43,973 bases of DNA, from the IMG/VR virus record IMGVR_UViG_3300028898_000020; one strand, 5' to 3'. Below, one piece after another: positions 1 to 43,973 of this stretch. The position numbers and the translations under genes are program-made. The notes under the pieces are model-generated. The model was not told the origin of the DNA. It saw only the letters and a list, made by a program, of their open reading frames with translations, and did not search any database. Position 1 is the stretch's first letter. Each line of letters begins with the position of its first letter. Source of the DNA: a virus.

Positions 1-141
1 CCTTCGGCCCGTACACCAGCACCAAGATCCACGAACCCCCGCGCCGCCTGGACTGGCAGGACAGGCTGGTGATCGCCGCCAGCGTCCTGACCCTCGCCGG
101 GTTCCTGATCGCCGTCGCCGCGAGGTGGGTATGCTGACCGC
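1..141. repeat. Terminal direct repeat, copy 1 (circular-closure / assembly overlap)
   Basis: Bases 1-141 are identical to 43833-43973. The repeat cuts through small CDS 43796..43969, so 1-137 only duplicates that gene's 3' end. Unique unit = 43,832 bp. Confidence 0.95.
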
Positions 142-220
142 CCTCGCCCTGGTGGGCCTGTTCCTGGTCGTCCCGATCCTGATCGGCCACGCCATCCACG
201 TCGGGGGCTGCGATGCGTGA
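131..220 (+). CDS. 29-aa hydrophobic micro-protein (putative)
   Basis: ATG 131 overlaps the stop of the preceding small CDS (ATGCTGA), and its TGA overlaps ATG 213 of the next gene. The product MLTALALVGLFLVVPILIGHAIHVGGCDA is one TM-like helix. It is below the ORF-track cut-off and supported only by coupling geometry. Confidence 0.3.
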   Translation: MLTALALVGLFLVVPILIGHAIHVGGCDA

Positions 221-506
221 GCGCGATATTGAACGTTACCTGGTCAAACAGGTGAAGGCCCTGGGCGGCGAGGTCCGCAAGGTCCAGTGGATCGGCCGAC
301 GCGGCGCGCCCGACCGCCTGGTGATGATGCCTTTGCACGGGCGGTGTGGCCGCTGGTCGTCGTGCCGCACGATCTGGGTCGAGCTCAAGGCCCCTGGCGT
401 GAAGGCCAAGGCCTACCAGCTGCGCGAGCACAAGCGCATGCGCGACATGGGCCAGATCGTGGCGGTGATCGACTCGATTGAAGGCGTCGAGGAGCTACTG
501 GCGTGA
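213..506 (+). CDS. VRR-NUC domain nuclease (paralog 1)
   Basis: 97 aa. GAPDRLVM ... WVELKAPG gives the D...ExK core of VRR-NUC / PD-(D/E)XK nucleases. Confidence 0.75.
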   Translation: MRERDIERYLVKQVKALGGEVRKVQWIGRRGAPDRLVMMPLHGRCGRWSSCRTIWVELKAPGVKAKAYQLREHKRMRDMGQIVAVIDSIEGVEELLA

Positions 507-796
507 TCCCCCGTTGCCAGCACGAGCACGAGCTGGAGGACTTCGCCGCGGCGCGCTTCGCCGAGGCCGGGCACGTGTTGCTCAAATTCGTATCGCCGGG
601 GTTCCCCGGCGTACCCGACCGAATCCTGATCGCTCGCACGGGCGCCGTGGTGTTCATCGAGTTCAAGGCCCCCGGCTGCAAACCCCGGCGCGCCCAACCG
701 GCCGTGATCAAGATGCCGCGCAGCCTGCACCACCGGGTCGAGGTGATCGACACCTATTCACAGGTGGCCACCTTGTTGCGGGGGCTTGGCAAATGA
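503..796 (+). CDS. VRR-NUC domain nuclease (paralog 2)
   Basis: 97 aa. The GTG start overlaps the upstream stop (GTGA). GVPDRILI ... FIEFKAPG repeats the same D...ExK core. Confidence 0.7.
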   Translation: MIPRCQHEHELEDFAAARFAEAGHVLLKFVSPGFPGVPDRILIARTGAVVFIEFKAPGCKPRRAQPAVIKMPRSLHHRVEVIDTYSQVATLLRGLGK

Positions 797-2181
797 CCCG
801 CCAGGTGATGATCCCGCGCCCCTTCGCGCCGCTGATCACAGGCCACCAGCTGGAGCACAAACGCTGCGCGGTGTATGCCGGCATGGGTATGGGCAAGACC
901 TCGGGCACGCTCACCACCCTGGACATTCTGTTCCTCTCGGGCGAGGAGACCCAGCCCGCCCTGGTGCTGGCGCCGGTGCGCGTCGCGCAATCCACCTGGC
1001 CGGACGAGGCCGCGAAGTGGGAGCACCTGCGCCACCTCGAAGTGCAGCCGGTGCTGGGCGATCCGGCCGCCCGCGTGCGCGCTCTGCGCAACACCAACGC
1101 CAACATTTTCACGATCAACTACGAGCAGATCCCGTGGCTGGTAGAACACTTCAAAAGCAAGGTCTGGCCCTTCGGCACGGTGGTCGCCGACGAGTCGACC
1201 AGGCTCAAGGGCTTTCGCCTGCGCCAGGGTGGCGCCCGCGCGCGAGCCCTGGCCACCGTCGCGCACTCCAAGGTGCGCCGCTTCATGGAGCTGACCGGCA
1301 CCCCCAGCCCCAACGGCCTCAAGGATCTGTGGGGCCAGGCCTGGTTCCTCGACCAAGGCGAACGCCTGGGCCGGACCTGGACCGGCTTCACCGAGCGTTG
1401 GTTCACCCCAACGTATGACGGCTACGGCATCGAGCCCCTGCCCTTCGCGCAGGAACAGATCCAGGACCGGCTGCGCGACCTGTGCCTGAGCCTCGAAGCC
1501 AAGGACTATTTCAACCTGGCCGAGCCCATCGTCAACGTGGTGCGCGTCGAGCTGCCCAAGCGGGCGCGCCTGCTCTATGAGGACATGGAAAAACGCATGT
1601 TCATGGAGCTGGAGAGTCACGAGGTCGAGGCCTTCGGCGCGGCCGCCAGGACCATCAAATGCCTGCAGCTCGCCAACGGCGCGGCCTATGTGGGCGACAG
1701 CAACACCGAATTTGTGGAGGTACACGATGCCAAGTTACAAGCTCTGGAGTCGATTGTGGAAGAAGCTGCGGGCGCGCCCGTCCTGGTGGCCTATCACTTC
1801 AAGTCGGACCTGGCCCGCCTTTGTCGAGCGTTCCCTCAAGGTCGGGCGCTGGACGCTGACCCTCAGACGATACGCGACTGGAACGCTGGTCGAATCCCAG
1901 TTCTCTTCGCGCACCCCGCGTCTGCGGGTCACGGTCTCAACCTGCAGGACGGCGGCAACATCCTTGCCTTCTTTGGGCACTGGTGGAACCTGGAGGAGTA
2001 CCAGCAAATCATCGAGCGCATCGGCCCGACTCGCCAGGCTCAGGCGGGCCACGATCGCCCGGTGTTTATCCACCATATCGTCGCTGTGGACACGGTGGAC
2101 GAGATGGTGATGGCCCGACGCGACAGCAAGGCCGAAGTGCAAGACATCCTGATGCAAGCCATGAAGAGGAAACACAAGTGA
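793..2181 (+). CDS. SNF2/DEAD-like helicase
   Basis: In-frame ATG 793 overlaps the stop of 503..796 (ATGA); the 478-792 part of the ORF is covered by the VRR-NUC genes. Walker A GMGMGKTS, DExx box VVADESTRLK, C-terminal helicase motifs (HPASAGHGLNLQ..). Confidence 0.85.
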   Translation: MTRQVMIPRPFAPLITGHQLEHKRCAVYAGMGMGKTSGTLTTLDILFLSGEETQPALVLAPVRVAQSTWPDEAAKWEHLRHLEVQPVLGDPAARVRALRNTNANIFTINYEQIPWLVEHFKSKVWPFGTVVADESTRLKGFRLRQGGARARALATVAHSKVRRFMELTGTPSPNGLKDLWGQAWFLDQGERLGRTWTGFTERWFTPTYDGYGIEPLPFAQEQIQDRLRDLCLSLEAKDYFNLAEPIVNVVRVELPKRARLLYEDMEKRMFMELESHEVEAFGAAARTIKCLQLANGAAYVGDSNTEFVEVHDAKLQALESIVEEAAGAPVLVAYHFKSDLARLCRAFPQGRALDADPQTIRDWNAGRIPVLFAHPASAGHGLNLQDGGNILAFFGHWWNLEEYQQIIERIGPTRQAQAGHDRPVFIHHIVAVDTVDEMVMARRDSKAEVQDILMQAMKRKHK

Positions 2182-2459
2182 CCACCGACAACATCACCAA
2201 GACCCTGACCGAACGCGGCAACCGGTACGGTGTATTCACCGGGCATGCCCAGGTCACGCAAGACCTCAAGAAAACAATTCGGCAACACCTGGTGGCGCGT
2301 GGCAAGACCCTTGCCCTCGACCAGCAGGAAGCGCTGGACATGATCTGCCACAAGATCGGCAGGATCATCAACGGCGACCCAGACTATGACGACAGCTGGG
2401 TGGACATCGCCGGCTATGCCAAGCTGGTGGCCGACAGGCTGCAAGGAGTAGCGCGATGA
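2178..2459 (+). CDS. Small conserved phage protein (DUF6378-like, from memory)
   Basis: GTG 2178 overlaps the SNF2 stop; 93 aa. The pattern ERGNRYG ... DSWVDIAGYA is seen in small proteins of phage replication modules. Confidence 0.6.
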   Translation: MTTDNITKTLTERGNRYGVFTGHAQVTQDLKKTIRQHLVARGKTLALDQQEALDMICHKIGRIINGDPDYDDSWVDIAGYAKLVADRLQGVAR

Positions 2460-2674
2460 CGACTACACCCGTCGCGATCGACTTCAAGACCTGGGACCGC
2501 GAGCTGCTGGAGCAGTTCGCCCGCGAGTGCGCCGACAGCAACCACCGCCTGGTGGCCGAGGTGGTCGAGCTGCGCAACCAGGTCAAGACCCTGCAGCTGG
2601 CCGCCGCCTGCTACCGCTCGCTGGGCGGCCAGCCCAAGACCACCGAACCGAACACTTTGGAGATTGAACCGTGA
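2456..2674 (+). CDS. Hypothetical protein
   Basis: 72 aa, ATGA-coupled to the upstream gene, GC-rich third codon positions. Confidence 0.55.
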   Translation: MTTTPVAIDFKTWDRELLEQFARECADSNHRLVAEVVELRNQVKTLQLAAACYRSLGGQPKTTEPNTLEIEP

Positions 2675-2898
2675 GCCTACTCCACGAAGCCATCATTGCC
2701 GAGAAGTACGGCCTGCGATTGACCGTCGATCAGATCGCCGACGCGCTGGGCCTGGCGCGCAATACCATCTACAACCAGATCGCACAGGGCACGTTCAGGG
2801 TCAAGACTTACGTTGACGGCGGGAAGCGCTATGCGGACTATCGGGACTTGGCTTCTTACCTGGATGAAGTGAGCGGTCGTGTAAAGACTCCGGCTTGA
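2671..2898 (+). CDS. Excisionase / AlpA-PrtN-type HTH DNA-binding protein
   Basis: 75 aa, GTGA-coupled start. HTH LTVDQIADALGLARNTIYNQIAQGTF followed by GKRYADYRDLASYLD. Convergent with int. Confidence 0.65.
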   Translation: MSLLHEAIIAEKYGLRLTVDQIADALGLARNTIYNQIAQGTFRVKTYVDGGKRYADYRDLASYLDEVSGRVKTPA

Positions 2899-3862
2899 TG
2901 TTGGTGTACCGCTTCAAATGCCGCCAGTCCTTATGCCCGCTCACCACCGCCACGTGTGGGATGTCGAATCCCTGTTCAAACATCGCGCTGATACCCTCGT
3001 GCCTCAGATCGTGAAGGTGTAGGTCTGGGATGGCCAGCGCCTTGCACGCTTCGGTGAAATACTTGGTCATGGTCTGCGGGTGCACCGCAAACACGCGCTC
3101 ACCCTTGGGCTGGCGTTGCAGCACCGCCCACGACTCGCCCAGCAGCGGCACCCACTGATCGTTTCCGACTTTGGCGCGCGGGTCCTTGCGATCGCGGATC
3201 AGCACCATTTTCTTGACCGCGTCCACGTCGTCCCACAAGATGCGCGCCACCTCGCCCCGCCGCATGGCCGTGATGGCTCCGAACAGCGCAAAGTCGGCGT
3301 AGACCTTTCCCTTATGCTCGCCAAGCCATGCCAGAACGCGGGCGGACTCATCCTCTGTCGGCCGGCGCTCGCGCAGTCCGCCGCCACCGATCAGGCCAAA
3401 GTGCGACAGTTTCGGCCGCGCCGCGCCGATCACGTCGGGCAGGCCGTCGCCGGTGTAGCGCAGCACGGTCCCCAGCTTCGACAGATCGCAGTTGATGGTG
3501 TAGGGGCCTGCACCTTCATCGCGGCGCTGTTGAGCCCACCCGAGCAGATCGTCAACGGTCAGTTGCGCGGCCACCAGGTGGCCCAGGTTCTTGGTGAGCT
3601 GCTTGAGGGTGTAGTGCTCATTGGCCGAATCGCTGATCGGTCGCGTTTTAGACCGCAGCGCGCGGTACTTGGTTATCAGTTGACCGATGGTGTCGGTGCT
3701 GGCCTGTGTCGGAACAATCGCCCCGGAAACAATCTGCCCCTCAATGTCGCGCGCCCAGGCCGCCGCCTTGGACTTTGTGTCGAACCGTTTTGATATATCC
3801 TTGTGGCCCTTGCGACGGATCAGCGCCCGCCACTTGCCCTCGACGAATGAAATGCTCGCCAC
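2801..3862 (-). CDS. int: Tyrosine integrase
   Basis: 353 aa, GTG start. Catalytic pattern R (AMRRGE), HxxR (HLHDLRH), H...Y (GHKDWRHLKRYT). Confidence 0.9.
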   Translation of the reverse strand: MASISFVEGKWRALIRRKGHKDISKRFDTKSKAAAWARDIEGQIVSGAIVPTQASTDTIGQLITKYRALRSKTRPISDSANEHYTLKQLTKNLGHLVAAQLTVDDLLGWAQQRRDEGAGPYTINCDLSKLGTVLRYTGDGLPDVIGAARPKLSHFGLIGGGGLRERRPTEDESARVLAWLGEHKGKVYADFALFGAITAMRRGEVARILWDDVDAVKKMVLIRDRKDPRAKVGNDQWVPLLGESWAVLQRQPKGERVFAVHPQTMTKYFTEACKALAIPDLHLHDLRHEGISAMFEQGFDIPHVAVVSGHKDWRHLKRYTNIKPESLHDRSLHPGKKPSPDSPHSASRRQRKS

Positions 3863-4022
3863 GACTCACCCCCGACTCACCCCCGACTCAGCGCGGGAAG
3901 TTGTCGAAAGTGTACGCTAGTGGAAACCGAGGATAGAACAGGGCGATAATCCCCGCTCCCTCCTCGTAGTTCAATGGAGGGATTCAGAGGAGAGTAGCGC
4001 CTGGCGACTCACTTTCGACTCA
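3862..4022. repeat. Candidate attP: two clusters of 11-bp-phased CGACTCA repeats flanking an inverted repeat
   Basis: CGACTCA at 3862, 3873, 3884 and at 4005, 4016 (11-bp period, same orientation). The central segment contains the inverted repeat TCCCTCC-N12-GGAGGGA (3959-3984). Lies immediately upstream of int. Confidence 0.4.
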
Positions 4023-5177
4023 CTGCTGCTGCCGCTGCTGCGCCGCCAGTTCATCCTTGCGCTGCGACGAAGCCGACGTGCCGATCCAGTAGCCACCCAC
4101 CATCATGATGACGGCCAGCAAGCCGGTGATGATCTGGGTGCGGATGTCGCCGACGTAGTTGTCCGGGTGGACATAGAACACATCGGCGAGCAGCATGAAG
4201 GGCATCACCAGCAGGATCAGGCTGATCCAGAAGACCGGGCTATGCCAGAAGCCCTTGGTGCCCGGCTGCAGGTACGCCGCCTCGGCCTTGCGCGCGGCCT
4301 CGACACCGCCACCCACCTCGCGCAGCTCGAACCACACCGCCTGAACCGCCGTCTTGACGGCCTGCGCGGCGTTGGGATCGTCCTTGATGGCCTCGACAAG
4401 CTCCTGCTCGTTGCGCGCCCCGATGGCCGACTTGGCGGTTTCCACCACGAGCTCGACGGCTTTGACGTTGCGCTGGGCCACTTCGGACCCGCCGCCGAAC
4501 AGCTTACCCAGTTCTGGGATCAGCGAGGCGATGGCGGAAAATGCAATAGGGATAAACGGCGCCATGGCGGGCTCCTTGGTTGGTTGCAGGGGTTCAGGTG
4601 GCGGGGTAGGCAGGGCCTCGGTCTGATCGACGGCCAAAGCTCGTTTTGCTGCGTCGAACAGGGCTTTGCGCTCGGCAAGGCCATTCAACCCGCCGTTGAT
4701 GCGCCGGGTGATCGCTTCGAACCGGCCCTGGTCCGCCAGTTCGTTCAACCCTCGGGACTTCCAGAACCATGCCGCCGACCTGGCGCCGTTCACCGGCACG
4801 GCCAGCAGCTCGGGATGGTTCAGCAGATCTATCCCCAGGGCTTCGCCGCAGGTTAGATAGTTGTCGTAGCCGGTGATCTGCATCGGACCGCCGCCCTTCC
4901 ACCACGGGCCGGGGCTGCTGTCGTGGCGCGCGGCGATCTGCATGGCTGCGGGCTTGGTGTTGCCTAGGTCGGCGCGGCCGTCGTAGGCCAGGCCTGATGC
5001 GAGCTCGCGCAGGTAGCGAAAGCCCCCGCTTTCGTGCCCGATCTGGGCAAGGAACGCGGCCTGGCGCGCCGGCGTGGTGATTCCGAATTCGGCCATTGCC
5101 GACTCGATCGGCGCCAGCCACTCGGCCGCGCGGTCTATGCGCGCGCCGGTGCTCTGGGCCAACTGCTCGGGTGTCAC
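4020..5177 (-). CDS. GH19 (chitinase-like) endolysin fused to a C-terminal 3-TM holin-like domain
   Basis: 385 aa. The N-terminal ~185 aa carry FLAQIGHESGGFRYLRE..YDGRADLGNT..WKGGGPMQITGYDNY. A Pro-rich linker follows. The C-terminal ~180 aa have TM helices VFWISLILLVMPFMLLADVFYV and IITGLLAVIMMVGGYWIG. An internal in-frame ATG at 4565 is preceded by AAGGAG-N6. Confidence 0.8.
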   Translation of the reverse strand: MTPEQLAQSTGARIDRAAEWLAPIESAMAEFGITTPARQAAFLAQIGHESGGFRYLRELASGLAYDGRADLGNTKPAAMQIAARHDSSPGPWWKGGGPMQITGYDNYLTCGEALGIDLLNHPELLAVPVNGARSAAWFWKSRGLNELADQGRFEAITRRINGGLNGLAERKALFDAAKRALAVDQTEALPTPPPEPLQPTKEPAMAPFIPIAFSAIASLIPELGKLFGGGSEVAQRNVKAVELVVETAKSAIGARNEQELVEAIKDDPNAAQAVKTAVQAVWFELREVGGGVEAARKAEAAYLQPGTKGFWHSPVFWISLILLVMPFMLLADVFYVHPDNYVGDIRTQIITGLLAVIMMVGGYWIGTSASSQRKDELAAQQRQQQ

Positions 5178-5431
5178 TTATCCGCCTTCTTGTCGAGCTT
5201 GGCTTCGATGCGGTCGAGCTTGGCAAAGATCGCGTCACTGATCTTGTCCATGTCGTCGCGGCGGACGTACTGTCCGGCCACCAGCACCTCGATCGCCTGC
5301 ACCTTGTCGGTCAGTGCAGAGTCGGATTTGTGCAGGCTGTCGATGCTGCTCTTGATGTTGTTCAACACCCAGCCACCCAGCCCACCGGCAAGGGCCACGG
5401 CGATGTTGAAAGCGGTCTGGCCGTCCATCAC
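5174..5431 (-). CDS. Membrane-anchored coiled-coil protein (possible holin/antiholin or i-spanin-like lysis factor)
   Basis: 85 aa, ATGA-coupled on both sides. N-terminal TM AFNIAVALAGGLGGWVL plus a charged coiled coil. Sits between the tail fibre and the endolysin. Confidence 0.5.
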   Translation of the reverse strand: MMDGQTAFNIAVALAGGLGGWVLNNIKSSIDSLHKSDSALTDKVQAIEVLVAGQYVRRDDMDKISDAIFAKLDRIEAKLDKKADK

Positions 5432-5622
5432 TCCGGAACCCCCACCACCTCAGGCAGTGGGTCGACCGGCGCGGTCTGCTTGGCTTGCTGCGCGGTGTGC
5501 GCGGCGTTGGCGAGCTGGGCATTGATGTTGCCGAACAGCGCGACCACCTTGCTGTATGGCAGGTGCCCCAGCCCTTCGGCCAGCAGGGCGAGATCGGCGT
5601 CGGTGAATACCAGCGTCTTCAT
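5428..5622 (-). CDS. Hypothetical protein
   Basis: 64 aa; its ATG overlaps the tail-fibre stop (ATGA). Confidence 0.5.
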   Translation of the reverse strand: MKTLVFTDADLALLAEGLGHLPYSKVVALFGNINAQLANAAHTAQQAKQTAPVDPLPEVVGVPE

Positions 5623-7427
5623 CAGATAACCTTTCGATTGCGGAGCTCGGCGAGCAGACAGGACAGGAAGCAGTACAGCGGACGCACCACCTGCTCAATC
5701 TGGACGTTGGTCGGGGTGGCTGACATATAGGTGCGGATCGTGCCGTCTGCGCAGGTCGTATCGAAGTTGAATGCACTAGCCGCAAACGACGTTGCATTGC
5801 TGCCGCCAATGCTGTTCATGCCGGTCATCGAGGCGGACACCGGGCCGACCAGCGTTGCTGCGTTCAGCACCTGAATCCCGGTCGCCTTGAAGGTGGCGAT
5901 GCGTGCCCCGGCCCCGACATTCACCCCAATCTCGGGATTGCTGGCTGAGTAGCCGAACGACTCGATCAGGCCCACTGCACCGGACATGCCGAAGGTCACC
6001 GCGCCGTAGGTCGCGGCGCTGCTGCTGTTATTGCTGAACAGGAAATTCGCGGTGGTGCTGGTGCCGTTCGGCTTGGCGACAAGGGTCGTCGCCGTGTTGG
6101 CGTCGGCGGACTGGAACGTCAGCGAGTTGGTCAGCGACGGCCCAGCGTTGAACGGCGCTTGAATCCGTCGCGCGTTGCCGATGAAATTCAAATCCCCGGA
6201 CAAATCGGCGCCGAACTTGCTCAACCTCGCTTGATTGTCAGAGAGGATGTTCCCGGGTGGCCCCCAGGTGACCTTGATGTTCGAGAAGTCAATGCTCCAC
6301 GTGCCCAGGTTGTCCTCCACCACATGGGCAAAAACGAGCCCGGACTTTGTGAAGTCAGCGTTGTCGTTGTGGTCCAGAACGTCGCCCGTGTCCACGAGCA
6401 TGTCCCAGCCGTTCAGCGTAGCTCCGGCGTATTTGTAGAGTTGGTATCGGGCGTAACGCTTACCTTCGGTCGATACGGTCGATTCAATGACCATGCGGTA
6501 GCGGGTGCCATCAAGAAGTGGCGCATTGCGAGGCCCGGTCGTGTGGGGGAATACCCAGCGCTCTCCTGCGCCAATCGCCGGGTTCCAGGTCTCGATCATG
6601 GAGGTGGGCTCAAACAGAGCCTTATCGCCGCCGAAGCCCGACCAGGTCATGTCCCCGAGAATGGCCCCGTTGCCGCTGACTTGCGTTGCGATGATGTCCA
6701 TGTCCTGGCGCAGCACGATGGGGACGTGGCCGCCAGGGTTGTACAGGAAGTAATTGTTGCTGACGAACTCGAAAGCGACAGACATTCGGCTTGGCAGCGC
6801 GTTCCACCCGAGCGGGTTCGTATCGACGATTTCATGCCGGCCGTTGGGCGTGGAATGATCCAACGTGAAGTTGGCCACGGTCACGCCGCCCAGAACAGCA
6901 GATCCACCACCACCGCCGAACTCCGCCGGGCTCACGTTCACCAGCGCGGTGGCGCCGGCATTCCAGCCCAGCACCATGTTCGCTGCGGGCGCGGGTAGGG
7001 CATAGTCCACACCCGCAGGCGTGGAAATCGGCGCGCCGACTACCCGGCTCATTTGCTCCTCTAGCTGCTGGATCTGGATGGTCGCGCGGTCGAGCGCGTC
7101 GTTCAGCACGGGTGGGTAGAAGCCGCCGCCGTTGGTGACTTCCACCGGCTGCAGGTTGGGCACCTGACTGCCCACCGTGATGGTCTGGGCCGCTGTCGGG
7201 GCGGCCAGCATGTTGACCGTGCCGCCGGGGCTTACCTCCTGGTCAGGGTTGAGGGCGACCGTGTAGTGCGTGGTCAGGGTCTTGACGGTCTCCACGCCCG
7301 TGGCCACTACCGCCTCGACCACCAGCACGTCGGTCGCGGCGAACACCTTGAACGCAAAGGGAAACGCCGTCGTGACGCTGTTGCCTGTGTACGGCCCGGC
7401 GCGGCGCGTGGTGCTGGAGATGGTCAA
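5622..7427 (-). CDS. Tail fibre / receptor-binding protein with T7 gp17-type N-terminal domain
   Basis: 601 aa; TTG start with GGAG 7 nt upstream. The N-terminal ~130 aa (TTAFPFAFKVFAATDVLV..YTVALN..GGTVNM..ITVGSQVP..NDALDRATIQIQQLEEQ) follow the T7 tail-fibre attachment-domain pattern. Confidence 0.8.
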   Translation of the reverse strand: MTISSTTRRAGPYTGNSVTTAFPFAFKVFAATDVLVVEAVVATGVETVKTLTTHYTVALNPDQEVSPGGTVNMLAAPTAAQTITVGSQVPNLQPVEVTNGGGFYPPVLNDALDRATIQIQQLEEQMSRVVGAPISTPAGVDYALPAPAANMVLGWNAGATALVNVSPAEFGGGGGSAVLGGVTVANFTLDHSTPNGRHEIVDTNPLGWNALPSRMSVAFEFVSNNYFLYNPGGHVPIVLRQDMDIIATQVSGNGAILGDMTWSGFGGDKALFEPTSMIETWNPAIGAGERWVFPHTTGPRNAPLLDGTRYRMVIESTVSTEGKRYARYQLYKYAGATLNGWDMLVDTGDVLDHNDNADFTKSGLVFAHVVEDNLGTWSIDFSNIKVTWGPPGNILSDNQARLSKFGADLSGDLNFIGNARRIQAPFNAGPSLTNSLTFQSADANTATTLVAKPNGTSTTANFLFSNNSSSAATYGAVTFGMSGAVGLIESFGYSASNPEIGVNVGAGARIATFKATGIQVLNAATLVGPVSASMTGMNSIGGSNATSFAASAFNFDTTCADGTIRTYMSATPTNVQIEQVVRPLYCFLSCLLAELRNRKVI

Positions 7428-7453
7428 GGTGCGACTCCGGTGGGGTGGTGTGA

Positions 7454-7486
7454 ATATTGGTCCCCCCGAAACCGGTTACGTGCACC
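7454..7486 (-). promoter_or_regulatory. Late-operon motif copy 5 (GGTGCACGTAACC-N14-CAATAT), upstream of the tail fibre
   Basis: Exact 13-mer at 7474-7486, 1 nt after the stop of the giant gene. The nAnnnT hexamer is at 7454-7459. 46 nt separate the motif from the TTG start. Confidence 0.55.
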
Positions 7487-7487
7487 G

Positions 7488-10400
7488 CTAGTGCGGCTCC
7501 TGGTAGCCGGTGAGAAGCGCCCCGTAGTTGGTGGTTTTGCCCTCGTTCAGCGCGTTGATGCCGGTCACCGTGCGGTTGATCTGGGCACTAGGCAAGCGCA
7601 GCAGTTCGCCGGCCACGTTGATCATGGCTTTGCGCAGGCCGTCGTCCATCTCGCCCTGGTGGATCTGTTTGCCCAGCTTGGCCAGGTCGGCAATCAGGCG
7701 CACCCCGGCCGGGCCGCTGTAATCGGTGGTGTACTGTGCCGTGCCCGTGGCGGCCTGTACGGCCCCGGTCACCTCGCGCACGCCGAACATCAGACCCATC
7801 AAAAAGCTCAGCTGCTCGCCGATCAGCTTTTTCAGGATCTTCTCCTCGTCCCAGTCGCCGGAATCGCCGGGCGTCATTGCGTCCTTGAGCAACGCGCCCA
7901 GGATGGCGGGGGCCGAGTACAGCAGGATGTAGTCGGCCCACAGCCGGGCCTTGCTTTCGGCGTTCATGGTGCGCTGTGCGCCCAGGTTCAAGGCGGTGTT
8001 GAAGAAGCTGTAAAACGTGGTGAACAGCTTGATGCCCGGGCCGCCGCGCTCGATGGCGCTCTGATCCTTGGTGCCGCCGCTGCCCTGCGCGTCGATCACG
8101 GCCTGGTCACTCAGCGCCACCGCGCGGGCTTCGTCGTTGCCCTCGCTGATGGCTTTCTCGTAGGCGCCCCACCAGGTCGGCACGTCGACCAGCTGCTGCG
8201 CGCGCATCATCAGGAAGTAAGCCGAGGCGTCAATGCCGGCGCGCACCTGGGTGCGGCCCTTGACTTGGCTTCGCACCTCGGCAATCTCGCGCAGCCGGGT
8301 GAGCGCGCGGGTGCGCATGAACTCCGACTTGCCGTTGATCTCTTCGACCGTGTCCAGCGGCGAGCCGATGGCCTTGGCGAGCCCCCGGCCCACCCACTTG
8401 GGACCGATGCGCACGATCGACTGGGTGATGCCCAGGGGCTGCATCATCGCCGACATGACGTTCAGGCCTAGGCCCGACACGCTCACGCCCTGGCGGATGT
8501 AGGCCAGCGCTTTCTCGCCGGCCGCCTGCGCGCCGCGGTCGCCGGTGGCGTTGTCCTCCAGCCACTTCTTGAACTGCTGGTGCGCGTCCGGCCCGTACTT
8601 GCTGCGCATCGCCTCGGCAATGTGCTTGTTTTTCACCAGCTTGTTGGCGTCGATCAGCCACTCGTGCCAGGTCAGATCATGAATAACCTCCTGCACGCCG
8701 TTGTATATGCCGTCCATGCTGTACAGCAGGGGCCGCCCGGTGACCTCCTCCACCCGGGCCTTGGTGAATGACCGCCGGGTGGTGGCGCTGGTGTACGCGC
8801 CGGCCAGCTGCTGCTTGGCGGCCTCGGCATCGGCGTGCGACTCGGCCCGCGCGCTGGCGCGGGGGTCGTATTTGATCGGGTAGTAGCCCCCACGCAGCTC
8901 GCCGTAGGGCGTGTGCACCGGGGTGGGTTCCACCCAGGCGGGCTCGCGGCCGTAGACCCGGGTCTCCTTGGCCGCAATGGCCGGCCGGTAGCTCTCGAAG
9001 TGGTCCCACACCGCTTGTACGAACTGCCAGTCGGTGGCGCTCAGGCTGTTGAGCACCGGCTGGATCTGCTCCAGGCTCCAGCTCTCGCCGCCCAGCAGGC
9101 GCTGCAGGTTGCTGGCGTTGCCGACGTTGAGCGCGATGGCCAGGCGTGCCTCTTTGTTCAGGCTGCGGTTGATGGTGGGGAAGAACTCACCCGCGCCGCC
9201 CAGCCGGCCCTCCTTGAGCACGGGCGCCACCAGCTTAGCCAGATCCTTGGTCGCCTTCTCGCGCATCGCCACCTCGGTGTCGCCGGCATGATTGGCCGTG
9301 CGAATCAGGTATTCCCACACCGGGCCGCCGTCCTTGCCGCCGTCCATCACGCGCGCCCAGGTGGCGGCCTTGATGTGGCTGGCCCAGAAGTTTTTGAGCC
9401 CCACCAGTTTTTCGCCCAGAATCGTGTTGGGCGTGCGGGTGTCGGCGTGGCGCCCCTTGCCGTGGGCGTAGATACTGGCGGTCATCTCGTCCACCACCGC
9501 CTGAAACTCGCGGTTGGCCTGCGACGTGAGCAGCCGATTCTTGAGCCGACCCAGGTGCTCGATCTGCTTGACGGTGTCGCGCAGGCCGCGCACCTCCTCG
9601 ACCGTCATGTCCTTGAACGACTTGCGGTTGGCTTCCTGCAGCAGCTCGGGCGGAATGTCGGGTTCCATTCCCTGCTCGACCTGCGACTGCACCCACTCGA
9701 CCAGGCTGGCGCGCCGGTCCAGGGTTTTCAGGCTGGTGCTGGCGCGCAGGTCAAAGCGCTCCAGCAGCGCCTCGATCTGTTGGCTGTACTCGGGGTCCAG
9801 GGTCTTGCTGGGCGTGTCGAACCGCTTGAAGTAGGCCACCGCCGCCTTGACCTCGTCCTGCGCGGCATAGGCCGCTTTGGTGGCGTACAGGTTGATCAGT
9901 TGATTGCGCTTGTGCAGGGCGGCCTGGGCCAGGTCGCCCGAGGCCTTGGCCGCCGCCTTGGCCGAGCGCACCTCGGCCGCCGCGTACTGCTTGGGCCGAA
10001 TGTCGCGCACCTTGAGCCTGGCGATGGTGGCCGCCGCGTATTCGCGCGCTGCCCGGGTCAGCACGTCAACCGTGCTCTTTTGCCCGGGCACCTGCTCGCG
10101 CACCGCCATGGATTTTTGCAAAGCCCGCAGCTCGGTGGCGACGAAGCGGGCGCGGGCATCGTTGTGAATGGCCGCATCCGCCGCGCGCTCCAGCCCGGCC
10201 GGGGTGGCCAGGTCGCCGTGCTCCTGCAGCATGCGGGTGTCGGTCATGCCCTCGATCACCGACTTGGGCGGCTCGGCCTCGGCCAGCTTCTTCACCAGCT
10301 CGTCACCTGAGGTGAAGCCGAACAGCTCGGCCACCAGATCAGGGTGCAGCCCGATCTCGTCGCTGGTCATGCGCAGCTCGGACAGCTTGCGCCACACCGC

Positions 10401-13400
10401 GCCGTCGGCGGTGCCGTACATATCGCGCAGCACTTGGGTGCGCAGCTTGCCCGCCCCGGCCTCTGGCATGTCGGGCAGATTGAGCGGGGCGTCACCGTAG
10501 GCCGCCGCCATGTCGCGCTTGATCGAGTACCGATCGGTGCCGCGTCGCTGGTCGTCGAACAGCGCCTCGAACTTCTCCGGGGAGAACTTACCGTGCTCGT
10601 CCGGCAGCAGGTAGCCCTCTTCCATCAGGCGATCGCCCATCGCGTCTACCGACAGGCCGCCAGTCTTGCGCACCACCGGCGCGCCAAAAACGCCGGATTC
10701 CAGGGCCTCTTTCTCGTTGATGCCCCACAGCCTCTTGACCTCGGCCCGATCCAGACCGCCCAACTTGGCGATGGCGGTGAACAAATTGTCCACCTCGGGA
10801 TTCAACCCCTTGGCGTTGCCCGACGGTTTCTCACCCGCCACCTTGTCGACGGAGCGGCTGGTCAGGAAAGCCCAGGCCCGGTAGATCGGCTGCGACATCA
10901 CCTCGGCGCGCACCTCGCGCCCGATCTGGACGCGCAGCGCGTCGTGCTGTTTCTGCAGCTCCTTGAGTTTGCGGCTTCGGGCGTTGTTGAGCCATTGCAT
11001 GTCGCGCAGGCCTCGCGCCTGCAGTTCGTCCACCGCGTCCATGGTGGCCTGGGTGCCCCGGTCGTGGTAGGCTTTGAACTCCTCCAGCGTCATGCCGGCC
11101 TGCTCGGCGCTCTGGAACAGCGGACCCATCGAGCGCGCGGCCTCGGCCTCGGCGATCTGGTCGCTGGTGGCCAGCATGCGGTCCATCACCGCGCGCACCT
11201 CGTCGGACAACTCGACCTTGAGTGCCCCGGCAACGTCGCCTTTGTTGGCCGTTACTGACTTGAGCAGGTTGCGGTAGACGTTGACCAGCCACGCCCGGAA
11301 CGTCTGAAACGCATGCTGCAGATCCAGGCTCGGGGCTTTGCCCTCGAAGGCGTAGGCCTCGAAGCCGCGTGCCCACTGTTCGTGATAGGGGCGCTTCTGG
11401 TCGGTCGTGAGGGAGGCCCAATGGTCCAGCGCTGACATCTCGGGGGTCGACTGCACCCCCATCCAGGCCAGCGTCTTGTTCATGTCATCCATGATCGAAC
11501 GCTCGCCCTCGCTGATCTGCTCCCCCTGGGCGACGCGGGTGGCGATGCGGCTGGCCAGATCGGCCTGCACTTCGAGGAAGAAGTGGCCGGACTCGTGCAC
11601 AAAAGAGCTTAAATCCGCATTGGATAACAGTGAAATGATCGAACGTGTTAAAGTAATGTCCGACCCAAACGCTATTTGGCCGCGAGCTTGCTGGTAGAAC
11701 GTGCCTTGTGTTGCGCCACCAAGTCCCGCGCCTGGTTCACCCTGCTCGCGATGTATTGACTCCAAAACAGATCGTCGTGCATCCGCTCCCGATAGAAGGG
11801 AATTGAAGATAGCAGCTCTTTGTAGAGTGGTGCGGCCTGCCTGTCCAGCTCCCGCCGCTCTTCCATCGAAGCCAAGCATTTCGGACAGCTCCGCATTGCT
11901 TTGAACACGCCCGTCCCCGTCAACAAATGATTGTGTTGCAGGGTCGAAGTGGAAGAGGCTTGTGGCATTGGGGTTTGCGTGTTCGGTGGCCGCGACCGAC
12001 ACGTCCACCATGGCCCTGATATTACCCAAGGTATCGCCGTCTGTCCACTTGAGCGGGGGCACCCCAATTTCAGCATTGCCCTCCAGCTGGGACGGGTGAG
12101 GCTCCAGAAAGTCGGTGCTGCCGTACTTGATGGCCGCCGAGAGCATGTTCTCCAGCCGACGCCGCATGGCCGCCGCGCTCACGCCAAGGGGGTCGCCGAC
12201 GAACTTCAACCCGTTGTTGAAAGCGTAGTTCGCCGCCAGGTCATACACCGCGCTGCCGCCGTTGCCCTCGCCCACCGCCGACACATTGATGTGAACGCGG
12301 CCGCCGTCGTTGGTCAGCGTGGCGTGCTTGCCGGTGGGCAGCGTGACAATCCACGAATGCGTGGTCGCGCTCTCGTCCGGGGTGGTGTTGGCCAGCATCC
12401 AGACCTCGGGGTCGGCACTGTTGCGATCCACCTCGCTGACCGTCAAGCCCTTGGCCGCGCCGATGTCGCGCACGTCCAGTGCCTGCGATTTGGGGTATTG
12501 GTACAGGCTGTCCAGCTTGCCCAGCTCCAGCAGCACGCGCGAGATCCCCAGCTTGGGGTCGGCATAGTCCACCTCGGCGGTGGATTGGTTCATGATGTTG
12601 CCGCTGTTGTCGAAGGTGCCCCGGTTAAACACGCTCTTGATATTGGCCGGGTTCCATACGTTCAGGGCGTTCTCGTAGTGGTCGTCGCGCACCCCGGCGA
12701 CGCCTTCGGCTTCGGCCGTCTTGCGCGCGGCGTCCCAGTTGCCGCCAGCGTCCTGTACCCGTTGGCTCCAATCGGCATGGCTGATGTATTTGCCCCGGAC
12801 GTACACCGGCATCAGGTGCTCGCCGCCCTTGCCGTCGCCGTCATAGAGGCTTGCGGCCTCGGCGTCCAGACCCAAGTACACGCCGGGCCCGATCAGCCCC
12901 GACTTACTGGCCTTGAACGTGGTGAAATTCTTGTTGGTGCCGTGGTATAGCACCATCGGCTGGCCCTGCTCGTCGAGCATGTTGCTGTCGCCGAACCACT
13001 TTTTGAACGCCGGGGTGTCGGTCACCAGCTTGCCGGCCTGGTCGTACTGATCCATCACCTGCGCCCCCGCCGACTCCTTGGCCGAGAACCCAAGGCGGTA
13101 CACGTCGGCGAACTGCTGCACCGTCATGCCGGTGCGCGCCGCCATTACGGCATAGAAGCTGGCCGCCAGCTCGGCGTATCGCTCGTTCACCTGGGCGGTG
13201 AAGCGTTTCAGTTCGGTGAGCTGGGTCAGGATCTGGGCCTGCACCTGGTCGCGCCCGGCCTTGAACTCGGCGTCGTTCTCGCGCTGGGCCATCACGCGCT
13301 CGACCTCGGCCTGGATGTCGTTGCCCTTCTCTTGCATGTAGGACTGGGCCTCGATGCGACTCATGCCGGTCACGTCGGTGCGGGCGTTGTCGACCAGCGC

Positions 13401-14777
13401 CTGGGCGTATTCGTTGCCGATCGCCCCGGTCAGCAGCTCGCCGGTGGGCACCACCAGGTCGCCACCAGATTCGACCTGGTCGAGCTGGGCCGCGATGCTG
13501 GGCACCGTCTGGGCCAGGGCCTGCAGATCCACGCCGGCCTCGACCAGCTTGGCGCTATCCAGGTAGATGTTGGGCGTGCCCTCGTCGGCCAGCTCCTGCA
13601 TGTAGGCGCGCAGGGTCTCGGGGCTGCGTTCCAGCAGCTTGCTGGCCTCGGCGGTCTTGATCACCTGCTCCAGCACCTTGGCGTGCGCTTCGGCTCGCTG
13701 CGCTGCGCTGTCGTCTTTTTGCTCCTGACCCATCAGCCGCTGCGCGCCCTTGACGGCCCCAATCTGCACGCTTCCACCGACCAGGGTGGCAATGGCGGTC
13801 TCTGCCAGCGCGGCCGGCTGTTCGGCCAGGAAGTCGCCTACCGACTTGTTCGGGTTGAGGTGAGTCCACTGGTTGAAGTTCTGCCACAGGGTGGCGGCCA
13901 TCTCGCCGGGCACTTCCTTGGACACCTCGTACATGAACAGTTTGCCCGCTGACGCACTGGCCTTGACGTTCTTCAAGAAGCCCGCCGCGCCCAGATACTT
14001 CTCGGTCACGATTTCGGCGGTGCCATCCTCGATGCCGTAGGCAGTGGCCTGGTAGGGATTGAGCCCGGCTTCGCGGCCCTTGGCGTAGGACTGCCCGCCT
14101 GTGATCACGCCCATCAGGCCCAGCATGGCCTGCTCACCAGTCATTCTGGTGGCGTTGGCCAGGCCCACCGGCAGCATCGCCAGGTTCTGCCCGGCGGAGC
14201 GCATCCCTGACATGAAGCCGCGCTCTGCCAGGCCCGCGTCAGGGTCGACGCCGGAAACCGAATCGGCCGCCCGGCTGGCGCTTTTGCTCTGGTCGCGCAG
14301 GAAGCCCCCGATGGTATCCAGGCCCAGCATCTCAAACGGCGACGCCGCCGCACCGTAAGCGCCCGCCCCGAAGCTGGGCACGCCTGACGCCAAACCCCGT
14401 GCCGCCTTGGCAACATCGGTCAGCGCGCCGCCTCGGGGTGCGGTGGGCGCGCTGGTGAGGTAGCGCAGGCCCGCTTCCAGCGCGCCCATGTTGTCCAGAT
14501 CGTCGTGCGCCACCCGGGCGTTATTCATGTCGGCGGCCAGCCAGCCGCGCAGCTTGGGGGCCTGCTCCAGGCCGGCCAGGCTGTCCTCCACCTTGGCGCG
14601 AGTCTCGTAGTCGGGTTTGAATTCGTCGATCACGCCGGGCGGCAAGCCGTAGCGCTGGGCCAACTGGGTGCTGCGCGCGGCCGCGTCTGGGTTGGCCTCG
14701 ATTCCAAAGCGCAGGTTCAGCCCCGCGCGCTGCTTGTCGCTGGCGCCATCGTCCAGCAGGTCGGCATAGTCACCCAT
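7488..14777 (-). CDS. Giant internal-virion / ejection polyvalent protein (ART-like + zincin HExxH domains)
   Basis: 2,429 aa in the gp16-like position. VLYHGTNKNFTTFK..GPGVYLG..YENALNVW (about 12618-13025) fits an H-Y-E ADP-ribosyltransferase-like domain. FVHESGHFFLEV (about 11581-11607) is an HExxH metallopeptidase motif. The C-terminus is hydrophobic. Confidence 0.85.
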   Translation of the reverse strand: MGDYADLLDDGASDKQRAGLNLRFGIEANPDAAARSTQLAQRYGLPPGVIDEFKPDYETRAKVEDSLAGLEQAPKLRGWLAADMNNARVAHDDLDNMGALEAGLRYLTSAPTAPRGGALTDVAKAARGLASGVPSFGAGAYGAAASPFEMLGLDTIGGFLRDQSKSASRAADSVSGVDPDAGLAERGFMSGMRSAGQNLAMLPVGLANATRMTGEQAMLGLMGVITGGQSYAKGREAGLNPYQATAYGIEDGTAEIVTEKYLGAAGFLKNVKASASAGKLFMYEVSKEVPGEMAATLWQNFNQWTHLNPNKSVGDFLAEQPAALAETAIATLVGGSVQIGAVKGAQRLMGQEQKDDSAAQRAEAHAKVLEQVIKTAEASKLLERSPETLRAYMQELADEGTPNIYLDSAKLVEAGVDLQALAQTVPSIAAQLDQVESGGDLVVPTGELLTGAIGNEYAQALVDNARTDVTGMSRIEAQSYMQEKGNDIQAEVERVMAQRENDAEFKAGRDQVQAQILTQLTELKRFTAQVNERYAELAASFYAVMAARTGMTVQQFADVYRLGFSAKESAGAQVMDQYDQAGKLVTDTPAFKKWFGDSNMLDEQGQPMVLYHGTNKNFTTFKASKSGLIGPGVYLGLDAEAASLYDGDGKGGEHLMPVYVRGKYISHADWSQRVQDAGGNWDAARKTAEAEGVAGVRDDHYENALNVWNPANIKSVFNRGTFDNSGNIMNQSTAEVDYADPKLGISRVLLELGKLDSLYQYPKSQALDVRDIGAAKGLTVSEVDRNSADPEVWMLANTTPDESATTHSWIVTLPTGKHATLTNDGGRVHINVSAVGEGNGGSAVYDLAANYAFNNGLKFVGDPLGVSAAAMRRRLENMLSAAIKYGSTDFLEPHPSQLEGNAEIGVPPLKWTDGDTLGNIRAMVDVSVAATEHANPNATSLFHFDPATQSFVDGDGRVQSNAELSEMLGFDGRAAGAGQAGRTTLQRAAIFNSLLSGADARRSVLESIHREQGEPGAGLGGATQGTFYQQARGQIAFGSDITLTRSIISLLSNADLSSFVHESGHFFLEVQADLASRIATRVAQGEQISEGERSIMDDMNKTLAWMGVQSTPEMSALDHWASLTTDQKRPYHEQWARGFEAYAFEGKAPSLDLQHAFQTFRAWLVNVYRNLLKSVTANKGDVAGALKVELSDEVRAVMDRMLATSDQIAEAEAARSMGPLFQSAEQAGMTLEEFKAYHDRGTQATMDAVDELQARGLRDMQWLNNARSRKLKELQKQHDALRVQIGREVRAEVMSQPIYRAWAFLTSRSVDKVAGEKPSGNAKGLNPEVDNLFTAIAKLGGLDRAEVKRLWGINEKEALESGVFGAPVVRKTGGLSVDAMGDRLMEEGYLLPDEHGKFSPEKFEALFDDQRRGTDRYSIKRDMAAAYGDAPLNLPDMPEAGAGKLRTQVLRDMYGTADGAVWRKLSELRMTSDEIGLHPDLVAELFGFTSGDELVKKLAEAEPPKSVIEGMTDTRMLQEHGDLATPAGLERAADAAIHNDARARFVATELRALQKSMAVREQVPGQKSTVDVLTRAAREYAAATIARLKVRDIRPKQYAAAEVRSAKAAAKASGDLAQAALHKRNQLINLYATKAAYAAQDEVKAAVAYFKRFDTPSKTLDPEYSQQIEALLERFDLRASTSLKTLDRRASLVEWVQSQVEQGMEPDIPPELLQEANRKSFKDMTVEEVRGLRDTVKQIEHLGRLKNRLLTSQANREFQAVVDEMTASIYAHGKGRHADTRTPNTILGEKLVGLKNFWASHIKAATWARVMDGGKDGGPVWEYLIRTANHAGDTEVAMREKATKDLAKLVAPVLKEGRLGGAGEFFPTINRSLNKEARLAIALNVGNASNLQRLLGGESWSLEQIQPVLNSLSATDWQFVQAVWDHFESYRPAIAAKETRVYGREPAWVEPTPVHTPYGELRGGYYPIKYDPRASARAESHADAEAAKQQLAGAYTSATTRRSFTKARVEEVTGRPLLYSMDGIYNGVQEVIHDLTWHEWLIDANKLVKNKHIAEAMRSKYGPDAHQQFKKWLEDNATGDRGAQAAGEKALAYIRQGVSVSGLGLNVMSAMMQPLGITQSIVRIGPKWVGRGLAKAIGSPLDTVEEINGKSEFMRTRALTRLREIAEVRSQVKGRTQVRAGIDASAYFLMMRAQQLVDVPTWWGAYEKAISEGNDEARAVALSDQAVIDAQGSGGTKDQSAIERGGPGIKLFTTFYSFFNTALNLGAQRTMNAESKARLWADYILLYSAPAILGALLKDAMTPGDSGDWDEEKILKKLIGEQLSFLMGLMFGVREVTGAVQAATGTAQYTTDYSGPAGVRLIADLAKLGKQIHQGEMDDGLRKAMINVAGELLRLPSAQINRTVTGINALNEGKTTNYGALLTGYQEPH

Positions 14778-16546
14778 CAGAACCGTCCCTTGGATATTCC
14801 GGCGGTGTACATGCGTTCAACCTCGTCTTTCTGTGCGGTGGTGAGCGGCTGCGCGCCCAGCTTGTATCGGTCGCGGATCTCTTGCGCGAGCTTGTCGCGC
14901 AGCGCCACCGGGATGTCGTCGTAACGCTTGGCCACAAAGCTGGCGCCGGGCTTGATGTCGGGCTCGGTTGCGATCTGGTAGCCCTTCTTCTTGGTTTGGA
15001 ACATCCCGAAGATGCCGCTGCCCTGCTCCACGCCCTCACGCACCATGCTCATGCCGATGCGCTTGGACTCCTCCACAGTCAGCGGCGAGCCTTTGGCCTT
15101 GGCCGCTTCGTCCAGCGCCATGGTCAGCGCACCCATGAACTTGGCGGTTTCCTTGGCCTTCTCCGGATGCTTTTCGTCGGGGGTCAGGTCAATGCCCACC
15201 GCCGCCACCTCGGCGCGAATCGACCCGAGGGTGTTTTTGACCATGCGCTGCGATTCCATCGCCTTGGCGTCGCCCTTGGAGATCGACGACTGGATCTCGG
15301 TGAGGTGCTTGAAGTCGGCATTGCCCAGCCAGGGCATGGACTTGCGCAGGTCCAGCGACACGAACGCCGCCGGGTCCTCGGCGGCCATGCGGCGCAGGCC
15401 GTAGTACTTCTCCATGTCGGTCGTGACCTTGCCCTCGGCGTCGGCCTTGGCGCGGCGCCACTTGGCGTCGAGCCAATCCCGAATCTGGCGCTCTTCCTCG
15501 GGGGCCTTGGCGCGCAGGTCGGCGAGCATGTCGGCCGGAATCTTGCCGCCGGCCATCACCGCCGACCAGGCCGCCGCGCCGACTTGCTTGGCGTCGCGGG
15601 TGCGCGCCACCTCGATCTCGGTGTAACGCTCCTTGACCTCGCGCACGGCGGCGTCCTGCTCCTCGCCGGTGAAGCGCTTGCGCGCCTCGGCCAGCGCATC
15701 GGCCATGCCCAGACCCTTGCCGGTGACCTCGTCGCCGAAGGCCTGCGCCTTCTCGCGCTCGGTGCCGATCTTGAGCACTTTGGTGACCGCCTCGCGATCG
15801 CGCTCGGTCATGCGGTCCTGGTTCTCGCGGAAGAAGTCGCGCGCATAGGTCAGCTCGTTGGCCTGCACCGCGTTGCTCACCACCGACAAGCCGACCGCGC
15901 TTTGCTGCGCCTGCGTCTTGGCCTTCAACTCCTCGGGCGACATGCCGGTGGGGTTTTTGGCCATCAGGGCGGCGATGCCTTCGAGGTGCTTCTGCACCTC
16001 GGCCTTGTTCGACCAGGCCGCGCCGGCCGCGTCCTTGTGCAGCTCCACCCCACCGTTGACCACCGACACCTGATACTGCTGGTTCTCCCGGCTCATGTGC
16101 GTTTGCACCTCGCCCTTGAACTGCGCCAGCATTTGCTCGGCGCGCAGCCGGTAGGCCTGGCGCTGGCGATCGTTGCCCAGCTCGCCCGACAAGGTGTCGA
16201 TGGTGTCGGCCAGCTGCTGGCCGTAGTTGTCCACCAGCGACTTGCCGTCGGGGTCGGGCTTGAGCGCGGCCTCGCCCTGGCGGGTGGTGTAGCCGGTTTC
16301 CTGGTTGTGGGTCAGGTCGATGCGACGGGCCAGGGTCTTGTTGATCGCGTCGCTGACCCTGAAGTCGTCGGCCTTGTCCTGCTCGGCCTGCATCACCCGG
16401 GCGGCCTGGTTCATGGCCTGCCCGAACTGGCCGGCCTGCTCGGCGCCGATCTGGCCCGGCGTCGGGCCGCTGGGGGCGCTCAGCAGCGCACTGGGCTGGG
16501 CACTTTGCTGGGTCTGGAAATTGTCATACGTGGGCACGCGCGGCAT
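14777..16546 (-). CDS. Internal virion protein (gp15-like position)
   Basis: 589 aa, Gln/Ala/Lys-rich with coiled-coil character; start and stop overlap the neighbouring genes. Confidence 0.65.
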   Translation of the reverse strand: MPRVPTYDNFQTQQSAQPSALLSAPSGPTPGQIGAEQAGQFGQAMNQAARVMQAEQDKADDFRVSDAINKTLARRIDLTHNQETGYTTRQGEAALKPDPDGKSLVDNYGQQLADTIDTLSGELGNDRQRQAYRLRAEQMLAQFKGEVQTHMSRENQQYQVSVVNGGVELHKDAAGAAWSNKAEVQKHLEGIAALMAKNPTGMSPEELKAKTQAQQSAVGLSVVSNAVQANELTYARDFFRENQDRMTERDREAVTKVLKIGTEREKAQAFGDEVTGKGLGMADALAEARKRFTGEEQDAAVREVKERYTEIEVARTRDAKQVGAAAWSAVMAGGKIPADMLADLRAKAPEEERQIRDWLDAKWRRAKADAEGKVTTDMEKYYGLRRMAAEDPAAFVSLDLRKSMPWLGNADFKHLTEIQSSISKGDAKAMESQRMVKNTLGSIRAEVAAVGIDLTPDEKHPEKAKETAKFMGALTMALDEAAKAKGSPLTVEESKRIGMSMVREGVEQGSGIFGMFQTKKKGYQIATEPDIKPGASFVAKRYDDIPVALRDKLAQEIRDRYKLGAQPLTTAQKDEVERMYTAGISKGRF

Positions 16547-17103
16547 CAGAACACTCCAAGTTTGCGGCGCGCGCCCTGCGTCAGGCCGTCCCCGCTGTTG
16601 GTGGGGCTGGCGTACTGATACCAGTTCGCCGCCACCTGGGCGCCACTGCCCAGCAGCGTGGTGGCCGCCGAGCCCAACGGGCTGATGGCGTCGGCCGAGG
16701 CGCGCGACAGGGCGGCCTGGTTGGACTGGTTCACGCTCTGGGTGCGGTAGCCCCAGGCGCTGCGCACGGCGTTGGCGTGCACGGTGGCGGCGTCAACCTC
16801 ACCCATCAGGTCGGTGGTTGCCAGGATCTGGGCCGCGCTGCCCACACCCAGATCCAGGCCGTTGGCGGCCATGCTGGCGCGTTGGGTGCTCTTGAGCTGG
16901 GCCGTGGACAGGCGGCTGCGTTGTTCGTCACGTTGACCGGCCAGCAGCGTGACCTGGGCCGTGCTCTCGGAAATACGCGCGTTGATCGCAGAGAGGTCGG
17001 CCTGCAGGTTGAGGCTGCTCTGGTTGGCCTTTGCGCCGTAGTAAGAGCTCACCACCGAACTGGTGGCCCCCGCGCCCTGCATGACTGCGGCGACATTGCA
17101 CAT
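16546..17103 (-). CDS. Small Ala/Ser/Gln-rich virion protein (gp14-like position)
   Basis: 185 aa. The N-terminus MCNVAAVMQGAGATSS resembles that of 29095..29454. 49 nt downstream of motif copy 4. Confidence 0.6.
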   Translation of the reverse strand: MCNVAAVMQGAGATSSVVSSYYGAKANQSSLNLQADLSAINARISESTAQVTLLAGQRDEQRSRLSTAQLKSTQRASMAANGLDLGVGSAAQILATTDLMGEVDAATVHANAVRSAWGYRTQSVNQSNQAALSRASADAISPLGSAATTLLGSGAQVAANWYQYASPTNSGDGLTQGARRKLGVF

Positions 17104-17132
17104 GGATCGCGCCCTATGGTGGAAGTGATCCG

Positions 17133-17165
17133 ACTGTGCCGCGCGCAGCGGGGGTTACGTGCACC
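17133..17165 (-). promoter_or_regulatory. Late-operon motif copy 4 (GGTGCACGTAACC-N14-CACAGT)
   Basis: Exact 13-mer at 17153-17165; it contains the TAA stop of 17155..17625. Hexamer at 17133-17138. Confidence 0.55.
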
Positions 17166-17625
17166 GCTCCACCCGGTGAAAGGGCCGACCCTCGACGCCG
17201 TAGGGCGCGGGCGCGAACACCCCGAAGCCGCTACGCTTGAGCCAACGCAGCGCGCGGGTGTTGCGTGCGTCGACGTAGTTGAACAGCAGGCCATAGCGTC
17301 GGCCCCACTCGGCCATCTTGGCCCGGCTCAGGGTGACGATCTCGCGGCCGTAGTGATGCAGCGATTCCGTGCCCAGCATCCACGGGCACCCCTCGCCGCC
17401 TAGCAGGGAGATCGGCGCCACACCGAACACCGCCATGGGCTCGCCGTAAGCAGTGCAGGCCACAAAGCACTCCTCGCTGGCCAGCACCGACTGGCGCAGG
17501 CAGTGCTCCAGGTCGAGGTCGGGCCCGTGCACCGCGCGCAGCTCCTGCACGTCGGCCTCGCGCAGATTGGCCGCCAGGTAGCGAAGGTCCGCTGCGTCGG
17601 GCGCGAACAGCCGGACCCTATCCAC
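17155..17625 (-). CDS. GNAT-fold acetyltransferase-like protein (gp13-like position)
   Basis: 156 aa. The C-terminal NYVDARNTRALRWLKRSGF resembles the GNAT core / DUF2833-type phage family (from memory). Confidence 0.45.
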   Translation of the reverse strand: MDRVRLFAPDAADLRYLAANLREADVQELRAVHGPDLDLEHCLRQSVLASEECFVACTAYGEPMAVFGVAPISLLGGEGCPWMLGTESLHHYGREIVTLSRAKMAEWGRRYGLLFNYVDARNTRALRWLKRSGFGVFAPAPYGVEGRPFHRVERCT

Positions 17626-19801
17626 CGAGCTCGACCTCGACCGTCATGGAGACGATGGTCATGGGCAGGGGGTCGATTTGCTGCACGAACACCTGCCCGC
17701 CGGTCTGCCATGACGGCGTGAGCGCCACCGCGATCTCGTCGGAGCGCAGGGCCGGCGGCGAGCCGTAGGGCTCGTCGGTGCGCAGCTTGAACGGCACCAT
17801 GCGATCCAGGCTGGGGCCGGCGCGCACGCCCGAGGTCTTGTAGACCCGCAGCCATACCTTGTTGATGTTTTTCAAGCGGCCCTGGCCGAACGCCGCGTCG
17901 ATCTGCAGGGCCAGCGGCAAGGTGTGCATGTTGGCGATGATGGGCAGGCCCACCTGCACCTTGCTGCAGGGCTGCTCAATCGTGATTGCTCCGCCGGTAA
18001 CCACCTTGGGCGGGAACACCGCGCCGTCGCCCAGAATGTTGACGGTCTCGCCCTCCAACCAGGTCAGGCCGCTGATCGTGGTGGTCGGCGCGCCCGAGTA
18101 GGTGGCGCCGGAATCCACGAAAAACGCATCGGCCGGGGTGGCAAAGCGGCGCGAGGCCATGCGCTCGATGTATCGCGTGTGCACCCCATTGATCAGGCGC
18201 AGCACCGAGACGTAGAGCACGTCCTCGGCGCCCTCGGCCACCACGCAACAGGACTCGAAGAAGCCCGCGCCGCTGTGCCGGTGCCAGGCGCCCAGCTGCT
18301 GCTCGGGAACGTAGGTCAGGCCCAGCAGGCCGCCGTCGTTGGAGATCATCCAGACCAGCGGAATAGGCGCCTTGGCGTAGGCCATGTCGACGATGTCGAA
18401 ACCGTCGAACAAGTGGGGTGCGCGCAGTGACAGATCCCCGTTGAGGTAGCCGCCGGTCAGGTTGTTGGCCTGCTGGCTGTAGGTCATCTCGCGCACGTGC
18501 CCGCCGCGCGCCGCCACGAAAATGATGTTCGTGTTGACGATCACCGGCTGGGTGTTGTTGGCCCCGACGTAGCTCTGGGGCTTGACGCTGATGCTGCTGG
18601 GGGTGAGCGCGTCGCTGTTCACGCTGGTGACGCGCCACTCGGCCGCCGCCGTGAGCAGCACCAGACTGCCCAGGGGCACGATGTGGCGGATCATGTTGGC
18701 CTCGCGCGCCGCCACCCGCACGTTGATGCTGTCGTCGTCGCGGGTCGGGATCGAGTAGTTCAGATTCGACTCGGTGCCGCTGCGCGTCATGCGCAGGTTC
18801 TGCGGCTCGTTGGTGGACCCGGCGAAGCACCGCCGCTGCTCGAAGTAGGACACCGCGCCGGGGTACAGGCCGGCGCCGCTGAACGGGTTGGTGGTGATCG
18901 GAGGGGTCTGCGCCAGGTTGGCGGTGATGTTGTCATCGACAAACGACAGGCCATCGGTCTGGCCGATGAAGCCGTACAGGCCGTTACTCTGTTTGTAGAC
19001 GTTGTACCGGCTCGCCCCTGTAGCGGTCCAGGTGATGGTGTTGTACTGCCCGGTGGTCAGCAGGTTGTTGGTGGTGGCGGTGTCGGTCGATGCCGCGGAC
19101 TCCTCCAGGCCGTCCGAACCCACGCTGGTGATCTTGTAGCGGTACGAGGTGGTGCCGGTCCCTGTCGGGGTGACGGTGGGCGCACCGGGCACGGTGAGCG
19201 CCGACACAAAGCTGATAGGCGTCAGCACCCAGTTGGTGGCGCCCAGGCGTCGCAGCTCGCGCGGCGCGTAGCCCGGATGCACCAGCGTGAGCACGTCGGC
19301 GGACTGCACGTAATGGATGTTCGGGATGTCCGCCTCGACGTAGGGCGTGGGGATCTCGAACACACTGCCGGTCAGGGGATGCCAATAGGTGGCATTGGGT
19401 GGCGCGTTGCCAGTGGTGTTGGCTTTGCAGTAGTAATTCACCCCAGCGCTGGACACCAACTCGCCGGGCGCATAGGCCGTGGCGCCGTTGTAGGCCGGCA
19501 CCGAACCCACCAGCAGCGTGGCGCCTTGCGTGTGGAAGCGGATATAGCCCTCTCCAAACTCCAGCACCATGGTCTGGGTGTTGGAGTAGGTGAACGGGAT
19601 CAGGCGGGCGCGCTTGGTCGACGTCTTGATGGTGTTGACGTAGGCGAAGCCTGGCCTGTTGGCCACCGGGCCGTGGGGCAATACCATCATGTTGTCGCAC
19701 AGCGCGAGCCCGGCCTGGAACTTGGCGTCGGCCAGCTGGCCCCAGAACTCGGGGGTTACCTCGCCGCCCGCGAAGGACATCGTATGCTTGCGCGTGCTCA
19801 T
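17618..19801 (-). CDS. Tail tubular protein B / nozzle-like protein
   Basis: In-frame ATG 19801 overlaps the upstream stop (ATGA); 727 aa. The N-terminus MSFAGGEVTPEFWGQLADAKFQAGL..VLPHGPVANRPGF is typical of podovirus nozzle proteins. Confidence 0.7.
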   Translation of the reverse strand: MSTRKHTMSFAGGEVTPEFWGQLADAKFQAGLALCDNMMVLPHGPVANRPGFAYVNTIKTSTKRARLIPFTYSNTQTMVLEFGEGYIRFHTQGATLLVGSVPAYNGATAYAPGELVSSAGVNYYCKANTTGNAPPNATYWHPLTGSVFEIPTPYVEADIPNIHYVQSADVLTLVHPGYAPRELRRLGATNWVLTPISFVSALTVPGAPTVTPTGTGTTSYRYKITSVGSDGLEESAASTDTATTNNLLTTGQYNTITWTATGASRYNVYKQSNGLYGFIGQTDGLSFVDDNITANLAQTPPITTNPFSGAGLYPGAVSYFEQRRCFAGSTNEPQNLRMTRSGTESNLNYSIPTRDDDSINVRVAAREANMIRHIVPLGSLVLLTAAAEWRVTSVNSDALTPSSISVKPQSYVGANNTQPVIVNTNIIFVAARGGHVREMTYSQQANNLTGGYLNGDLSLRAPHLFDGFDIVDMAYAKAPIPLVWMISNDGGLLGLTYVPEQQLGAWHRHSGAGFFESCCVVAEGAEDVLYVSVLRLINGVHTRYIERMASRRFATPADAFFVDSGATYSGAPTTTISGLTWLEGETVNILGDGAVFPPKVVTGGAITIEQPCSKVQVGLPIIANMHTLPLALQIDAAFGQGRLKNINKVWLRVYKTSGVRAGPSLDRMVPFKLRTDEPYGSPPALRSDEIAVALTPSWQTGGQVFVQQIDPLPMTIVSMTVEVELGG

Positions 19802-20421
19802 CGCGCAGCCACCCAGCCGGCGGTGTGTTCGGTGGTGATCTGGCGCTGCTTCGCGTCGGACTCGACCGCCTTGTTCCACCACATCGTGAACACTCGGGTG
19901 CAGTCAAGCGCGGCCTTGCGGCCCGATTCGCCCTTGAGCACCGGGCCGGCCAGCTTGGACGCCAGCAACCAGCTCAGGGCCTCGACGAACAGGGGCGGGA
20001 ACTTGGCGGCGTCCGTCACCAGCACCTTGTAGCGCAGCACCGCGTCGGCCTGGTTGGTGAGCAGCACCACATCGCCCGCGGTGGTGGTTTCCATGTCGTA
20101 GTCCTGCGATGCCCGCTCGTCGAGCACCTGATAGTCGTCGGTGTTGCTCGGGTCCAGCACCGCCACCGCCGCCAGCATGTTGCTGGGCACCGCGTAGGCG
20201 TAGGCCCAGGTCGTGGTGGGATTCGCCACCGCCGCCAGGGCGACGCGACGCAGCGAGAATTTCCAGTTGTGCAGCTCCAGCATGCTGGCCACGGACGGCA
20301 GGTAGAAGCGCGCGCAGTGCTCAGCCTGGGCGCTGCCCTCGGGTGGGTCTATGCTGGCCACGCTGGCGTCGTCGCCAAGGTGGCTCAACGCGAGGTTTGC
20401 AATGTCAACAGCAGAGGCCAT
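19798..20421 (-). CDS. Tail tubular protein A / adaptor-like protein
   Basis: 207 aa. VDIANLALSHLGDDASVASID..AEHCARFY..LELHNWKF pattern; AGGAG RBS. Confidence 0.65.
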   Translation of the reverse strand: MASAVDIANLALSHLGDDASVASIDPPEGSAQAEHCARFYLPSVASMLELHNWKFSLRRVALAAVANPTTTWAYAYAVPSNMLAAVAVLDPSNTDDYQVLDERASQDYDMETTTAGDVVLLTNQADAVLRYKVLVTDAAKFPPLFVEALSWLLASKLAGPVLKGESGRKAALDCTRVFTMWWNKAVESDAKQRQITTEHTAGWVAAR

Positions 20422-20436
20422 CGTTCTTTTCTCCTG

Positions 20437-20465
20437 AAAAGAAAGGGGGCACTTGGCCCCCTTTC
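20437..20465 (-). terminator. Intrinsic terminator after the capsid block
   Basis: Minus strand reads GAAAGGGGGC-CAAGT-GCCCCCTTTC (10-bp stem, 5-nt loop) followed by TTTT. It is followed by the AGGAG RBS of the next gene. Confidence 0.75.
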
Positions 20466-20488
20466 GCTGCTACACCGAGCCGGCCGAT

Positions 20489-20695
20489 TTAGACCAGGGA
20501 CTCGTTGGACTTCCCGCCGTCGTCCTCGGCCTTCTTGCCTTTGGCCGCGGGCGCTTCCTTGAGGTTGTCGCCCAGGCGCATGGGCCGGCCGCCAGGACCT
20601 GCGGGGAAGTCCGTTTCGAACTCCTGACCGGCCTTGACCAGGCGGCACTCGTGAGACAGCCAGGTGTCGGCCAGCGCGATGTATCGTTTTTGCAT
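20489..20695 (-). CDS. Hypothetical protein
   Basis: 68 aa, between the decoration gene and the terminator. Confidence 0.5.
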   Translation of the reverse strand: MQKRYIALADTWLSHECRLVKAGQEFETDFPAGPGGRPMRLGDNLKEAPAAKGKKAEDDGGKSNESLV

Positions 20696-20707
20696 GTCGC
20701 GCTCCTA

Positions 20708-21160
20708 TCAGACCACCGAGAAGCCGCTGGGATACGACTTGTTGATGGAGATATCCGTGTTGACAATTGCCGCCGAGAACTTGCCGGCGGTCAACGGGCC
20801 TGTGCCCACCGTGTACTGCACGCCCAGGTAACGCTGGCCGATCGGCTGCGCCAGCAGGACGGCCGAGGGAATCGGCACCACGATAGCCTTGCGGCCCAGC
20901 GTCAGCTCGGCCTTGCCGATCGCATCGGTCTGGCCGATGATGGTCGGCGAGCCAAGGTTCGCAGCGGCCGAGGTGATGACCTGGAAGTTCACCGTGGCGG
21001 CACCAGCAGCCGTAGCCGCTTCGTCCACCGTGATGGCGACATACAGGTCATTGCCTGGGCCCAGGTCGCGAGCTTGCGACAGGTCCACCGTATTGGTGGA
21101 TACCGCCGAAGCCGTGACGACTTGGGCGGACGAGAGTTGCAGAAGTGCGTCGGTCAACAT
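20708..21160 (-). CDS. Head decoration / cement-like protein
   Basis: 150 aa, immediately downstream of the capsid gene. Ala/Thr/Val-rich beta-type sequence resembling the cement protein next to the MCP in BPP-1-like podoviruses (from memory). Confidence 0.5.
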   Translation of the reverse strand: MLTDALLQLSSAQVVTASAVSTNTVDLSQARDLGPGNDLYVAITVDEAATAAGAATVNFQVITSAAANLGSPTIIGQTDAIGKAELTLGRKAIVVPIPSAVLLAQPIGQRYLGVQYTVGTGPLTAGKFSAAIVNTDISINKSYPSGFSVV

Positions 21161-21185
21161 GGTTTGTTCTCCTGGAGTTGACGAA

Positions 21186-22205
21186 TTAAGAGACCAGGGA
21201 CTCGGCGATGCCGAGGCCGTCGACCCGGCGCACCGGGATGCCTTGGAACTCCAGCTGGTTCATGCTGGCGCCGAACTGCGACATGGCCGGCTTGATGCCC
21301 AGCGCGCTGCTCGACTTCTCCAGCGCCTGGATCATCAGGCCCTCTTGAATCGAGCGGTTGCAGTAGAACGCGGCGCGACCCATCTGGAAGTTGGGGATGC
21401 GGGCGATGGCGCGCATCATCAGCTTGATCAGGTTGGTCGCCGCGGTGCTGGCCTGCGAGCCGGTGACGCCCACCCAATCCGAAACGTCGATGTTGGGGAT
21501 GCGCACCACATAGCGCCAGTCCTTCACCACCAGGCCGGCATCCCACTGGAACAGCGAGCGCGCGGCCTGATACCAGCCGCCGTTGCCATCAGATACCGAC
21601 TCTTCGCCCAGGTCGCGGGTCGCCAGGCCTGCGCGCGAGCCCTTGGGGAACGGACAGAACACGGTCTGGTCACCCCACACCACCAGGTACATCGATGCGT
21701 TGTCCGAGCCGGCGCCACCACCCAGGATGATGTTGCCGCCGTTGCCTGCGCTGGTGGAGCTGTAGCGCGTGGCCAAGCCGGAGAAGGTTTTCAGGTCGGT
21801 GCTCACGTTGCCGTTGAACAGCTTGCTGACCATCTCCAGGCCCATGGCCTCGATGAACGGGGATTCTTCCGACAGGCGAAAGCCCGCGCTGTTGCCGTTA
21901 AGGGTCAACAGCTTGGCGTCGATGTGGCTGCGGCCTTCAAGCATGGCCAGCGGCTCGGTGACTTGCGCAGTGGTCGACTTGCTGGACGGTACGCCAGCGT
22001 TGTACTGGCGCCAGTAGACCGCAGGCAAGCCGGTGCGAACCGTCACGACGTGACTGGTGGGCTGGTTGGCCTCGCGGTAAACGATGTCTTCCAGGATCTC
22101 GTTCTGCTGACTCAGCATCTCGGCGATGGGGTCGATCTTGCCGTCCGGCCCCATGCGTTTGGAGAAGTCTGCCAGGGTGAGCTGGCCTGCGGATAGGGTT
22201 GCCAT
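21186..22205 (-). CDS. Major capsid protein
   Basis: 339 aa, lying between the scaffold and decoration genes. The N-terminus LTLADFSKRMGPDGKIDPIAEMLSQQNEILEDI matches a widespread HK97-fold MCP family (from memory). Confidence 0.75.
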   Translation of the reverse strand: MATLSAGQLTLADFSKRMGPDGKIDPIAEMLSQQNEILEDIVYREANQPTSHVVTVRTGLPAVYWRQYNAGVPSSKSTTAQVTEPLAMLEGRSHIDAKLLTLNGNSAGFRLSEESPFIEAMGLEMVSKLFNGNVSTDLKTFSGLATRYSSTSAGNGGNIILGGGAGSDNASMYLVVWGDQTVFCPFPKGSRAGLATRDLGEESVSDGNGGWYQAARSLFQWDAGLVVKDWRYVVRIPNIDVSDWVGVTGSQASTAATNLIKLMMRAIARIPNFQMGRAAFYCNRSIQEGLMIQALEKSSSALGIKPAMSQFGASMNQLEFQGIPVRRVDGLGIAESLVS

Positions 22206-22224
22206 GGTGGGTAGCCTTTCAAAG

Positions 22225-22956
22225 TTACGGGTTCATGTCGGGATACATGCGCTGGGCCAGCGACTGCTCGCCCTTGGGGCCGGCACCGCCGGTGACCATG
22301 CGGTCCTCACTGATCGCCCGGCCAGCGCGCACCATGAAGCGGATCACTTCGGGGTGGTTGCCGAATCGGGACTCTTTCAGCAGCGTGCGCAGCTCTGGGG
22401 AGCCAAAGGCGTCCAGCGCTTTCTCGCCGACGGCCAGGTTCTCGGCCAGCTTGTCGCCGCCGAATTCCTTGTCGGTACGCGAGGCCGTGGCCCATTCGGC
22501 TGCTGCCGTCTGGATCAGTTCAGCCTGCTGGGTGGCCCACTTCTGCGCGAGTTTCGCGCCGATGTCGGTCACTTTTTGCGCTGCTTCCTGGGTGAGGTCG
22601 AGCTCGCGGGCCAGGCCCTCGAACTCTCCGAGCAATTCCGTGTCCAGCTTCACCCCCTCGGGCGCGGCCAGCTCGTACTTCTCAGGCGCCGCCTTTGCGG
22701 GCGGTGCACCCTCGCCGTCCTTCTCACCCTCGGGCTTCCCTTCGGGTTTGTCGGTAGGGGGCTGCTTGCTTGCGTCGGCCGCTGGGGCCTCTGCGGTTTG
22801 CGTGTCGGCGGTGTTGGTGTTGTCGCCTTCACTCAAAAGGGTTGATGCAGCCGGGGCCGATGTGGCCGGGGCTGCAGGTGTCGGGGTCGTCGCGGCACCG
22901 CCGGTCGAGGTCTGAGCCCCTTCGGCGCCTTGCAGTCGAAAATGCTTGAACTTCAT
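22225..22956 (-). CDS. Scaffolding protein
   Basis: ATG 22956 overlaps the upstream stop (ATGA); 243 aa. Low-complexity Ala/Pro/Thr N-part and a charged helical C-part; directly upstream of the MCP. Confidence 0.65.
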   Translation of the reverse strand: MKFKHFRLQGAEGAQTSTGGAATTPTPAAPATSAPAASTLLSEGDNTNTADTQTAEAPAADASKQPPTDKPEGKPEGEKDGEGAPPAKAAPEKYELAAPEGVKLDTELLGEFEGLARELDLTQEAAQKVTDIGAKLAQKWATQQAELIQTAAAEWATASRTDKEFGGDKLAENLAVGEKALDAFGSPELRTLLKESRFGNHPEVIRFMVRAGRAISEDRMVTGGAGPKGEQSLAQRMYPDMNP

Positions 22957-23267
22957 TCGCGTGCTTCTTTCAACATGATTGGGTACAGCTCGGGACTGGC
23001 CTGCTGGATCAGGGCCAGCGTGCGCAGGCCCTCGTTCTTGCAACCCTCGGCGAATGCCATGGACATCGCGTTGGTGTTGAAGGACAGCCGGAAAACCCCC
23101 GCCCGGTCGAGCACCCGCCACAGCACGCGCCGGCCGCGCTTGGTGGACATCAGCCACTTGGTGTCGTCCACGTCGGTCTGCGCGGCGAGCTTGTCCTGCT
23201 GCTCTCGGGTCTTGAGTGCAGCGGCCTGGCCGGGCAGATCGTGGGGGTCGTAGTCGGGCGTGCTCAT
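22953..23267 (-). CDS. Conserved small phage protein
   Basis: 104 aa; first gene downstream of motif copy 3. Confidence 0.55.
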   Translation of the reverse strand: MSTPDYDPHDLPGQAAALKTREQQDKLAAQTDVDDTKWLMSTKRGRRVLWRVLDRAGVFRLSFNTNAMSMAFAEGCKNEGLRTLALIQQASPELYPIMLKEARE

Positions 23268-23324
23268 GTCGGGCTCACATTTGGTTCACCTTGAAGATTG
23301 CGAAATTCCTGCATAGAGGCCTGC

Positions 23325-23357
23325 AGGTTAGGCGCGCCTGTGCGCGTTACGTGCACC
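23325..23357 (-). promoter_or_regulatory. Late-operon motif copy 3 (GGTGCACGTAACG-N14-TAACCT)
   Basis: 12/13 match at 23345-23357, 2 nt after the stop of 23360..23572. Hexamer at 23325-23330. Lies in a 92-nt gap. Confidence 0.5.
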
Positions 23358-23359
23358 AC

Positions 23360-23572
23360 CTACCGGCCGCGACGCCGGCGCACGAAGATGGGCACCAGGC
23401 TGGCGCGCACCGCGTTGACGTTCCACAGCAGCGCCCCGTGCACGCCGCGCCAGAGCACCCCGCCAGGGTGGGCCAGCTCGGTGCCGCCGGGGTCGTAGAC
23501 ACGCCAGGTGTTGCCATCGAACACCTTGCGCCCGGTGAGCACGGCCAGGATCTGCTCCTCAGTCGCCATCAC
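23360..23572 (-). CDS. Hypothetical protein
   Basis: 70 aa, ATGA-coupled to the upstream gene. Confidence 0.5.
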   Translation of the reverse strand: MMATEEQILAVLTGRKVFDGNTWRVYDPGGTELAHPGGVLWRGVHGALLWNVNAVRASLVPIFVRRRRGR

Positions 23573-24912
23573 GCGAGCGCGTCAATGCGCGCGAGAGTGC
23601 CGCCCGTGTAGGGAATGGTGCCGGCGGCATCGGCCCAGGCGTTGGCCTGGTACAGGATCGACACCCCGTCGTCGTCGTAGAGCGTGAACTTGCCGGTGGT
23701 GGGGTTCAGCTCTTGGCGGTTGGCCAGGATCTTGTAGATCAGGTCCAGCGTGCTGTAGAGGCCGCCAAAGTGCAGGTTGTCAGCCGTGTGCGCGTGGACC
23801 GCGTCCTGGATGGCCAGCCACGTGTCCAGCGTCAGCGCGAGATTGTCAGCGGCGTGCGCGTGCAGAGCGTCGGCGATCAGCAGCGCGGGGGCGCCCGACA
23901 GGTCGAGGTTGTCAGCGGCGTGCGCGTGCAAGGCATCGGCCACGACCAGCCACGTATCCAGGGTAAGGGCCAGGTTATCCGCAGCATGCCCATGCAGCGC
24001 ATCGGCCACGGTCAGCCAGGCATCGGTGCTCAGCGTCAGCGCGTCAGCTGTGTGCGCGTGCGTGGCGTCCGCCACGGTCAAGCTGGTGCCGGTGGTGGCG
24101 TCCAAGGTCAGATTGTCCGCCGTATGCCCGTGGGTCGCGTCGGCGATCACCAGGGCCGTGCTCGATGTCAGCACCAGGCTGTCGGCGGTGTGGCCGTGCG
24201 TGGCGTCGGCGACGGTCAGGGTCGGGGTGCCGCCAGTCGCAGCTCGCACTCGGCTGTTACGCGGCAGTGGCTCCACAATCTGCCACGGGTTCTCAAGCAG
24301 GCTGCGAACCTGTGTCTGGTTCAGAATCCCAGAAGAGATAGCCGCCAGTTCAACGCCGATGGTCCCAGACGTGGCGAGTACCACGCTGAAATCGGTTGGT
24401 GACACGATTGCCAGCGCATCGCTGAACGTGAATACCGGCTTGCCAGGTCGCTTGAACCACGATGTCTGACCAGACGCGGTCCAGTTCGTCACCAGCACAC
24501 CAGCGATCTTGTTGAACGCCGTGATGCCAGTTTCGACAAGCTGGTTTGTGCCGCTCCCAACCGTGTTCGCAACCCAATTCAACTGAATCGACGATCCGCC
24601 AGTAGCGACCAACAGTCGAGCGCCGCCTGTGTTGTTGCCGGCGTTGAACAGTGTTCCCGACTGTGTCGCAGTCGGAAACATCATCACCAGCACAGAGCAC
24701 CATGGGCGCAAGCCAAGATTGCGGCTCGTTCCAGTGTTGAATGCCGCGTTCGGCACGCCGGCCAGACCGTTGAAGGTGCGGACCTTGGGGATTTTCCCGC
24801 CATCGTTGCCCGGCGTCCATAGATAGTCGCACTCGGCGCCGAAGAAGTGAGCGCGGTTCGGCCTAACTACTCCCTGCGGCTGATCGGCGTGTGGGATCAG
24901 CAAACGCGTCAT
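23569..24912 (-). CDS. ConA/LamG-like domain protein with seven HxH fibre repeats
   Basis: ATG 24912 (447 aa) lies 11 nt after the upstream stop. The N-terminal ~225 aa are LamG-like and end in LLENPWQI. Seven repeats ADA[TL]H[GA]H[TA]AD[NSA]L follow (23767-24222). Confidence 0.7.
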   Translation of the reverse strand: MTRLLIPHADQPQGVVRPNRAHFFGAECDYLWTPGNDGGKIPKVRTFNGLAGVPNAAFNTGTSRNLGLRPWCSVLVMMFPTATQSGTLFNAGNNTGGARLLVATGGSSIQLNWVANTVGSGTNQLVETGITAFNKIAGVLVTNWTASGQTSWFKRPGKPVFTFSDALAIVSPTDFSVVLATSGTIGVELAAISSGILNQTQVRSLLENPWQIVEPLPRNSRVRAATGGTPTLTVADATHGHTADSLVLTSSTALVIADATHGHTADNLTLDATTGTSLTVADATHAHTADALTLSTDAWLTVADALHGHAADNLALTLDTWLVVADALHAHAADNLDLSGAPALLIADALHAHAADNLALTLDTWLAIQDAVHAHTADNLHFGGLYSTLDLIYKILANRQELNPTTGKFTLYDDDGVSILYQANAWADAAGTIPYTGGTLARIDALA

Positions 24913-24923
24913 GATGGCGCCTT

Positions 24924-25433
24924 TTAAGCGTTGGTGGCTGTGATCGCCTTGAAAGCTACGACGCAGCCCGTACCAAAGGCCGCGCCCGTGCAATTGCGGA
25001 TTGCAAGGCTCCAGCCATCTGGCACGATGCCGCCGCAGTTTGCCGCCACGGTCAGATAGCCATCCAATGGCTGGCCGGTGATCTTGTACGGTAGGCTGGC
25101 TGTTGGTCGCATGGAGTTGGGGTCGCTAACGCTGGCAGCGCCTTCTACCCCGGTGGGCCGCGTGGTGGTGCCGAAGTTGCCCATGGGCACCCATGATGTT
25201 CCGTCATGCATCCATGGCACCAAGTACACATAGGCCGTTGCGTCATTGGCTGGTGCTGTTGCTGCCGTGGACAGCTTAATCAACACCTCGTAGTCAATCG
25301 CCTTGGTGGTGCGGTTGTCAACGATGTCGCTTTGCCACGCGCCAAACGGGTCTGTCGAGTCGTTCGCCAGTGATTGCAGGTTTGTGACGGTCAGCGCCGT
25401 GTAGCTGCCGTATGCAATGTTTTCCGTGGTCAT
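24924..25433 (-). CDS. Hypothetical virion-module protein
   Basis: 169 aa, beta-rich. Confidence 0.55.
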   Translation of the reverse strand: MTTENIAYGSYTALTVTNLQSLANDSTDPFGAWQSDIVDNRTTKAIDYEVLIKLSTAATAPANDATAYVYLVPWMHDGTSWVPMGNFGTTTRPTGVEGAASVSDPNSMRPTASLPYKITGQPLDGYLTVAANCGGIVPDGWSLAIRNCTGAAFGTGCVVAFKAITATNA

Positions 25434-25436
25434 GGC

Positions 25437-26000
25437 TTACCGCCCACCAACGATGTCACTCACTAGCTGCTCGTCGAGCTTGCCCTGCCAGGTCAACACC
25501 CGCGCCGTGACAGGCCCGGTGGTGTCGCTGGCAATGACTGGCGCGGCCAACAGCAATTCAGCCACGGTAGCAAGGCGCGTGCAGGCGTTCAGCGTGTTGA
25601 CGCCACCAGCACCGCCAGCAGAGGCCATCGCGCCGCCAACGCCGGTCGGCAGTTGAATCACCGCATCGCGCAGATCGGCCCGCGCCTGGGGCAGGCTCAT
25701 ATCCACGGACTCCAAGCCTTGCAACATGATCTGCAAATTGATCTGCTTGGTCTGTGCCAGCAGAGCCCGGTTGGTGAAGGTGGCCGTGTTGTCCGCCGCG
25801 TCGTTCGGCGTGTAGCTCGAAAACGTGATCGCTGCGCGGATTGTCTTGGTGGACACTTCCGTGCGCCAGGCCTTCAATGCGCTGTCGGCGTTGTAGTATG
25901 CCGCAATCAGCGTTTCGCTTGTGATGCCGAACAGCGGCTGGCCGCTGGCCTGCTTGGTGACAATGTCGTTCTTGAGCGCGAGCTTCTGTTCTGGGGTCAT
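25437..26000 (-). CDS. Hypothetical virion-module protein
   Basis: 187 aa. Confidence 0.55.
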   Translation of the reverse strand: MTPEQKLALKNDIVTKQASGQPLFGITSETLIAAYYNADSALKAWRTEVSTKTIRAAITFSSYTPNDAADNTATFTNRALLAQTKQINLQIMLQGLESVDMSLPQARADLRDAVIQLPTGVGGAMASAGGAGGVNTLNACTRLATVAELLLAAPVIASDTTGPVTARVLTWQGKLDEQLVSDIVGGR

Positions 26001-26009
26001 GGTGGTCTC

Positions 26010-26387
26010 TCAGGTCGGGGCCGCGACTTCAATGTCCCAGGCAGGGAAGTTGACGGTGTTCGAGCCGTTGGCTGTCAGCGCCTGGCTTGTGCAGGTGGTG
26101 ACGTAGATCAGCGTCGAGTCGGAGACCCGCACCAGGGCGACGTGGGTGGCCGTGCCGCTGACGTCGATCAGGACGGCGCTTTTGGCCCCCATCGTGACCT
26201 TGCGCCCGCTCACGTCGCCGGCCGCTTTGGTGAAGTCGCCGCCGGCCATGGTCACATCCGCCAGCGCATAGGTTGCATTGGCCTCTGTGTAGGTGGTCGG
26301 CTGCGCGCTGCAGGCGATCATGCGCGTGGCCGTGGCGATCACGTCCAGCGAGCCATCGAGCACAATGTTCGGAGCGGCTTTACCCAT
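26010..26387 (-). CDS. Hypothetical virion-module protein
   Basis: 125 aa, beta-rich. Confidence 0.55.
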   Translation of the reverse strand: MGKAAPNIVLDGSLDVIATATRMIACSAQPTTYTEANATYALADVTMAGGDFTKAAGDVSGRKVTMGAKSAVLIDVSGTATHVALVRVSDSTLIYVTTCTSQALTANGSNTVNFPAWDIEVAAPT

Positions 26388-26589
26388 TGCTGTCTCCTGT
26401 AGCGGTGGCAGTGCTTTGCACGTCCAAGGTCACCGCGCCGTCGAACTGCTCGCGGGGTTCGTCACCAGCCGGGGCGGCCCAGCCGTTGGCGACGAAGTAG
26501 GCGCCGCGGTCATCGGGCACCGTGCGAACGTCTCCGGCCTCGTACCGGTCGGTGCCGTCGAGGAATGTTGTGGTGCAAGTGATTCGCAT
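26380..26589 (-). CDS. Hypothetical protein
   Basis: 69 aa; overlaps the downstream gene by 8 nt. Confidence 0.5.
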   Translation of the reverse strand: MRITCTTTFLDGTDRYEAGDVRTVPDDRGAYFVANGWAAPAGDEPREQFDGAVTLDVQSTATATGDSNG

Positions 26590-26592
26590 CGT

Positions 26593-27069
26593 TCAACCTC
26601 CTGCCAGTTTTGCGAGATAGGTGCGTGCCTCGCCGGCCCGCGCTTCGAGTTCGGCCACTTCGGCCGTGAGGGCGTTGTACTGGGCGGCGCTCGCCGCGAA
26701 CAGCTCGTCCCGCTTGGCGCGCTCGGCGGTGATCCATTCGCTGGTCTCCTGACGCAGCAGGTTGGCCTGCTCGGTGGCGCGCTCGAGCACGCCCGCGGCC
26801 TCGTCCTGCGCATCGCGCAGCACCCGCTTGGCCTCGTCCTGCACGCTGGCCGCGCTGTCGATGGCAGCGGCCAGCTGCTCGCGCGCTGCTACCACCTCGG
26901 CTTGCTCGGCCAGGATCTGTTCCTGCAGCCGGGCCAGCGCGGCCTCGGCCTCGGCCTGGGCCTGCTGCAGACCGCCCACCTTGTCGAAGGCATCGGCCAC
27001 TTCCTGCACCGCTGCGAAGCCGCGCAGCAGTCGGCGCGCGTCGTCGGCGGCTTTCAAGTACTCGTTCAT
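26593..27069 (-). CDS. Coiled-coil protein
   Basis: 158 aa, Ala/Glu/Gln-rich with heptad character. Confidence 0.55.
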   Translation of the reverse strand: MNEYLKAADDARRLLRGFAAVQEVADAFDKVGGLQQAQAEAEAALARLQEQILAEQAEVVAAREQLAAAIDSAASVQDEAKRVLRDAQDEAAGVLERATEQANLLRQETSEWITAERAKRDELFAASAAQYNALTAEVAELEARAGEARTYLAKLAGG

Positions 27070-27073
27070 GGGG

Positions 27074-27418
27074 TTACTCCTTCAAAAGCAGGATCAAGGC
27101 CAGGCTGGTGGAGCCATCGCCCGCCAGCACGCGGGGCCGCACAAAGGCCGTGGCCTCGGCGACCATCTCGATCTTGGCTGTCGAGAAGTTCAGCGGGTTG
27201 CCTTGCGGATCGGTCAGCACGGACCAGTCGGCGCCGTTGTTGCTGCCCTCCAGGGCAACCACGCCGCCGACGCCAAAGTCGCCCACCACCTGGGCGCTCT
27301 TGTCGGTGTACTGTGAGAACGCGATGGGCTCGCCCGTGTCGCCGTTGAGCAGGCCCGGCCAGGTCAGGACAAAGGCCCGGGTGTTGCCGGTGGCGGTTTT
27401 GGTGGGTTGAATGATCAT
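27074..27418 (-). CDS. Hypothetical beta-sandwich-like protein
   Basis: 114 aa, directly downstream of the portal gene. Confidence 0.55.
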   Translation of the reverse strand: MIIQPTKTATGNTRAFVLTWPGLLNGDTGEPIAFSQYTDKSAQVVGDFGVGGVVALEGSNNGADWSVLTDPQGNPLNFSTAKIEMVAEATAFVRPRVLAGDGSTSLALILLLKE

Positions 27419-27427
27419 GGTCGGTCC

Positions 27428-29095
27428 TTACGAGGTGTAGCCGGAAAAGTTTTGAATCACGTCACTGGCCGCGTTGCCGCTGGGTGTTGCCACCGTGCCC
27501 AACTTCTGCGCCGCGCTTGCGGCCTGCTCGGCTTGCGCCACCCGGGCGGCCTGGGCCTGCTGTTTGGCGCGCGCATTGCGCACCAGGGCCACCTTGTCGT
27601 TGGCCACGATCAGCTCAGGGTCGACGCCCAGCATGTCGCTGTATTTGTCGACCCACACGTCGCCGTCGAACTTGTCGAGCACGTCGGGCTTGAACGTGGC
27701 CACCTGGCCGAGGTTGCCGACGAAGCGGTCCACGCTGTTGGTGGCGATGGCGCGCTGGGCCTGGGCCAGCATGGAGACGAACTCCACATTCAGATCCATG
27801 CCCTGCAGCTCGGGCGGTGGTGGCGGCACGATGCCGGCGGCCAGCATGTGCTCGAACGTGCCCTCGATCAGCGGGTCCAGCATCTCGGAGTGCAAGCGCT
27901 CCAACACCGGGCCCAGCATCAGCAGCTTTTCCTCGTGCCGTTCGGCGACTTCGGTGGCCGTCATTTGCGGGTTGGTGCTGTTGGCCAGCATCAGGAACAA
28001 GTCGGCACTGAACGCACCGCGGATGCGCTCGCGCACGTCCTGGATGTCTACCAGCAGGTGGGATAGGTCGAGCTGCACCTCGAATGCCGTTTTAAGCCCG
28101 GCCGACGGCCCCGTCATGTCCACATAGCTGATACCGCCAGGCAGCACATCGACCTCACGGCCCTTCATGCTGGTGGGCGCCTGCAGGGGTGGCTTGGTCT
28201 GGTAGTCGATGCCCTGGGCCTTGCGCAGCTGCTCGTGCTGCAGCTGCTTGATGTCGCCCAGCGCATCCATGCCCGGGCTGTTGCCGTACACATCGCCGCC
28301 CGAGGTGGCCCAGCGCGCAGCCAGCGCAGGGAAGCGACGAAAGCCGCCTTCGCTCAGGTACTTGCCCTTCTCGCCACTGAGCTCGAAGTAAACCGACTTC
28401 CAGGCCATGTTCCGACTGTCGCGCTTGGTCGAGTCGCGATCCGCGCGCGGCTCGATGGCGTGCACCAGAGTGATCCACACGTCCAGATTGCCCCGGTTGA
28501 ACTGCTGGCGCACGGTCTCGCTACAGCTCCCCGGGCCGAACTCGCCGACGATCTCGCCGACGGTCTTCTGGAATTCGCGGTACAGCGTGACCACCTCGCC
28601 TTTCCAGTTCGTCGCCAGGCAGTACTCGCCGGCGGTCAGCGGGTATTGGTGGATCACGTTTTTGTAATCCGGCATCAGGATGGACGACATCGTGCCGAAG
28701 GCGCCCAGCTCCTCGTAGCCCGAGTGCAGCGCGCGGTAGGTGTTGCCCTTGCCGAAGATGTCGAGCATCAACCGGGTGACCTGGGCCAGCCACAGCTTGA
28801 CCGCCGGGCTTTTGTTCAGATCCGCGTCGGGCGTGGCCAGACGAAACCACGGCCGTGCCGGGCTGGTCATGCCGGCCATCATGCCGGCGGCCAGCACGCG
28901 CAGCGCTTTGGTGCCGGTGTTGTCGTTGATGCTGTTGTGCCGCTTGTCGCCCCGGTTGCGATCCTGCACGAAGAAGCGCCCCGAGCGCGGCAGGACGTAT
29001 TGGCTGATCTCGGTCCAGTGCGCCATCCAGCTGGAACGCTCGTTCTTGAGCATTCCCCATCGGGCGTACAGACGATCGCGGGGCGTGTCGGCCAT
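27428..29095 (-). CDS. Portal (head-to-tail connector) protein
   Basis: 555 aa. The N-terminus RLYARWGMLKNERSSWMAHWTEISQYVLPRSGRFF is typical of T7 gp8-type connectors; the gene lies downstream of terL. Confidence 0.85.
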   Translation of the reverse strand: MADTPRDRLYARWGMLKNERSSWMAHWTEISQYVLPRSGRFFVQDRNRGDKRHNSINDNTGTKALRVLAAGMMAGMTSPARPWFRLATPDADLNKSPAVKLWLAQVTRLMLDIFGKGNTYRALHSGYEELGAFGTMSSILMPDYKNVIHQYPLTAGEYCLATNWKGEVVTLYREFQKTVGEIVGEFGPGSCSETVRQQFNRGNLDVWITLVHAIEPRADRDSTKRDSRNMAWKSVYFELSGEKGKYLSEGGFRRFPALAARWATSGGDVYGNSPGMDALGDIKQLQHEQLRKAQGIDYQTKPPLQAPTSMKGREVDVLPGGISYVDMTGPSAGLKTAFEVQLDLSHLLVDIQDVRERIRGAFSADLFLMLANSTNPQMTATEVAERHEEKLLMLGPVLERLHSEMLDPLIEGTFEHMLAAGIVPPPPPELQGMDLNVEFVSMLAQAQRAIATNSVDRFVGNLGQVATFKPDVLDKFDGDVWVDKYSDMLGVDPELIVANDKVALVRNARAKQQAQAARVAQAEQAASAAQKLGTVATPSGNAASDVIQNFSGYTS

Positions 29096-29454
29096 CAGCC
29101 CCCCAGCAGCGTGGTCTTGCCCAGCAGCAGGGCCTTGGGATCAACGCCTTGCGGGCCGGTCAGCAGCGTGCCGCCCACCCCGCCCTTGGCGGCCTGCTCG
29201 GCCGAGGACTGCATGGCGCCGATGTCAGCGGTGCGGGCGTTGGCCTTGTTGTTGGCCTGGTCGGCGGCATCCGCCTGGGCTTTGGCCGCTGCCGTTGCCT
29301 GCGCGGTGGCCTTGTTCTGGGCGCTGGCCGCCTTGTTCGCGCTGTAGGCCTGCGCCGCCACACTGGCCGCGCCGACATACGCCATGGTGCCCACGGCAGC
29401 GGCCGAGCTGGCCGAGGCGCCGAGCATCATGCCAATGGTTGCAGGTTCGCACAT
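29095..29454 (-). CDS. Small Ala-rich virion protein
   Basis: 119 aa. N-terminus MCEPATIGMMLGASASS; C-terminal TLLTGPQGV..LLGKTTLLGG. 49 nt downstream of motif copy 2. Confidence 0.6.
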   Translation of the reverse strand: MCEPATIGMMLGASASSAAAVGTMAYVGAASVAAQAYSANKAASAQNKATAQATAAAKAQADAADQANNKANARTADIGAMQSSAEQAAKGGVGGTLLTGPQGVDPKALLLGKTTLLGG

Positions 29455-29456
29455 GG

Positions 29457-31067
29457 TCAGCCCTTCATTGATTCGTAGGGGTCATATTCCCGCCTCTTGA
29501 CCGGGTTACGTGCACCGGGTTGGCGGTCGGCCGGCACGTGCTCGGGCACGGGGTAGGCAAAGGTCAGGGCCAGCGCATCGCCATCGTCGGGGCTGGCCAG
29601 GCCGCGCGCCTTCATGTGCTCCTTGCTCTCAAGCTGGATCTGGTCGGTCAGGGTGAACTGGTACTCCACGCTGGTCAGGTCGATGGCCAGCGTTTCATCC
29701 TTGGGCAAGCTGCCTATGGCCAGCCACTCCTTGACCCGGCCCCACATCTCGGCGCGCTTGTTTTTGTACTTGCCCGGGTCATCGGGCTTGCCGCCGAACT
29801 GCACCTCGATCACCTCGCGGTCCATCTGGCGCAAGCGATCCACTACGCCGCCCCCGACGCCACCGCCGTCGACAAACACCACGGGGTGCAGGCCCAGCCC
29901 GCGCAGGTAGTCCATGTGCTCGGCTACCCGACTGGCCAGCTGCATCGTGTCGAGCTCGCGGAACCGCTTTACCGGTATGGTTGTGCCGTCGCGGCCGATG
30001 CGCGTGCGAATCACGCTCTGGTCATCCCCGAAGCGCGCCACATCAACACCCACCGCACAGGTACGGCCAACCAGCTGCAGCTCATTGGCCGGTCGCGCCA
30101 TGGCCTGGTCGACCAGGTCGCGGGCAATGAGCTGCAGGCTCGACGCGCTGGGGAACACCCCGCGCACGCGCACCTTGACGAAATCGCTGCCCTCGCCGTA
30201 GTCCTTCACCCACTCGGCCAGCAAGGCCTTGTTGGTTATGGCCACACTGCGACTGTCGATGTGCTGGCCGTGCCAGCGATGGCGCTGGGCGCCGAAGCAA
30301 TCGGCAAACGCCCCGGTGTTGCGCGTGGGGTTCCCAAAGGCAAACCACATCGGCTCACCGTCGGTCATACCGCCCTTGGACACTTCCCAGATCTTGTTGG
30401 GCACGCCCGAGGCCTCGTCGAAAATGTAAAAACTGGTGCTGTTCACCGCGTGCTGCCCGGCGAAGGCCTCGCTGTTCTCCTCGCGGCAGGTCTGGGCCGC
30501 ACAGAACCACGATTCACGGTGCTGCTTGTGCACCATGCGCATAGCGCCCTTGCCGGTGGTGATGTCGAACCAGTGGCCGGTGATGCTGCGCTTGTTCCAC
30601 TTGGCAATCTCGGCCCACGTCTTGGAACTGAGCTGATCGCTGGTGGTGGCGGTCACGGTGCCGTGGGCATAGGGCCGGGTTGACATGATCCAGCCCACCA
30701 GCCACCCCACCATGGCCGATTTGCCGATACCGTGGCCAGAGCTGATGGCTTCCATGATGGCGGGCACCGGCGTGTGCCCGTCGAAGTCATGCTCCCGCAC
30801 TTGGCGGCCCAGATTGTCCAGAAACTCACAAGCCCAGGCATCAGGCCCGTACTCGCTGGGGTAAAGCAGATTCCAGGGGCTGGGCAGCTTGACCACCTGC
30901 AGCGCGGGGTCGGTATCCCACTGGTAGGCGTACAGCACCCACCCGAGCGGATCGGCGAAGAACTGGCCCATGTCCTGGGCCAGCATCAGCTCTGAATCAA
31001 CCTCGCCCACTGCGCTTTCGCGCCTCGATGATGGTCGTGGCCGAGTCGATGCTGCCGCTGTGCTCAA
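29457..31067 (-). CDS. terL: Terminase large subunit
   Basis: 536-aa ORF; an alternative ATG at 30986 would remove the 71-nt overlap with terS. Walker A-like GHGIGKSAMVGW, Walker B FYIFDEASGV, nuclease motifs AVGVDVARFGDD and VFVDGGGVG. Confidence 0.85.
   Translation of the reverse strand: MSTAAASTRPRPSSRRESAVGEVDSELMLAQDMGQFFADPLGWVLYAYQWDTDPALQVVKLPSPWNLLYPSEYGPDAWACEFLDNLGRQVREHDFDGHTPVPAIMEAISSGHGIGKSAMVGWLVGWIMSTRPYAHGTVTATTSDQLSSKTWAEIAKWNKRSITGHWFDITTGKGAMRMVHKQHRESWFCAAQTCREENSEAFAGQHAVNSTSFYIFDEASGVPNKIWEVSKGGMTDGEPMWFAFGNPTRNTGAFADCFGAQRHRWHGQHIDSRSVAITNKALLAEWVKDYGEGSDFVKVRVRGVFPSASSLQLIARDLVDQAMARPANELQLVGRTCAVGVDVARFGDDQSVIRTRIGRDGTTIPVKRFRELDTMQLASRVAEHMDYLRGLGLHPVVFVDGGGVGGGVVDRLRQMDREVIEVQFGGKPDDPGKYKNKRAEMWGRVKEWLAIGSLPKDETLAIDLTSVEYQFTLTDQIQLESKEHMKARGLASPDDGDALALTFAYPVPEHVPADRQPGARNPVKRREYDPYESMKG
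29484..29516 (-). promoter_or_regulatory. Late-operon motif copy 2 (GGTGCACGTAACC-N14-GAATAT), inside the terL 3' end
   Basis: Exact 13-mer at 29504-29516, hexamer at 29484-29489. Encodes ..GARNPV.. of TerL. Confidence 0.5.
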
Positions 31068-31428
31068 CGTGCTGGCGCTCGCCGTAGCGCTTCGGGTCCC
31101 ACTTGGCCAACAGCTTCAATCGGGTCTCGATGCGCAGCTTTGAGCGCTGGACGTGCTCGGGATCAAACGCAAGGCCCTTTTTGGTCTGCTTGTAGTCCTT
31201 CGTCGTGTCGTCCGCGATCACAAAGCAGTCGTCGGCGATAGCGTCATAGCCGATATTCCGCGCGTGCGCGATGCGTTGGGCGATGTCTTTGTCTGCATTG
31301 GCCCAGTCGTAGACCACGGTGCGCTCGGGCATGTGCACATCGCGGCAAATCTGGGCCAGCGGCTCCCCCTTACTCAAGCGGGCACAAATTTCGTCAACAA
31401 GGGCTTCGCGGTCTGCGTACATGCCCAC
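30997..31428 (-). CDS. terS: Terminase small subunit
   Basis: 143 aa (GTG 31428 or ATG 31422). HTH PLAQICRDVHMPERTVVYDW and RLKLLAKWDPKRYGER are typical of phage TerS. Confidence 0.75.
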   Translation of the reverse strand: MGMYADREALVDEICARLSKGEPLAQICRDVHMPERTVVYDWANADKDIAQRIAHARNIGYDAIADDCFVIADDTTKDYKQTKKGLAFDPEHVQRSKLRIETRLKLLAKWDPKRYGERQHVEHSGSIDSATTIIEARKRSGRG

Positions 31429-31429
31429 A

Positions 31430-31462
31430 AGGATGCGGCCGCCTCACCCGGTTACGTGCACC
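31430..31462 (-). promoter_or_regulatory. Late-operon motif copy 1 (GGTGCACGTAACC-N14-CATCCT), upstream of terS
   Basis: Exact 13-mer at 31450-31462, 4 nt after the stop of the HTH gene. Hexamer at 31430-31435, ending 7 nt before ATG 31422. Confidence 0.55.
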
Positions 31463-31466
31463 CCGA

Positions 31467-31697
31467 TCAACGCACCCTCCTCCAGCCCGTCGCCACCTGA
31501 GCCCGCCAACGGCCTTTGATGATGTACCGCACCAGCGACCGGCTGCACTCGAACTTCGCCGCCAGCCGCCGATAGCCCCAGCCCTCACCGTGCAGGGCCA
31601 GCATCAGCTCCACGTCGCAGTCGGTCAGTTTGGCGTTGTGATGGCTCTCTCCCACCCGGCGGCCCAGATCGTTCACACCGACGGTCCGCGCGATCAT
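31467..31697 (-). CDS. Small HTH DNA-binding protein (candidate late-gene regulator)
   Basis: 76 aa. HHNAKLTDCDVELMLALHGEGWGYRRLAAKFECSRSLVRYIIKGRW is a resolvase / sigma70-region-4-like HTH. First gene after the early/late junction. Confidence 0.6.
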   Translation of the reverse strand: MIARTVGVNDLGRRVGESHHNAKLTDCDVELMLALHGEGWGYRRLAAKFECSRSLVRYIIKGRWRAQVATGWRRVR

Positions 31698-31928
31698 GCC
31701 GCCGCCGCCTCTGCAAAATTTTGCACACTCACCGGGTCAACCTGAACGCGCAAAACTTTGCACATTCCCGGACATCGGACCCCGTCTCCACCGGACAGAC
31801 AAGCACGGGTTCCTAGACCCCCGTGCCTGTCCGTCCGGTTTTGGGGACTGCACAAACCGGACGGACAACCAGAAAATTGGTTACTTGTCTGCCTGTCCGG
31901 TTTTGGCGTGTAATTTTTTGCGTGCACT
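31698..31928 (-). promoter_or_regulatory. Structured early/late junction region
   Basis: Two ~22-nt direct repeats GCAAAA[T/C]TTTGCACA[C/T]TC..CCGG (31713-31735, 31750-31771), each holding a GCAAA-N2-TTTGC palindrome. Four CCGGAC[A/G]G boxes in alternating orientation. A perfect 14-bp stem (31828-31841 / 31854-31867) and an overlapping 12-bp stem (31798-31809 / 31820-31831). Confidence 0.6.
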
Positions 31929-33992
31929 TTATTGCTCAATCACAGATATGCAGCCGTCCTGCAGCACGTAATCGCTCTCCCCGTCGGCCACAAACTTGGC
32001 CAGCGCGCGCTTCGCGGCCCGCAAATTGTTCTCCCGTGAACCGCTTGGCGAGATGCGCAACACCTCCTCGATAACCGCCTTCTGCTCGATTCCGGCGGTC
32101 TGAACCGCCGCCATCTCGGCCAGAACCTGGGCCACCCGTGCCGCCCACATCCCGCTGTTCTTCTTGGCTCCTGGCCCGCCTTTCCTGGTGTCCGGCACCG
32201 CCGCCTCGACCACCGCGCACGATGTAATCTCGTCACCGTCTTCGTCCAGGTCGAGCACCACACGGGCCAGGCTGAACCCCCACTCCAGCCCGTCCTGGTC
32301 GTCCTTCTCCTTGGTGCTCTTGATCTTGCGGCCCTCGTCGGTCTTGGACACCTCCAGCTCGGCATCGCAAGCGGCCCGCAGCCCCGACCAGCCCCGGGCG
32401 CCCTTGCTGGCATCCTTGCCGGCGTGGTGCACCAGCAGCACCGCGGCACCGGTGGCCCGGTGGATACCCTTGCAGTGTTGCAGGGCCTTGCCCACGTCCT
32501 CGCCCGCGTTCTCGTTGGCGCCGGGCATGGTCTGGGCCAGGGTGTCGATGACCACCATCACCACCTTGCCACAGGCCTGGATCGCCTTGCACAGATCCAG
32601 CGCGTCGTCCTTGATCATGAGATTGGGCGCCGCGTTTACCACGAACAGACACTCGTCCAGGTCCGCTACCGCGATGCCTCGGGCCAGCGCGTAGGCCTTG
32701 AGCCGCTTGCGAAAGCCCGTCGCGCCCTCTGCCGCCACATAGACCACTCGGCCCTGCTTGACCTTGCGGCCGCGCCACTCCAGGCCCTGGGCGATTGCCG
32801 CCGCCAGATCCAGCGCTACAAAGGACTTGCCCGCGCCCGACTCCCCGTAAAGCACGATCAGCTCGGCCTTGGGTATCACCCCCTTGACCAACCAGGTGGG
32901 CGTCGCGCCGTGGGCGAACTGCCCCGCCGGCTGGGCTCCGAAGCGCAGGGCCTTGGACACCGCCGTGCGCTCGGCTTTTGGGGTTGGCAGGGTCTCGATC
33001 ACGTCGAAGTCGCTGACATCACCCTGCAGCTCAACCTGGGGGGCCGGCAGCGCCAGGTTCTCGAAGTCGGCTAGGCTGGCCACCGGGCTGCTCTTGGCCT
33101 TGCCCTTCTGGCAATGCTCCACCCAGAGGTACATCATCGCCCGGTCGTGATCCTGGCGCCGGTGGTCCAGCGCCACCTCGAACGCGAAAGGGCTCAGGGC
33201 CAGCAGGCTGAACACCTCGTCGTCGGCCAGGCCGGCGTTGTACAGGGCCACGCTGGCACCGAATAGCGCGCGGGACCGGTCGCCACCGTTGGCGCCGGTG
33301 GTCAGGAACTCCAGCACTGTGGCCGGCAACGGCAGGCCGTCCAGATCCGGCAGCACCAGCTCGTCGAGCAGATCGGGCATCTCCAGGCTGATGATGGTTG
33401 CGCTGGTCTTGGCCTTGGCGTAGCGCAGGCTCAGGGCTTCCAGCCGGGTGGCACCAGGCTCTGCCAGGCCCGGCACGCTTTGTGACAGTCGTCGCCCGGT
33501 GACGGTCAGGAACCGCGGCTCATGCCCGGCATAGACCTCGATGCCGCGCTCGTGGTTGGTCCAGTCCGCGCTGGTGCTGCCGTGGGCCAGAATGCGCAGG
33601 CCCCGGCCAGACGGCGACAGCTCGGTGTAACTGCCCATCTCGTTGATCACGTCCTGCGCCCAGGGCTCGATCACACCGTCGGCAACGCAGTTATCCAGGT
33701 CAATGCCCACCACATCGTGCGGCCCAGTCATGACGTAGCCCACTCCGGCGAAACGCTCGGGGTTGTCCTGGTAGGCCCTGAGCGCGGTCTCGTAGTCGAA
33801 CCAGCGCTCCGGCTTGGCCGTGCTCAGGCCGTAGAACGGCGGCTTGGCGCTGGCCGGGATCTTGTCGAACTTCTTGCGCTTCTCGTTCCACTGCGCGCGC
33901 CAGGGTGCCCAGCGGGCGTTGGCCTTGAGCGCGGCCGGGATGTTCTCGCCATTGAATGGCATCGGGGGGTTCTGCTCTTGGGGCATCATCAC
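31929..33992 (-). CDS. Bifunctional Prim-Pol primase / RecA-type replicative helicase
   Basis: 687 aa. N-terminal VGYVMTGPHDVVGIDLDNC and TELSPSGRGLRILAHG (Prim-Pol). Walker A GESGAGKSF, Walker B VVMVVIDTL. Confidence 0.85.
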   Translation of the reverse strand: MMMPQEQNPPMPFNGENIPAALKANARWAPWRAQWNEKRKKFDKIPASAKPPFYGLSTAKPERWFDYETALRAYQDNPERFAGVGYVMTGPHDVVGIDLDNCVADGVIEPWAQDVINEMGSYTELSPSGRGLRILAHGSTSADWTNHERGIEVYAGHEPRFLTVTGRRLSQSVPGLAEPGATRLEALSLRYAKAKTSATIISLEMPDLLDELVLPDLDGLPLPATVLEFLTTGANGGDRSRALFGASVALYNAGLADDEVFSLLALSPFAFEVALDHRRQDHDRAMMYLWVEHCQKGKAKSSPVASLADFENLALPAPQVELQGDVSDFDVIETLPTPKAERTAVSKALRFGAQPAGQFAHGATPTWLVKGVIPKAELIVLYGESGAGKSFVALDLAAAIAQGLEWRGRKVKQGRVVYVAAEGATGFRKRLKAYALARGIAVADLDECLFVVNAAPNLMIKDDALDLCKAIQACGKVVMVVIDTLAQTMPGANENAGEDVGKALQHCKGIHRATGAAVLLVHHAGKDASKGARGWSGLRAACDAELEVSKTDEGRKIKSTKEKDDQDGLEWGFSLARVVLDLDEDGDEITSCAVVEAAVPDTRKGGPGAKKNSGMWAARVAQVLAEMAAVQTAGIEQKAVIEEVLRISPSGSRENNLRAAKRALAKFVADGESDYVLQDGCISVIEQ

Positions 33993-33998
33993 CCAACC

Positions 33999-34304
33999 TC
34001 AACCGCGCAAGTGATGCCGGGTGATCGAAACGATGCCGTTGGCGTCGCCGGGCCGCGTGGTCGTGTCCGGCTCAGGCAGCGCCAGGGGCGTCGGCGCTGG
34101 ATTCAGGAAGCTGGACGAATCCTGGCCGGTTGCCCTGATGTATTCCACTTCGACGCGGGCGCTGTCCACCAGCACGCCAGCCACCTGGGCCACCGCGCGG
34201 GCGCGGTCGGGCTCCATGGGGTTCTCGCGGTTGCGCAGATCGGCCAGCGTGGCCAGCAGCTGCGTGCGCAGCTCGTTGATGTGGGGGGTTGGTGTTGTGC
34301 TCAT
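33999..34304 (-). CDS. Hypothetical protein
   Basis: 101 aa, coupled to its neighbours. Confidence 0.5.
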   Translation of the reverse strand: MSTTPTPHINELRTQLLATLADLRNRENPMEPDRARAVAQVAGVLVDSARVEVEYIRATGQDSSSFLNPAPTPLALPEPDTTTRPGDANGIVSITRHHLRG

Positions 34305-34972
34305 GTGCGCTCCTGGTGCTCGCGGTTGATGCGGTTGACTTGGCGGGTAATCGCGCCCTTAAGCTGGACCAGCTTGGCCAGCTCCGGGCTCTTGTTGCGT
34401 GGGTGGTTGCGCCGGGCGTGCTCGGCCCGGTCGATGCATTCGAGAATGTCGGCGGTGATGTCGGCCAGCACCGTGGTGCGCTTGCCCGGTTTGAACACCA
34501 CGATGTGCCCGGTCGGGATCGGGCCGTGCGCGGCTTCCCACACCAGACGGTGCACCGCGTGCCAGCGCAGATTGCTCGGTCCGGGCACGTCGGCCACCTT
34601 GAGGTCCAGATAGCCTTCGCCGTTGATGCGGTAGCTGCCCACCGGCACCCAGGTCTGCGGGCGGTTACCGGGTCTGAATTGGGTACGCTCCACGCCCGGG
34701 GCTGACCAGCCCTTGAGGCCCTTGTTCCAGGGTGTGAATCCCGGGGTGAACTGGTGTCGCACCATGCTAGGCGACGTGCGCCCACGCTGGATCCGGCTCG
34801 ACAAATCGCTGGCGTAGAACGCTGCGCTCTTGGTGATGCCGTAGCGCGCCGCTGTCTGGTGCACCGGCCCGACCGGGCGCCCCAGCAAGGCCGCCACGTC
34901 GGCGGCCGGCACGTCCGGGTACAGCTCGCGCAGCAAGGCCAGCTCGGTGGCGGACCACTTGCGCACGGTCAC
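34301..34972 (-). CDS. HNH_3/AP2-like DNA-binding protein (possibly catalytically degenerate HNH)
   Basis: 223 aa. GYLDLKV..WHAVHRLVWEAAHGPIPTGHIVVFK resembles the phage HNH_3 core, but canonical H-N-H residues are not evident. Confidence 0.5.
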   Translation of the reverse strand: MTVRKWSATELALLRELYPDVPAADVAALLGRPVGPVHQTAARYGITKSAAFYASDLSSRIQRGRTSPSMVRHQFTPGFTPWNKGLKGWSAPGVERTQFRPGNRPQTWVPVGSYRINGEGYLDLKVADVPGPSNLRWHAVHRLVWEAAHGPIPTGHIVVFKPGKRTTVLADITADILECIDRAEHARRNHPRNKSPELAKLVQLKGAITRQVNRINREHQERT

Positions 34973-35190
34973 GCCGGCACCTCGGCCGTGTATCGCTCCG
35001 GGTACAAGATCTGCATCTCGGTCACCTCGTGGCCGTAGTAGCGCGCCAGCCGCTCGGCCAGCTTGGGGCTGGCTTGCTGCTTGGCGTTTTCGATGCGCGA
35101 CAGATTGCCGGTGTTGGTCTCGACGGCCTGCGCCACCTCGGCCAGGGTGCCGTGGCGACGCAGACGGGTTTGTTTCAGCGGAGTGGTCAT
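34969..35190 (-). CDS. Cro-like XRE-family HTH regulator
   Basis: ATG 35190 with an AAGGA RBS spaced 8 nt upstream (ACCCCCAC lies between AAGGA and the ATG); the ORF track begins at GTG 35214. HTH GTLAEVAQAVETNTGNLSRIENAKQ. Divergent from the repressor gene. Confidence 0.75.
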   Translation of the reverse strand: MTTPLKQTRLRRHGTLAEVAQAVETNTGNLSRIENAKQQASPKLAERLARYYGHEVTEMQILYPERYTAEVPA

Positions 35191-35216
35191 GGTGGGGGTT
35201 TCCTTTGAGGCCACCT

Positions 35217-35246
35217 AATGTTGCCTCAATCGCAACTTACTGTCAA
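35217..35246 (-). promoter_or_regulatory. Leftward early promoter (TTGACA-N18-AACATT)
   Basis: On the minus strand the -35 TTGACA lies at 35241-35246 and the -10 AACATT at 35217-35222. The operator at 35221-35235 lies between and over them. Confidence 0.55.
35221..35235. promoter_or_regulatory. Operator TTGCCTCAATCGCAA (TTGC-N7-GCAA)
   Basis: 15-bp dyad. Its reverse complement TTGCGATTGAGGCAA matches 36462-36476 at 14/15 positions. Confidence 0.6.
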
Positions 35247-35266
35247 TAAATCACTTAATTTCTTGC

Positions 35267-35281
35267 TTGCGTTTCTCGCAA
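35267..35281. promoter_or_regulatory. Operator TTGCGTTTCTCGCAA (TTGC-N7-GCAA)
   Basis: Second dyad of the same class, 21-35 nt upstream of the repressor GTG start. Confidence 0.5.
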
Positions 35282-35301
35282 GTTAGACTAAAAATGCTGC
35301 G

Positions 35302-36006
35302 GTGAAAGAAACAAACGTCCACCCCTCCTCCGCAGAGATCGGCGCCGCGATTCGGCGCATTCGACTCCGCAAGCGCTTGACCTTGGCCCAGGTGGGCGCC
35401 CTCATGGGGGCGACGACAGGCAGTGCGAAGAGCAGCCTATCCAAGGTGGAAACCGCGAAGCAAGGCTACACGGGCGAATTCCTCCGAAAAGTTGCCGAAG
35501 CTCTCGGCGTGACCGAAATCGACATCTACCTGGAAGCGAGCGGCGAGATCGAACAGGGACCAGAAATCAAGGGCACCGTGCCCCTTATCTCCTGGGTGCA
35601 AGCCGGGCATTGGCAAGACATCCCACAGGAAGACCATCACCACACCGGGAATGAAAGTTCTGGCCGAACGCAGGCCCGCGAGCCCCACGTGCCCTACCAC
35701 GCCGGTGAACGGGTGCATACCACGTATCGGGCACGCAAAAACACTTACGCCTTGCGGGTGCGCGGCGACAGCATGGAACCAAAATTCCCCGACGGAGCAA
35801 TCCTCATTGTCGAACCTGACGAGAACCCCGAACCCGGCGCGTTCGTAATCGTTCGGCACAACGGAGGTGAAGCCACCTTCAAGCAGCTCATGCAAGACGG
35901 CGGCACCAGATACCTGAAACCACTGAACCCTAGATACCCCATCCTTGAGGTGAAGCCGGACGCCGTCTTTTGCGGCGTGGTCAAGCGAGTGGAGATGGAC
36001 GTGTGA
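35302..36006 (+). CDS. CI-like repressor (XRE HTH + S24 LexA-like autopeptidase)
   Basis: 234 aa, GTG start. HTH LTLAQVGALMGATTGSAKSSLSKVETAKQ; peptidase ALRVRGDSMEP ... ATFKQL (Ser/Lys dyad). Confidence 0.9.
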   Translation: MKETNVHPSSAEIGAAIRRIRLRKRLTLAQVGALMGATTGSAKSSLSKVETAKQGYTGEFLRKVAEALGVTEIDIYLEASGEIEQGPEIKGTVPLISWVQAGHWQDIPQEDHHHTGNESSGRTQAREPHVPYHAGERVHTTYRARKNTYALRVRGDSMEPKFPDGAILIVEPDENPEPGAFVIVRHNGGEATFKQLMQDGGTRYLKPLNPRYPILEVKPDAVFCGVVKRVEMDV

Positions 36007-36305
36007 TGGAAGCGCTTGAACTTCTTCTGAGCTTCGGTGTTACTTGGGTGGTGATCCTCGTTCCGCCAGCGTTGATTCGGGCAGTTCGTCGCAAGCCCCT
36101 GGTGAAAAAGACCGCCGCGTGGACCTGTTTTTTCCTGTACTTCGCCGAGGTGATATTTTTCGAGGCCCTGGGTAGTCAAAGCAAATCCCACTTGGCGGTG
36201 CTGGTAGGGGCCTTCGCTAGCTATCACGTGCTGCGGTGGCAATCCACAGCTTCCGCCCGCCGCGCTGTTGCCGAGCAGCGCAGGGCGCTAGGGTACGACG
36301 ACTAG
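36006..36305 (+). CDS. Small 3-TM membrane protein co-transcribed with the repressor (candidate superinfection-exclusion factor)
   Basis: ATG 36006 overlaps the repressor stop (TGATG); 99 aa. Three hydrophobic helices; followed by a terminator. Confidence 0.6.
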   Translation: MEALELLLSFGVTWVVILVPPALIRAVRRKPLVKKTAAWTCFFLYFAEVIFFEALGSQSKSHLAVLVGAFASYHVLRWQSTASARRAVAEQRRALGYDD

Positions 36306-36329
36306 ACATTTTCCTCCCCGTTCCGCTTC

Positions 36330-36352
36330 AGCCCGCCCCGTGCGGGCTTTTT
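36330..36352 (+). terminator. Intrinsic terminator of the immunity cassette
   Basis: AGCCCGC-CCCGT-GCGGGCT hairpin followed by a T-run (TTTTT, the first T shared with the stem). Confidence 0.7.
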
Positions 36353-36421
36353 CACGACGCGCCAATAGCTCTTAGCTATCGTAGCAGCTTCACGATTAAA
36401 ACAAATGTGCGTTTGTTTCTG

Positions 36422-36451
36422 TTGACGCAACTTCTTGGTTTCCGCTACATT
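36422..36451 (+). promoter_or_regulatory. Rightward early promoter (TTGACG-N18-TACATT)
   Basis: -35 at 36422-36427, -10 at 36446-36451. AT-richer context; the AAGGAG RBS of the first gene lies downstream. Confidence 0.55.
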
Positions 36452-36461
36452 AGCTTCAATG

Positions 36462-36476
36462 TTGCGATTGAAGCAA
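36462..36476. promoter_or_regulatory. Operator TTGCGATTGAAGCAA (TTGC-N7-GCAA)
   Basis: Lies just downstream of the -10. The extended match GTTGCGATTGA[G/A]GCAACA is shared (17/18) with the leftward promoter. Confidence 0.6.
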
Positions 36477-36502
36477 CAAATATTCAAACCAAGGAGTGAC
36501 AG

Positions 36503-37645
36503 ATGCCAAAAGTCAAAGTCCCGCCGCCCAGCGCCGCCGTTACCGCTGTCGAGCCCGCACCCGCCGAGCCAACCCCTCCCGCACCGGCAACAGTCGTCGC
36601 CTACAAGGGCTTCGACAAAGACCTCAGGTGCCGGGGCTATCAGTACGAGATCGGCAAGACGCACACGCACGACGGCCCGGTCAAGCACTGCAAGTCCGGT
36701 TTTCACGCCTGCGAAAACCCGCTCGACATGTTCGACTACTACGCGCCAGGCACCAGCCGATACGGCGAAGTGGAGATGGGCGGCGACATCAGCCGGGAGA
36801 CAGACGACGACACGAAGATCGCCAGCGCCAGCATCACCGTCAAGGTCGAAATCGGCGTGCCGGTCATCGTTGCAAGAGCGATTGAGTGGATCACCGCACT
36901 GTGCAATCCCTCCGACGAACAACACGCCACGGGCGACCGGTCGGCCAGCTCGGCCACGGGCGACCGGTCGGCCAGCTCGGCCACGGGCGACCGGTCGGCC
37001 AGCTCGGCCACGGGCTACCGGTCGGCCAGCTCGGCCACGGGCTACCAGTCGGCCAGCTCGGCCACGGGCGACCAGTCGGCCAGCTCGGCCACGGGCGACC
37101 GGTCGGCCAGCTCGGCCACGGGCGACCGGTCGGCCAGCTCGGCCACGGGCTACCAGTCGGCCAGCTCGGCCACGGGCGACCGGTCGGCCAGCTCGGCCAC
37201 GGGCTACCAGTCGGCCAGCTCGGCCACGGGCGACCAGTCGGCCAGCTCGGCCACGGGCTACCAGTCGGCCAGCTCGGCCACGGGCGACCAGTCGGCCAGC
37301 TCGGCCACGGGCTACCAGTCGGCCAGCTCGGCCACGGGCGACCGGTCGGCCAGCTCGGCCACGGGCTACCGGTCGGCCAGCTCGGCCACGGGCTACCGGT
37401 CGGCCAGCTCGGCCACGGGCTACCAGTCGGCCAGCTCGGCCACGGGCGATAGCGCAGTAGCGCTCAATGTTGGAGTGCTCGGCAAAGCGCGGGCTTCCGA
37501 AGGCGGGGCGATCGTTCTGTGCGCTCACGATGACGACGGCAAGCTGCTCCACATCCGCGCGTCCAAGGTGGGTGACAACGGCATCAAGCCCGACGTCTTC
37601 TACACGCTGAGCCAGACCGGCGAATTCGTCGAGGTGGCCGAATGA
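36503..37645 (+). CDS. Tandem-nonapeptide-repeat protein (DUF7666-like N- and C-terminal domains, from memory)
   Basis: 380 aa, AAGGAG RBS. N-domain YKGFDKDLRCRGYQYEIGKTHTH..CKSGFHACENPLDMFDYY. 19 repeats of ATG[D/Y][R/Q]SASS. C-domain DNGIKPDVFYTLSQTGEFVEV. Confidence 0.85.
   Translation: MPKVKVPPPSAAVTAVEPAPAEPTPPAPATVVAYKGFDKDLRCRGYQYEIGKTHTHDGPVKHCKSGFHACENPLDMFDYYAPGTSRYGEVEMGGDISRETDDDTKIASASITVKVEIGVPVIVARAIEWITALCNPSDEQHATGDRSASSATGDRSASSATGDRSASSATGYRSASSATGYQSASSATGDQSASSATGDRSASSATGDRSASSATGYQSASSATGDRSASSATGYQSASSATGDQSASSATGYQSASSATGDQSASSATGYQSASSATGDRSASSATGYRSASSATGYRSASSATGYQSASSATGDSAVALNVGVLGKARASEGGAIVLCAHDDDGKLLHIRASKVGDNGIKPDVFYTLSQTGEFVEVAE
36926..37450 (+). repeat. 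27-bp tandem repeat, 19.4 copies, in frame
   Basis: Unit GCCACGGGC[G/T]ACC[G/A]GTCGGCCAGCTCG. Copies are identical apart from the two bracketed positions. Confidence 0.95.
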
Positions 37646-38055
37646 CCCAATTCGCAATTCTCAGCAACGAGGAACTGGTCCGCCACGCGGATCTGGCCCT
37701 CGACCCGCTCACCTCGACCGACCTGGAGCGCGAGCTGCTGCGCCGCTTCGAAACCCTGGTGGGGGAGAACGGTCTGGCCGCCGCCGCGCTGGATGTTCTC
37801 GACGACTTCAACTTCGACGTGACCAAGACCGAGGGCGTCGAACAGATCCGCGACAGCCTGCAGTTCGCTGCCGACTTCAACCACAAGAGCTATCGCCCGC
37901 TGCTCGACGCCCTCGTCGATCACGACATCGACACGGCCGCCGCGCTGATCAAGCGCCTCGAACTGGCCACCGCTTTCGAATCCATCGCCAACGACGCAGG
38001 CGACGCTATCGCCCGCCTGCAGGACCTGATCACTTCCACCACCACCACCAACTGA
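37642..38055 (+). CDS. Hypothetical acidic protein
   Basis: 137 aa, ATGA-coupled. Confidence 0.6.
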   Translation: MTQFAILSNEELVRHADLALDPLTSTDLERELLRRFETLVGENGLAAAALDVLDDFNFDVTKTEGVEQIRDSLQFAADFNHKSYRPLLDALVDHDIDTAAALIKRLELATAFESIANDAGDAIARLQDLITSTTTTN

Positions 38056-38064
38056 AAGGCAACC

Positions 38065-38538
38065 ATGAGTCTCGAAGCCACCCTCGAAGCACACAGCACC
38101 GCGCTGCAAGAAAACACCGCCACCCTGCGCGATCTGCTCGCCGCCTGGAACAAACTGGCCGCCAACGCCAACAAGGTCACCGCCGACCAGATCGCCGAGA
38201 AGGGTCTCAACGCGGGCGGCGTGCCGATCGTCCCCCCAAAGCCGAAGGCCGAGGCCTCGGCGACCAAGGCCACCCCCACCCCCAAGGTGGCACCTGCTGC
38301 GGCTTCCCAACCGCCGGCGACCGCCGCTGCCTCGCCTGCCTCAAAGCCCGAGGATACGAGCCCCGCCGCTCCCGTCACGTATGACGACGTGCGCGCCCTG
38401 GTCGTCAAGGTCTCGCGCACCAAGGGCGAGGACGTGGCCCGCGCGGTGCTCACCGGCCTGGGCGTTGCCAAGGCGCCCGCCCTGACGCCCGAGCAGTACC
38501 CCGAGGCGGTGGCGCAACTCCAGGCAGCGCTGGCATGA
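38065..38538 (+). CDS. Hypothetical protein with Pro/Ala-rich linker
   Basis: 157 aa, upstream of and coupled to the nuclease gene. Confidence 0.6.
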
Positions 38539-39815
38539 GCGAGCACGCCCGCCTCTCCCCGTCATCCGCCCACAGGTGGATGGCGTGTCCCGGCTCGGTG
38601 CTGCTGGAGATGTCTAAGCCCGACACCTCCAGCGAGTTCGCCGACGAGGGCACCGCAGCCCACACCCTGGCCGCCATGTGCCTCACCGAGGGCACCGACG
38701 CCGCGGCCTACCTGGGCCGCATCATCCCGGCCGGCGAGCGCGAGTTCACGGTCGACGAGGACATGGCCGGCCACGTGCAGACCTACATCGACGCCATCCG
38801 CGCCCAGGTGCAAGGTGGCGACCTGATGGTCGAGCAGCGCGTGGAGTTCTCGGGCTACGTCGACGTGGCCGACCAGTTCGGCACTGCTGACGTGGTCATC
38901 GTCAGCCAGCAGGCCGACCACCTCAAGGTGTTCGACCTCAAGTACGGCCAGGGCGTGCGCGTCGATGCCTTCGAGGTGCTGGGCCCTTGCGACGGCACCA
39001 GCACTGCCGCCCCGGTGATGGGACCGAACCCCCAGCTCGCGCTGTACGCGCTGGGCGCGCTCGACAAGTTCTCGATGCTGGGCGACTTCGAGCGGGTTGT
39101 CATCGGCGTGCACCAGCCCCGGCTGGACCACGTCAGCGAGCACGTCCTCGACGTGGCCGAGCTGCTGGCCTTTGGCGAGAAGGCCAAAACCGCCGCGCGC
39201 AAGGCCATGGACATCGTCGACACCGGCATCTGGGGTCCCGAGGACCTGGTGCCGGGCGAGACGCAATGCAAGTTCTGCAAGGCCAAAGCCACCTGCCCCA
39301 AGCTCACGGCCGAAGTCGCTGCCACGGTTGCGGGTGACGCCACCGCCGACGACTTCGACGTGATCATCGACGGCCAGGACATCGCAGTGCGCGCGCCCGA
39401 GGATCTGGGCTACTTCATGGCCCGCGTCGACCTTGTCGAACAGTGGTGCAAGGCCGTGCGCGCCGAGACCGAGCGCCGCCTGCTCGCCGGCATCCCCGTG
39501 GCCGGGTGGAAGCTGGTACAGGGCAAGAAGGGCAACCGCCAGTGGGCCGACGCCAAGGCCGCCGAGGACATGCTCAAAACCATGCGGGTCAAGCACGAAG
39601 AGATGTACGACTACTCGGTGATCAGCCCCACCAGCGCTGAGAAGCTGTGGAAAGCCAAGATCATCGGCCCGCGCCAGTGGCCCACGCTGCAGGGCCTGAT
39701 CGTCCAGAGCAACGGCAAGCCCAGCGTGGCGCCGGAGTCCGACAAGCGCCCGGCCCTGCAGCTCGCCACCGCCGACGACTTCGACGCCATCGAAGCGGGG
39801 GCCGATCTTGTCTGA
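38535..39815 (+). CDS. PD-(D/E)XK RecB/Cas4-like exonuclease (DUF2800-type)
   Basis: 426 aa. [24 protein letters not shown], and the Cys cluster [11 protein letters not shown]. Confidence 0.8.
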
Positions 39816-40011
39816 CACCGCCCCGCCCCAACCAGGCCGCCCACCGGTGAGCGAACACCTGCCCCCACAGGCGCGGTGGCGCCTGGTGCGCGCGGCCCAG
39901 ACCCCCATCACGGACGACGACCCGCTGGCCCGCGTCCGTGCCGTCAACGAGGCCAGCACCCTCGCCCGACTCCAACACCCCGAACTTTTCAAGAAAGAAG
40001 ACGCATCATGA
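39808..40011 (+). CDS. Hypothetical protein
   Basis: 67 aa; TTG start overlapping the upstream 3' end; stop overlaps the next ATG. Confidence 0.4.
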
Positions 40012-40556
40012 AACTCAAGCTCACCAACGTCCGCCTGGCATTCCCCAAGCTGTTCGTGGCCAAGGCCGCAGAGGCCGGCGGCAATCCCACTTACGGCGCC
40101 GCGTTCCTGATCGAACCCGACGATGCCCAGCTCAAGGGTATCAACCTGGCCATGGACGCCGTCGCCGCCGAGAAGTGGGGCACCAAGGCCCCCGGCATCG
40201 TTGCGCTGCTGCGCAAGACCGACAAGATGGCCCTGCACGACGGCGACCTCAAAGCGCAATACGCCGGCTTCCCCGGAATGATGTTCGTGTCCACCAACAG
40301 CGCCACCCGCCCGGTGGTGATCGACACCGACAAGACCCCGCTCACGGCCGAGGACGGCAAGCCCTACGGCGGCTGTTACGTCAACGCCACGGTGGAGTTC
40401 TGGGCGCAGGACAACAAGTTCGGCAAGCGCGTGAACGCGCAGCTGCTGGGCGTGCAGTTCTTCCGCGACGGCGACAGCTTCGGTGGTGGCAGCGTCGGCA
40501 GCGTCGATGACTTCGACGACCTGGCCGAAGGCGCCGCCGAGGACTCGCTGGTCTGA
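40008..40556 (+). CDS. Phage ssDNA-binding protein (DUF2815-type)
   Basis: ATG 40008; 182 aa. [17 protein letters not shown]-terminus and acidic tail VDDFDDLAEGAAEDSLV. Confidence 0.75.
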   Translation: MKLKLTNVRLAFPKLFVAKAAEAGGNPTYGAAFLIEPDDAQLKGINLAMDAVAAEKWGTKAPGIVALLRKTDKMALHDGDLKAQYAGFPGMMFVSTNSATRPVVIDTDKTPLTAEDGKPYGGCYVNATVEFWAQDNKFGKRVNAQLLGVQFFRDGDSFGGGSVGSVDDFDDLAEGAAEDSLV

Positions 40557-40575
40557 AAGGTGTACGGTGGGTTAC

Positions 40576-41034
40576 ATGCTTTTGTGCGTCGAAGCAGTTT
40601 GCCGGGCGCGGCTGCGCGAGTTTGACTACGACGTAGAAAACCGGCGTGTGTGGGAGACCCATTGGCGACGACTAAAGAGCGGAAAGCTCGGCGCGCGTAG
40701 CTACCGGTCAGCATACAAATACAGCCCCCTTCTGGTGTGCGATGCGTGTAAACGCCAGGGAACCAACGCCCCCTGTAAGAGCCAGGTGCGCCCCGCTTTT
40801 TGTTTTAAAGACCCAGGCCTGAAGAAGCGGGGTCGCTCGGCGACCCAGGCCGACTATTACAGGTATCTGTGCTTCGGTTGCGAGTCGAAAGTGCGTGCCT
40901 TGCAAAAACGTTTCGATGACGCCGACAGGCTACGAATTGACATCAACAAACTGAAAGAACATCTAAATGAAAGCTCCAAAAACAATGCCGGAAATGCGGG
41001 AAGCCCTGGCGCAGATCATGACGGGCGCGCTTAA
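40576..41034 (+). CDS. Cys-rich hypothetical protein in a low-GC island
   Basis: 152 aa from ATG 40576. CDAC and CFGC pairs plus extra Cys residues. Local GC is clearly lower than in the flanks. Confidence 0.5.
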   Translation: MLLCVEAVCRARLREFDYDVENRRVWETHWRRLKSGKLGARSYRSAYKYSPLLVCDACKRQGTNAPCKSQVRPAFCFKDPGLKKRGRSATQADYYRYLCFGCESKVRALQKRFDDADRLRIDINKLKEHLNESSKNNAGNAGSPGADHDGRA

Positions 41035-41209
41035 CGGAACCGTCAAATTGGACGAAGGCCGTTTGGCTCTTAACGCGGCTACCCGGATCGTCGAGTCTGT
41101 ACAAGCGGAGACCCGCGCTCGTGCTCTGGCTTTGGCCGCCGGCCAAACGATAGCCCCGGACATGCCCCTGACGACAGCGGCATTTCTCGACAAAACGCCA
41201 GCTATCTGA
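40967..41209 (+). CDS. Hypothetical protein
   Basis: 80 aa; overlaps the previous ORF by 68 nt. GC-rich third positions from about 40985 onward. Confidence 0.5.
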   Translation: MKAPKTMPEMREALAQIMTGALNGTVKLDEGRLALNAATRIVESVQAETRARALALAAGQTIAPDMPLTTAAFLDKTPAI

Positions 41210-41406
41210 TGGCCTCGGTAACCATCACGGTCACCGACGTGACCGCCACCGGCCCCAAGGTCGAGGCGAACGTCATGGTCGAGACCCGGTATGTCGGCGC
41301 GGTGGAGGGGCAACCCTTCACCCCCGCCATGCTGCTGGCCCGCCACATGGTGCTGGCGGCCGAGCGAGCTCTCGGCACGTCGGTGACCGAGATCGAAACC
41401 CACTGA
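41209..41406 (+). CDS. Hypothetical protein
   Basis: 65 aa, TGATG-coupled. Confidence 0.5.
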   Translation: MASVTITVTDVTATGPKVEANVMVETRYVGAVEGQPFTPAMLLARHMVLAAERALGTSVTEIETH

Positions 41407-41409
41407 CCT

Positions 41410-41592
41410 ATGGCAAGGCCCGTGCACGATTCCTCCAGCCCCGGCTTGCCTCGGGGCAGCAAGGCCCCCGAGGCCAACCCCGCCGGACCTTGCCGGACTT
41501 TGCAAGCGGGACGACTCAAACCCTGGCACGGTGAAAAACATACAGGGAATCGGGGGCAATCGGCTCAACCCAATCTTGAGAGAACAGCGTGA
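41410..41592 (+). CDS. Possible small ORF upstream of the polymerase gene (uncertain)
   Basis: 60 aa. Its stop overlaps the polymerase GTG (GTGA), but there is no RBS and codon bias decays in the second half. The region also folds into GC hairpins. Confidence 0.25.
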   Translation: MARPVHDSSSPGLPRGSKAPEANPAGPCRTLQAGRLKPWHGEKHTGNRGQSAQPNLERTA

Positions 41593-43793
41593 TCGACCTT
41601 TACATCGACCTGGAGACCTACAGCGAGGTGCCCATCAACCAGGGCACGCACCGCTACGCCGAGGCCGCCGAGATCATGCTGTTCGCCTGGGCCATCGACG
41701 ACGGCCCGGTGTCGGTGTGGGACTGCACCCAAGGGTACAACATGCCCGCCGCGCTTGAGGCGGCACTGTGCGACCGCGATGTCACGATATGGGCGCACAA
41801 CAGCCACTTCGACCGCACGGTGCTGCGCCACACCTACGACGCCTATGCGGACGAATGGGACAGCTACCCCGGCGAGCCCACCCGCTGGCGCGACACCATG
41901 GTGCAGGCCCTGGCCCACGGTCTGCCCGCAGGCCTGAGCGCCTTGTGCGACGTGCTCAAGGTGGACCAGGACAAGGCCAAGGACAAGGACGGCCGCCAGC
42001 TCGTGCTGTTGTTCTGCAAACCCCGGCCCAAGACCAGCAAGATCAAGCGCGCCACCCGCGACACGCACCCGGCCGAATGGGCCAAGTTCGTGCGCTATGC
42101 CGGCCTGGACATCGAGGCCATGCGCGCATGCCGCAAGAAGATGCCCACCTGGAACTACCAGGGCGCCGAGCTGGCGCTCTGGCACCTGGACCAGGAGATC
42201 AACGACCGGGGCGTGGCGGTGGATCTGGACCTGGCCTGCGCCGCCATCGACGCGGTGGCCCGCGCCCAGGCCGAGCTGGGCGAGCGCACGACCGAGATCA
42301 CTTTCGGCTACGTCGAGTCCACCACCCAGCGCGACGCCCTGCTCAAGCACCTGCTGGCCGCCTATGGGGTTGACCTACCCGACCTGCAGATGGCCACGCT
42401 GGAGCGTCGCCTCAACGATCCAGACCTGCCCGAGTCGCTGCGCGAGCTGCTGGCTATCCGGCTGCAGGCAAGCACCACCAGCACCAGCAAGTACAAGACC
42501 CTGGTGAACGGCGCCAACGCCGACGGCCGGCTGCGCGGCCTGCTGCAGTTCTGTGGCGCCGGTCGCACCGGGCGCTGGGCCGGGCGCCTGTTCCAGCCGC
42601 AGAACCTGGTGCGTCCGACGCTCCCGCAGGCCGTGATCGACGAGGGCATCGAGGCCCTGAAAGCCGGCTGCGCGGACCTGATCACCGACAACGTGATGGA
42701 GCTCACCAGCAACGCCATCCGGGGCGCCATCATCGCCCCTGCAGGCAAAAAGCTGGTGGTTGCCGACCTGTCCAACATCGAAGGCCGTGACCAGGCATGG
42801 CTGGCCGGCGAGGCCTGGAAGCTGGCCGCGTTCCGGGCCTACGACGAGGGCACCGGACACGACCTCTACAAACTGGCCTATTCGTCCAGCTTCGGCATCG
42901 CGCCCGAGGCCGTCACCAAGGACCAGCGGCAGATCGGCAAGGTGCAGGAGCTGGCCCTGGGCTACGAGGGCGGCGTGGGCGCGTTCGTCACCTTTGCCGA
43001 CGCCTACAAGATCGACCTGGAACAAATGGCCGACGACGCTATCGGCACCATTCCGCCGGGCGTCTGGGGTCAGGCCAACATCATGCTGGAGTGGCACCGC
43101 TCGCGCAAGCGCAACCCGCCGGCCGACTTCGGCATGGCCGACAAGACTTGGCTGGTCTGCGAATCGTTCAAGCTGTCCTGGCGCTCGGCGCACCCGTCCA
43201 TCACCTCGATGTGGCGCGAGCTGCGCGACGCCGCCCGGCTCGCCATCCGTGTCCCTCGCCGCACCGTGCCGTGCCGCGGGCTCAAGCTGCGGCGCGATGG
43301 CGCCTGGTTGCGCATCGGTCTGCCGTCGGGCCGGGCGCTGTGCTATCCCTCGCCGTCGGTCGGCGAAGACGGCGAGCCCTGCCCCCACTGCAACGGCACC
43401 GGCGCCACGATGGTCGACGAGGTGGCGCTGGACTGCAAGGAATGCGAAGGCACGGGCCAGATCGGCGCCAAGCAGGCCGGCCAGATCAGCTACTTCGGCA
43501 ACAACCAGTACAGCCGCAAGTGGTCGAAGCTCTACACCTACGGCGGCAAGCTGTTCGAGAACGTCTGCCAGGGCGTCGCCCGCGACGTGATGGCCCACAA
43601 CATGCCCGCCATCGAGGCGCGCGGCTACCAGATCGTACTGAGCGTGCACGACGAGCTGATCTGCGAGGCCCCCGACAGCGACGAATTCACCCACACCGAG
43701 CTGGCATCCATGCTGGCCGCCAACCCACCCTGGGCCAAGGATATGCCGCTGGCGGCGGCCGGATTCGAGGCCTACCGATACAAGAAAGAGTAG
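41589..43793 (+). CDS. Family A DNA polymerase with 3'-5' exonuclease domain
   Basis: 734 aa, GTG start. Exo motifs IDLETYSE, HNSHFDRTVL, YAGLDIEAM. Pol motifs VVADLSNIEGR, RQIGKVQELALGYEGG, VLSVHDELICE. Confidence 0.9.
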   Translation: MIDLYIDLETYSEVPINQGTHRYAEAAEIMLFAWAIDDGPVSVWDCTQGYNMPAALEAALCDRDVTIWAHNSHFDRTVLRHTYDAYADEWDSYPGEPTRWRDTMVQALAHGLPAGLSALCDVLKVDQDKAKDKDGRQLVLLFCKPRPKTSKIKRATRDTHPAEWAKFVRYAGLDIEAMRACRKKMPTWNYQGAELALWHLDQEINDRGVAVDLDLACAAIDAVARAQAELGERTTEITFGYVESTTQRDALLKHLLAAYGVDLPDLQMATLERRLNDPDLPESLRELLAIRLQASTTSTSKYKTLVNGANADGRLRGLLQFCGAGRTGRWAGRLFQPQNLVRPTLPQAVIDEGIEALKAGCADLITDNVMELTSNAIRGAIIAPAGKKLVVADLSNIEGRDQAWLAGEAWKLAAFRAYDEGTGHDLYKLAYSSSFGIAPEAVTKDQRQIGKVQELALGYEGGVGAFVTFADAYKIDLEQMADDAIGTIPPGVWGQANIMLEWHRSRKRNPPADFGMADKTWLVCESFKLSWRSAHPSITSMWRELRDAARLAIRVPRRTVPCRGLKLRRDGAWLRIGLPSGRALCYPSPSVGEDGEPCPHCNGTGATMVDEVALDCKECEGTGQIGAKQAGQISYFGNNQYSRKWSKLYTYGGKLFENVCQGVARDVMAHNMPAIEARGYQIVLSVHDELICEAPDSDEFTHTELASMLAANPPWAKDMPLAAAGFEAYRYKKE

Positions 43794-43795
43794 CC

Positions 43796-43969
43796 ATGCA
43801 AACCCGCAAGCACCCCCGCACGCTGGTCGAGGCCTTCGGCCCGTACACCAGCACCAAGATCCACGAACCCCCGCGCCGCCTGGACTGGCAGGACAGGCTG
43901 GTGATCGCCGCCAGCGTCCTGACCCTCGCCGGGTTCCTGATCGCCGTCGCCGCGAGGTGGGTATGCTGA
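43796..43969 (+). CDS. Small C-terminally membrane-anchored protein
   Basis: 57 aa, MQTRKHPRTL...VIAASVLTLAGFLIAVAARWVC. Its 3' part lies in the terminal repeat. Confidence 0.5.
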   Translation: MQTRKHPRTLVEAFGPYTSTKIHEPPRRLDWQDRLVIAASVLTLAGFLIAVAARWVC

Positions 43970-43973
43970 CCGC
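43833..43973. repeat. Terminal direct repeat, copy 2
   Basis: Identical to bases 1-141. Confidence 0.95.

Follow-up and report, generated by a model that had tools for sequence, protein, structure and literature searches.

Candidate factor-dependent late promoters and a putative 76-aa HTH activator in BPP-1-like temperate podophages

Introduction

At the middle promoters of phage T4, which depend on MotA/AsiA (sigma appropriation), a good -10 element is accompanied by an asymmetric 9-bp activator box standing where the -35 element would be, and a monomeric phage activator reads this box at many promoters. Lambda CII, at PRE, PI and PaQ, and PhoB, at the pho box, are small HTH activators; their sites lie over a poor -35 element or stand in for it, here again at several promoters, which are co-regulated. 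Sites of a different function are the stoperators of phage L5, 13-bp, asymmetric, co-oriented and intergenic sequences, about two dozen genome-wide; the immunity repressor binds them, and no -10 box is linked to them.

In phages of Gram-positive bacteria, the Ltr regulators (RinA, ArpU, LtrA-C) switch on the late morphogenesis and lysis genes, each through its own control region, and bind a repeat region located upstream of one terS promoter that serves the entire late cluster (PMC3753634). The phage analysed here appears to share the gene position of the regulator (before terS) and the cascade logic of these systems. Its genome constitutes the window, that is the whole stretch of 43,973 bp that was analysed, which is the complete genome of a BPP-1-like temperate podophage. 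We describe in its late operon five copies of a bipartite element, their counterparts in related phages, and the covariation of these elements with a 76-aa HTH protein encoded next to the first of them.

Results

Genome context of the late operon

To our reading, the regulatory features surrounding the late operon are the following.

20437..20465, minus strand: intrinsic terminator behind the capsid block, with a 9-bp G+C-rich stem, a loop of 5 nt and a T-rich tail
31467..31697, minus strand: gene of a 76-aa basic HTH protein, the proposed late activator, last gene of the lytic early operon
34969..36006, both strands: immunity switch (cro-like gene, cI and operator palindromes in the gap)
34969-35214, minus strand: Cro-like HTH gene
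35302-36006, plus strand: LexA-like CI (HTH + Peptidase_S24)

Scans with Pfam, PHROG and NCBIfam revealed no RNA polymerase or sigma gene among the ORFs scanned, in agreement with the sequence-only reading, which had noted the lack of a phage RNA polymerase. The scans covered all ORFs above about 340 aa, and a T7-like RNA polymerase comprises about 880 aa. Neither a full sigma factor nor an ECF-sigma gene was present in the ORFs scanned, the single weak, sub-threshold match to Sigma70_r4_2 being to an excisionase-like HTH protein of 75 aa that matches HTH_17 best in Pfam. Regarding the terminator that the same reading had placed behind the capsid block, direct inspection of the minus strand from 20465 to 20437 gave AAAGGGGGC-caagt-GCCCCCTTT followed by CTTTTC, so that both the stem-loop and the T-rich tail are real. 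This terminator was absent from the output of a simple terminator scan.

The first gene of the lytic early operon is the cro-like gene, and the transcript carrying the 76-aa HTH gene presumably arises at the immunity switch. The palindromes in the cI-cro gap, CTTGCG-N5-CGCAAG and GTTGC-N7-GCAAC, show no kinship to the late element described below.

Five co-oriented elements at gene boundaries of the late operon

The sequence GGTGCACGTAAC(C/G) is found in five co-oriented copies on the late strand, at gene boundaries of the late operon, each followed exactly 14 nt downstream by an nAnnnT hexamer.

31430..31462, minus strand: putative late promoter 1, block GGTGCACGTAACC at 31462-31450, 14-nt spacer, hexamer CATCCT at 31435-31430
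29484..29516, minus strand: putative late promoter 2, block at 29516-29504, hexamer GAATAT at 29489-29484
23325..23357, minus strand: putative late promoter 3, block GGTGCACGTAACG (12/13) at 23357-23345, hexamer TAACCT at 23330-23325
17133..17165, minus strand: putative late promoter 4, block at 17165-17153, hexamer CACAGT at 17138-17133
7454..7486, minus strand: putative late promoter 5, block at 7486-7474, hexamer CAATAT at 7459-7454

Copies 1, 2, 4 and 5 match the 13-mer exactly and copy 3 differs by its last base (C to G). A search of both strands allowing up to two mismatches yielded no further copy, and none of 100 dinucleotide shuffles reached five matches, which bears out the earlier claim that the copies are confined to the late coding strand. 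Beyond the 13-mer, the only invariant columns in the alignment of the five copies are the A and the T that form the hexamer at the distance previously noted. When the core was relaxed (two mismatches, box kept), 12 sites were found including the five perfect ones, compared to 6.7 expected, so that the additions are at chance level. All five hexamers carry the A at position 2 and the T at position 6 of a σ70 -10 element; they are otherwise weak in this phage, T being the first base in only one of the five. The -35 slot reads CACGTA, no TTGACA-like hexamer lies 16-18 bp upstream of the -10, and a scan of 16500-36400 for σ70 consensus promoters returned 0 promoter-like sites, confirming that the 13-mer region is unlike TTGACA. 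An ECF-sigma promoter, with an AAC-type -35 and a CGT-type -10, was considered and rejected, the -10 being TAnnnT-like.

As the sequence-only reading had it, most copies lie at stop codons. Copy 1 begins 4 nt past the stop of the 76-aa HTH gene, and the ATG of terS (Pfam Sf6_terminase) at 31422 lies 7 nt beyond its hexamer; promoter 1 is accordingly predicted to start at or adjoining this ATG, giving a leaderless mRNA. Copy 2 is located within the 3' coding end of terL, where it is read as G-A-R-N, 50 nt ahead of a 119-aa gene (ATG 29454) that precedes the portal gene. Copy 3 begins 2 nt past a stop codon and is followed by a 104-aa gene (ATG 23267) and by the scaffold-region and capsid genes. 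The block of copy 4 includes the TAA stop of a 156-aa gene and is followed by the internal-virion genes (ATG 17103), and copy 5 begins 1 nt past the stop of the 2429-aa gene, with the tail-fibre gene (TTG 7427) and the lysis genes downstream.

The element is conserved at the same slots in relatives

Relatives were gathered through TerL, the capsid protein and the HTH protein. In cultured phages, the TerL search returned only distant terminases of other phage groups (at most 47% identity), and TerL is therefore a poor marker for the BPP-1-like family. Among the cultured members are Bordetella phage BPP-1, on which diversity-generating retroelements are studied as a model, Limnohabitans phage DC33 and the Caulobacter Jessaviruses. 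For core calling, only an A/T box at a fixed offset was assumed, and one dominant 9-mer core per phage was recovered. Iteration of a position weight matrix over all loci was dropped, as it drifted into unrelated low-GC contigs.

The sequence-only reading had proposed to look for the element at syntenic gaps of related phages, and it occupies the same slots in dozens of them. The relatives, including BPP-1 and the Caulobacter Jessaviruses, have 3-5 copies each, on the coding strand, and each phage has its own uniform 9-bp core; about 31 variants were found, with the consensus GT[GAT][CT][AGC]CNTA. Counting exact matches to the core of each phage gave 209 on the late strand and 4 on the opposite one. 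The A and T box stands at offset 26 in 94% of the 209 cores, a figure that is partly circular since core calling demanded the box in at least two copies per phage, and at any other offset in at most 7%. T occupies position 1 of the hexamer in 64% of the 196 box-bearing sites; in most relatives the hexamer reads TAnnnT. Conservation is thus bipartite (-39 to -29 and -12 to -7), and the 15-nt spacer that separates the two parts has a fixed length and no information content. A nut/boxB-like hairpin in the spacer or flanking the hexamer was also looked for, and only a weak excess of complementarity was seen.

A start codon lies 6-8 nt after the hexamer at 105 of the 196 sites (54%), compared to 7% at random anchors; ORFs of at least 60 codons were counted, and 98 of the 105 start codons are ATG. 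This position would imply leaderless mRNAs at these sites, and it extends to the family what had been suggested for terS of the present phage.

The slot of promoter 1, at the stop codon of the HTH gene and just before terS, is filled in most relatives. Copies orthologous to promoter 2 are found at the terL 3' end in loci L001-L004, L008, L022 and L128 and in BPP-1 (before bbp24). At the slot of promoter 3, the relatives usually show the leaderless arrangement, before a gene starting MSNY..., and the BPP-1 copy precedes bbp19. Copies syntenic with promoter 4 are located ~4.5-5 kb past the capsid gene start in loci L004, L008, L099, L109, L118, L121 and L144. Equivalents of promoter 5 lie between bbp10 and the fibre gene bbp9 in BPP-1 and before a tail-protein gene in Caulobacter phage BL94. 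BPP-1 has four copies of GGTGCCCGTGC: one between bbp27 and terS, two directly at start codons (ATG), those of bbp24 and bbp19, and one ahead of bbp9; transcript starts are predicted at ~26255, ~24092 and ~20708, with the fourth ~7 nt past the hexamer that ends near 6153. BL94 has three copies of GGTGCGCATGAT, with the box one nt further off and one of the three sites lacking a clean box.

The 76-aa HTH protein accompanies the element

Relatives of the 76-aa protein number 366-373 in IMG/VR. In nearly all relatives, the first promoter copy has a gene for a homologue immediately ahead of it; in BPP-1 the homologue is Bbp27 (bbp27 then bbp26). The HTH gene is the only early gene conserved beside the late operon, with a match at 188 loci versus 4 of 73 for its 101-aa neighbour. 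The 101-aa protein, which bears the PHROG label 'RNA polymerase beta subunit', was rejected as a co-factor given its presence in only 4 of 73 relatives.

Comparison of the 76-aa protein with Pfam gave only sub-threshold HTH_28/HTH_23 matches, comparison with PHROGs only an 'endonuclease' DNA-binding region (phage HNH endonucleases, PHROG 6156), and comparison with NCBIfam nothing; none of these three collections placed it in the RinA, ArpU, LtrA-C, Mor/C or MotA families. The AlphaFold model (pLDDT 87.7) has helices at 26-37, 42-49 and 53-60 and strands at the N- and C-termini. Foldseek with this model retrieved only resolvase, IstA, LuxR and MarR-type HTH domains, all with E > 0.1, and a sequence search of the PDB gave generic HTH matches only. 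The likeness to region 4 of E. coli σ70 in hhalign is negligible (7% probability), and with so generic a fold the protein gives no hint of how RNA polymerase might be contacted.

The recognition helix covaries with the core of the element

Naive mutual information between protein and core (z up to 12.5) was discarded as evidence since portal columns reach equally high values, naive covariation being confounded by phylogeny, and was replaced by phylogenetically independent contrasting pairs. Base 5 is the only core base with enough independent contrasts. In the 16 independent pairs in which this base is G on one side and A on the other, Thr at residue 55 goes with the G side with a score of +11; residue 58 (Asp) scores +11 and residue 52 (Ser) -11, whereas the best of 555 portal columns scores 7 in the same test. 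In the predicted recognition helix, residues 52, 55 and 58 share one face. Between 4 and 7 pairs underlie the couplings of base 3 (T with Cys57/Tyr58, A with Gln57) and of base 7 (C with Gln21). Column 76 (His) of the HTH protein also tracks base 5, trivially, since the motif encodes a C-terminal V-H-V in many relatives.

The same association is seen between phages that are ~85% identical in DNA, where GTACGCATA accompanies AKSTVQDIC and GTTCACATA accompanies SKxQVCYIC; the same core bases differ in all three orthologous promoters, together with the recognition helix. The joint switching of helix and base 5 and these concerted changes argue, indirectly, for a regulator that is specific for its own control region. 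The proposal that the adjacent HTH protein is the cognate factor of the elements thus receives strong comparative support, its helix co-varying with the element in independent pairs.

Discussion

Proposed mechanism

We consider it likely that the five elements are late promoters at which host RNA polymerase is activated by the 76-aa HTH protein bound in place of the -35 element. The factor-dependent late promoters envisaged by the sequence-only reading are supported by the bipartite element, the start-codon position and the covariation. The hexamer would be a -10-like element read by region 2 of a σ70-family factor in host RNA polymerase, and the asymmetric 11-13-bp block at about -39 to -27 would replace the -35 hexamer and constitute the binding site of the HTH protein, probably as a monomer. 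Reading of core bases 3-5 would fall to the recognition helix (residues 52-58), and that of the 3' half of the block to the conserved N-terminal segment (G12, R14, G16, H19, N21, K23). Upon inactivation of CI, the HTH protein would be expressed as the last product of the lytic early operon and would recruit or activate RNA polymerase at all five promoters; we infer in this scheme that the protein physically binds the block and contacts RNA polymerase, that the sigma factor is of the σ70 family, and that the outcome is activation rather than repression. Transcription would begin 6-8 nt past the hexamer, at the ATG itself for terS in this phage and for up to three late genes in relatives.

Alternative readings

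The promoters may be real and yet their block be read by a host alternative sigma factor or by another phage protein, the HTH protein being otherwise employed, e.g. as a terminase accessory at terS, which its gene adjoins. The fold is indeed generic and says nothing of RNA polymerase contact, transposases contain HTH_23 and HTH_28 as well, and the region is similar to the DNA-binding end of phage HNH endonucleases (PHROG 6156); moreover, linkage could explain part of the covariation, the first copy overlapping the 3' end of the HTH gene. This reading is nonetheless unlikely in our view. The block differs between phages of related hosts, even at ~85% DNA identity, which speaks against a host factor; the residues coupled to base 5 are encoded ~60 nt upstream of the overlap and score above every portal column, copies 2-20 kb away change together with the helix, and no other early protein is kept across the family. 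Late genes could in principle also be expressed by read-through from the early promoter, without internal promoters.

We regard as quite improbable that the blocks are L5 stoperator-like operators or roadblocks at which a bound phage protein represses or pauses late transcription. Asymmetric 13-bp sites in one orientation and in short intergenic gaps would fit such a role, and a site over the -35 position could serve as an operator, but the repressor of this phage is a LexA-like CI, the palindromes of the cI-cro gap are unrelated to the sites, and the co-varying protein is encoded in the lytic operon. A roadblock, furthermore, needs neither a -10-like box at a fixed distance (16 nt) nor a start codon 6-8 nt on, and there are merely 4-5 sites, all in the late operon. 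A signal for processing, stability or translation acting at the RNA level on a polycistronic late transcript would account for the strict strand bias, RNA being then the functional form, and for the location at gene boundaries; complementarity between the spacer end and the sequence after the hexamer is also slightly high (mean longest stem 3.67 compared to 3.41 +/- 0.05 in shuffled sequences). Such a signal is nevertheless very hard to reconcile with the absence of a conserved hairpin and of information in the spacer, with two invariant bases that, after a fixed gap, reproduce the A-11/T-7 signature of a -10 element, and with a covariation partner of the HTH kind, which binds double-stranded DNA.

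Significance

If the late-promoter reading holds, the 76-aa protein and its promoter would represent a new late activator and promoter family, existing in about 30 co-evolved versions across hundreds of related phages including BPP-1. No account of such a family was found in the literature searched, which does not include the genome paper of BPP-1 from 2004 and its possible mention of putative promoters. The pair would explain how late genes are transcribed without a phage RNA polymerase in widespread T7-shaped temperate podophages (at least 366 relatives in IMG/VR). The analysis predicts exact promoter and transcript-start coordinates, suggests corrections of gene starts, e.g. for BPP-1 terS, and points to an extensive use of leaderless late mRNAs. 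Since a tiny protein covaries tightly with a site of 11 bp, the family lends itself to the study of protein-DNA recognition as a natural dataset, and it is a possible source of orthogonal activator/promoter pairs for engineering; and the concerted specificity switches between near-identical phages raise the question of why late-gene switches diversify like immunity regions. More speculatively, the 76-aa protein might be a stand-alone substitute for sigma region 4 that sits as a monomer at the -35 position, at an invariable distance from the -10, and docks host RNA polymerase there, with at least 30 specificities set by residues 52, 55, 57 and 58 of the recognition helix and 21 and 23 of the N-terminal arm; this diversity might have been selected because it keeps co-resident phages mutually orthogonal or guards against late-gene piracy. 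We advance this tentatively and hold it to be doubtful. Were it true, the family would contain a natural recognition code and orthogonal pairs across Alpha-, Beta- and Gammaproteobacteria.

Comparison with known systems

The resemblance to the Ltr systems has its limits: no sequence relationship of those regulators to the 76-aa protein was found with Pfam, PHROG and NCBIfam, the hosts of the present phage family are Proteobacteria, and in place of a single promoter there are five (3-5 in relatives), and in each of them one asymmetric site stands in for the -35 element, rigidly spaced from the -10. With MotA/AsiA the proposed promoters share an activator box in place of the -35 element; no MotA or AsiA homologue was detected in the ORFs scanned (Pfam, PHROG), the MotA box is centred near -30 whereas the present block is centred near -34, and there is no sign here of sigma region 4 remodelling. 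CII and PhoB bind direct repeats as oligomers and serve the lysogeny decision and phosphate control, respectively, whereas here a single non-repeated 11-bp block would serve late lytic expression. As in T7-like phages, several phage-specific promoters are placed along a T7-ordered structural operon and co-evolve with a phage-encoded specificity determinant, with distinct versions in close relatives; by contrast, no phage RNA polymerase was found here among the ORFs scanned, and T7-like promoters form one contiguous block of ~23 bp (about -17 to +6) where the present ones are bipartite with a sigma-type -10. Finally, the elements have in common with the L5 stoperators that they are asymmetric sites of ~13 bp in one orientation relative to transcription, but they differ in that they number only 4-5, are confined to the late operon and are each paired with a -10 box at a fixed distance, and in that the predicted +1 often coincides with a start codon.

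The repeated elements and the gene order of the window

The window is a whole metagenomic contig of 43,973 bp with 65% G+C, and its genes are ordered as in Bordetella phage BPP-1.

Gene layout of the window (coordinates, strand, feature)
35302-36006, +, LexA-like CI gene
downstream of cI, +, DUF2800 nuclease, Enc34-type SSB and family A DNA polymerase genes
34969-35214, -, cro-like gene
31929-33992, -, primase/helicase gene
31467-31697, -, HTH gene, 76 aa
after the HTH gene and in that order, -, terS, terL, portal, capsid, nozzle, internal-virion, fibre and lysis genes
2801-3862, -, integrase gene

No RNA polymerase or sigma factor was found among the ORFs scanned in the window, and no sigma-70 consensus promoter within positions 16500-36400. 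The sequence-only reading had proposed five late promoters (before terS, in the terL 3' end, and before the scaffold/capsid, internal-virion and fibre genes, called here promoters 1 to 5) each built on a minus-strand copy of GGTGCACGTAACC, exact in four cases and 12/13 in one. These copies were recovered in place, and none of 100 shuffled windows reached five matches to the 13-mer; looser matches in the window occurred at chance level only. Alignment of the five copies confirmed the nAnnnT hexamer exactly 14 nt downstream, its A and T being the sole invariant columns outside the 13-mer. The positions described for the copies relative to stop codons and the terminator at 20465-20437 also proved correct. 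Promoter 2 (29484-29516, and likewise in the related loci L001-L004, L022 and L128) sits in the terL reading frame (GGT GCA CGT AAC, G-A-R-N), and the final codons of the HTH gene form part of promoter 1 in many relatives (GTG CAC GTA, V-H-V). As these promoters are embedded in coding ends, the C-terminal tails of the HTH protein and TerL shift with promoter specificity.

Several other features of the window were recorded. The cI-cro intergenic region (35215-35301) contains the palindromes GTTGC-N7-GCAAC (~35220-35236) and CTTGCG-N5-CGCAAG (~35266-35282), which are likely CI/Cro operators. The gap of about 230 nt between the primase/helicase and HTH genes (31698-31928, minus strand) holds one doubtful ORF only, and BPP-1 has the opposite-strand gene bbp28 at this position; the gap could hold a terminator or promoter that times activator expression. 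A 101-aa early protein (33999-34304, minus strand), found in 4 of the 73 relatives whose loci include enough upstream sequence, matches PHROG 2044, labelled 'RNA polymerase beta subunit' (E = 5e-6). Directly after cI, a DUF7666 protein gene (36503-37645, plus strand) carries about 24 tandem copies of the 8-residue unit SASSATG[DY][RQ], and the PHROG matches of its product include tail-fibre-like families. The region from the portal gene to promoter 3 (23360-27418, minus strand) contains seven genes where BPP-1 has the single gene bbp20; in two of these genes (24924-25433 and 23569-24993) third-codon-position G+C falls below 0.78, the cut-off used in gene calling, and the block looks like cargo inserted within the late operon. 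At the internal-virion position, a 2429-aa polyvalent protein (7488-14777, minus strand) with LPD22, ADP-ribosyltransferase (ART-PolyVal) and LPD37 domains may be an ejected effector.

The elements are conserved in relatives

Loci of relatives were gathered via TerL, the capsid protein and the HTH protein. Conservation of the element at syntenic gaps was borne out: GGTGCACGTAA-like blocks lie on the coding strand in the same slots, which in the closest relatives are the HTH stop before terS, the terL 3' end, and the gaps before a scaffold-region gene and before the internal-virion genes. Each block in these closest relatives is followed at the same distance by nAnnnT, and the spacer sequence differs. 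Across relatives, a degenerate core with the box gave 90 matches on the coding strand versus 4 on the opposite strand, whereas without the box the two strands were near parity (176 versus 131). A search presupposing nothing but A and T at fixed offsets picked out a single dominant 9-mer in each phage, for example GTGCACGTA, GTGCGCGTA, GTGTGCATA, GTTCACATA, GTACGCATA or GTGCCCGTG, the approximately 31 core variants having the consensus GT[GAT][CT][AGC]CNTA. The exact phage-specific cores occurred 209 times on the late strand versus 4 times on the other. The box stood at offset 26 in 94% of exact cores, a figure that is partly circular because a core was called only if two or more copies in the phage had the box, and at any other offset in at most 7%; neither the strand bias nor the sharp definition of the offset suffers from this circularity. 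The resulting logo reads gGTGCACGTAcc, 15 uninformative bases, T(64%)-A-n-n-n-T and then a G+C-rich stretch.

Over about 196 sites across loci (among them the related L121 and L128, and BPP-1), the last spacer bases are often complementary to those that follow the hexamer, as in CCCGC-A-TAGATT-GCGGG. The effect is weak, with a mean longest stem around the hexamer of 3.67 compared to 3.41 +/- 0.05 in shuffles, and of 4.06 at leaderless sites.

Start codons often coincide with the predicted transcription start

A start codon was found 6-8 nt past the hexamer in 105 of 196 sites (98 of them ATG) versus 7% at random anchors, start codons being counted only if they opened an ORF of at least 60 codons. 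Since this is the +1 spot of a sigma-70-type -10 box, many late genes of the BPP-1-like family would be translated from leaderless mRNAs. The leaderless terS message that had been predicted for the window is supported by ATG 31422, seven nt after the first hexamer, and by the same coincidence across relatives; the other four promoters have predicted leaders of roughly 20-55 nt. Transcription in the window is predicted to begin near 31422-31423, 29477, 23318, 17126 and 7447. We regard this coincidence as the strongest sequence-level argument for promoters over protein roadblocks or RNA signals.

Cultured relatives

BPP-1 (NC_005357) carries four copies of GGTGCCCGTGC with the spacing of the window; its predicted transcription starts fall near 26255, 24092 and 20708 and some 7 nt beyond the hexamer with its end near 6153.

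Copies of GGTGCCCGTGC in BPP-1
between bbp27 and terS
exactly before the ATG of bbp24
exactly before the ATG of bbp19
between bbp10 and the fibre gene bbp9

The annotated start of BPP-1 terS (bbp26) at 26318 is probably misplaced, too far upstream, as the promoter block falls within the annotated 5' extension; the predicted leaderless ATG (~26255) lies in frame 21 codons downstream. Bbp27 (26337-26573, 78 aa) is the homologue of the 76-aa HTH protein. Its RefSeq name 'endonuclease' is probably wrong because it has an HTH domain only and no nuclease domain; both proteins resemble the DNA-binding end of some phage HNH endonucleases (PHROG 6156, positions 178-233/261).

In Caulobacter phage BL94, GGTGCGCATGAT occurs between genes at three places, upstream of terS, of gp048c and of a tail-protein gene, and the box is one base further from the block than elsewhere. 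In the 116-nt gap upstream of the BL94 HTH gene (2752-2867), GTAACCA or GTAACTA occurs four times, a different site that is possibly an operator of an early regulator. Further HTH homologues were found in Caulobacter phages JessA, SR18 and RapA and in Limnohabitans phage DC33, and genome-collection matches to the capsid protein came from two MAGs labelled Gammaproteobacteria and Sphingomonadales. The system is thus distributed over Alpha- and Betaproteobacteria, and probably over Gammaproteobacteria as well.

The HTH protein covaries with the core

The adjacent HTH protein had been proposed as the cognate factor, a role now supported by gene position, family-wide conservation and helix-site covariation. 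In nearly all relatives its gene directly precedes the first copy, the first block overlapping its last codons in many of them, and no other early gene is kept across the family. An AlphaFold model (pLDDT 87.7) predicts a three-helix HTH (helices 26-37, 42-49 and 53-60) and a pairing of the two terminal strands, and the N-terminal segment is conserved; structure and sequence searches returned generic HTH relatives only (resolvase, IstA and LuxR types).

Since the core variant is uniform within a phage, protein and site were tested for joint variation across phages. Naive mutual information was strong, but portal columns scored equally, which indicates mostly shared ancestry. We therefore used a replacement test on phylogenetically independent pairs differing at one core base, selected on a tree of portal and HTH protein with candidate contact residues masked. 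For core base 5 (G versus A; 16 independent pairs), Thr55 and Asp58 each scored +11 and Ser52 -11, three residues on the same face of the recognition helix. Next came Arg63 (+9) and Arg23 (+8), compared to 7 for the best of 555 portal columns. HTH column 76 also scored high, trivially, as the motif itself encodes this residue. At core base 3, Cys57/Tyr58 occurred with T, Gln or Asn57 with A and Arg57 mostly with G; at core base 7, Gln21 occurred with C, Arg/Lys21 with A or T and Asn/His21 with G. These two patterns are chemically sensible and rest on 4-7 independent pairs only. Between phages approximately 85% identical in DNA, orthologous promoters with alignable flanks had the same two core bases changed in all three copies, and the helix had changed too (GTACGCATA with AKSTVQDIC versus GTTCACATA with SKxQVCYIC). 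One clade, whose portals are less than 10% different, comprises four specificities.

Proposed mechanism and alternatives

With the hexamer set at -12 to -7, the core would fall at -38 to -30 and the 13-mer at -39 to -27, in the place of the -35 element. We propose that the HTH protein, made from the lytic early transcript after CI cleavage, would bind the block as a monomer and thereby enable the host RNA polymerase holoenzyme to use these -35-less promoters. From the site, which is asymmetric and not repeated, and from the Foldseek matches to HTH domains of the resolvase type, our reading is that one helix would enter the major groove while an arm lies in the groove beside it, and the near-invariant spacing suggests a rigid geometric link between the HTH protein and the -10-reading part of sigma. 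The activating role, the participating sigma factor and the surface of contact are all inferred. The strong single terminator after the capsid block, followed by two promoters, fits re-initiation for the tail, internal-virion, fibre and lysis genes.

Reading of the block by a host sigma factor is unlikely, given that block variation is phage-specific. Stoperator-like sites acting as roadblocks do not explain the -10 box or its coincidence with start codons, and the palindromes in the cI-cro gap, the putative CI operators, bear no relation to the elements. An element acting in the RNA lacks a conserved structure. Read-through from an early promoter may add to late expression but leaves the conservation of the elements unaccounted for. 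Taken together, the comparative evidence supports the late-promoter interpretation of the five elements, which we hold more firmly than the full mechanism of HTH-activated late promoters, itself a reasonably probable one.

Comparison with known systems

The literature searched, in which the BPP-1 genome paper was not included, yielded no account of the motif or of any role for Bbp27. In profile searches, the HTH protein showed no sequence membership in the Ltr, MotA, CII or PhoB-type families. The logic of the system is that of phage late activators. The nearest in promoter architecture are the T4 MotA boxes and the CII- or PhoB-type replacement of the -35 element. In where the gene sits and how the cascade runs, the Ltr proteins (RinA, ArpU, LtrA-C) of Gram-positive phages come nearest (PMC3753634). 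The window's system differs from those known by its 4-5 promoters per genome, its one asymmetric site at a rigid distance, its frequent, predicted leaderless starts and the extensive diversification of its specificity.

Follow-up and report, generated by a model that had tools for sequence, protein, structure and literature searches.

A tandem array whose units are identical in DNA except at two positions, both specifying exposed residues, suggests a fast-evolving binding surface on a protein that a temperate phage would make early. The gene that carries it, in the 43,973-nt viral stretch analysed here (the window), is an ordinary member of the family DUF7666 / PHROG 4433, which is among the commoner accessory genes of temperate phages. 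Throughout 120 homologous proteins and 70 genomic arrays of this family, variation falls on the same two residues, following an invariant Thr-Gly. We propose that the array forms a recombination-diversified binding surface, expressed from the cI-side early operon and acting in early phage-host or phage-phage conflict, a reading that we hold tentatively and rate at somewhat below an even chance.

A 27-bp array varying at two nucleotides

The repeat gene is preceded by a ribosome-binding site (AAGGAG at 36491-36496), has a GC3 of 0.88 and ends with a stop codon that overlaps the next ATG (ATGA at 37642-37645; Table 1). Its translation contains the N- and C-terminal motifs and the ATG[D/Y][R/Q]SASS repeats quoted in the first-pass annotation of this DNA. 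Tandem Repeats Finder reports a single array (36926-37449, period 27, 19.4 copies, score 922), and cutting the segment 36926-37450 into 27-mers gives 19 complete units with GCCACGGGCGAT as the remainder, both in agreement with the 19.4 copies described earlier. Nucleotide variation is confined to position 10 (G in ten units, T in nine) and position 14 (G in ten, A in nine), and produces the four expected unit types in the counts given before (seven DR, six YQ, three YR and three DQ), while the seven scaffold codons are identical in 19/19 units. The unit order read from the 27-mers also coincides exactly with the one reported, the array itself having been described correctly in every detail. 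As to the alternation of YQ and DQ, which had been taken for a super-repeat, Y/D alternation is real in units 9-16, and local only. A degenerate form of the 27-mer (at most 3 mismatches) occurs 19 times within the array, against a chance expectation of 0, and nowhere in the rest of the window. Long open reading frames also cross the array in the other frames and on the minus strand; they are by-products of a repeat that is free of stop codons.

Table 1. Features of the repeat gene and of its regulatory neighbourhood in the window
Feature	Coordinates	Strand	Evidence and remarks
Cro-like HTH protein, 81 aa	34969..35214	-	Divergent from cI; Pfam HTH_31, HTH_3
Twin operator in the divergent cI / Cro-like intergenic region	35219..35236	-	Match to the 18-mer at 36461-36478
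cI-like repressor, HTH + S24 peptidase	35302..36006	+	Pfam Peptidase_S24 E 5e-26, HTH_31; repeat gene on the same strand
Terminator hairpin and T-run closing the upstream cI / membrane-ORF unit	36330..36352	+	AGCCCGC-CCCGU-GCGGGCU, then UUUUU
Sigma-70-type promoter-like site TTGACG-18-TACATT	36422..36451	+	Sole one found in 34800-38200; 0.5 expected
Operator-like 18-mer GTTGCGATTGAAGCAACA	36461..36478	+	Starts 10 nt past the -10 hexamer; 17/18 match to 35219-35236 (-)
Repeat gene CDS, 380 aa, DUF7666 / PHROG 4433	36503..37645	+	Intact ORF; Pfam PF24703 E 5e-35, phrog_4433 E 3e-140
N-terminal DUF7666 domain, aa 31-123	36593..36871	+	Pfam match; AlphaFold pLDDT >90
27-bp array	36926..37450	+	19 complete units + 12 nt; protein register T-G-[D/Y]-[R/Q]-S-A-S-S-A
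Conserved C-terminal domain: degenerate last coils + ...HIRASKVGDNGIKPDVFYTL..GEFVEV	37451..37642	+	phrog_27197 and phrog_4433 matches; pLDDT 85-93
Remaining early operon: 137- and 157-aa ORFs, DUF2800/PD-(D/E)XK nuclease, Enc34-type ssDNA-binding protein	37642..40556	+	Start/stop codons of neighbours overlap

In the N-terminal domain, the invariant or near-invariant columns of a 121-sequence alignment include Cys43, Cys63, Gly-Phe-His68, Cys70 and Glu71. The window protein is 50-71% identical to its nearest relatives (71% for the best homologue), relative to which it has an additional Pro/Ala-rich N-terminal tail of 30 aa. The database search found no record of the exact protein and megablast against phages gave no match to the gene; in the absence of a close relative, array variation was therefore studied in other lineages only. 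The array is net neutral in charge in the window as in the family and thus has no obvious electrostatic mimicry to offer, on which ground an acidic DNA mimic was rejected.

The earlier caveat on assembly is valid, since many contigs and phage records in public databases break off within arrays of this type, and a 525-bp array built of only four unit types is beyond what short reads can order. We therefore considered that the 19-unit copy number and order in the window are an assembly artefact of an array that is itself real, which is possible but unlikely. The reading frame runs through from one conserved end to the other, and arrays with like properties are present in ES18 (AY736146), which was Sanger-sequenced, and in assemblies that seem, from their contig names, to be long-read output (31 units in L016 and 50 in L077). 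Conclusions drawn at the level of the family would be untouched by such an artefact.

Position in the early operon

The operator-like motif found just past the promoter has just two occurrences in the 44-kb window, where 0.06 would be expected, the other copy lying between the cI-like and Cro-like genes. Since the operator is shared with the cI/cro region, the repeat gene heads a repressor-controlled early operon on the cI side and, as judged from this layout, it is the first gene released from repressor control in a temperate phage. The proposal that the gene lies directly under a repressor-controlled promoter is thus upheld, in that it is the first gene behind an operator-bearing promoter. 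The term "rightward" had to be dropped, because the operon shares the direction of cI and is therefore PL-like in the lambda sense. The 60-nt region of the terminator that closes the upstream unit folds at -15.6 kcal/mol (z-score -1.95). The array adjoins recombination and replication genes.

The gene also resides in the cI-side early operon in ES18, YA3, phi2, fLi-Aba02, Flu_PA14 and two metagenomic/genomic relatives. Among 67 genomic loci, a cI-like gene was present upstream on the same strand in 22 and downstream in none. In P22-like phages, the N-to-cIII slot is occupied by ral, gene 17, sieB or a pentapeptide-repeat gene, and the slot of the family is that of anti-restriction and exclusion genes in model phages.

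Two-residue variation across the DUF7666 family

Profile searches confirmed that the domains flanking the array belong to a widespread and uncharacterised phage family. DUF7666 matches the window protein with 120.3 bits (Pfam cutoff 27) over profile positions 1-93 of 95, and phrog_4433 matches it over its full length, C-terminal domain included, with E 2.7e-140; the C-terminal 68 aa alone reach E 2e-21. The family, listed in PHROGs as of unknown function, comprises more than 4,300 clusters at 50% identity, spread over prophages of many bacterial phyla from Bacillota to Proteobacteria, with protein lengths that step by 9 aa and copy numbers from 1-2 to 50 units. The window protein has the N-domain, the nonapeptide array with its variable diresidue, the C-domain and the cI-side position in common with gp53 of Salmonella phage ES18 and with hypothetical proteins of the Pseudomonas phages YA3 and phi2. 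Within the limits of the literature searches done, we found no published description of the array pattern of this family. The PADLOC-DB models gave no match for the window protein or for five of its neighbours, and the complete genomes of E. coli gave no DNA match to ES18 gene 53.

The repeats of the family had been described as usually degenerate, which the comparison contradicts: units are nucleotide-perfect in ES18, YA3 and phi2 and in all of the 70 genomic arrays compared, which come from 70 species across phyla, and the two-residue variation is present in 70/70 of them. Perfect units variable at two residues are therefore the rule in the family, and the window array is typical and not exceptional; its SASSATG scaffold, with only D/Y and R/Q, is not qualitatively different from the others.

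The unit of the family reads x-T-G-v1-v2-S-A-x-x, with variation restricted to v1 and v2. Among the 120 proteins, these two positions have within-protein minority fractions of 0.47 and 0.45, against at most 0.03 elsewhere, and not one protein consists of a single diresidue type (0/120). The alphabet is D/Y/N at the turn position (position 3) and R/Q/W/Y/S/N/K at the first strand residue. His occupies position 3 in 7 of 1469 units, although the same single-base change reaches it. Pairings within the diresidue are non-random, aromatic-aromatic combinations being avoided: DY is found without YY, and NW and DW without YW. In rare variants with an 8-residue period, the variable pair likewise follows Gly.

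Scaffold codons are identical within arrays (27/27 units in YA3, 50/50 in L077), and from one lineage to another the same peptide is spelled by other synonymous codons, with TCN/AGY exchanges at serine among the changes: units of the window and of Acinetobacter differ synonymously at 5/7 scaffold codons and non-synonymously at none. At the level of sequence comparison, this pattern is one of concerted evolution, together with protein-level selection and maintained heterogeneity at the variable diresidue.

The synonymous divergence between lineages argues against the repeats acting as DNA, whether as iterons, a recombination hotspot or an array of binding sites, with an incidental reading frame. 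There is a precedent in lambda, where the origin iterons lie inside gene O, and the proximity of recombination and replication genes would suit such a role. However, it is the peptide scaffold that is kept across phyla and not the DNA, and the array is invariably an open frame that continues into a conserved domain on either side, so that we regard a DNA-level function as very improbable. Still less credence can be given to a diversity-generating retroelement, or another targeted mutator, writing the variable positions. The phage is BPP-1-like (portal 68% identical), BPP-1 being the classical phage with a diversity-generating retroelement, and the variation is confined to defined codons. Nevertheless, a second copy of the unit that could act as template is absent from the window, no reverse transcriptase was matched among the 21 proteins, a subset of the ORFs, scanned against Pfam, and the changes are G/T and G/A instead of adenine-specific, on which grounds we rejected this mechanism; the same pattern is, moreover, seen in unrelated phages.

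Arrays differ between proteins with identical flanks

The earlier claim that concerted evolution or recombination alters copy number and unit order is borne out by the relatives. In 15 groups of flank-identical proteins, the arrays differ in both the number and the order of units. The flanks of the YA3 and Flu_PA14 genes, for instance, are identical at 388/390 and 204/204 nt, and their arrays comprise 28 and 27 units, respectively, in unrelated orders and with internal block duplications. A 27-bp insertion and a 54-bp deletion in putative family members are reported to have arisen in laboratory lineages (PMC10307801, PMC12505973). The insertion, in STMP18 relative to ES18, has gene 53 as a candidate location, and the deletion points to ydhT_1 of Serratia symbiotica, a candidate family member, and may bear on resistance to the LASφ phage. 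Against a general instability, some arrays are stable: four P. aeruginosa proteins encoded on complete chromosomes have one identical array despite different flanks, and one exact family protein recurs on 14 contigs. Part of the shuffling apparent in draft assemblies may be assembly noise.

Unit order within arrays is near-random, which is compatible also with order not mattering. This bears on an alternative in which the array is a variable-length structural rod or spacer between the N- and C-domains, the two positions being merely tolerated and the shuffling a neutral by-product of repeat instability. The near-random order would agree with a rod, as would the range of copy numbers in the family, the stability of some arrays over many isolates and the lack of a known partner. 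Positions that are purely tolerated, on the other hand, would be expected to accumulate many different residues and to become uniform in many arrays. What is observed is a restricted alphabet that differs little between Bacillota and Proteobacteria, with almost no His although a single mutation would produce it, and no homogeneous array was present among those examined. In addition, the residues in use (Y, D, N, R, Q, W, S, K) are of the kinds typical of recognition surfaces. We consider a rod or spacer possible but unlikely.

Predicted fold and comparison with known repeat proteins

Two AlphaFold models (pLDDT 78.5 and 86.3) both predict 7-residue strands joined by 2-residue turns, in which Gly and the first variable residue make the turn and the second variable residue starts the strand; in the array itself, pLDDT is only 70-84. 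The nearest PDB folds found with Foldseek are all parallel β-helices, none of them significant (best E of 1.7 and 0.5 for the two models), and searches by sequence gave no match to solved structures beyond low-complexity noise. The array is probably a β-solenoid without a solved relative. From the models, we infer a flattened β-solenoid in which each coil is made of two units, the alternative being a β-hairpin meander. The lag-2 autocorrelation of the diresidues (z about 3) fits two units per coil, an arrangement in which the variable diresidues would line up as ladders along the edges.

The first-pass annotation had likened the repeat to β-solenoids such as ice-nucleation proteins. The solenoid-like fold is indeed predicted by AlphaFold, with moderate confidence; the resemblance to ice-nucleation and antifreeze solenoids is an analogy only, limited to regular Ser/Thr/Ala/Gly-rich solenoid repeats. 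Ice-nucleation proteins have a 16-residue unit (AGYGSTxTAxxxSxLx) and are outer-membrane-anchored, whereas the window period is 9, Pfam Ice_nucleation does not match the window protein, and nothing evident connects ice binding with an early phage protein of the cytoplasm. The RTX β-roll shares the nonapeptide period and, by inference, two repeats per coil of a flattened β-solenoid, and an RTX domain (6sus) is among the non-significant structural neighbours. The window protein lacks the RTX consensus GGxGxDxUx, the calcium ligands and type I secretion, has one Gly per unit with the Asp position alternating with Tyr, and gives no Pfam HemolysinCabind match at E up to 10.

Pentapeptide-repeat proteins are likewise regular-unit solenoid proteins; the gene of one of them, orf232 of phages L and ST64T, occupies the same slot (N-to-cIII) in the early-left operons of lambdoid phages. 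The structural neighbours of the model include a protein of a Rheinheimera phage that bears the name "Pentapeptide". Pentapeptide repeats have 5 residues instead of 9 and there is no homology: Pfam Pentapeptide (A(D/N)LXX) does not match the window protein and, in the reverse comparison, the phage L protein matches Pentapeptide but not DUF7666 in Pfam. Membership of the ice-nucleation, RTX, pentapeptide or collagen families was rejected for want of Pfam matches; the weak NCBIfam collagen-adhesin matches reflect periodic Gly only.

Homology was found with E. coli K-12 YdhT (b1669), over the repeat region and the C-terminal domain (BLASTP E 3e-10; NCBIfam PRK09946 E 5e-13), the latter being homologous to the YdhT C-terminus. 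YdhT has the same 9-residue period with a Gly at a fixed position, but its repeats are degenerate with hydrophobic core residues, and its N-terminus differs and is devoid of DUF7666. It is chromosomal, in the ydhYVWXUT operon, and has no Pfam family or solved structure. T4 RIIB protects against prophage Rex exclusion. A Foldseek search of BFVD with the N-domain gave weak structural matches to three predicted RIIB structures (E 2e-3 to 1e-2), and the motif C-x-x-G-[FL]-H-x-C is common to the N-domain and T4 RIIB (residues 251-258). Aligning the two profiles with hhalign gave a weak match (E 0.004-0.006, probability 6-9%) over 33-35 columns around CxxG[FL]HxC, which stayed weak after both profiles were enlarged; T4 RIIB does not match DUF7666 in Pfam and, unlike the window protein, has no repeat array.

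TAL effectors are alike in architecture only, by analogy, with near-identical nucleotide units, two adjacent variable residues and reshuffling by recombination. Their units are helical, of 33-35 residues, and read one DNA base per repeat, whereas those of the window are predicted β-strand units of 9 residues; there is no sequence homology, nor any Pfam match to the TAL_effector repeat in the window protein. That the array reads sequence as TALE, PUF or PPR proteins do, each diresidue specifying one base or monomer of DNA or RNA, would be in line with this architecture, with an alphabet rich in base-contacting residues and with the non-random pairings (DY not YY; NW and DW not YW). It appears improbable to us, as homology to any nucleic-acid-binding repeat is lacking, the β-ladder spacing of ~4.8 Å per coil is not known to match a nucleic-acid register, and the array is net neutral. 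Furthermore, flank-identical alleles carry unrelated orders, so that the targets of a sequence reader would change constantly.

A proposed diversifying binding surface in early conflict

In the model that we propose, the repeat gene would encode a cytoplasmic protein of three parts: a Cys/His N-domain (DUF7666), a stack of half-coils, one per nonapeptide, that can be extended, and a conserved domain at the C-terminus. Each nonapeptide is, as predicted, a 7-residue strand (x-S-A-S-S-A-T) and a 2-residue turn (Gly and a variable residue). Concerted evolution keeps the units of an array nucleotide-identical, while unit types are gained, lost and reshuffled with several types always retained. The ladders that the variable diresidues may form along the solenoid edges would then be a binding surface under diversifying or fluctuating selection. 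Made first once repression lifts, from a PL-like promoter with a cI-type operator, the protein could counter defences or help in host takeover during the early contest between phage and host or between phages. It would do so by attaching to a cytoplasmic partner that is variable or polymeric, while the conserved end domains supply an effector or anchoring function.

A stronger version of this model, which we consider speculative and rather improbable, is that DUF7666 proteins constitute a programmable recognition system carried by phages, comparable to TALE, PUF or variable-lymphocyte-receptor arrays but built on a β-solenoid. Specificity for a target in the cytoplasm, either polymeric or highly variable (such as nucleic acid or an immunity protein of the host or of a prophage), would reside in the diresidue ladder, and recombination between nucleotide-identical units would be its built-in means of diversification. 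If so, temperate phages across bacterial phyla would possess an early effector that can be redirected quickly to new targets. Should the array prove to be a diversifying binding surface, it would represent a new molecular-recognition scaffold and a new player in phage-host conflict. The family combines three features that are the usual marks of a recognition surface in an arms race: units homogenised in DNA, a narrow two-residue "code" common to several phyla, and arrays that differ between otherwise identical phages.

On the practical side, such arrays break short-read assemblies and may lead to mis-annotation. Public records label members of the family as "c-type lectin precursor", "ADP-ribosyltransferase" or "YdhT".

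The repeat gene is a typical member of a catalogued phage family

Tandem Repeats Finder returned one strong array at 36926-37449 (period 27, 19.4 copies, score 922), and 36926-37450 splits into 19 complete 27-mers followed by GCCACGGGCGAT, with differences confined to nucleotide 10 (G/T) and nucleotide 14 (G/A). The 19-unit array with two variable nucleotides described in the first-pass annotation is thus reproduced, and the unit order listed there matches exactly. Named after their variable diresidue, the units are of four types, DR (7), YQ (6), YR (3) and DQ (3), and the degenerate unit occurs 19 times, always within the array, versus 0 expected by chance. The ORF that contains it (Table) is preceded at 6 nt by an AAGGAG ribosome-binding site and has a GC3 of 0.88; the long ORFs in other frames and on the opposite strand across the array are by-products of the stop-free repeat.

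Residues 31-123 score 120 bits with Pfam DUF7666 (PF24703), for which the gathering score is 27. A PHROG listed as of unknown function, phrog_4433, is matched by the protein over its whole length (E 3e-140) and also by the C-terminal 68 residues on their own. These matches bear out the earlier assignment of the flanking domains to a widespread, functionally uncharacterised phage family. We counted at least 7,844 significant family proteins in a word-indexed search, 4,304 clusters at 50% identity in an exhaustive phmmer search with the N-domain, and 495 relatives in a scan of one genome per species, distributed over Alpha-, Beta- and Gammaproteobacteria, Bacteroidota, Bacillota, Actinomycetota, Acidobacteriota and others. 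No source examined gives the family a function, PADLOC returned no match for the protein, and no solved relative was found by sequence or by fold; the public labels "c-type lectin precursor" and "putative ADP-ribosyltransferase" carried by some members are unsupported. The window gene is therefore a new, typical member of a catalogued, uncharacterised family, and the copy itself is unexceptional.

Among named proteins, E. coli K-12 YdhT, itself uncharacterised, is the closest (BLASTP E 3e-10); it has a 9-residue period and the C-terminal domain in common with the window protein but differs in its degenerate repeats and its N-terminus. Its gene (b1669; 4748-5560 of locus L092), the last of the ydhYVWXUT operon, is a chromosomal homologue of the array and C-domain, with neither a Pfam family nor a solved structure; owing to this homology, some annotation pipelines call prophage family members "YdhT".

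Variation is confined to the same two residues across the family

The main result is the correction of a premise. Repeats of this family had been described as usually degenerate, which is wrong: near-identical units with two variable residues are found in named phages, in 120 proteins and in 70 genomic arrays, making the window array a textbook member rather than an exception. In phages YA3 (27 complete units) and phi2 (15), all nucleotides outside the two variable codons are identical. The array of ES18 gp53 has one additional, synonymous variable site, and that of fLi-Aba02 is slightly more variable, 11 of its 14 units matching the consensus of the scaffold, i.e. the seven other residues. 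Across 1,469 units of 120 homologous proteins, the share of units whose residue differs from the majority of their own array is 0.47 at v1 and 0.45 at v2, the two residues that follow the invariant Thr-Gly; no other position exceeds 0.03. In all 70 genomic arrays, from 70 species, the variation falls on this pair, which is variable in every one; a Bacilli genome array reaches 50 units with scaffold codons identical in 50/50 and no more than three diresidue types. A few relatives have a repeat period of 8 residues (P0315, P0321, P0336, P0384 and P0385; e.g. GSAAAG[DYS]x or SALTGG[DSYN]x); they retain the N- and C-domains, and the variable pair again follows a Gly.

The residues allowed are few. 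Position v1 is D, Y or N, all NAC codons, while His, the fourth NAC codon, occupies it in only 7 of the 1,469 units; v2 is R, Q, Y, W, S, N, K or C, and aromatic-aromatic diresidues are almost absent. Each of the 120 proteins has more than one diresidue type, most having 4-5, and heterogeneity at the diresidue was never lost in the arrays surveyed. The main rival to a functional reading is a neutral rod of variable length in which change is tolerated only at these two positions; it is the less likely of the two, and both the narrow diresidue alphabet common to different phyla and the lack of homogenised arrays speak against it.

Arrays are homogenised internally and differ between close relatives

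Scaffold codons are identical within an array and synonymously different between lineages for the same peptide: ACG GGC .. .. TCG GCC AGC TCG GCC in the window, ACT GGC .. .. TCA GCA AGC TCT GCT in Acinetobacter phage fLi-Aba02, and serines switched between TCN and AGY in other lineages. This codon pattern bears the mark of concerted evolution in a peptide kept constant by purifying selection. Since units are identical within arrays but synonymously divergent between lineages, a purely DNA-level role is effectively excluded. A retroelement mechanism is likewise effectively excluded, the unit not being found outside the array in the window. Overall, the DNA of the array is homogenised while diversity is maintained at exactly two residues.

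The proposed recombination or concerted evolution altering copy number is supported by relatives with identical flanks and different arrays. In 15 groups of proteins with 100% identical flanks, the number and order of units differ, sometimes by simple unit indels (e.g. an Acinetobacter series of 11-14 units), and the lengths of the proteins from one species rise in increments of 9 residues. The gene flanks of YA3 and Flu_PA14 agree at 388/390 and 204/204 nt and the downstream DNA at 1498/1500 nt, whereas their arrays (28 versus 27 units) have unrelated orders, each with internal multi-unit duplications. Arrays often diverge faster than their surroundings. Change is also episodic, as four P. 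aeruginosa proteins from complete chromosomes share one identical array despite slightly different flanks, and one exact family protein was found on 14 contigs. Leads for change on the laboratory time scale are a 27-bp insertion, reported with no location (PMC10307801), and a 54-bp deletion in a Serratia symbiotica clone from an evolution experiment (PMC12505973; see below). Within arrays, unit order is near random, with a weak lag-2 autocorrelation (z ~3).

Many public contigs and phage records terminate within such arrays, which indicates that they routinely break short-read assemblies, and part of the shuffling seen in draft assemblies may be noise from the assembler. Whatever the function, an assembly artefact in the exact number or order of the window's units is a real, though less than even, possibility. 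Loci L047, L071-L074, L083 and L086-L088 and phage records H21-H27 and H34-H36 start or end inside an array, including several "complete" Pseudomonas phage records. A Rhodoplanes elegans scaffold (NZ_NHSK01000074.1) carries two copies of the gene ~63 kb apart (L075 and L076), each with 8 complete units, equal scaffold consensus and equal variation counts, which may reflect a pair of related prophages or a duplication event.

The repeat gene lies in a cI-side early operon

The window looks like the whole, or almost the whole, genome of a BPP-1-like temperate podovirus: its portal protein shares 67.7% identity with the portal of Bordetella phage BPP-1. It also encodes a nozzle protein, a GH19 lysozyme, a family-A DNA polymerase and an SNF2 helicase. 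No tRNA or Rfam match was seen in the window, nor any BPP-1-type retroelement among 21 proteins scanned against Pfam. An 11-bp direct repeat at 3862-3890 (CGACTCACCCC, 2.6 copies) abuts the integrase gene start and may be an arm-type or attP-associated site.

Features of the integrase and immunity regions and of the early promoter
Feature	Coordinates	Strand	Remark
Integrase	2801-3862	-	encoded in window
2,429-aa protein	7488-14777	-	encoded in window
Cro-like HTH gene	34969-35214	-
cI-like HTH-S24 repressor	35302-36006	+	divergent from Cro-like gene
Small ORF 3' of cI	within 35970-36352	+	three hydrophobic segments by eye
Terminator hairpin	36330-36352		after small ORF
Promoter-like site TTGACG-18-TACATT	36422-36451		only one in region
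Operator candidate GTTGCGATTGAAGCAACA	36461-36478		18-mer, 10 nt after -10 hexamer
Repeat gene	36503-37645	+	intact 380-aa ORF containing array

The operator candidate is partially palindromic (core TGTTGC-N6-GCAACA) and has a second copy, matching at 17/18 positions, in the cI/cro intergenic region (35219-35236); the 18-mer occurs exactly twice in the 44-kb window versus 0.06 expected. The repeat gene overlaps the next gene by ATGA and is translationally coupled to the run of early genes that follows, a DUF2800 nuclease and an Enc34-type ssDNA-binding protein among them. Its description as the first product of a repressor-controlled rightward promoter is supported for the promoter and the operator shared with cI/cro, but not for the direction: the operon runs in the direction of cI, as from lambda PL. 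The small ORF, whose probable start overlaps the cI stop near 36006, is closed by the terminator and has no family match. With cI, it recalls the lambda cI-rexA-rexB layout and, by analogy, suggests a prophage-expressed membrane protein, possibly for exclusion.

Placement on the cI side is also found in YA3, phi2, fLi-Aba02, Flu_PA14 and two uncultured or genomic relatives. Among the 67 genomic loci with enough upstream DNA, a detectable cI-like gene lies upstream on the same strand in 22 and downstream in none. In ES18, the order is PL, gene 24 (N), gp53, terminator, cIII, kil, erf. The N-to-cIII slot of P22-like phages holds ral, gene 17, sieB or a perfect-repeat pentapeptide protein, which are accessory early genes linked to restriction, exclusion and host takeover. 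The pentapeptide protein of Salmonella phage L (L091 2584-3123; orf232 of ST64T), with near-perfect (RGADL)n units, is a second highly regular solenoid repeat type in this slot.

Predicted structure and possible role

AlphaFold2 modelled the window protein, from a 121-sequence alignment, with a mean pLDDT of 78.5 (>90 in the N-domain, 66-77 in the array and 85-93 in the C-domain); a Salmonella homologue reached 86.3 (array 80-86). Both models show 7-residue strands (v2-S-A-S-S-A-T) and 2-residue turns (Gly and v1), placing the variable residues at the strand-turn junction. Neither model has a significant solved Foldseek neighbour; every one of the top-ranked, non-significant hits is a parallel β-helix (the CAP CARP domain, autotransporter passengers, tailspikes and an RTX block). 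These neighbours and the lag-2 autocorrelation suggest a flattened solenoid in which each coil holds two nonapeptides and the diresidues form ladders on the two edges. The likeness to β-solenoids noted earlier is thus backed by the strand/turn models and the neighbours but not by a significant fold match, and the models could also accommodate a β-hairpin meander or an oligomeric β-helix.

Conserved N-domain residues (Cys43, Cys63, Gly-Phe-His68, Cys70 and Glu71) are candidate ligands of a metal site. For this domain (36593-36871), the weak Foldseek neighbours include predicted structures of three RIIB proteins, and residues 251-258 of T4 RIIB, CSRGLHVC (rIIB, L007 1466-2404), resemble CKSGFHAC of DUF7666, the common motif being CxxG[FL]HxC; the profile-profile probability is only 6-9%, a weak match, and this likeness is a lead only.

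With a highest 19-residue Kyte-Doolittle hydropathy of 1.72, the product is a cytoplasmic-looking, three-part early protein. We tentatively propose that the diresidue ladders would form a binding surface, that recombination between identical units would act as the diversifier, and that the protein would act in early phage-host or phage-phage conflict; taken jointly, this reading falls just short of probable. TALE-like sequence reading by the array, drawn by analogy, is possible but unsupported and very improbable. An acidic DNA mimic is unlikely, the array being net neutral. The interest lies in the family-wide architecture, i.e. units identical in DNA, a diresidue that varies and arrays differing from one near-identical phage to another, of which we found no description in the searchable literature, a scope outside which most subscription journals fall; it yields a concrete hypothesis open to simple phage genetics.

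A functional lead may come from Serratia symbiotica CWBI-GFP, in which the evolved clone LT-05 carries a 54-bp (2 x 27 bp) in-frame deletion at chromosome position 782,372, in a 1,413-nt gene annotated "ydhT_1" within a mitomycin-inducible prophage (PMC12505973), a candidate family member by annotation. LT-05 resists another phage, LASφ, yet lacks the LPS mutations of other resistant clones, its sole other mutation being dam_4 R137H (PMC12505973).
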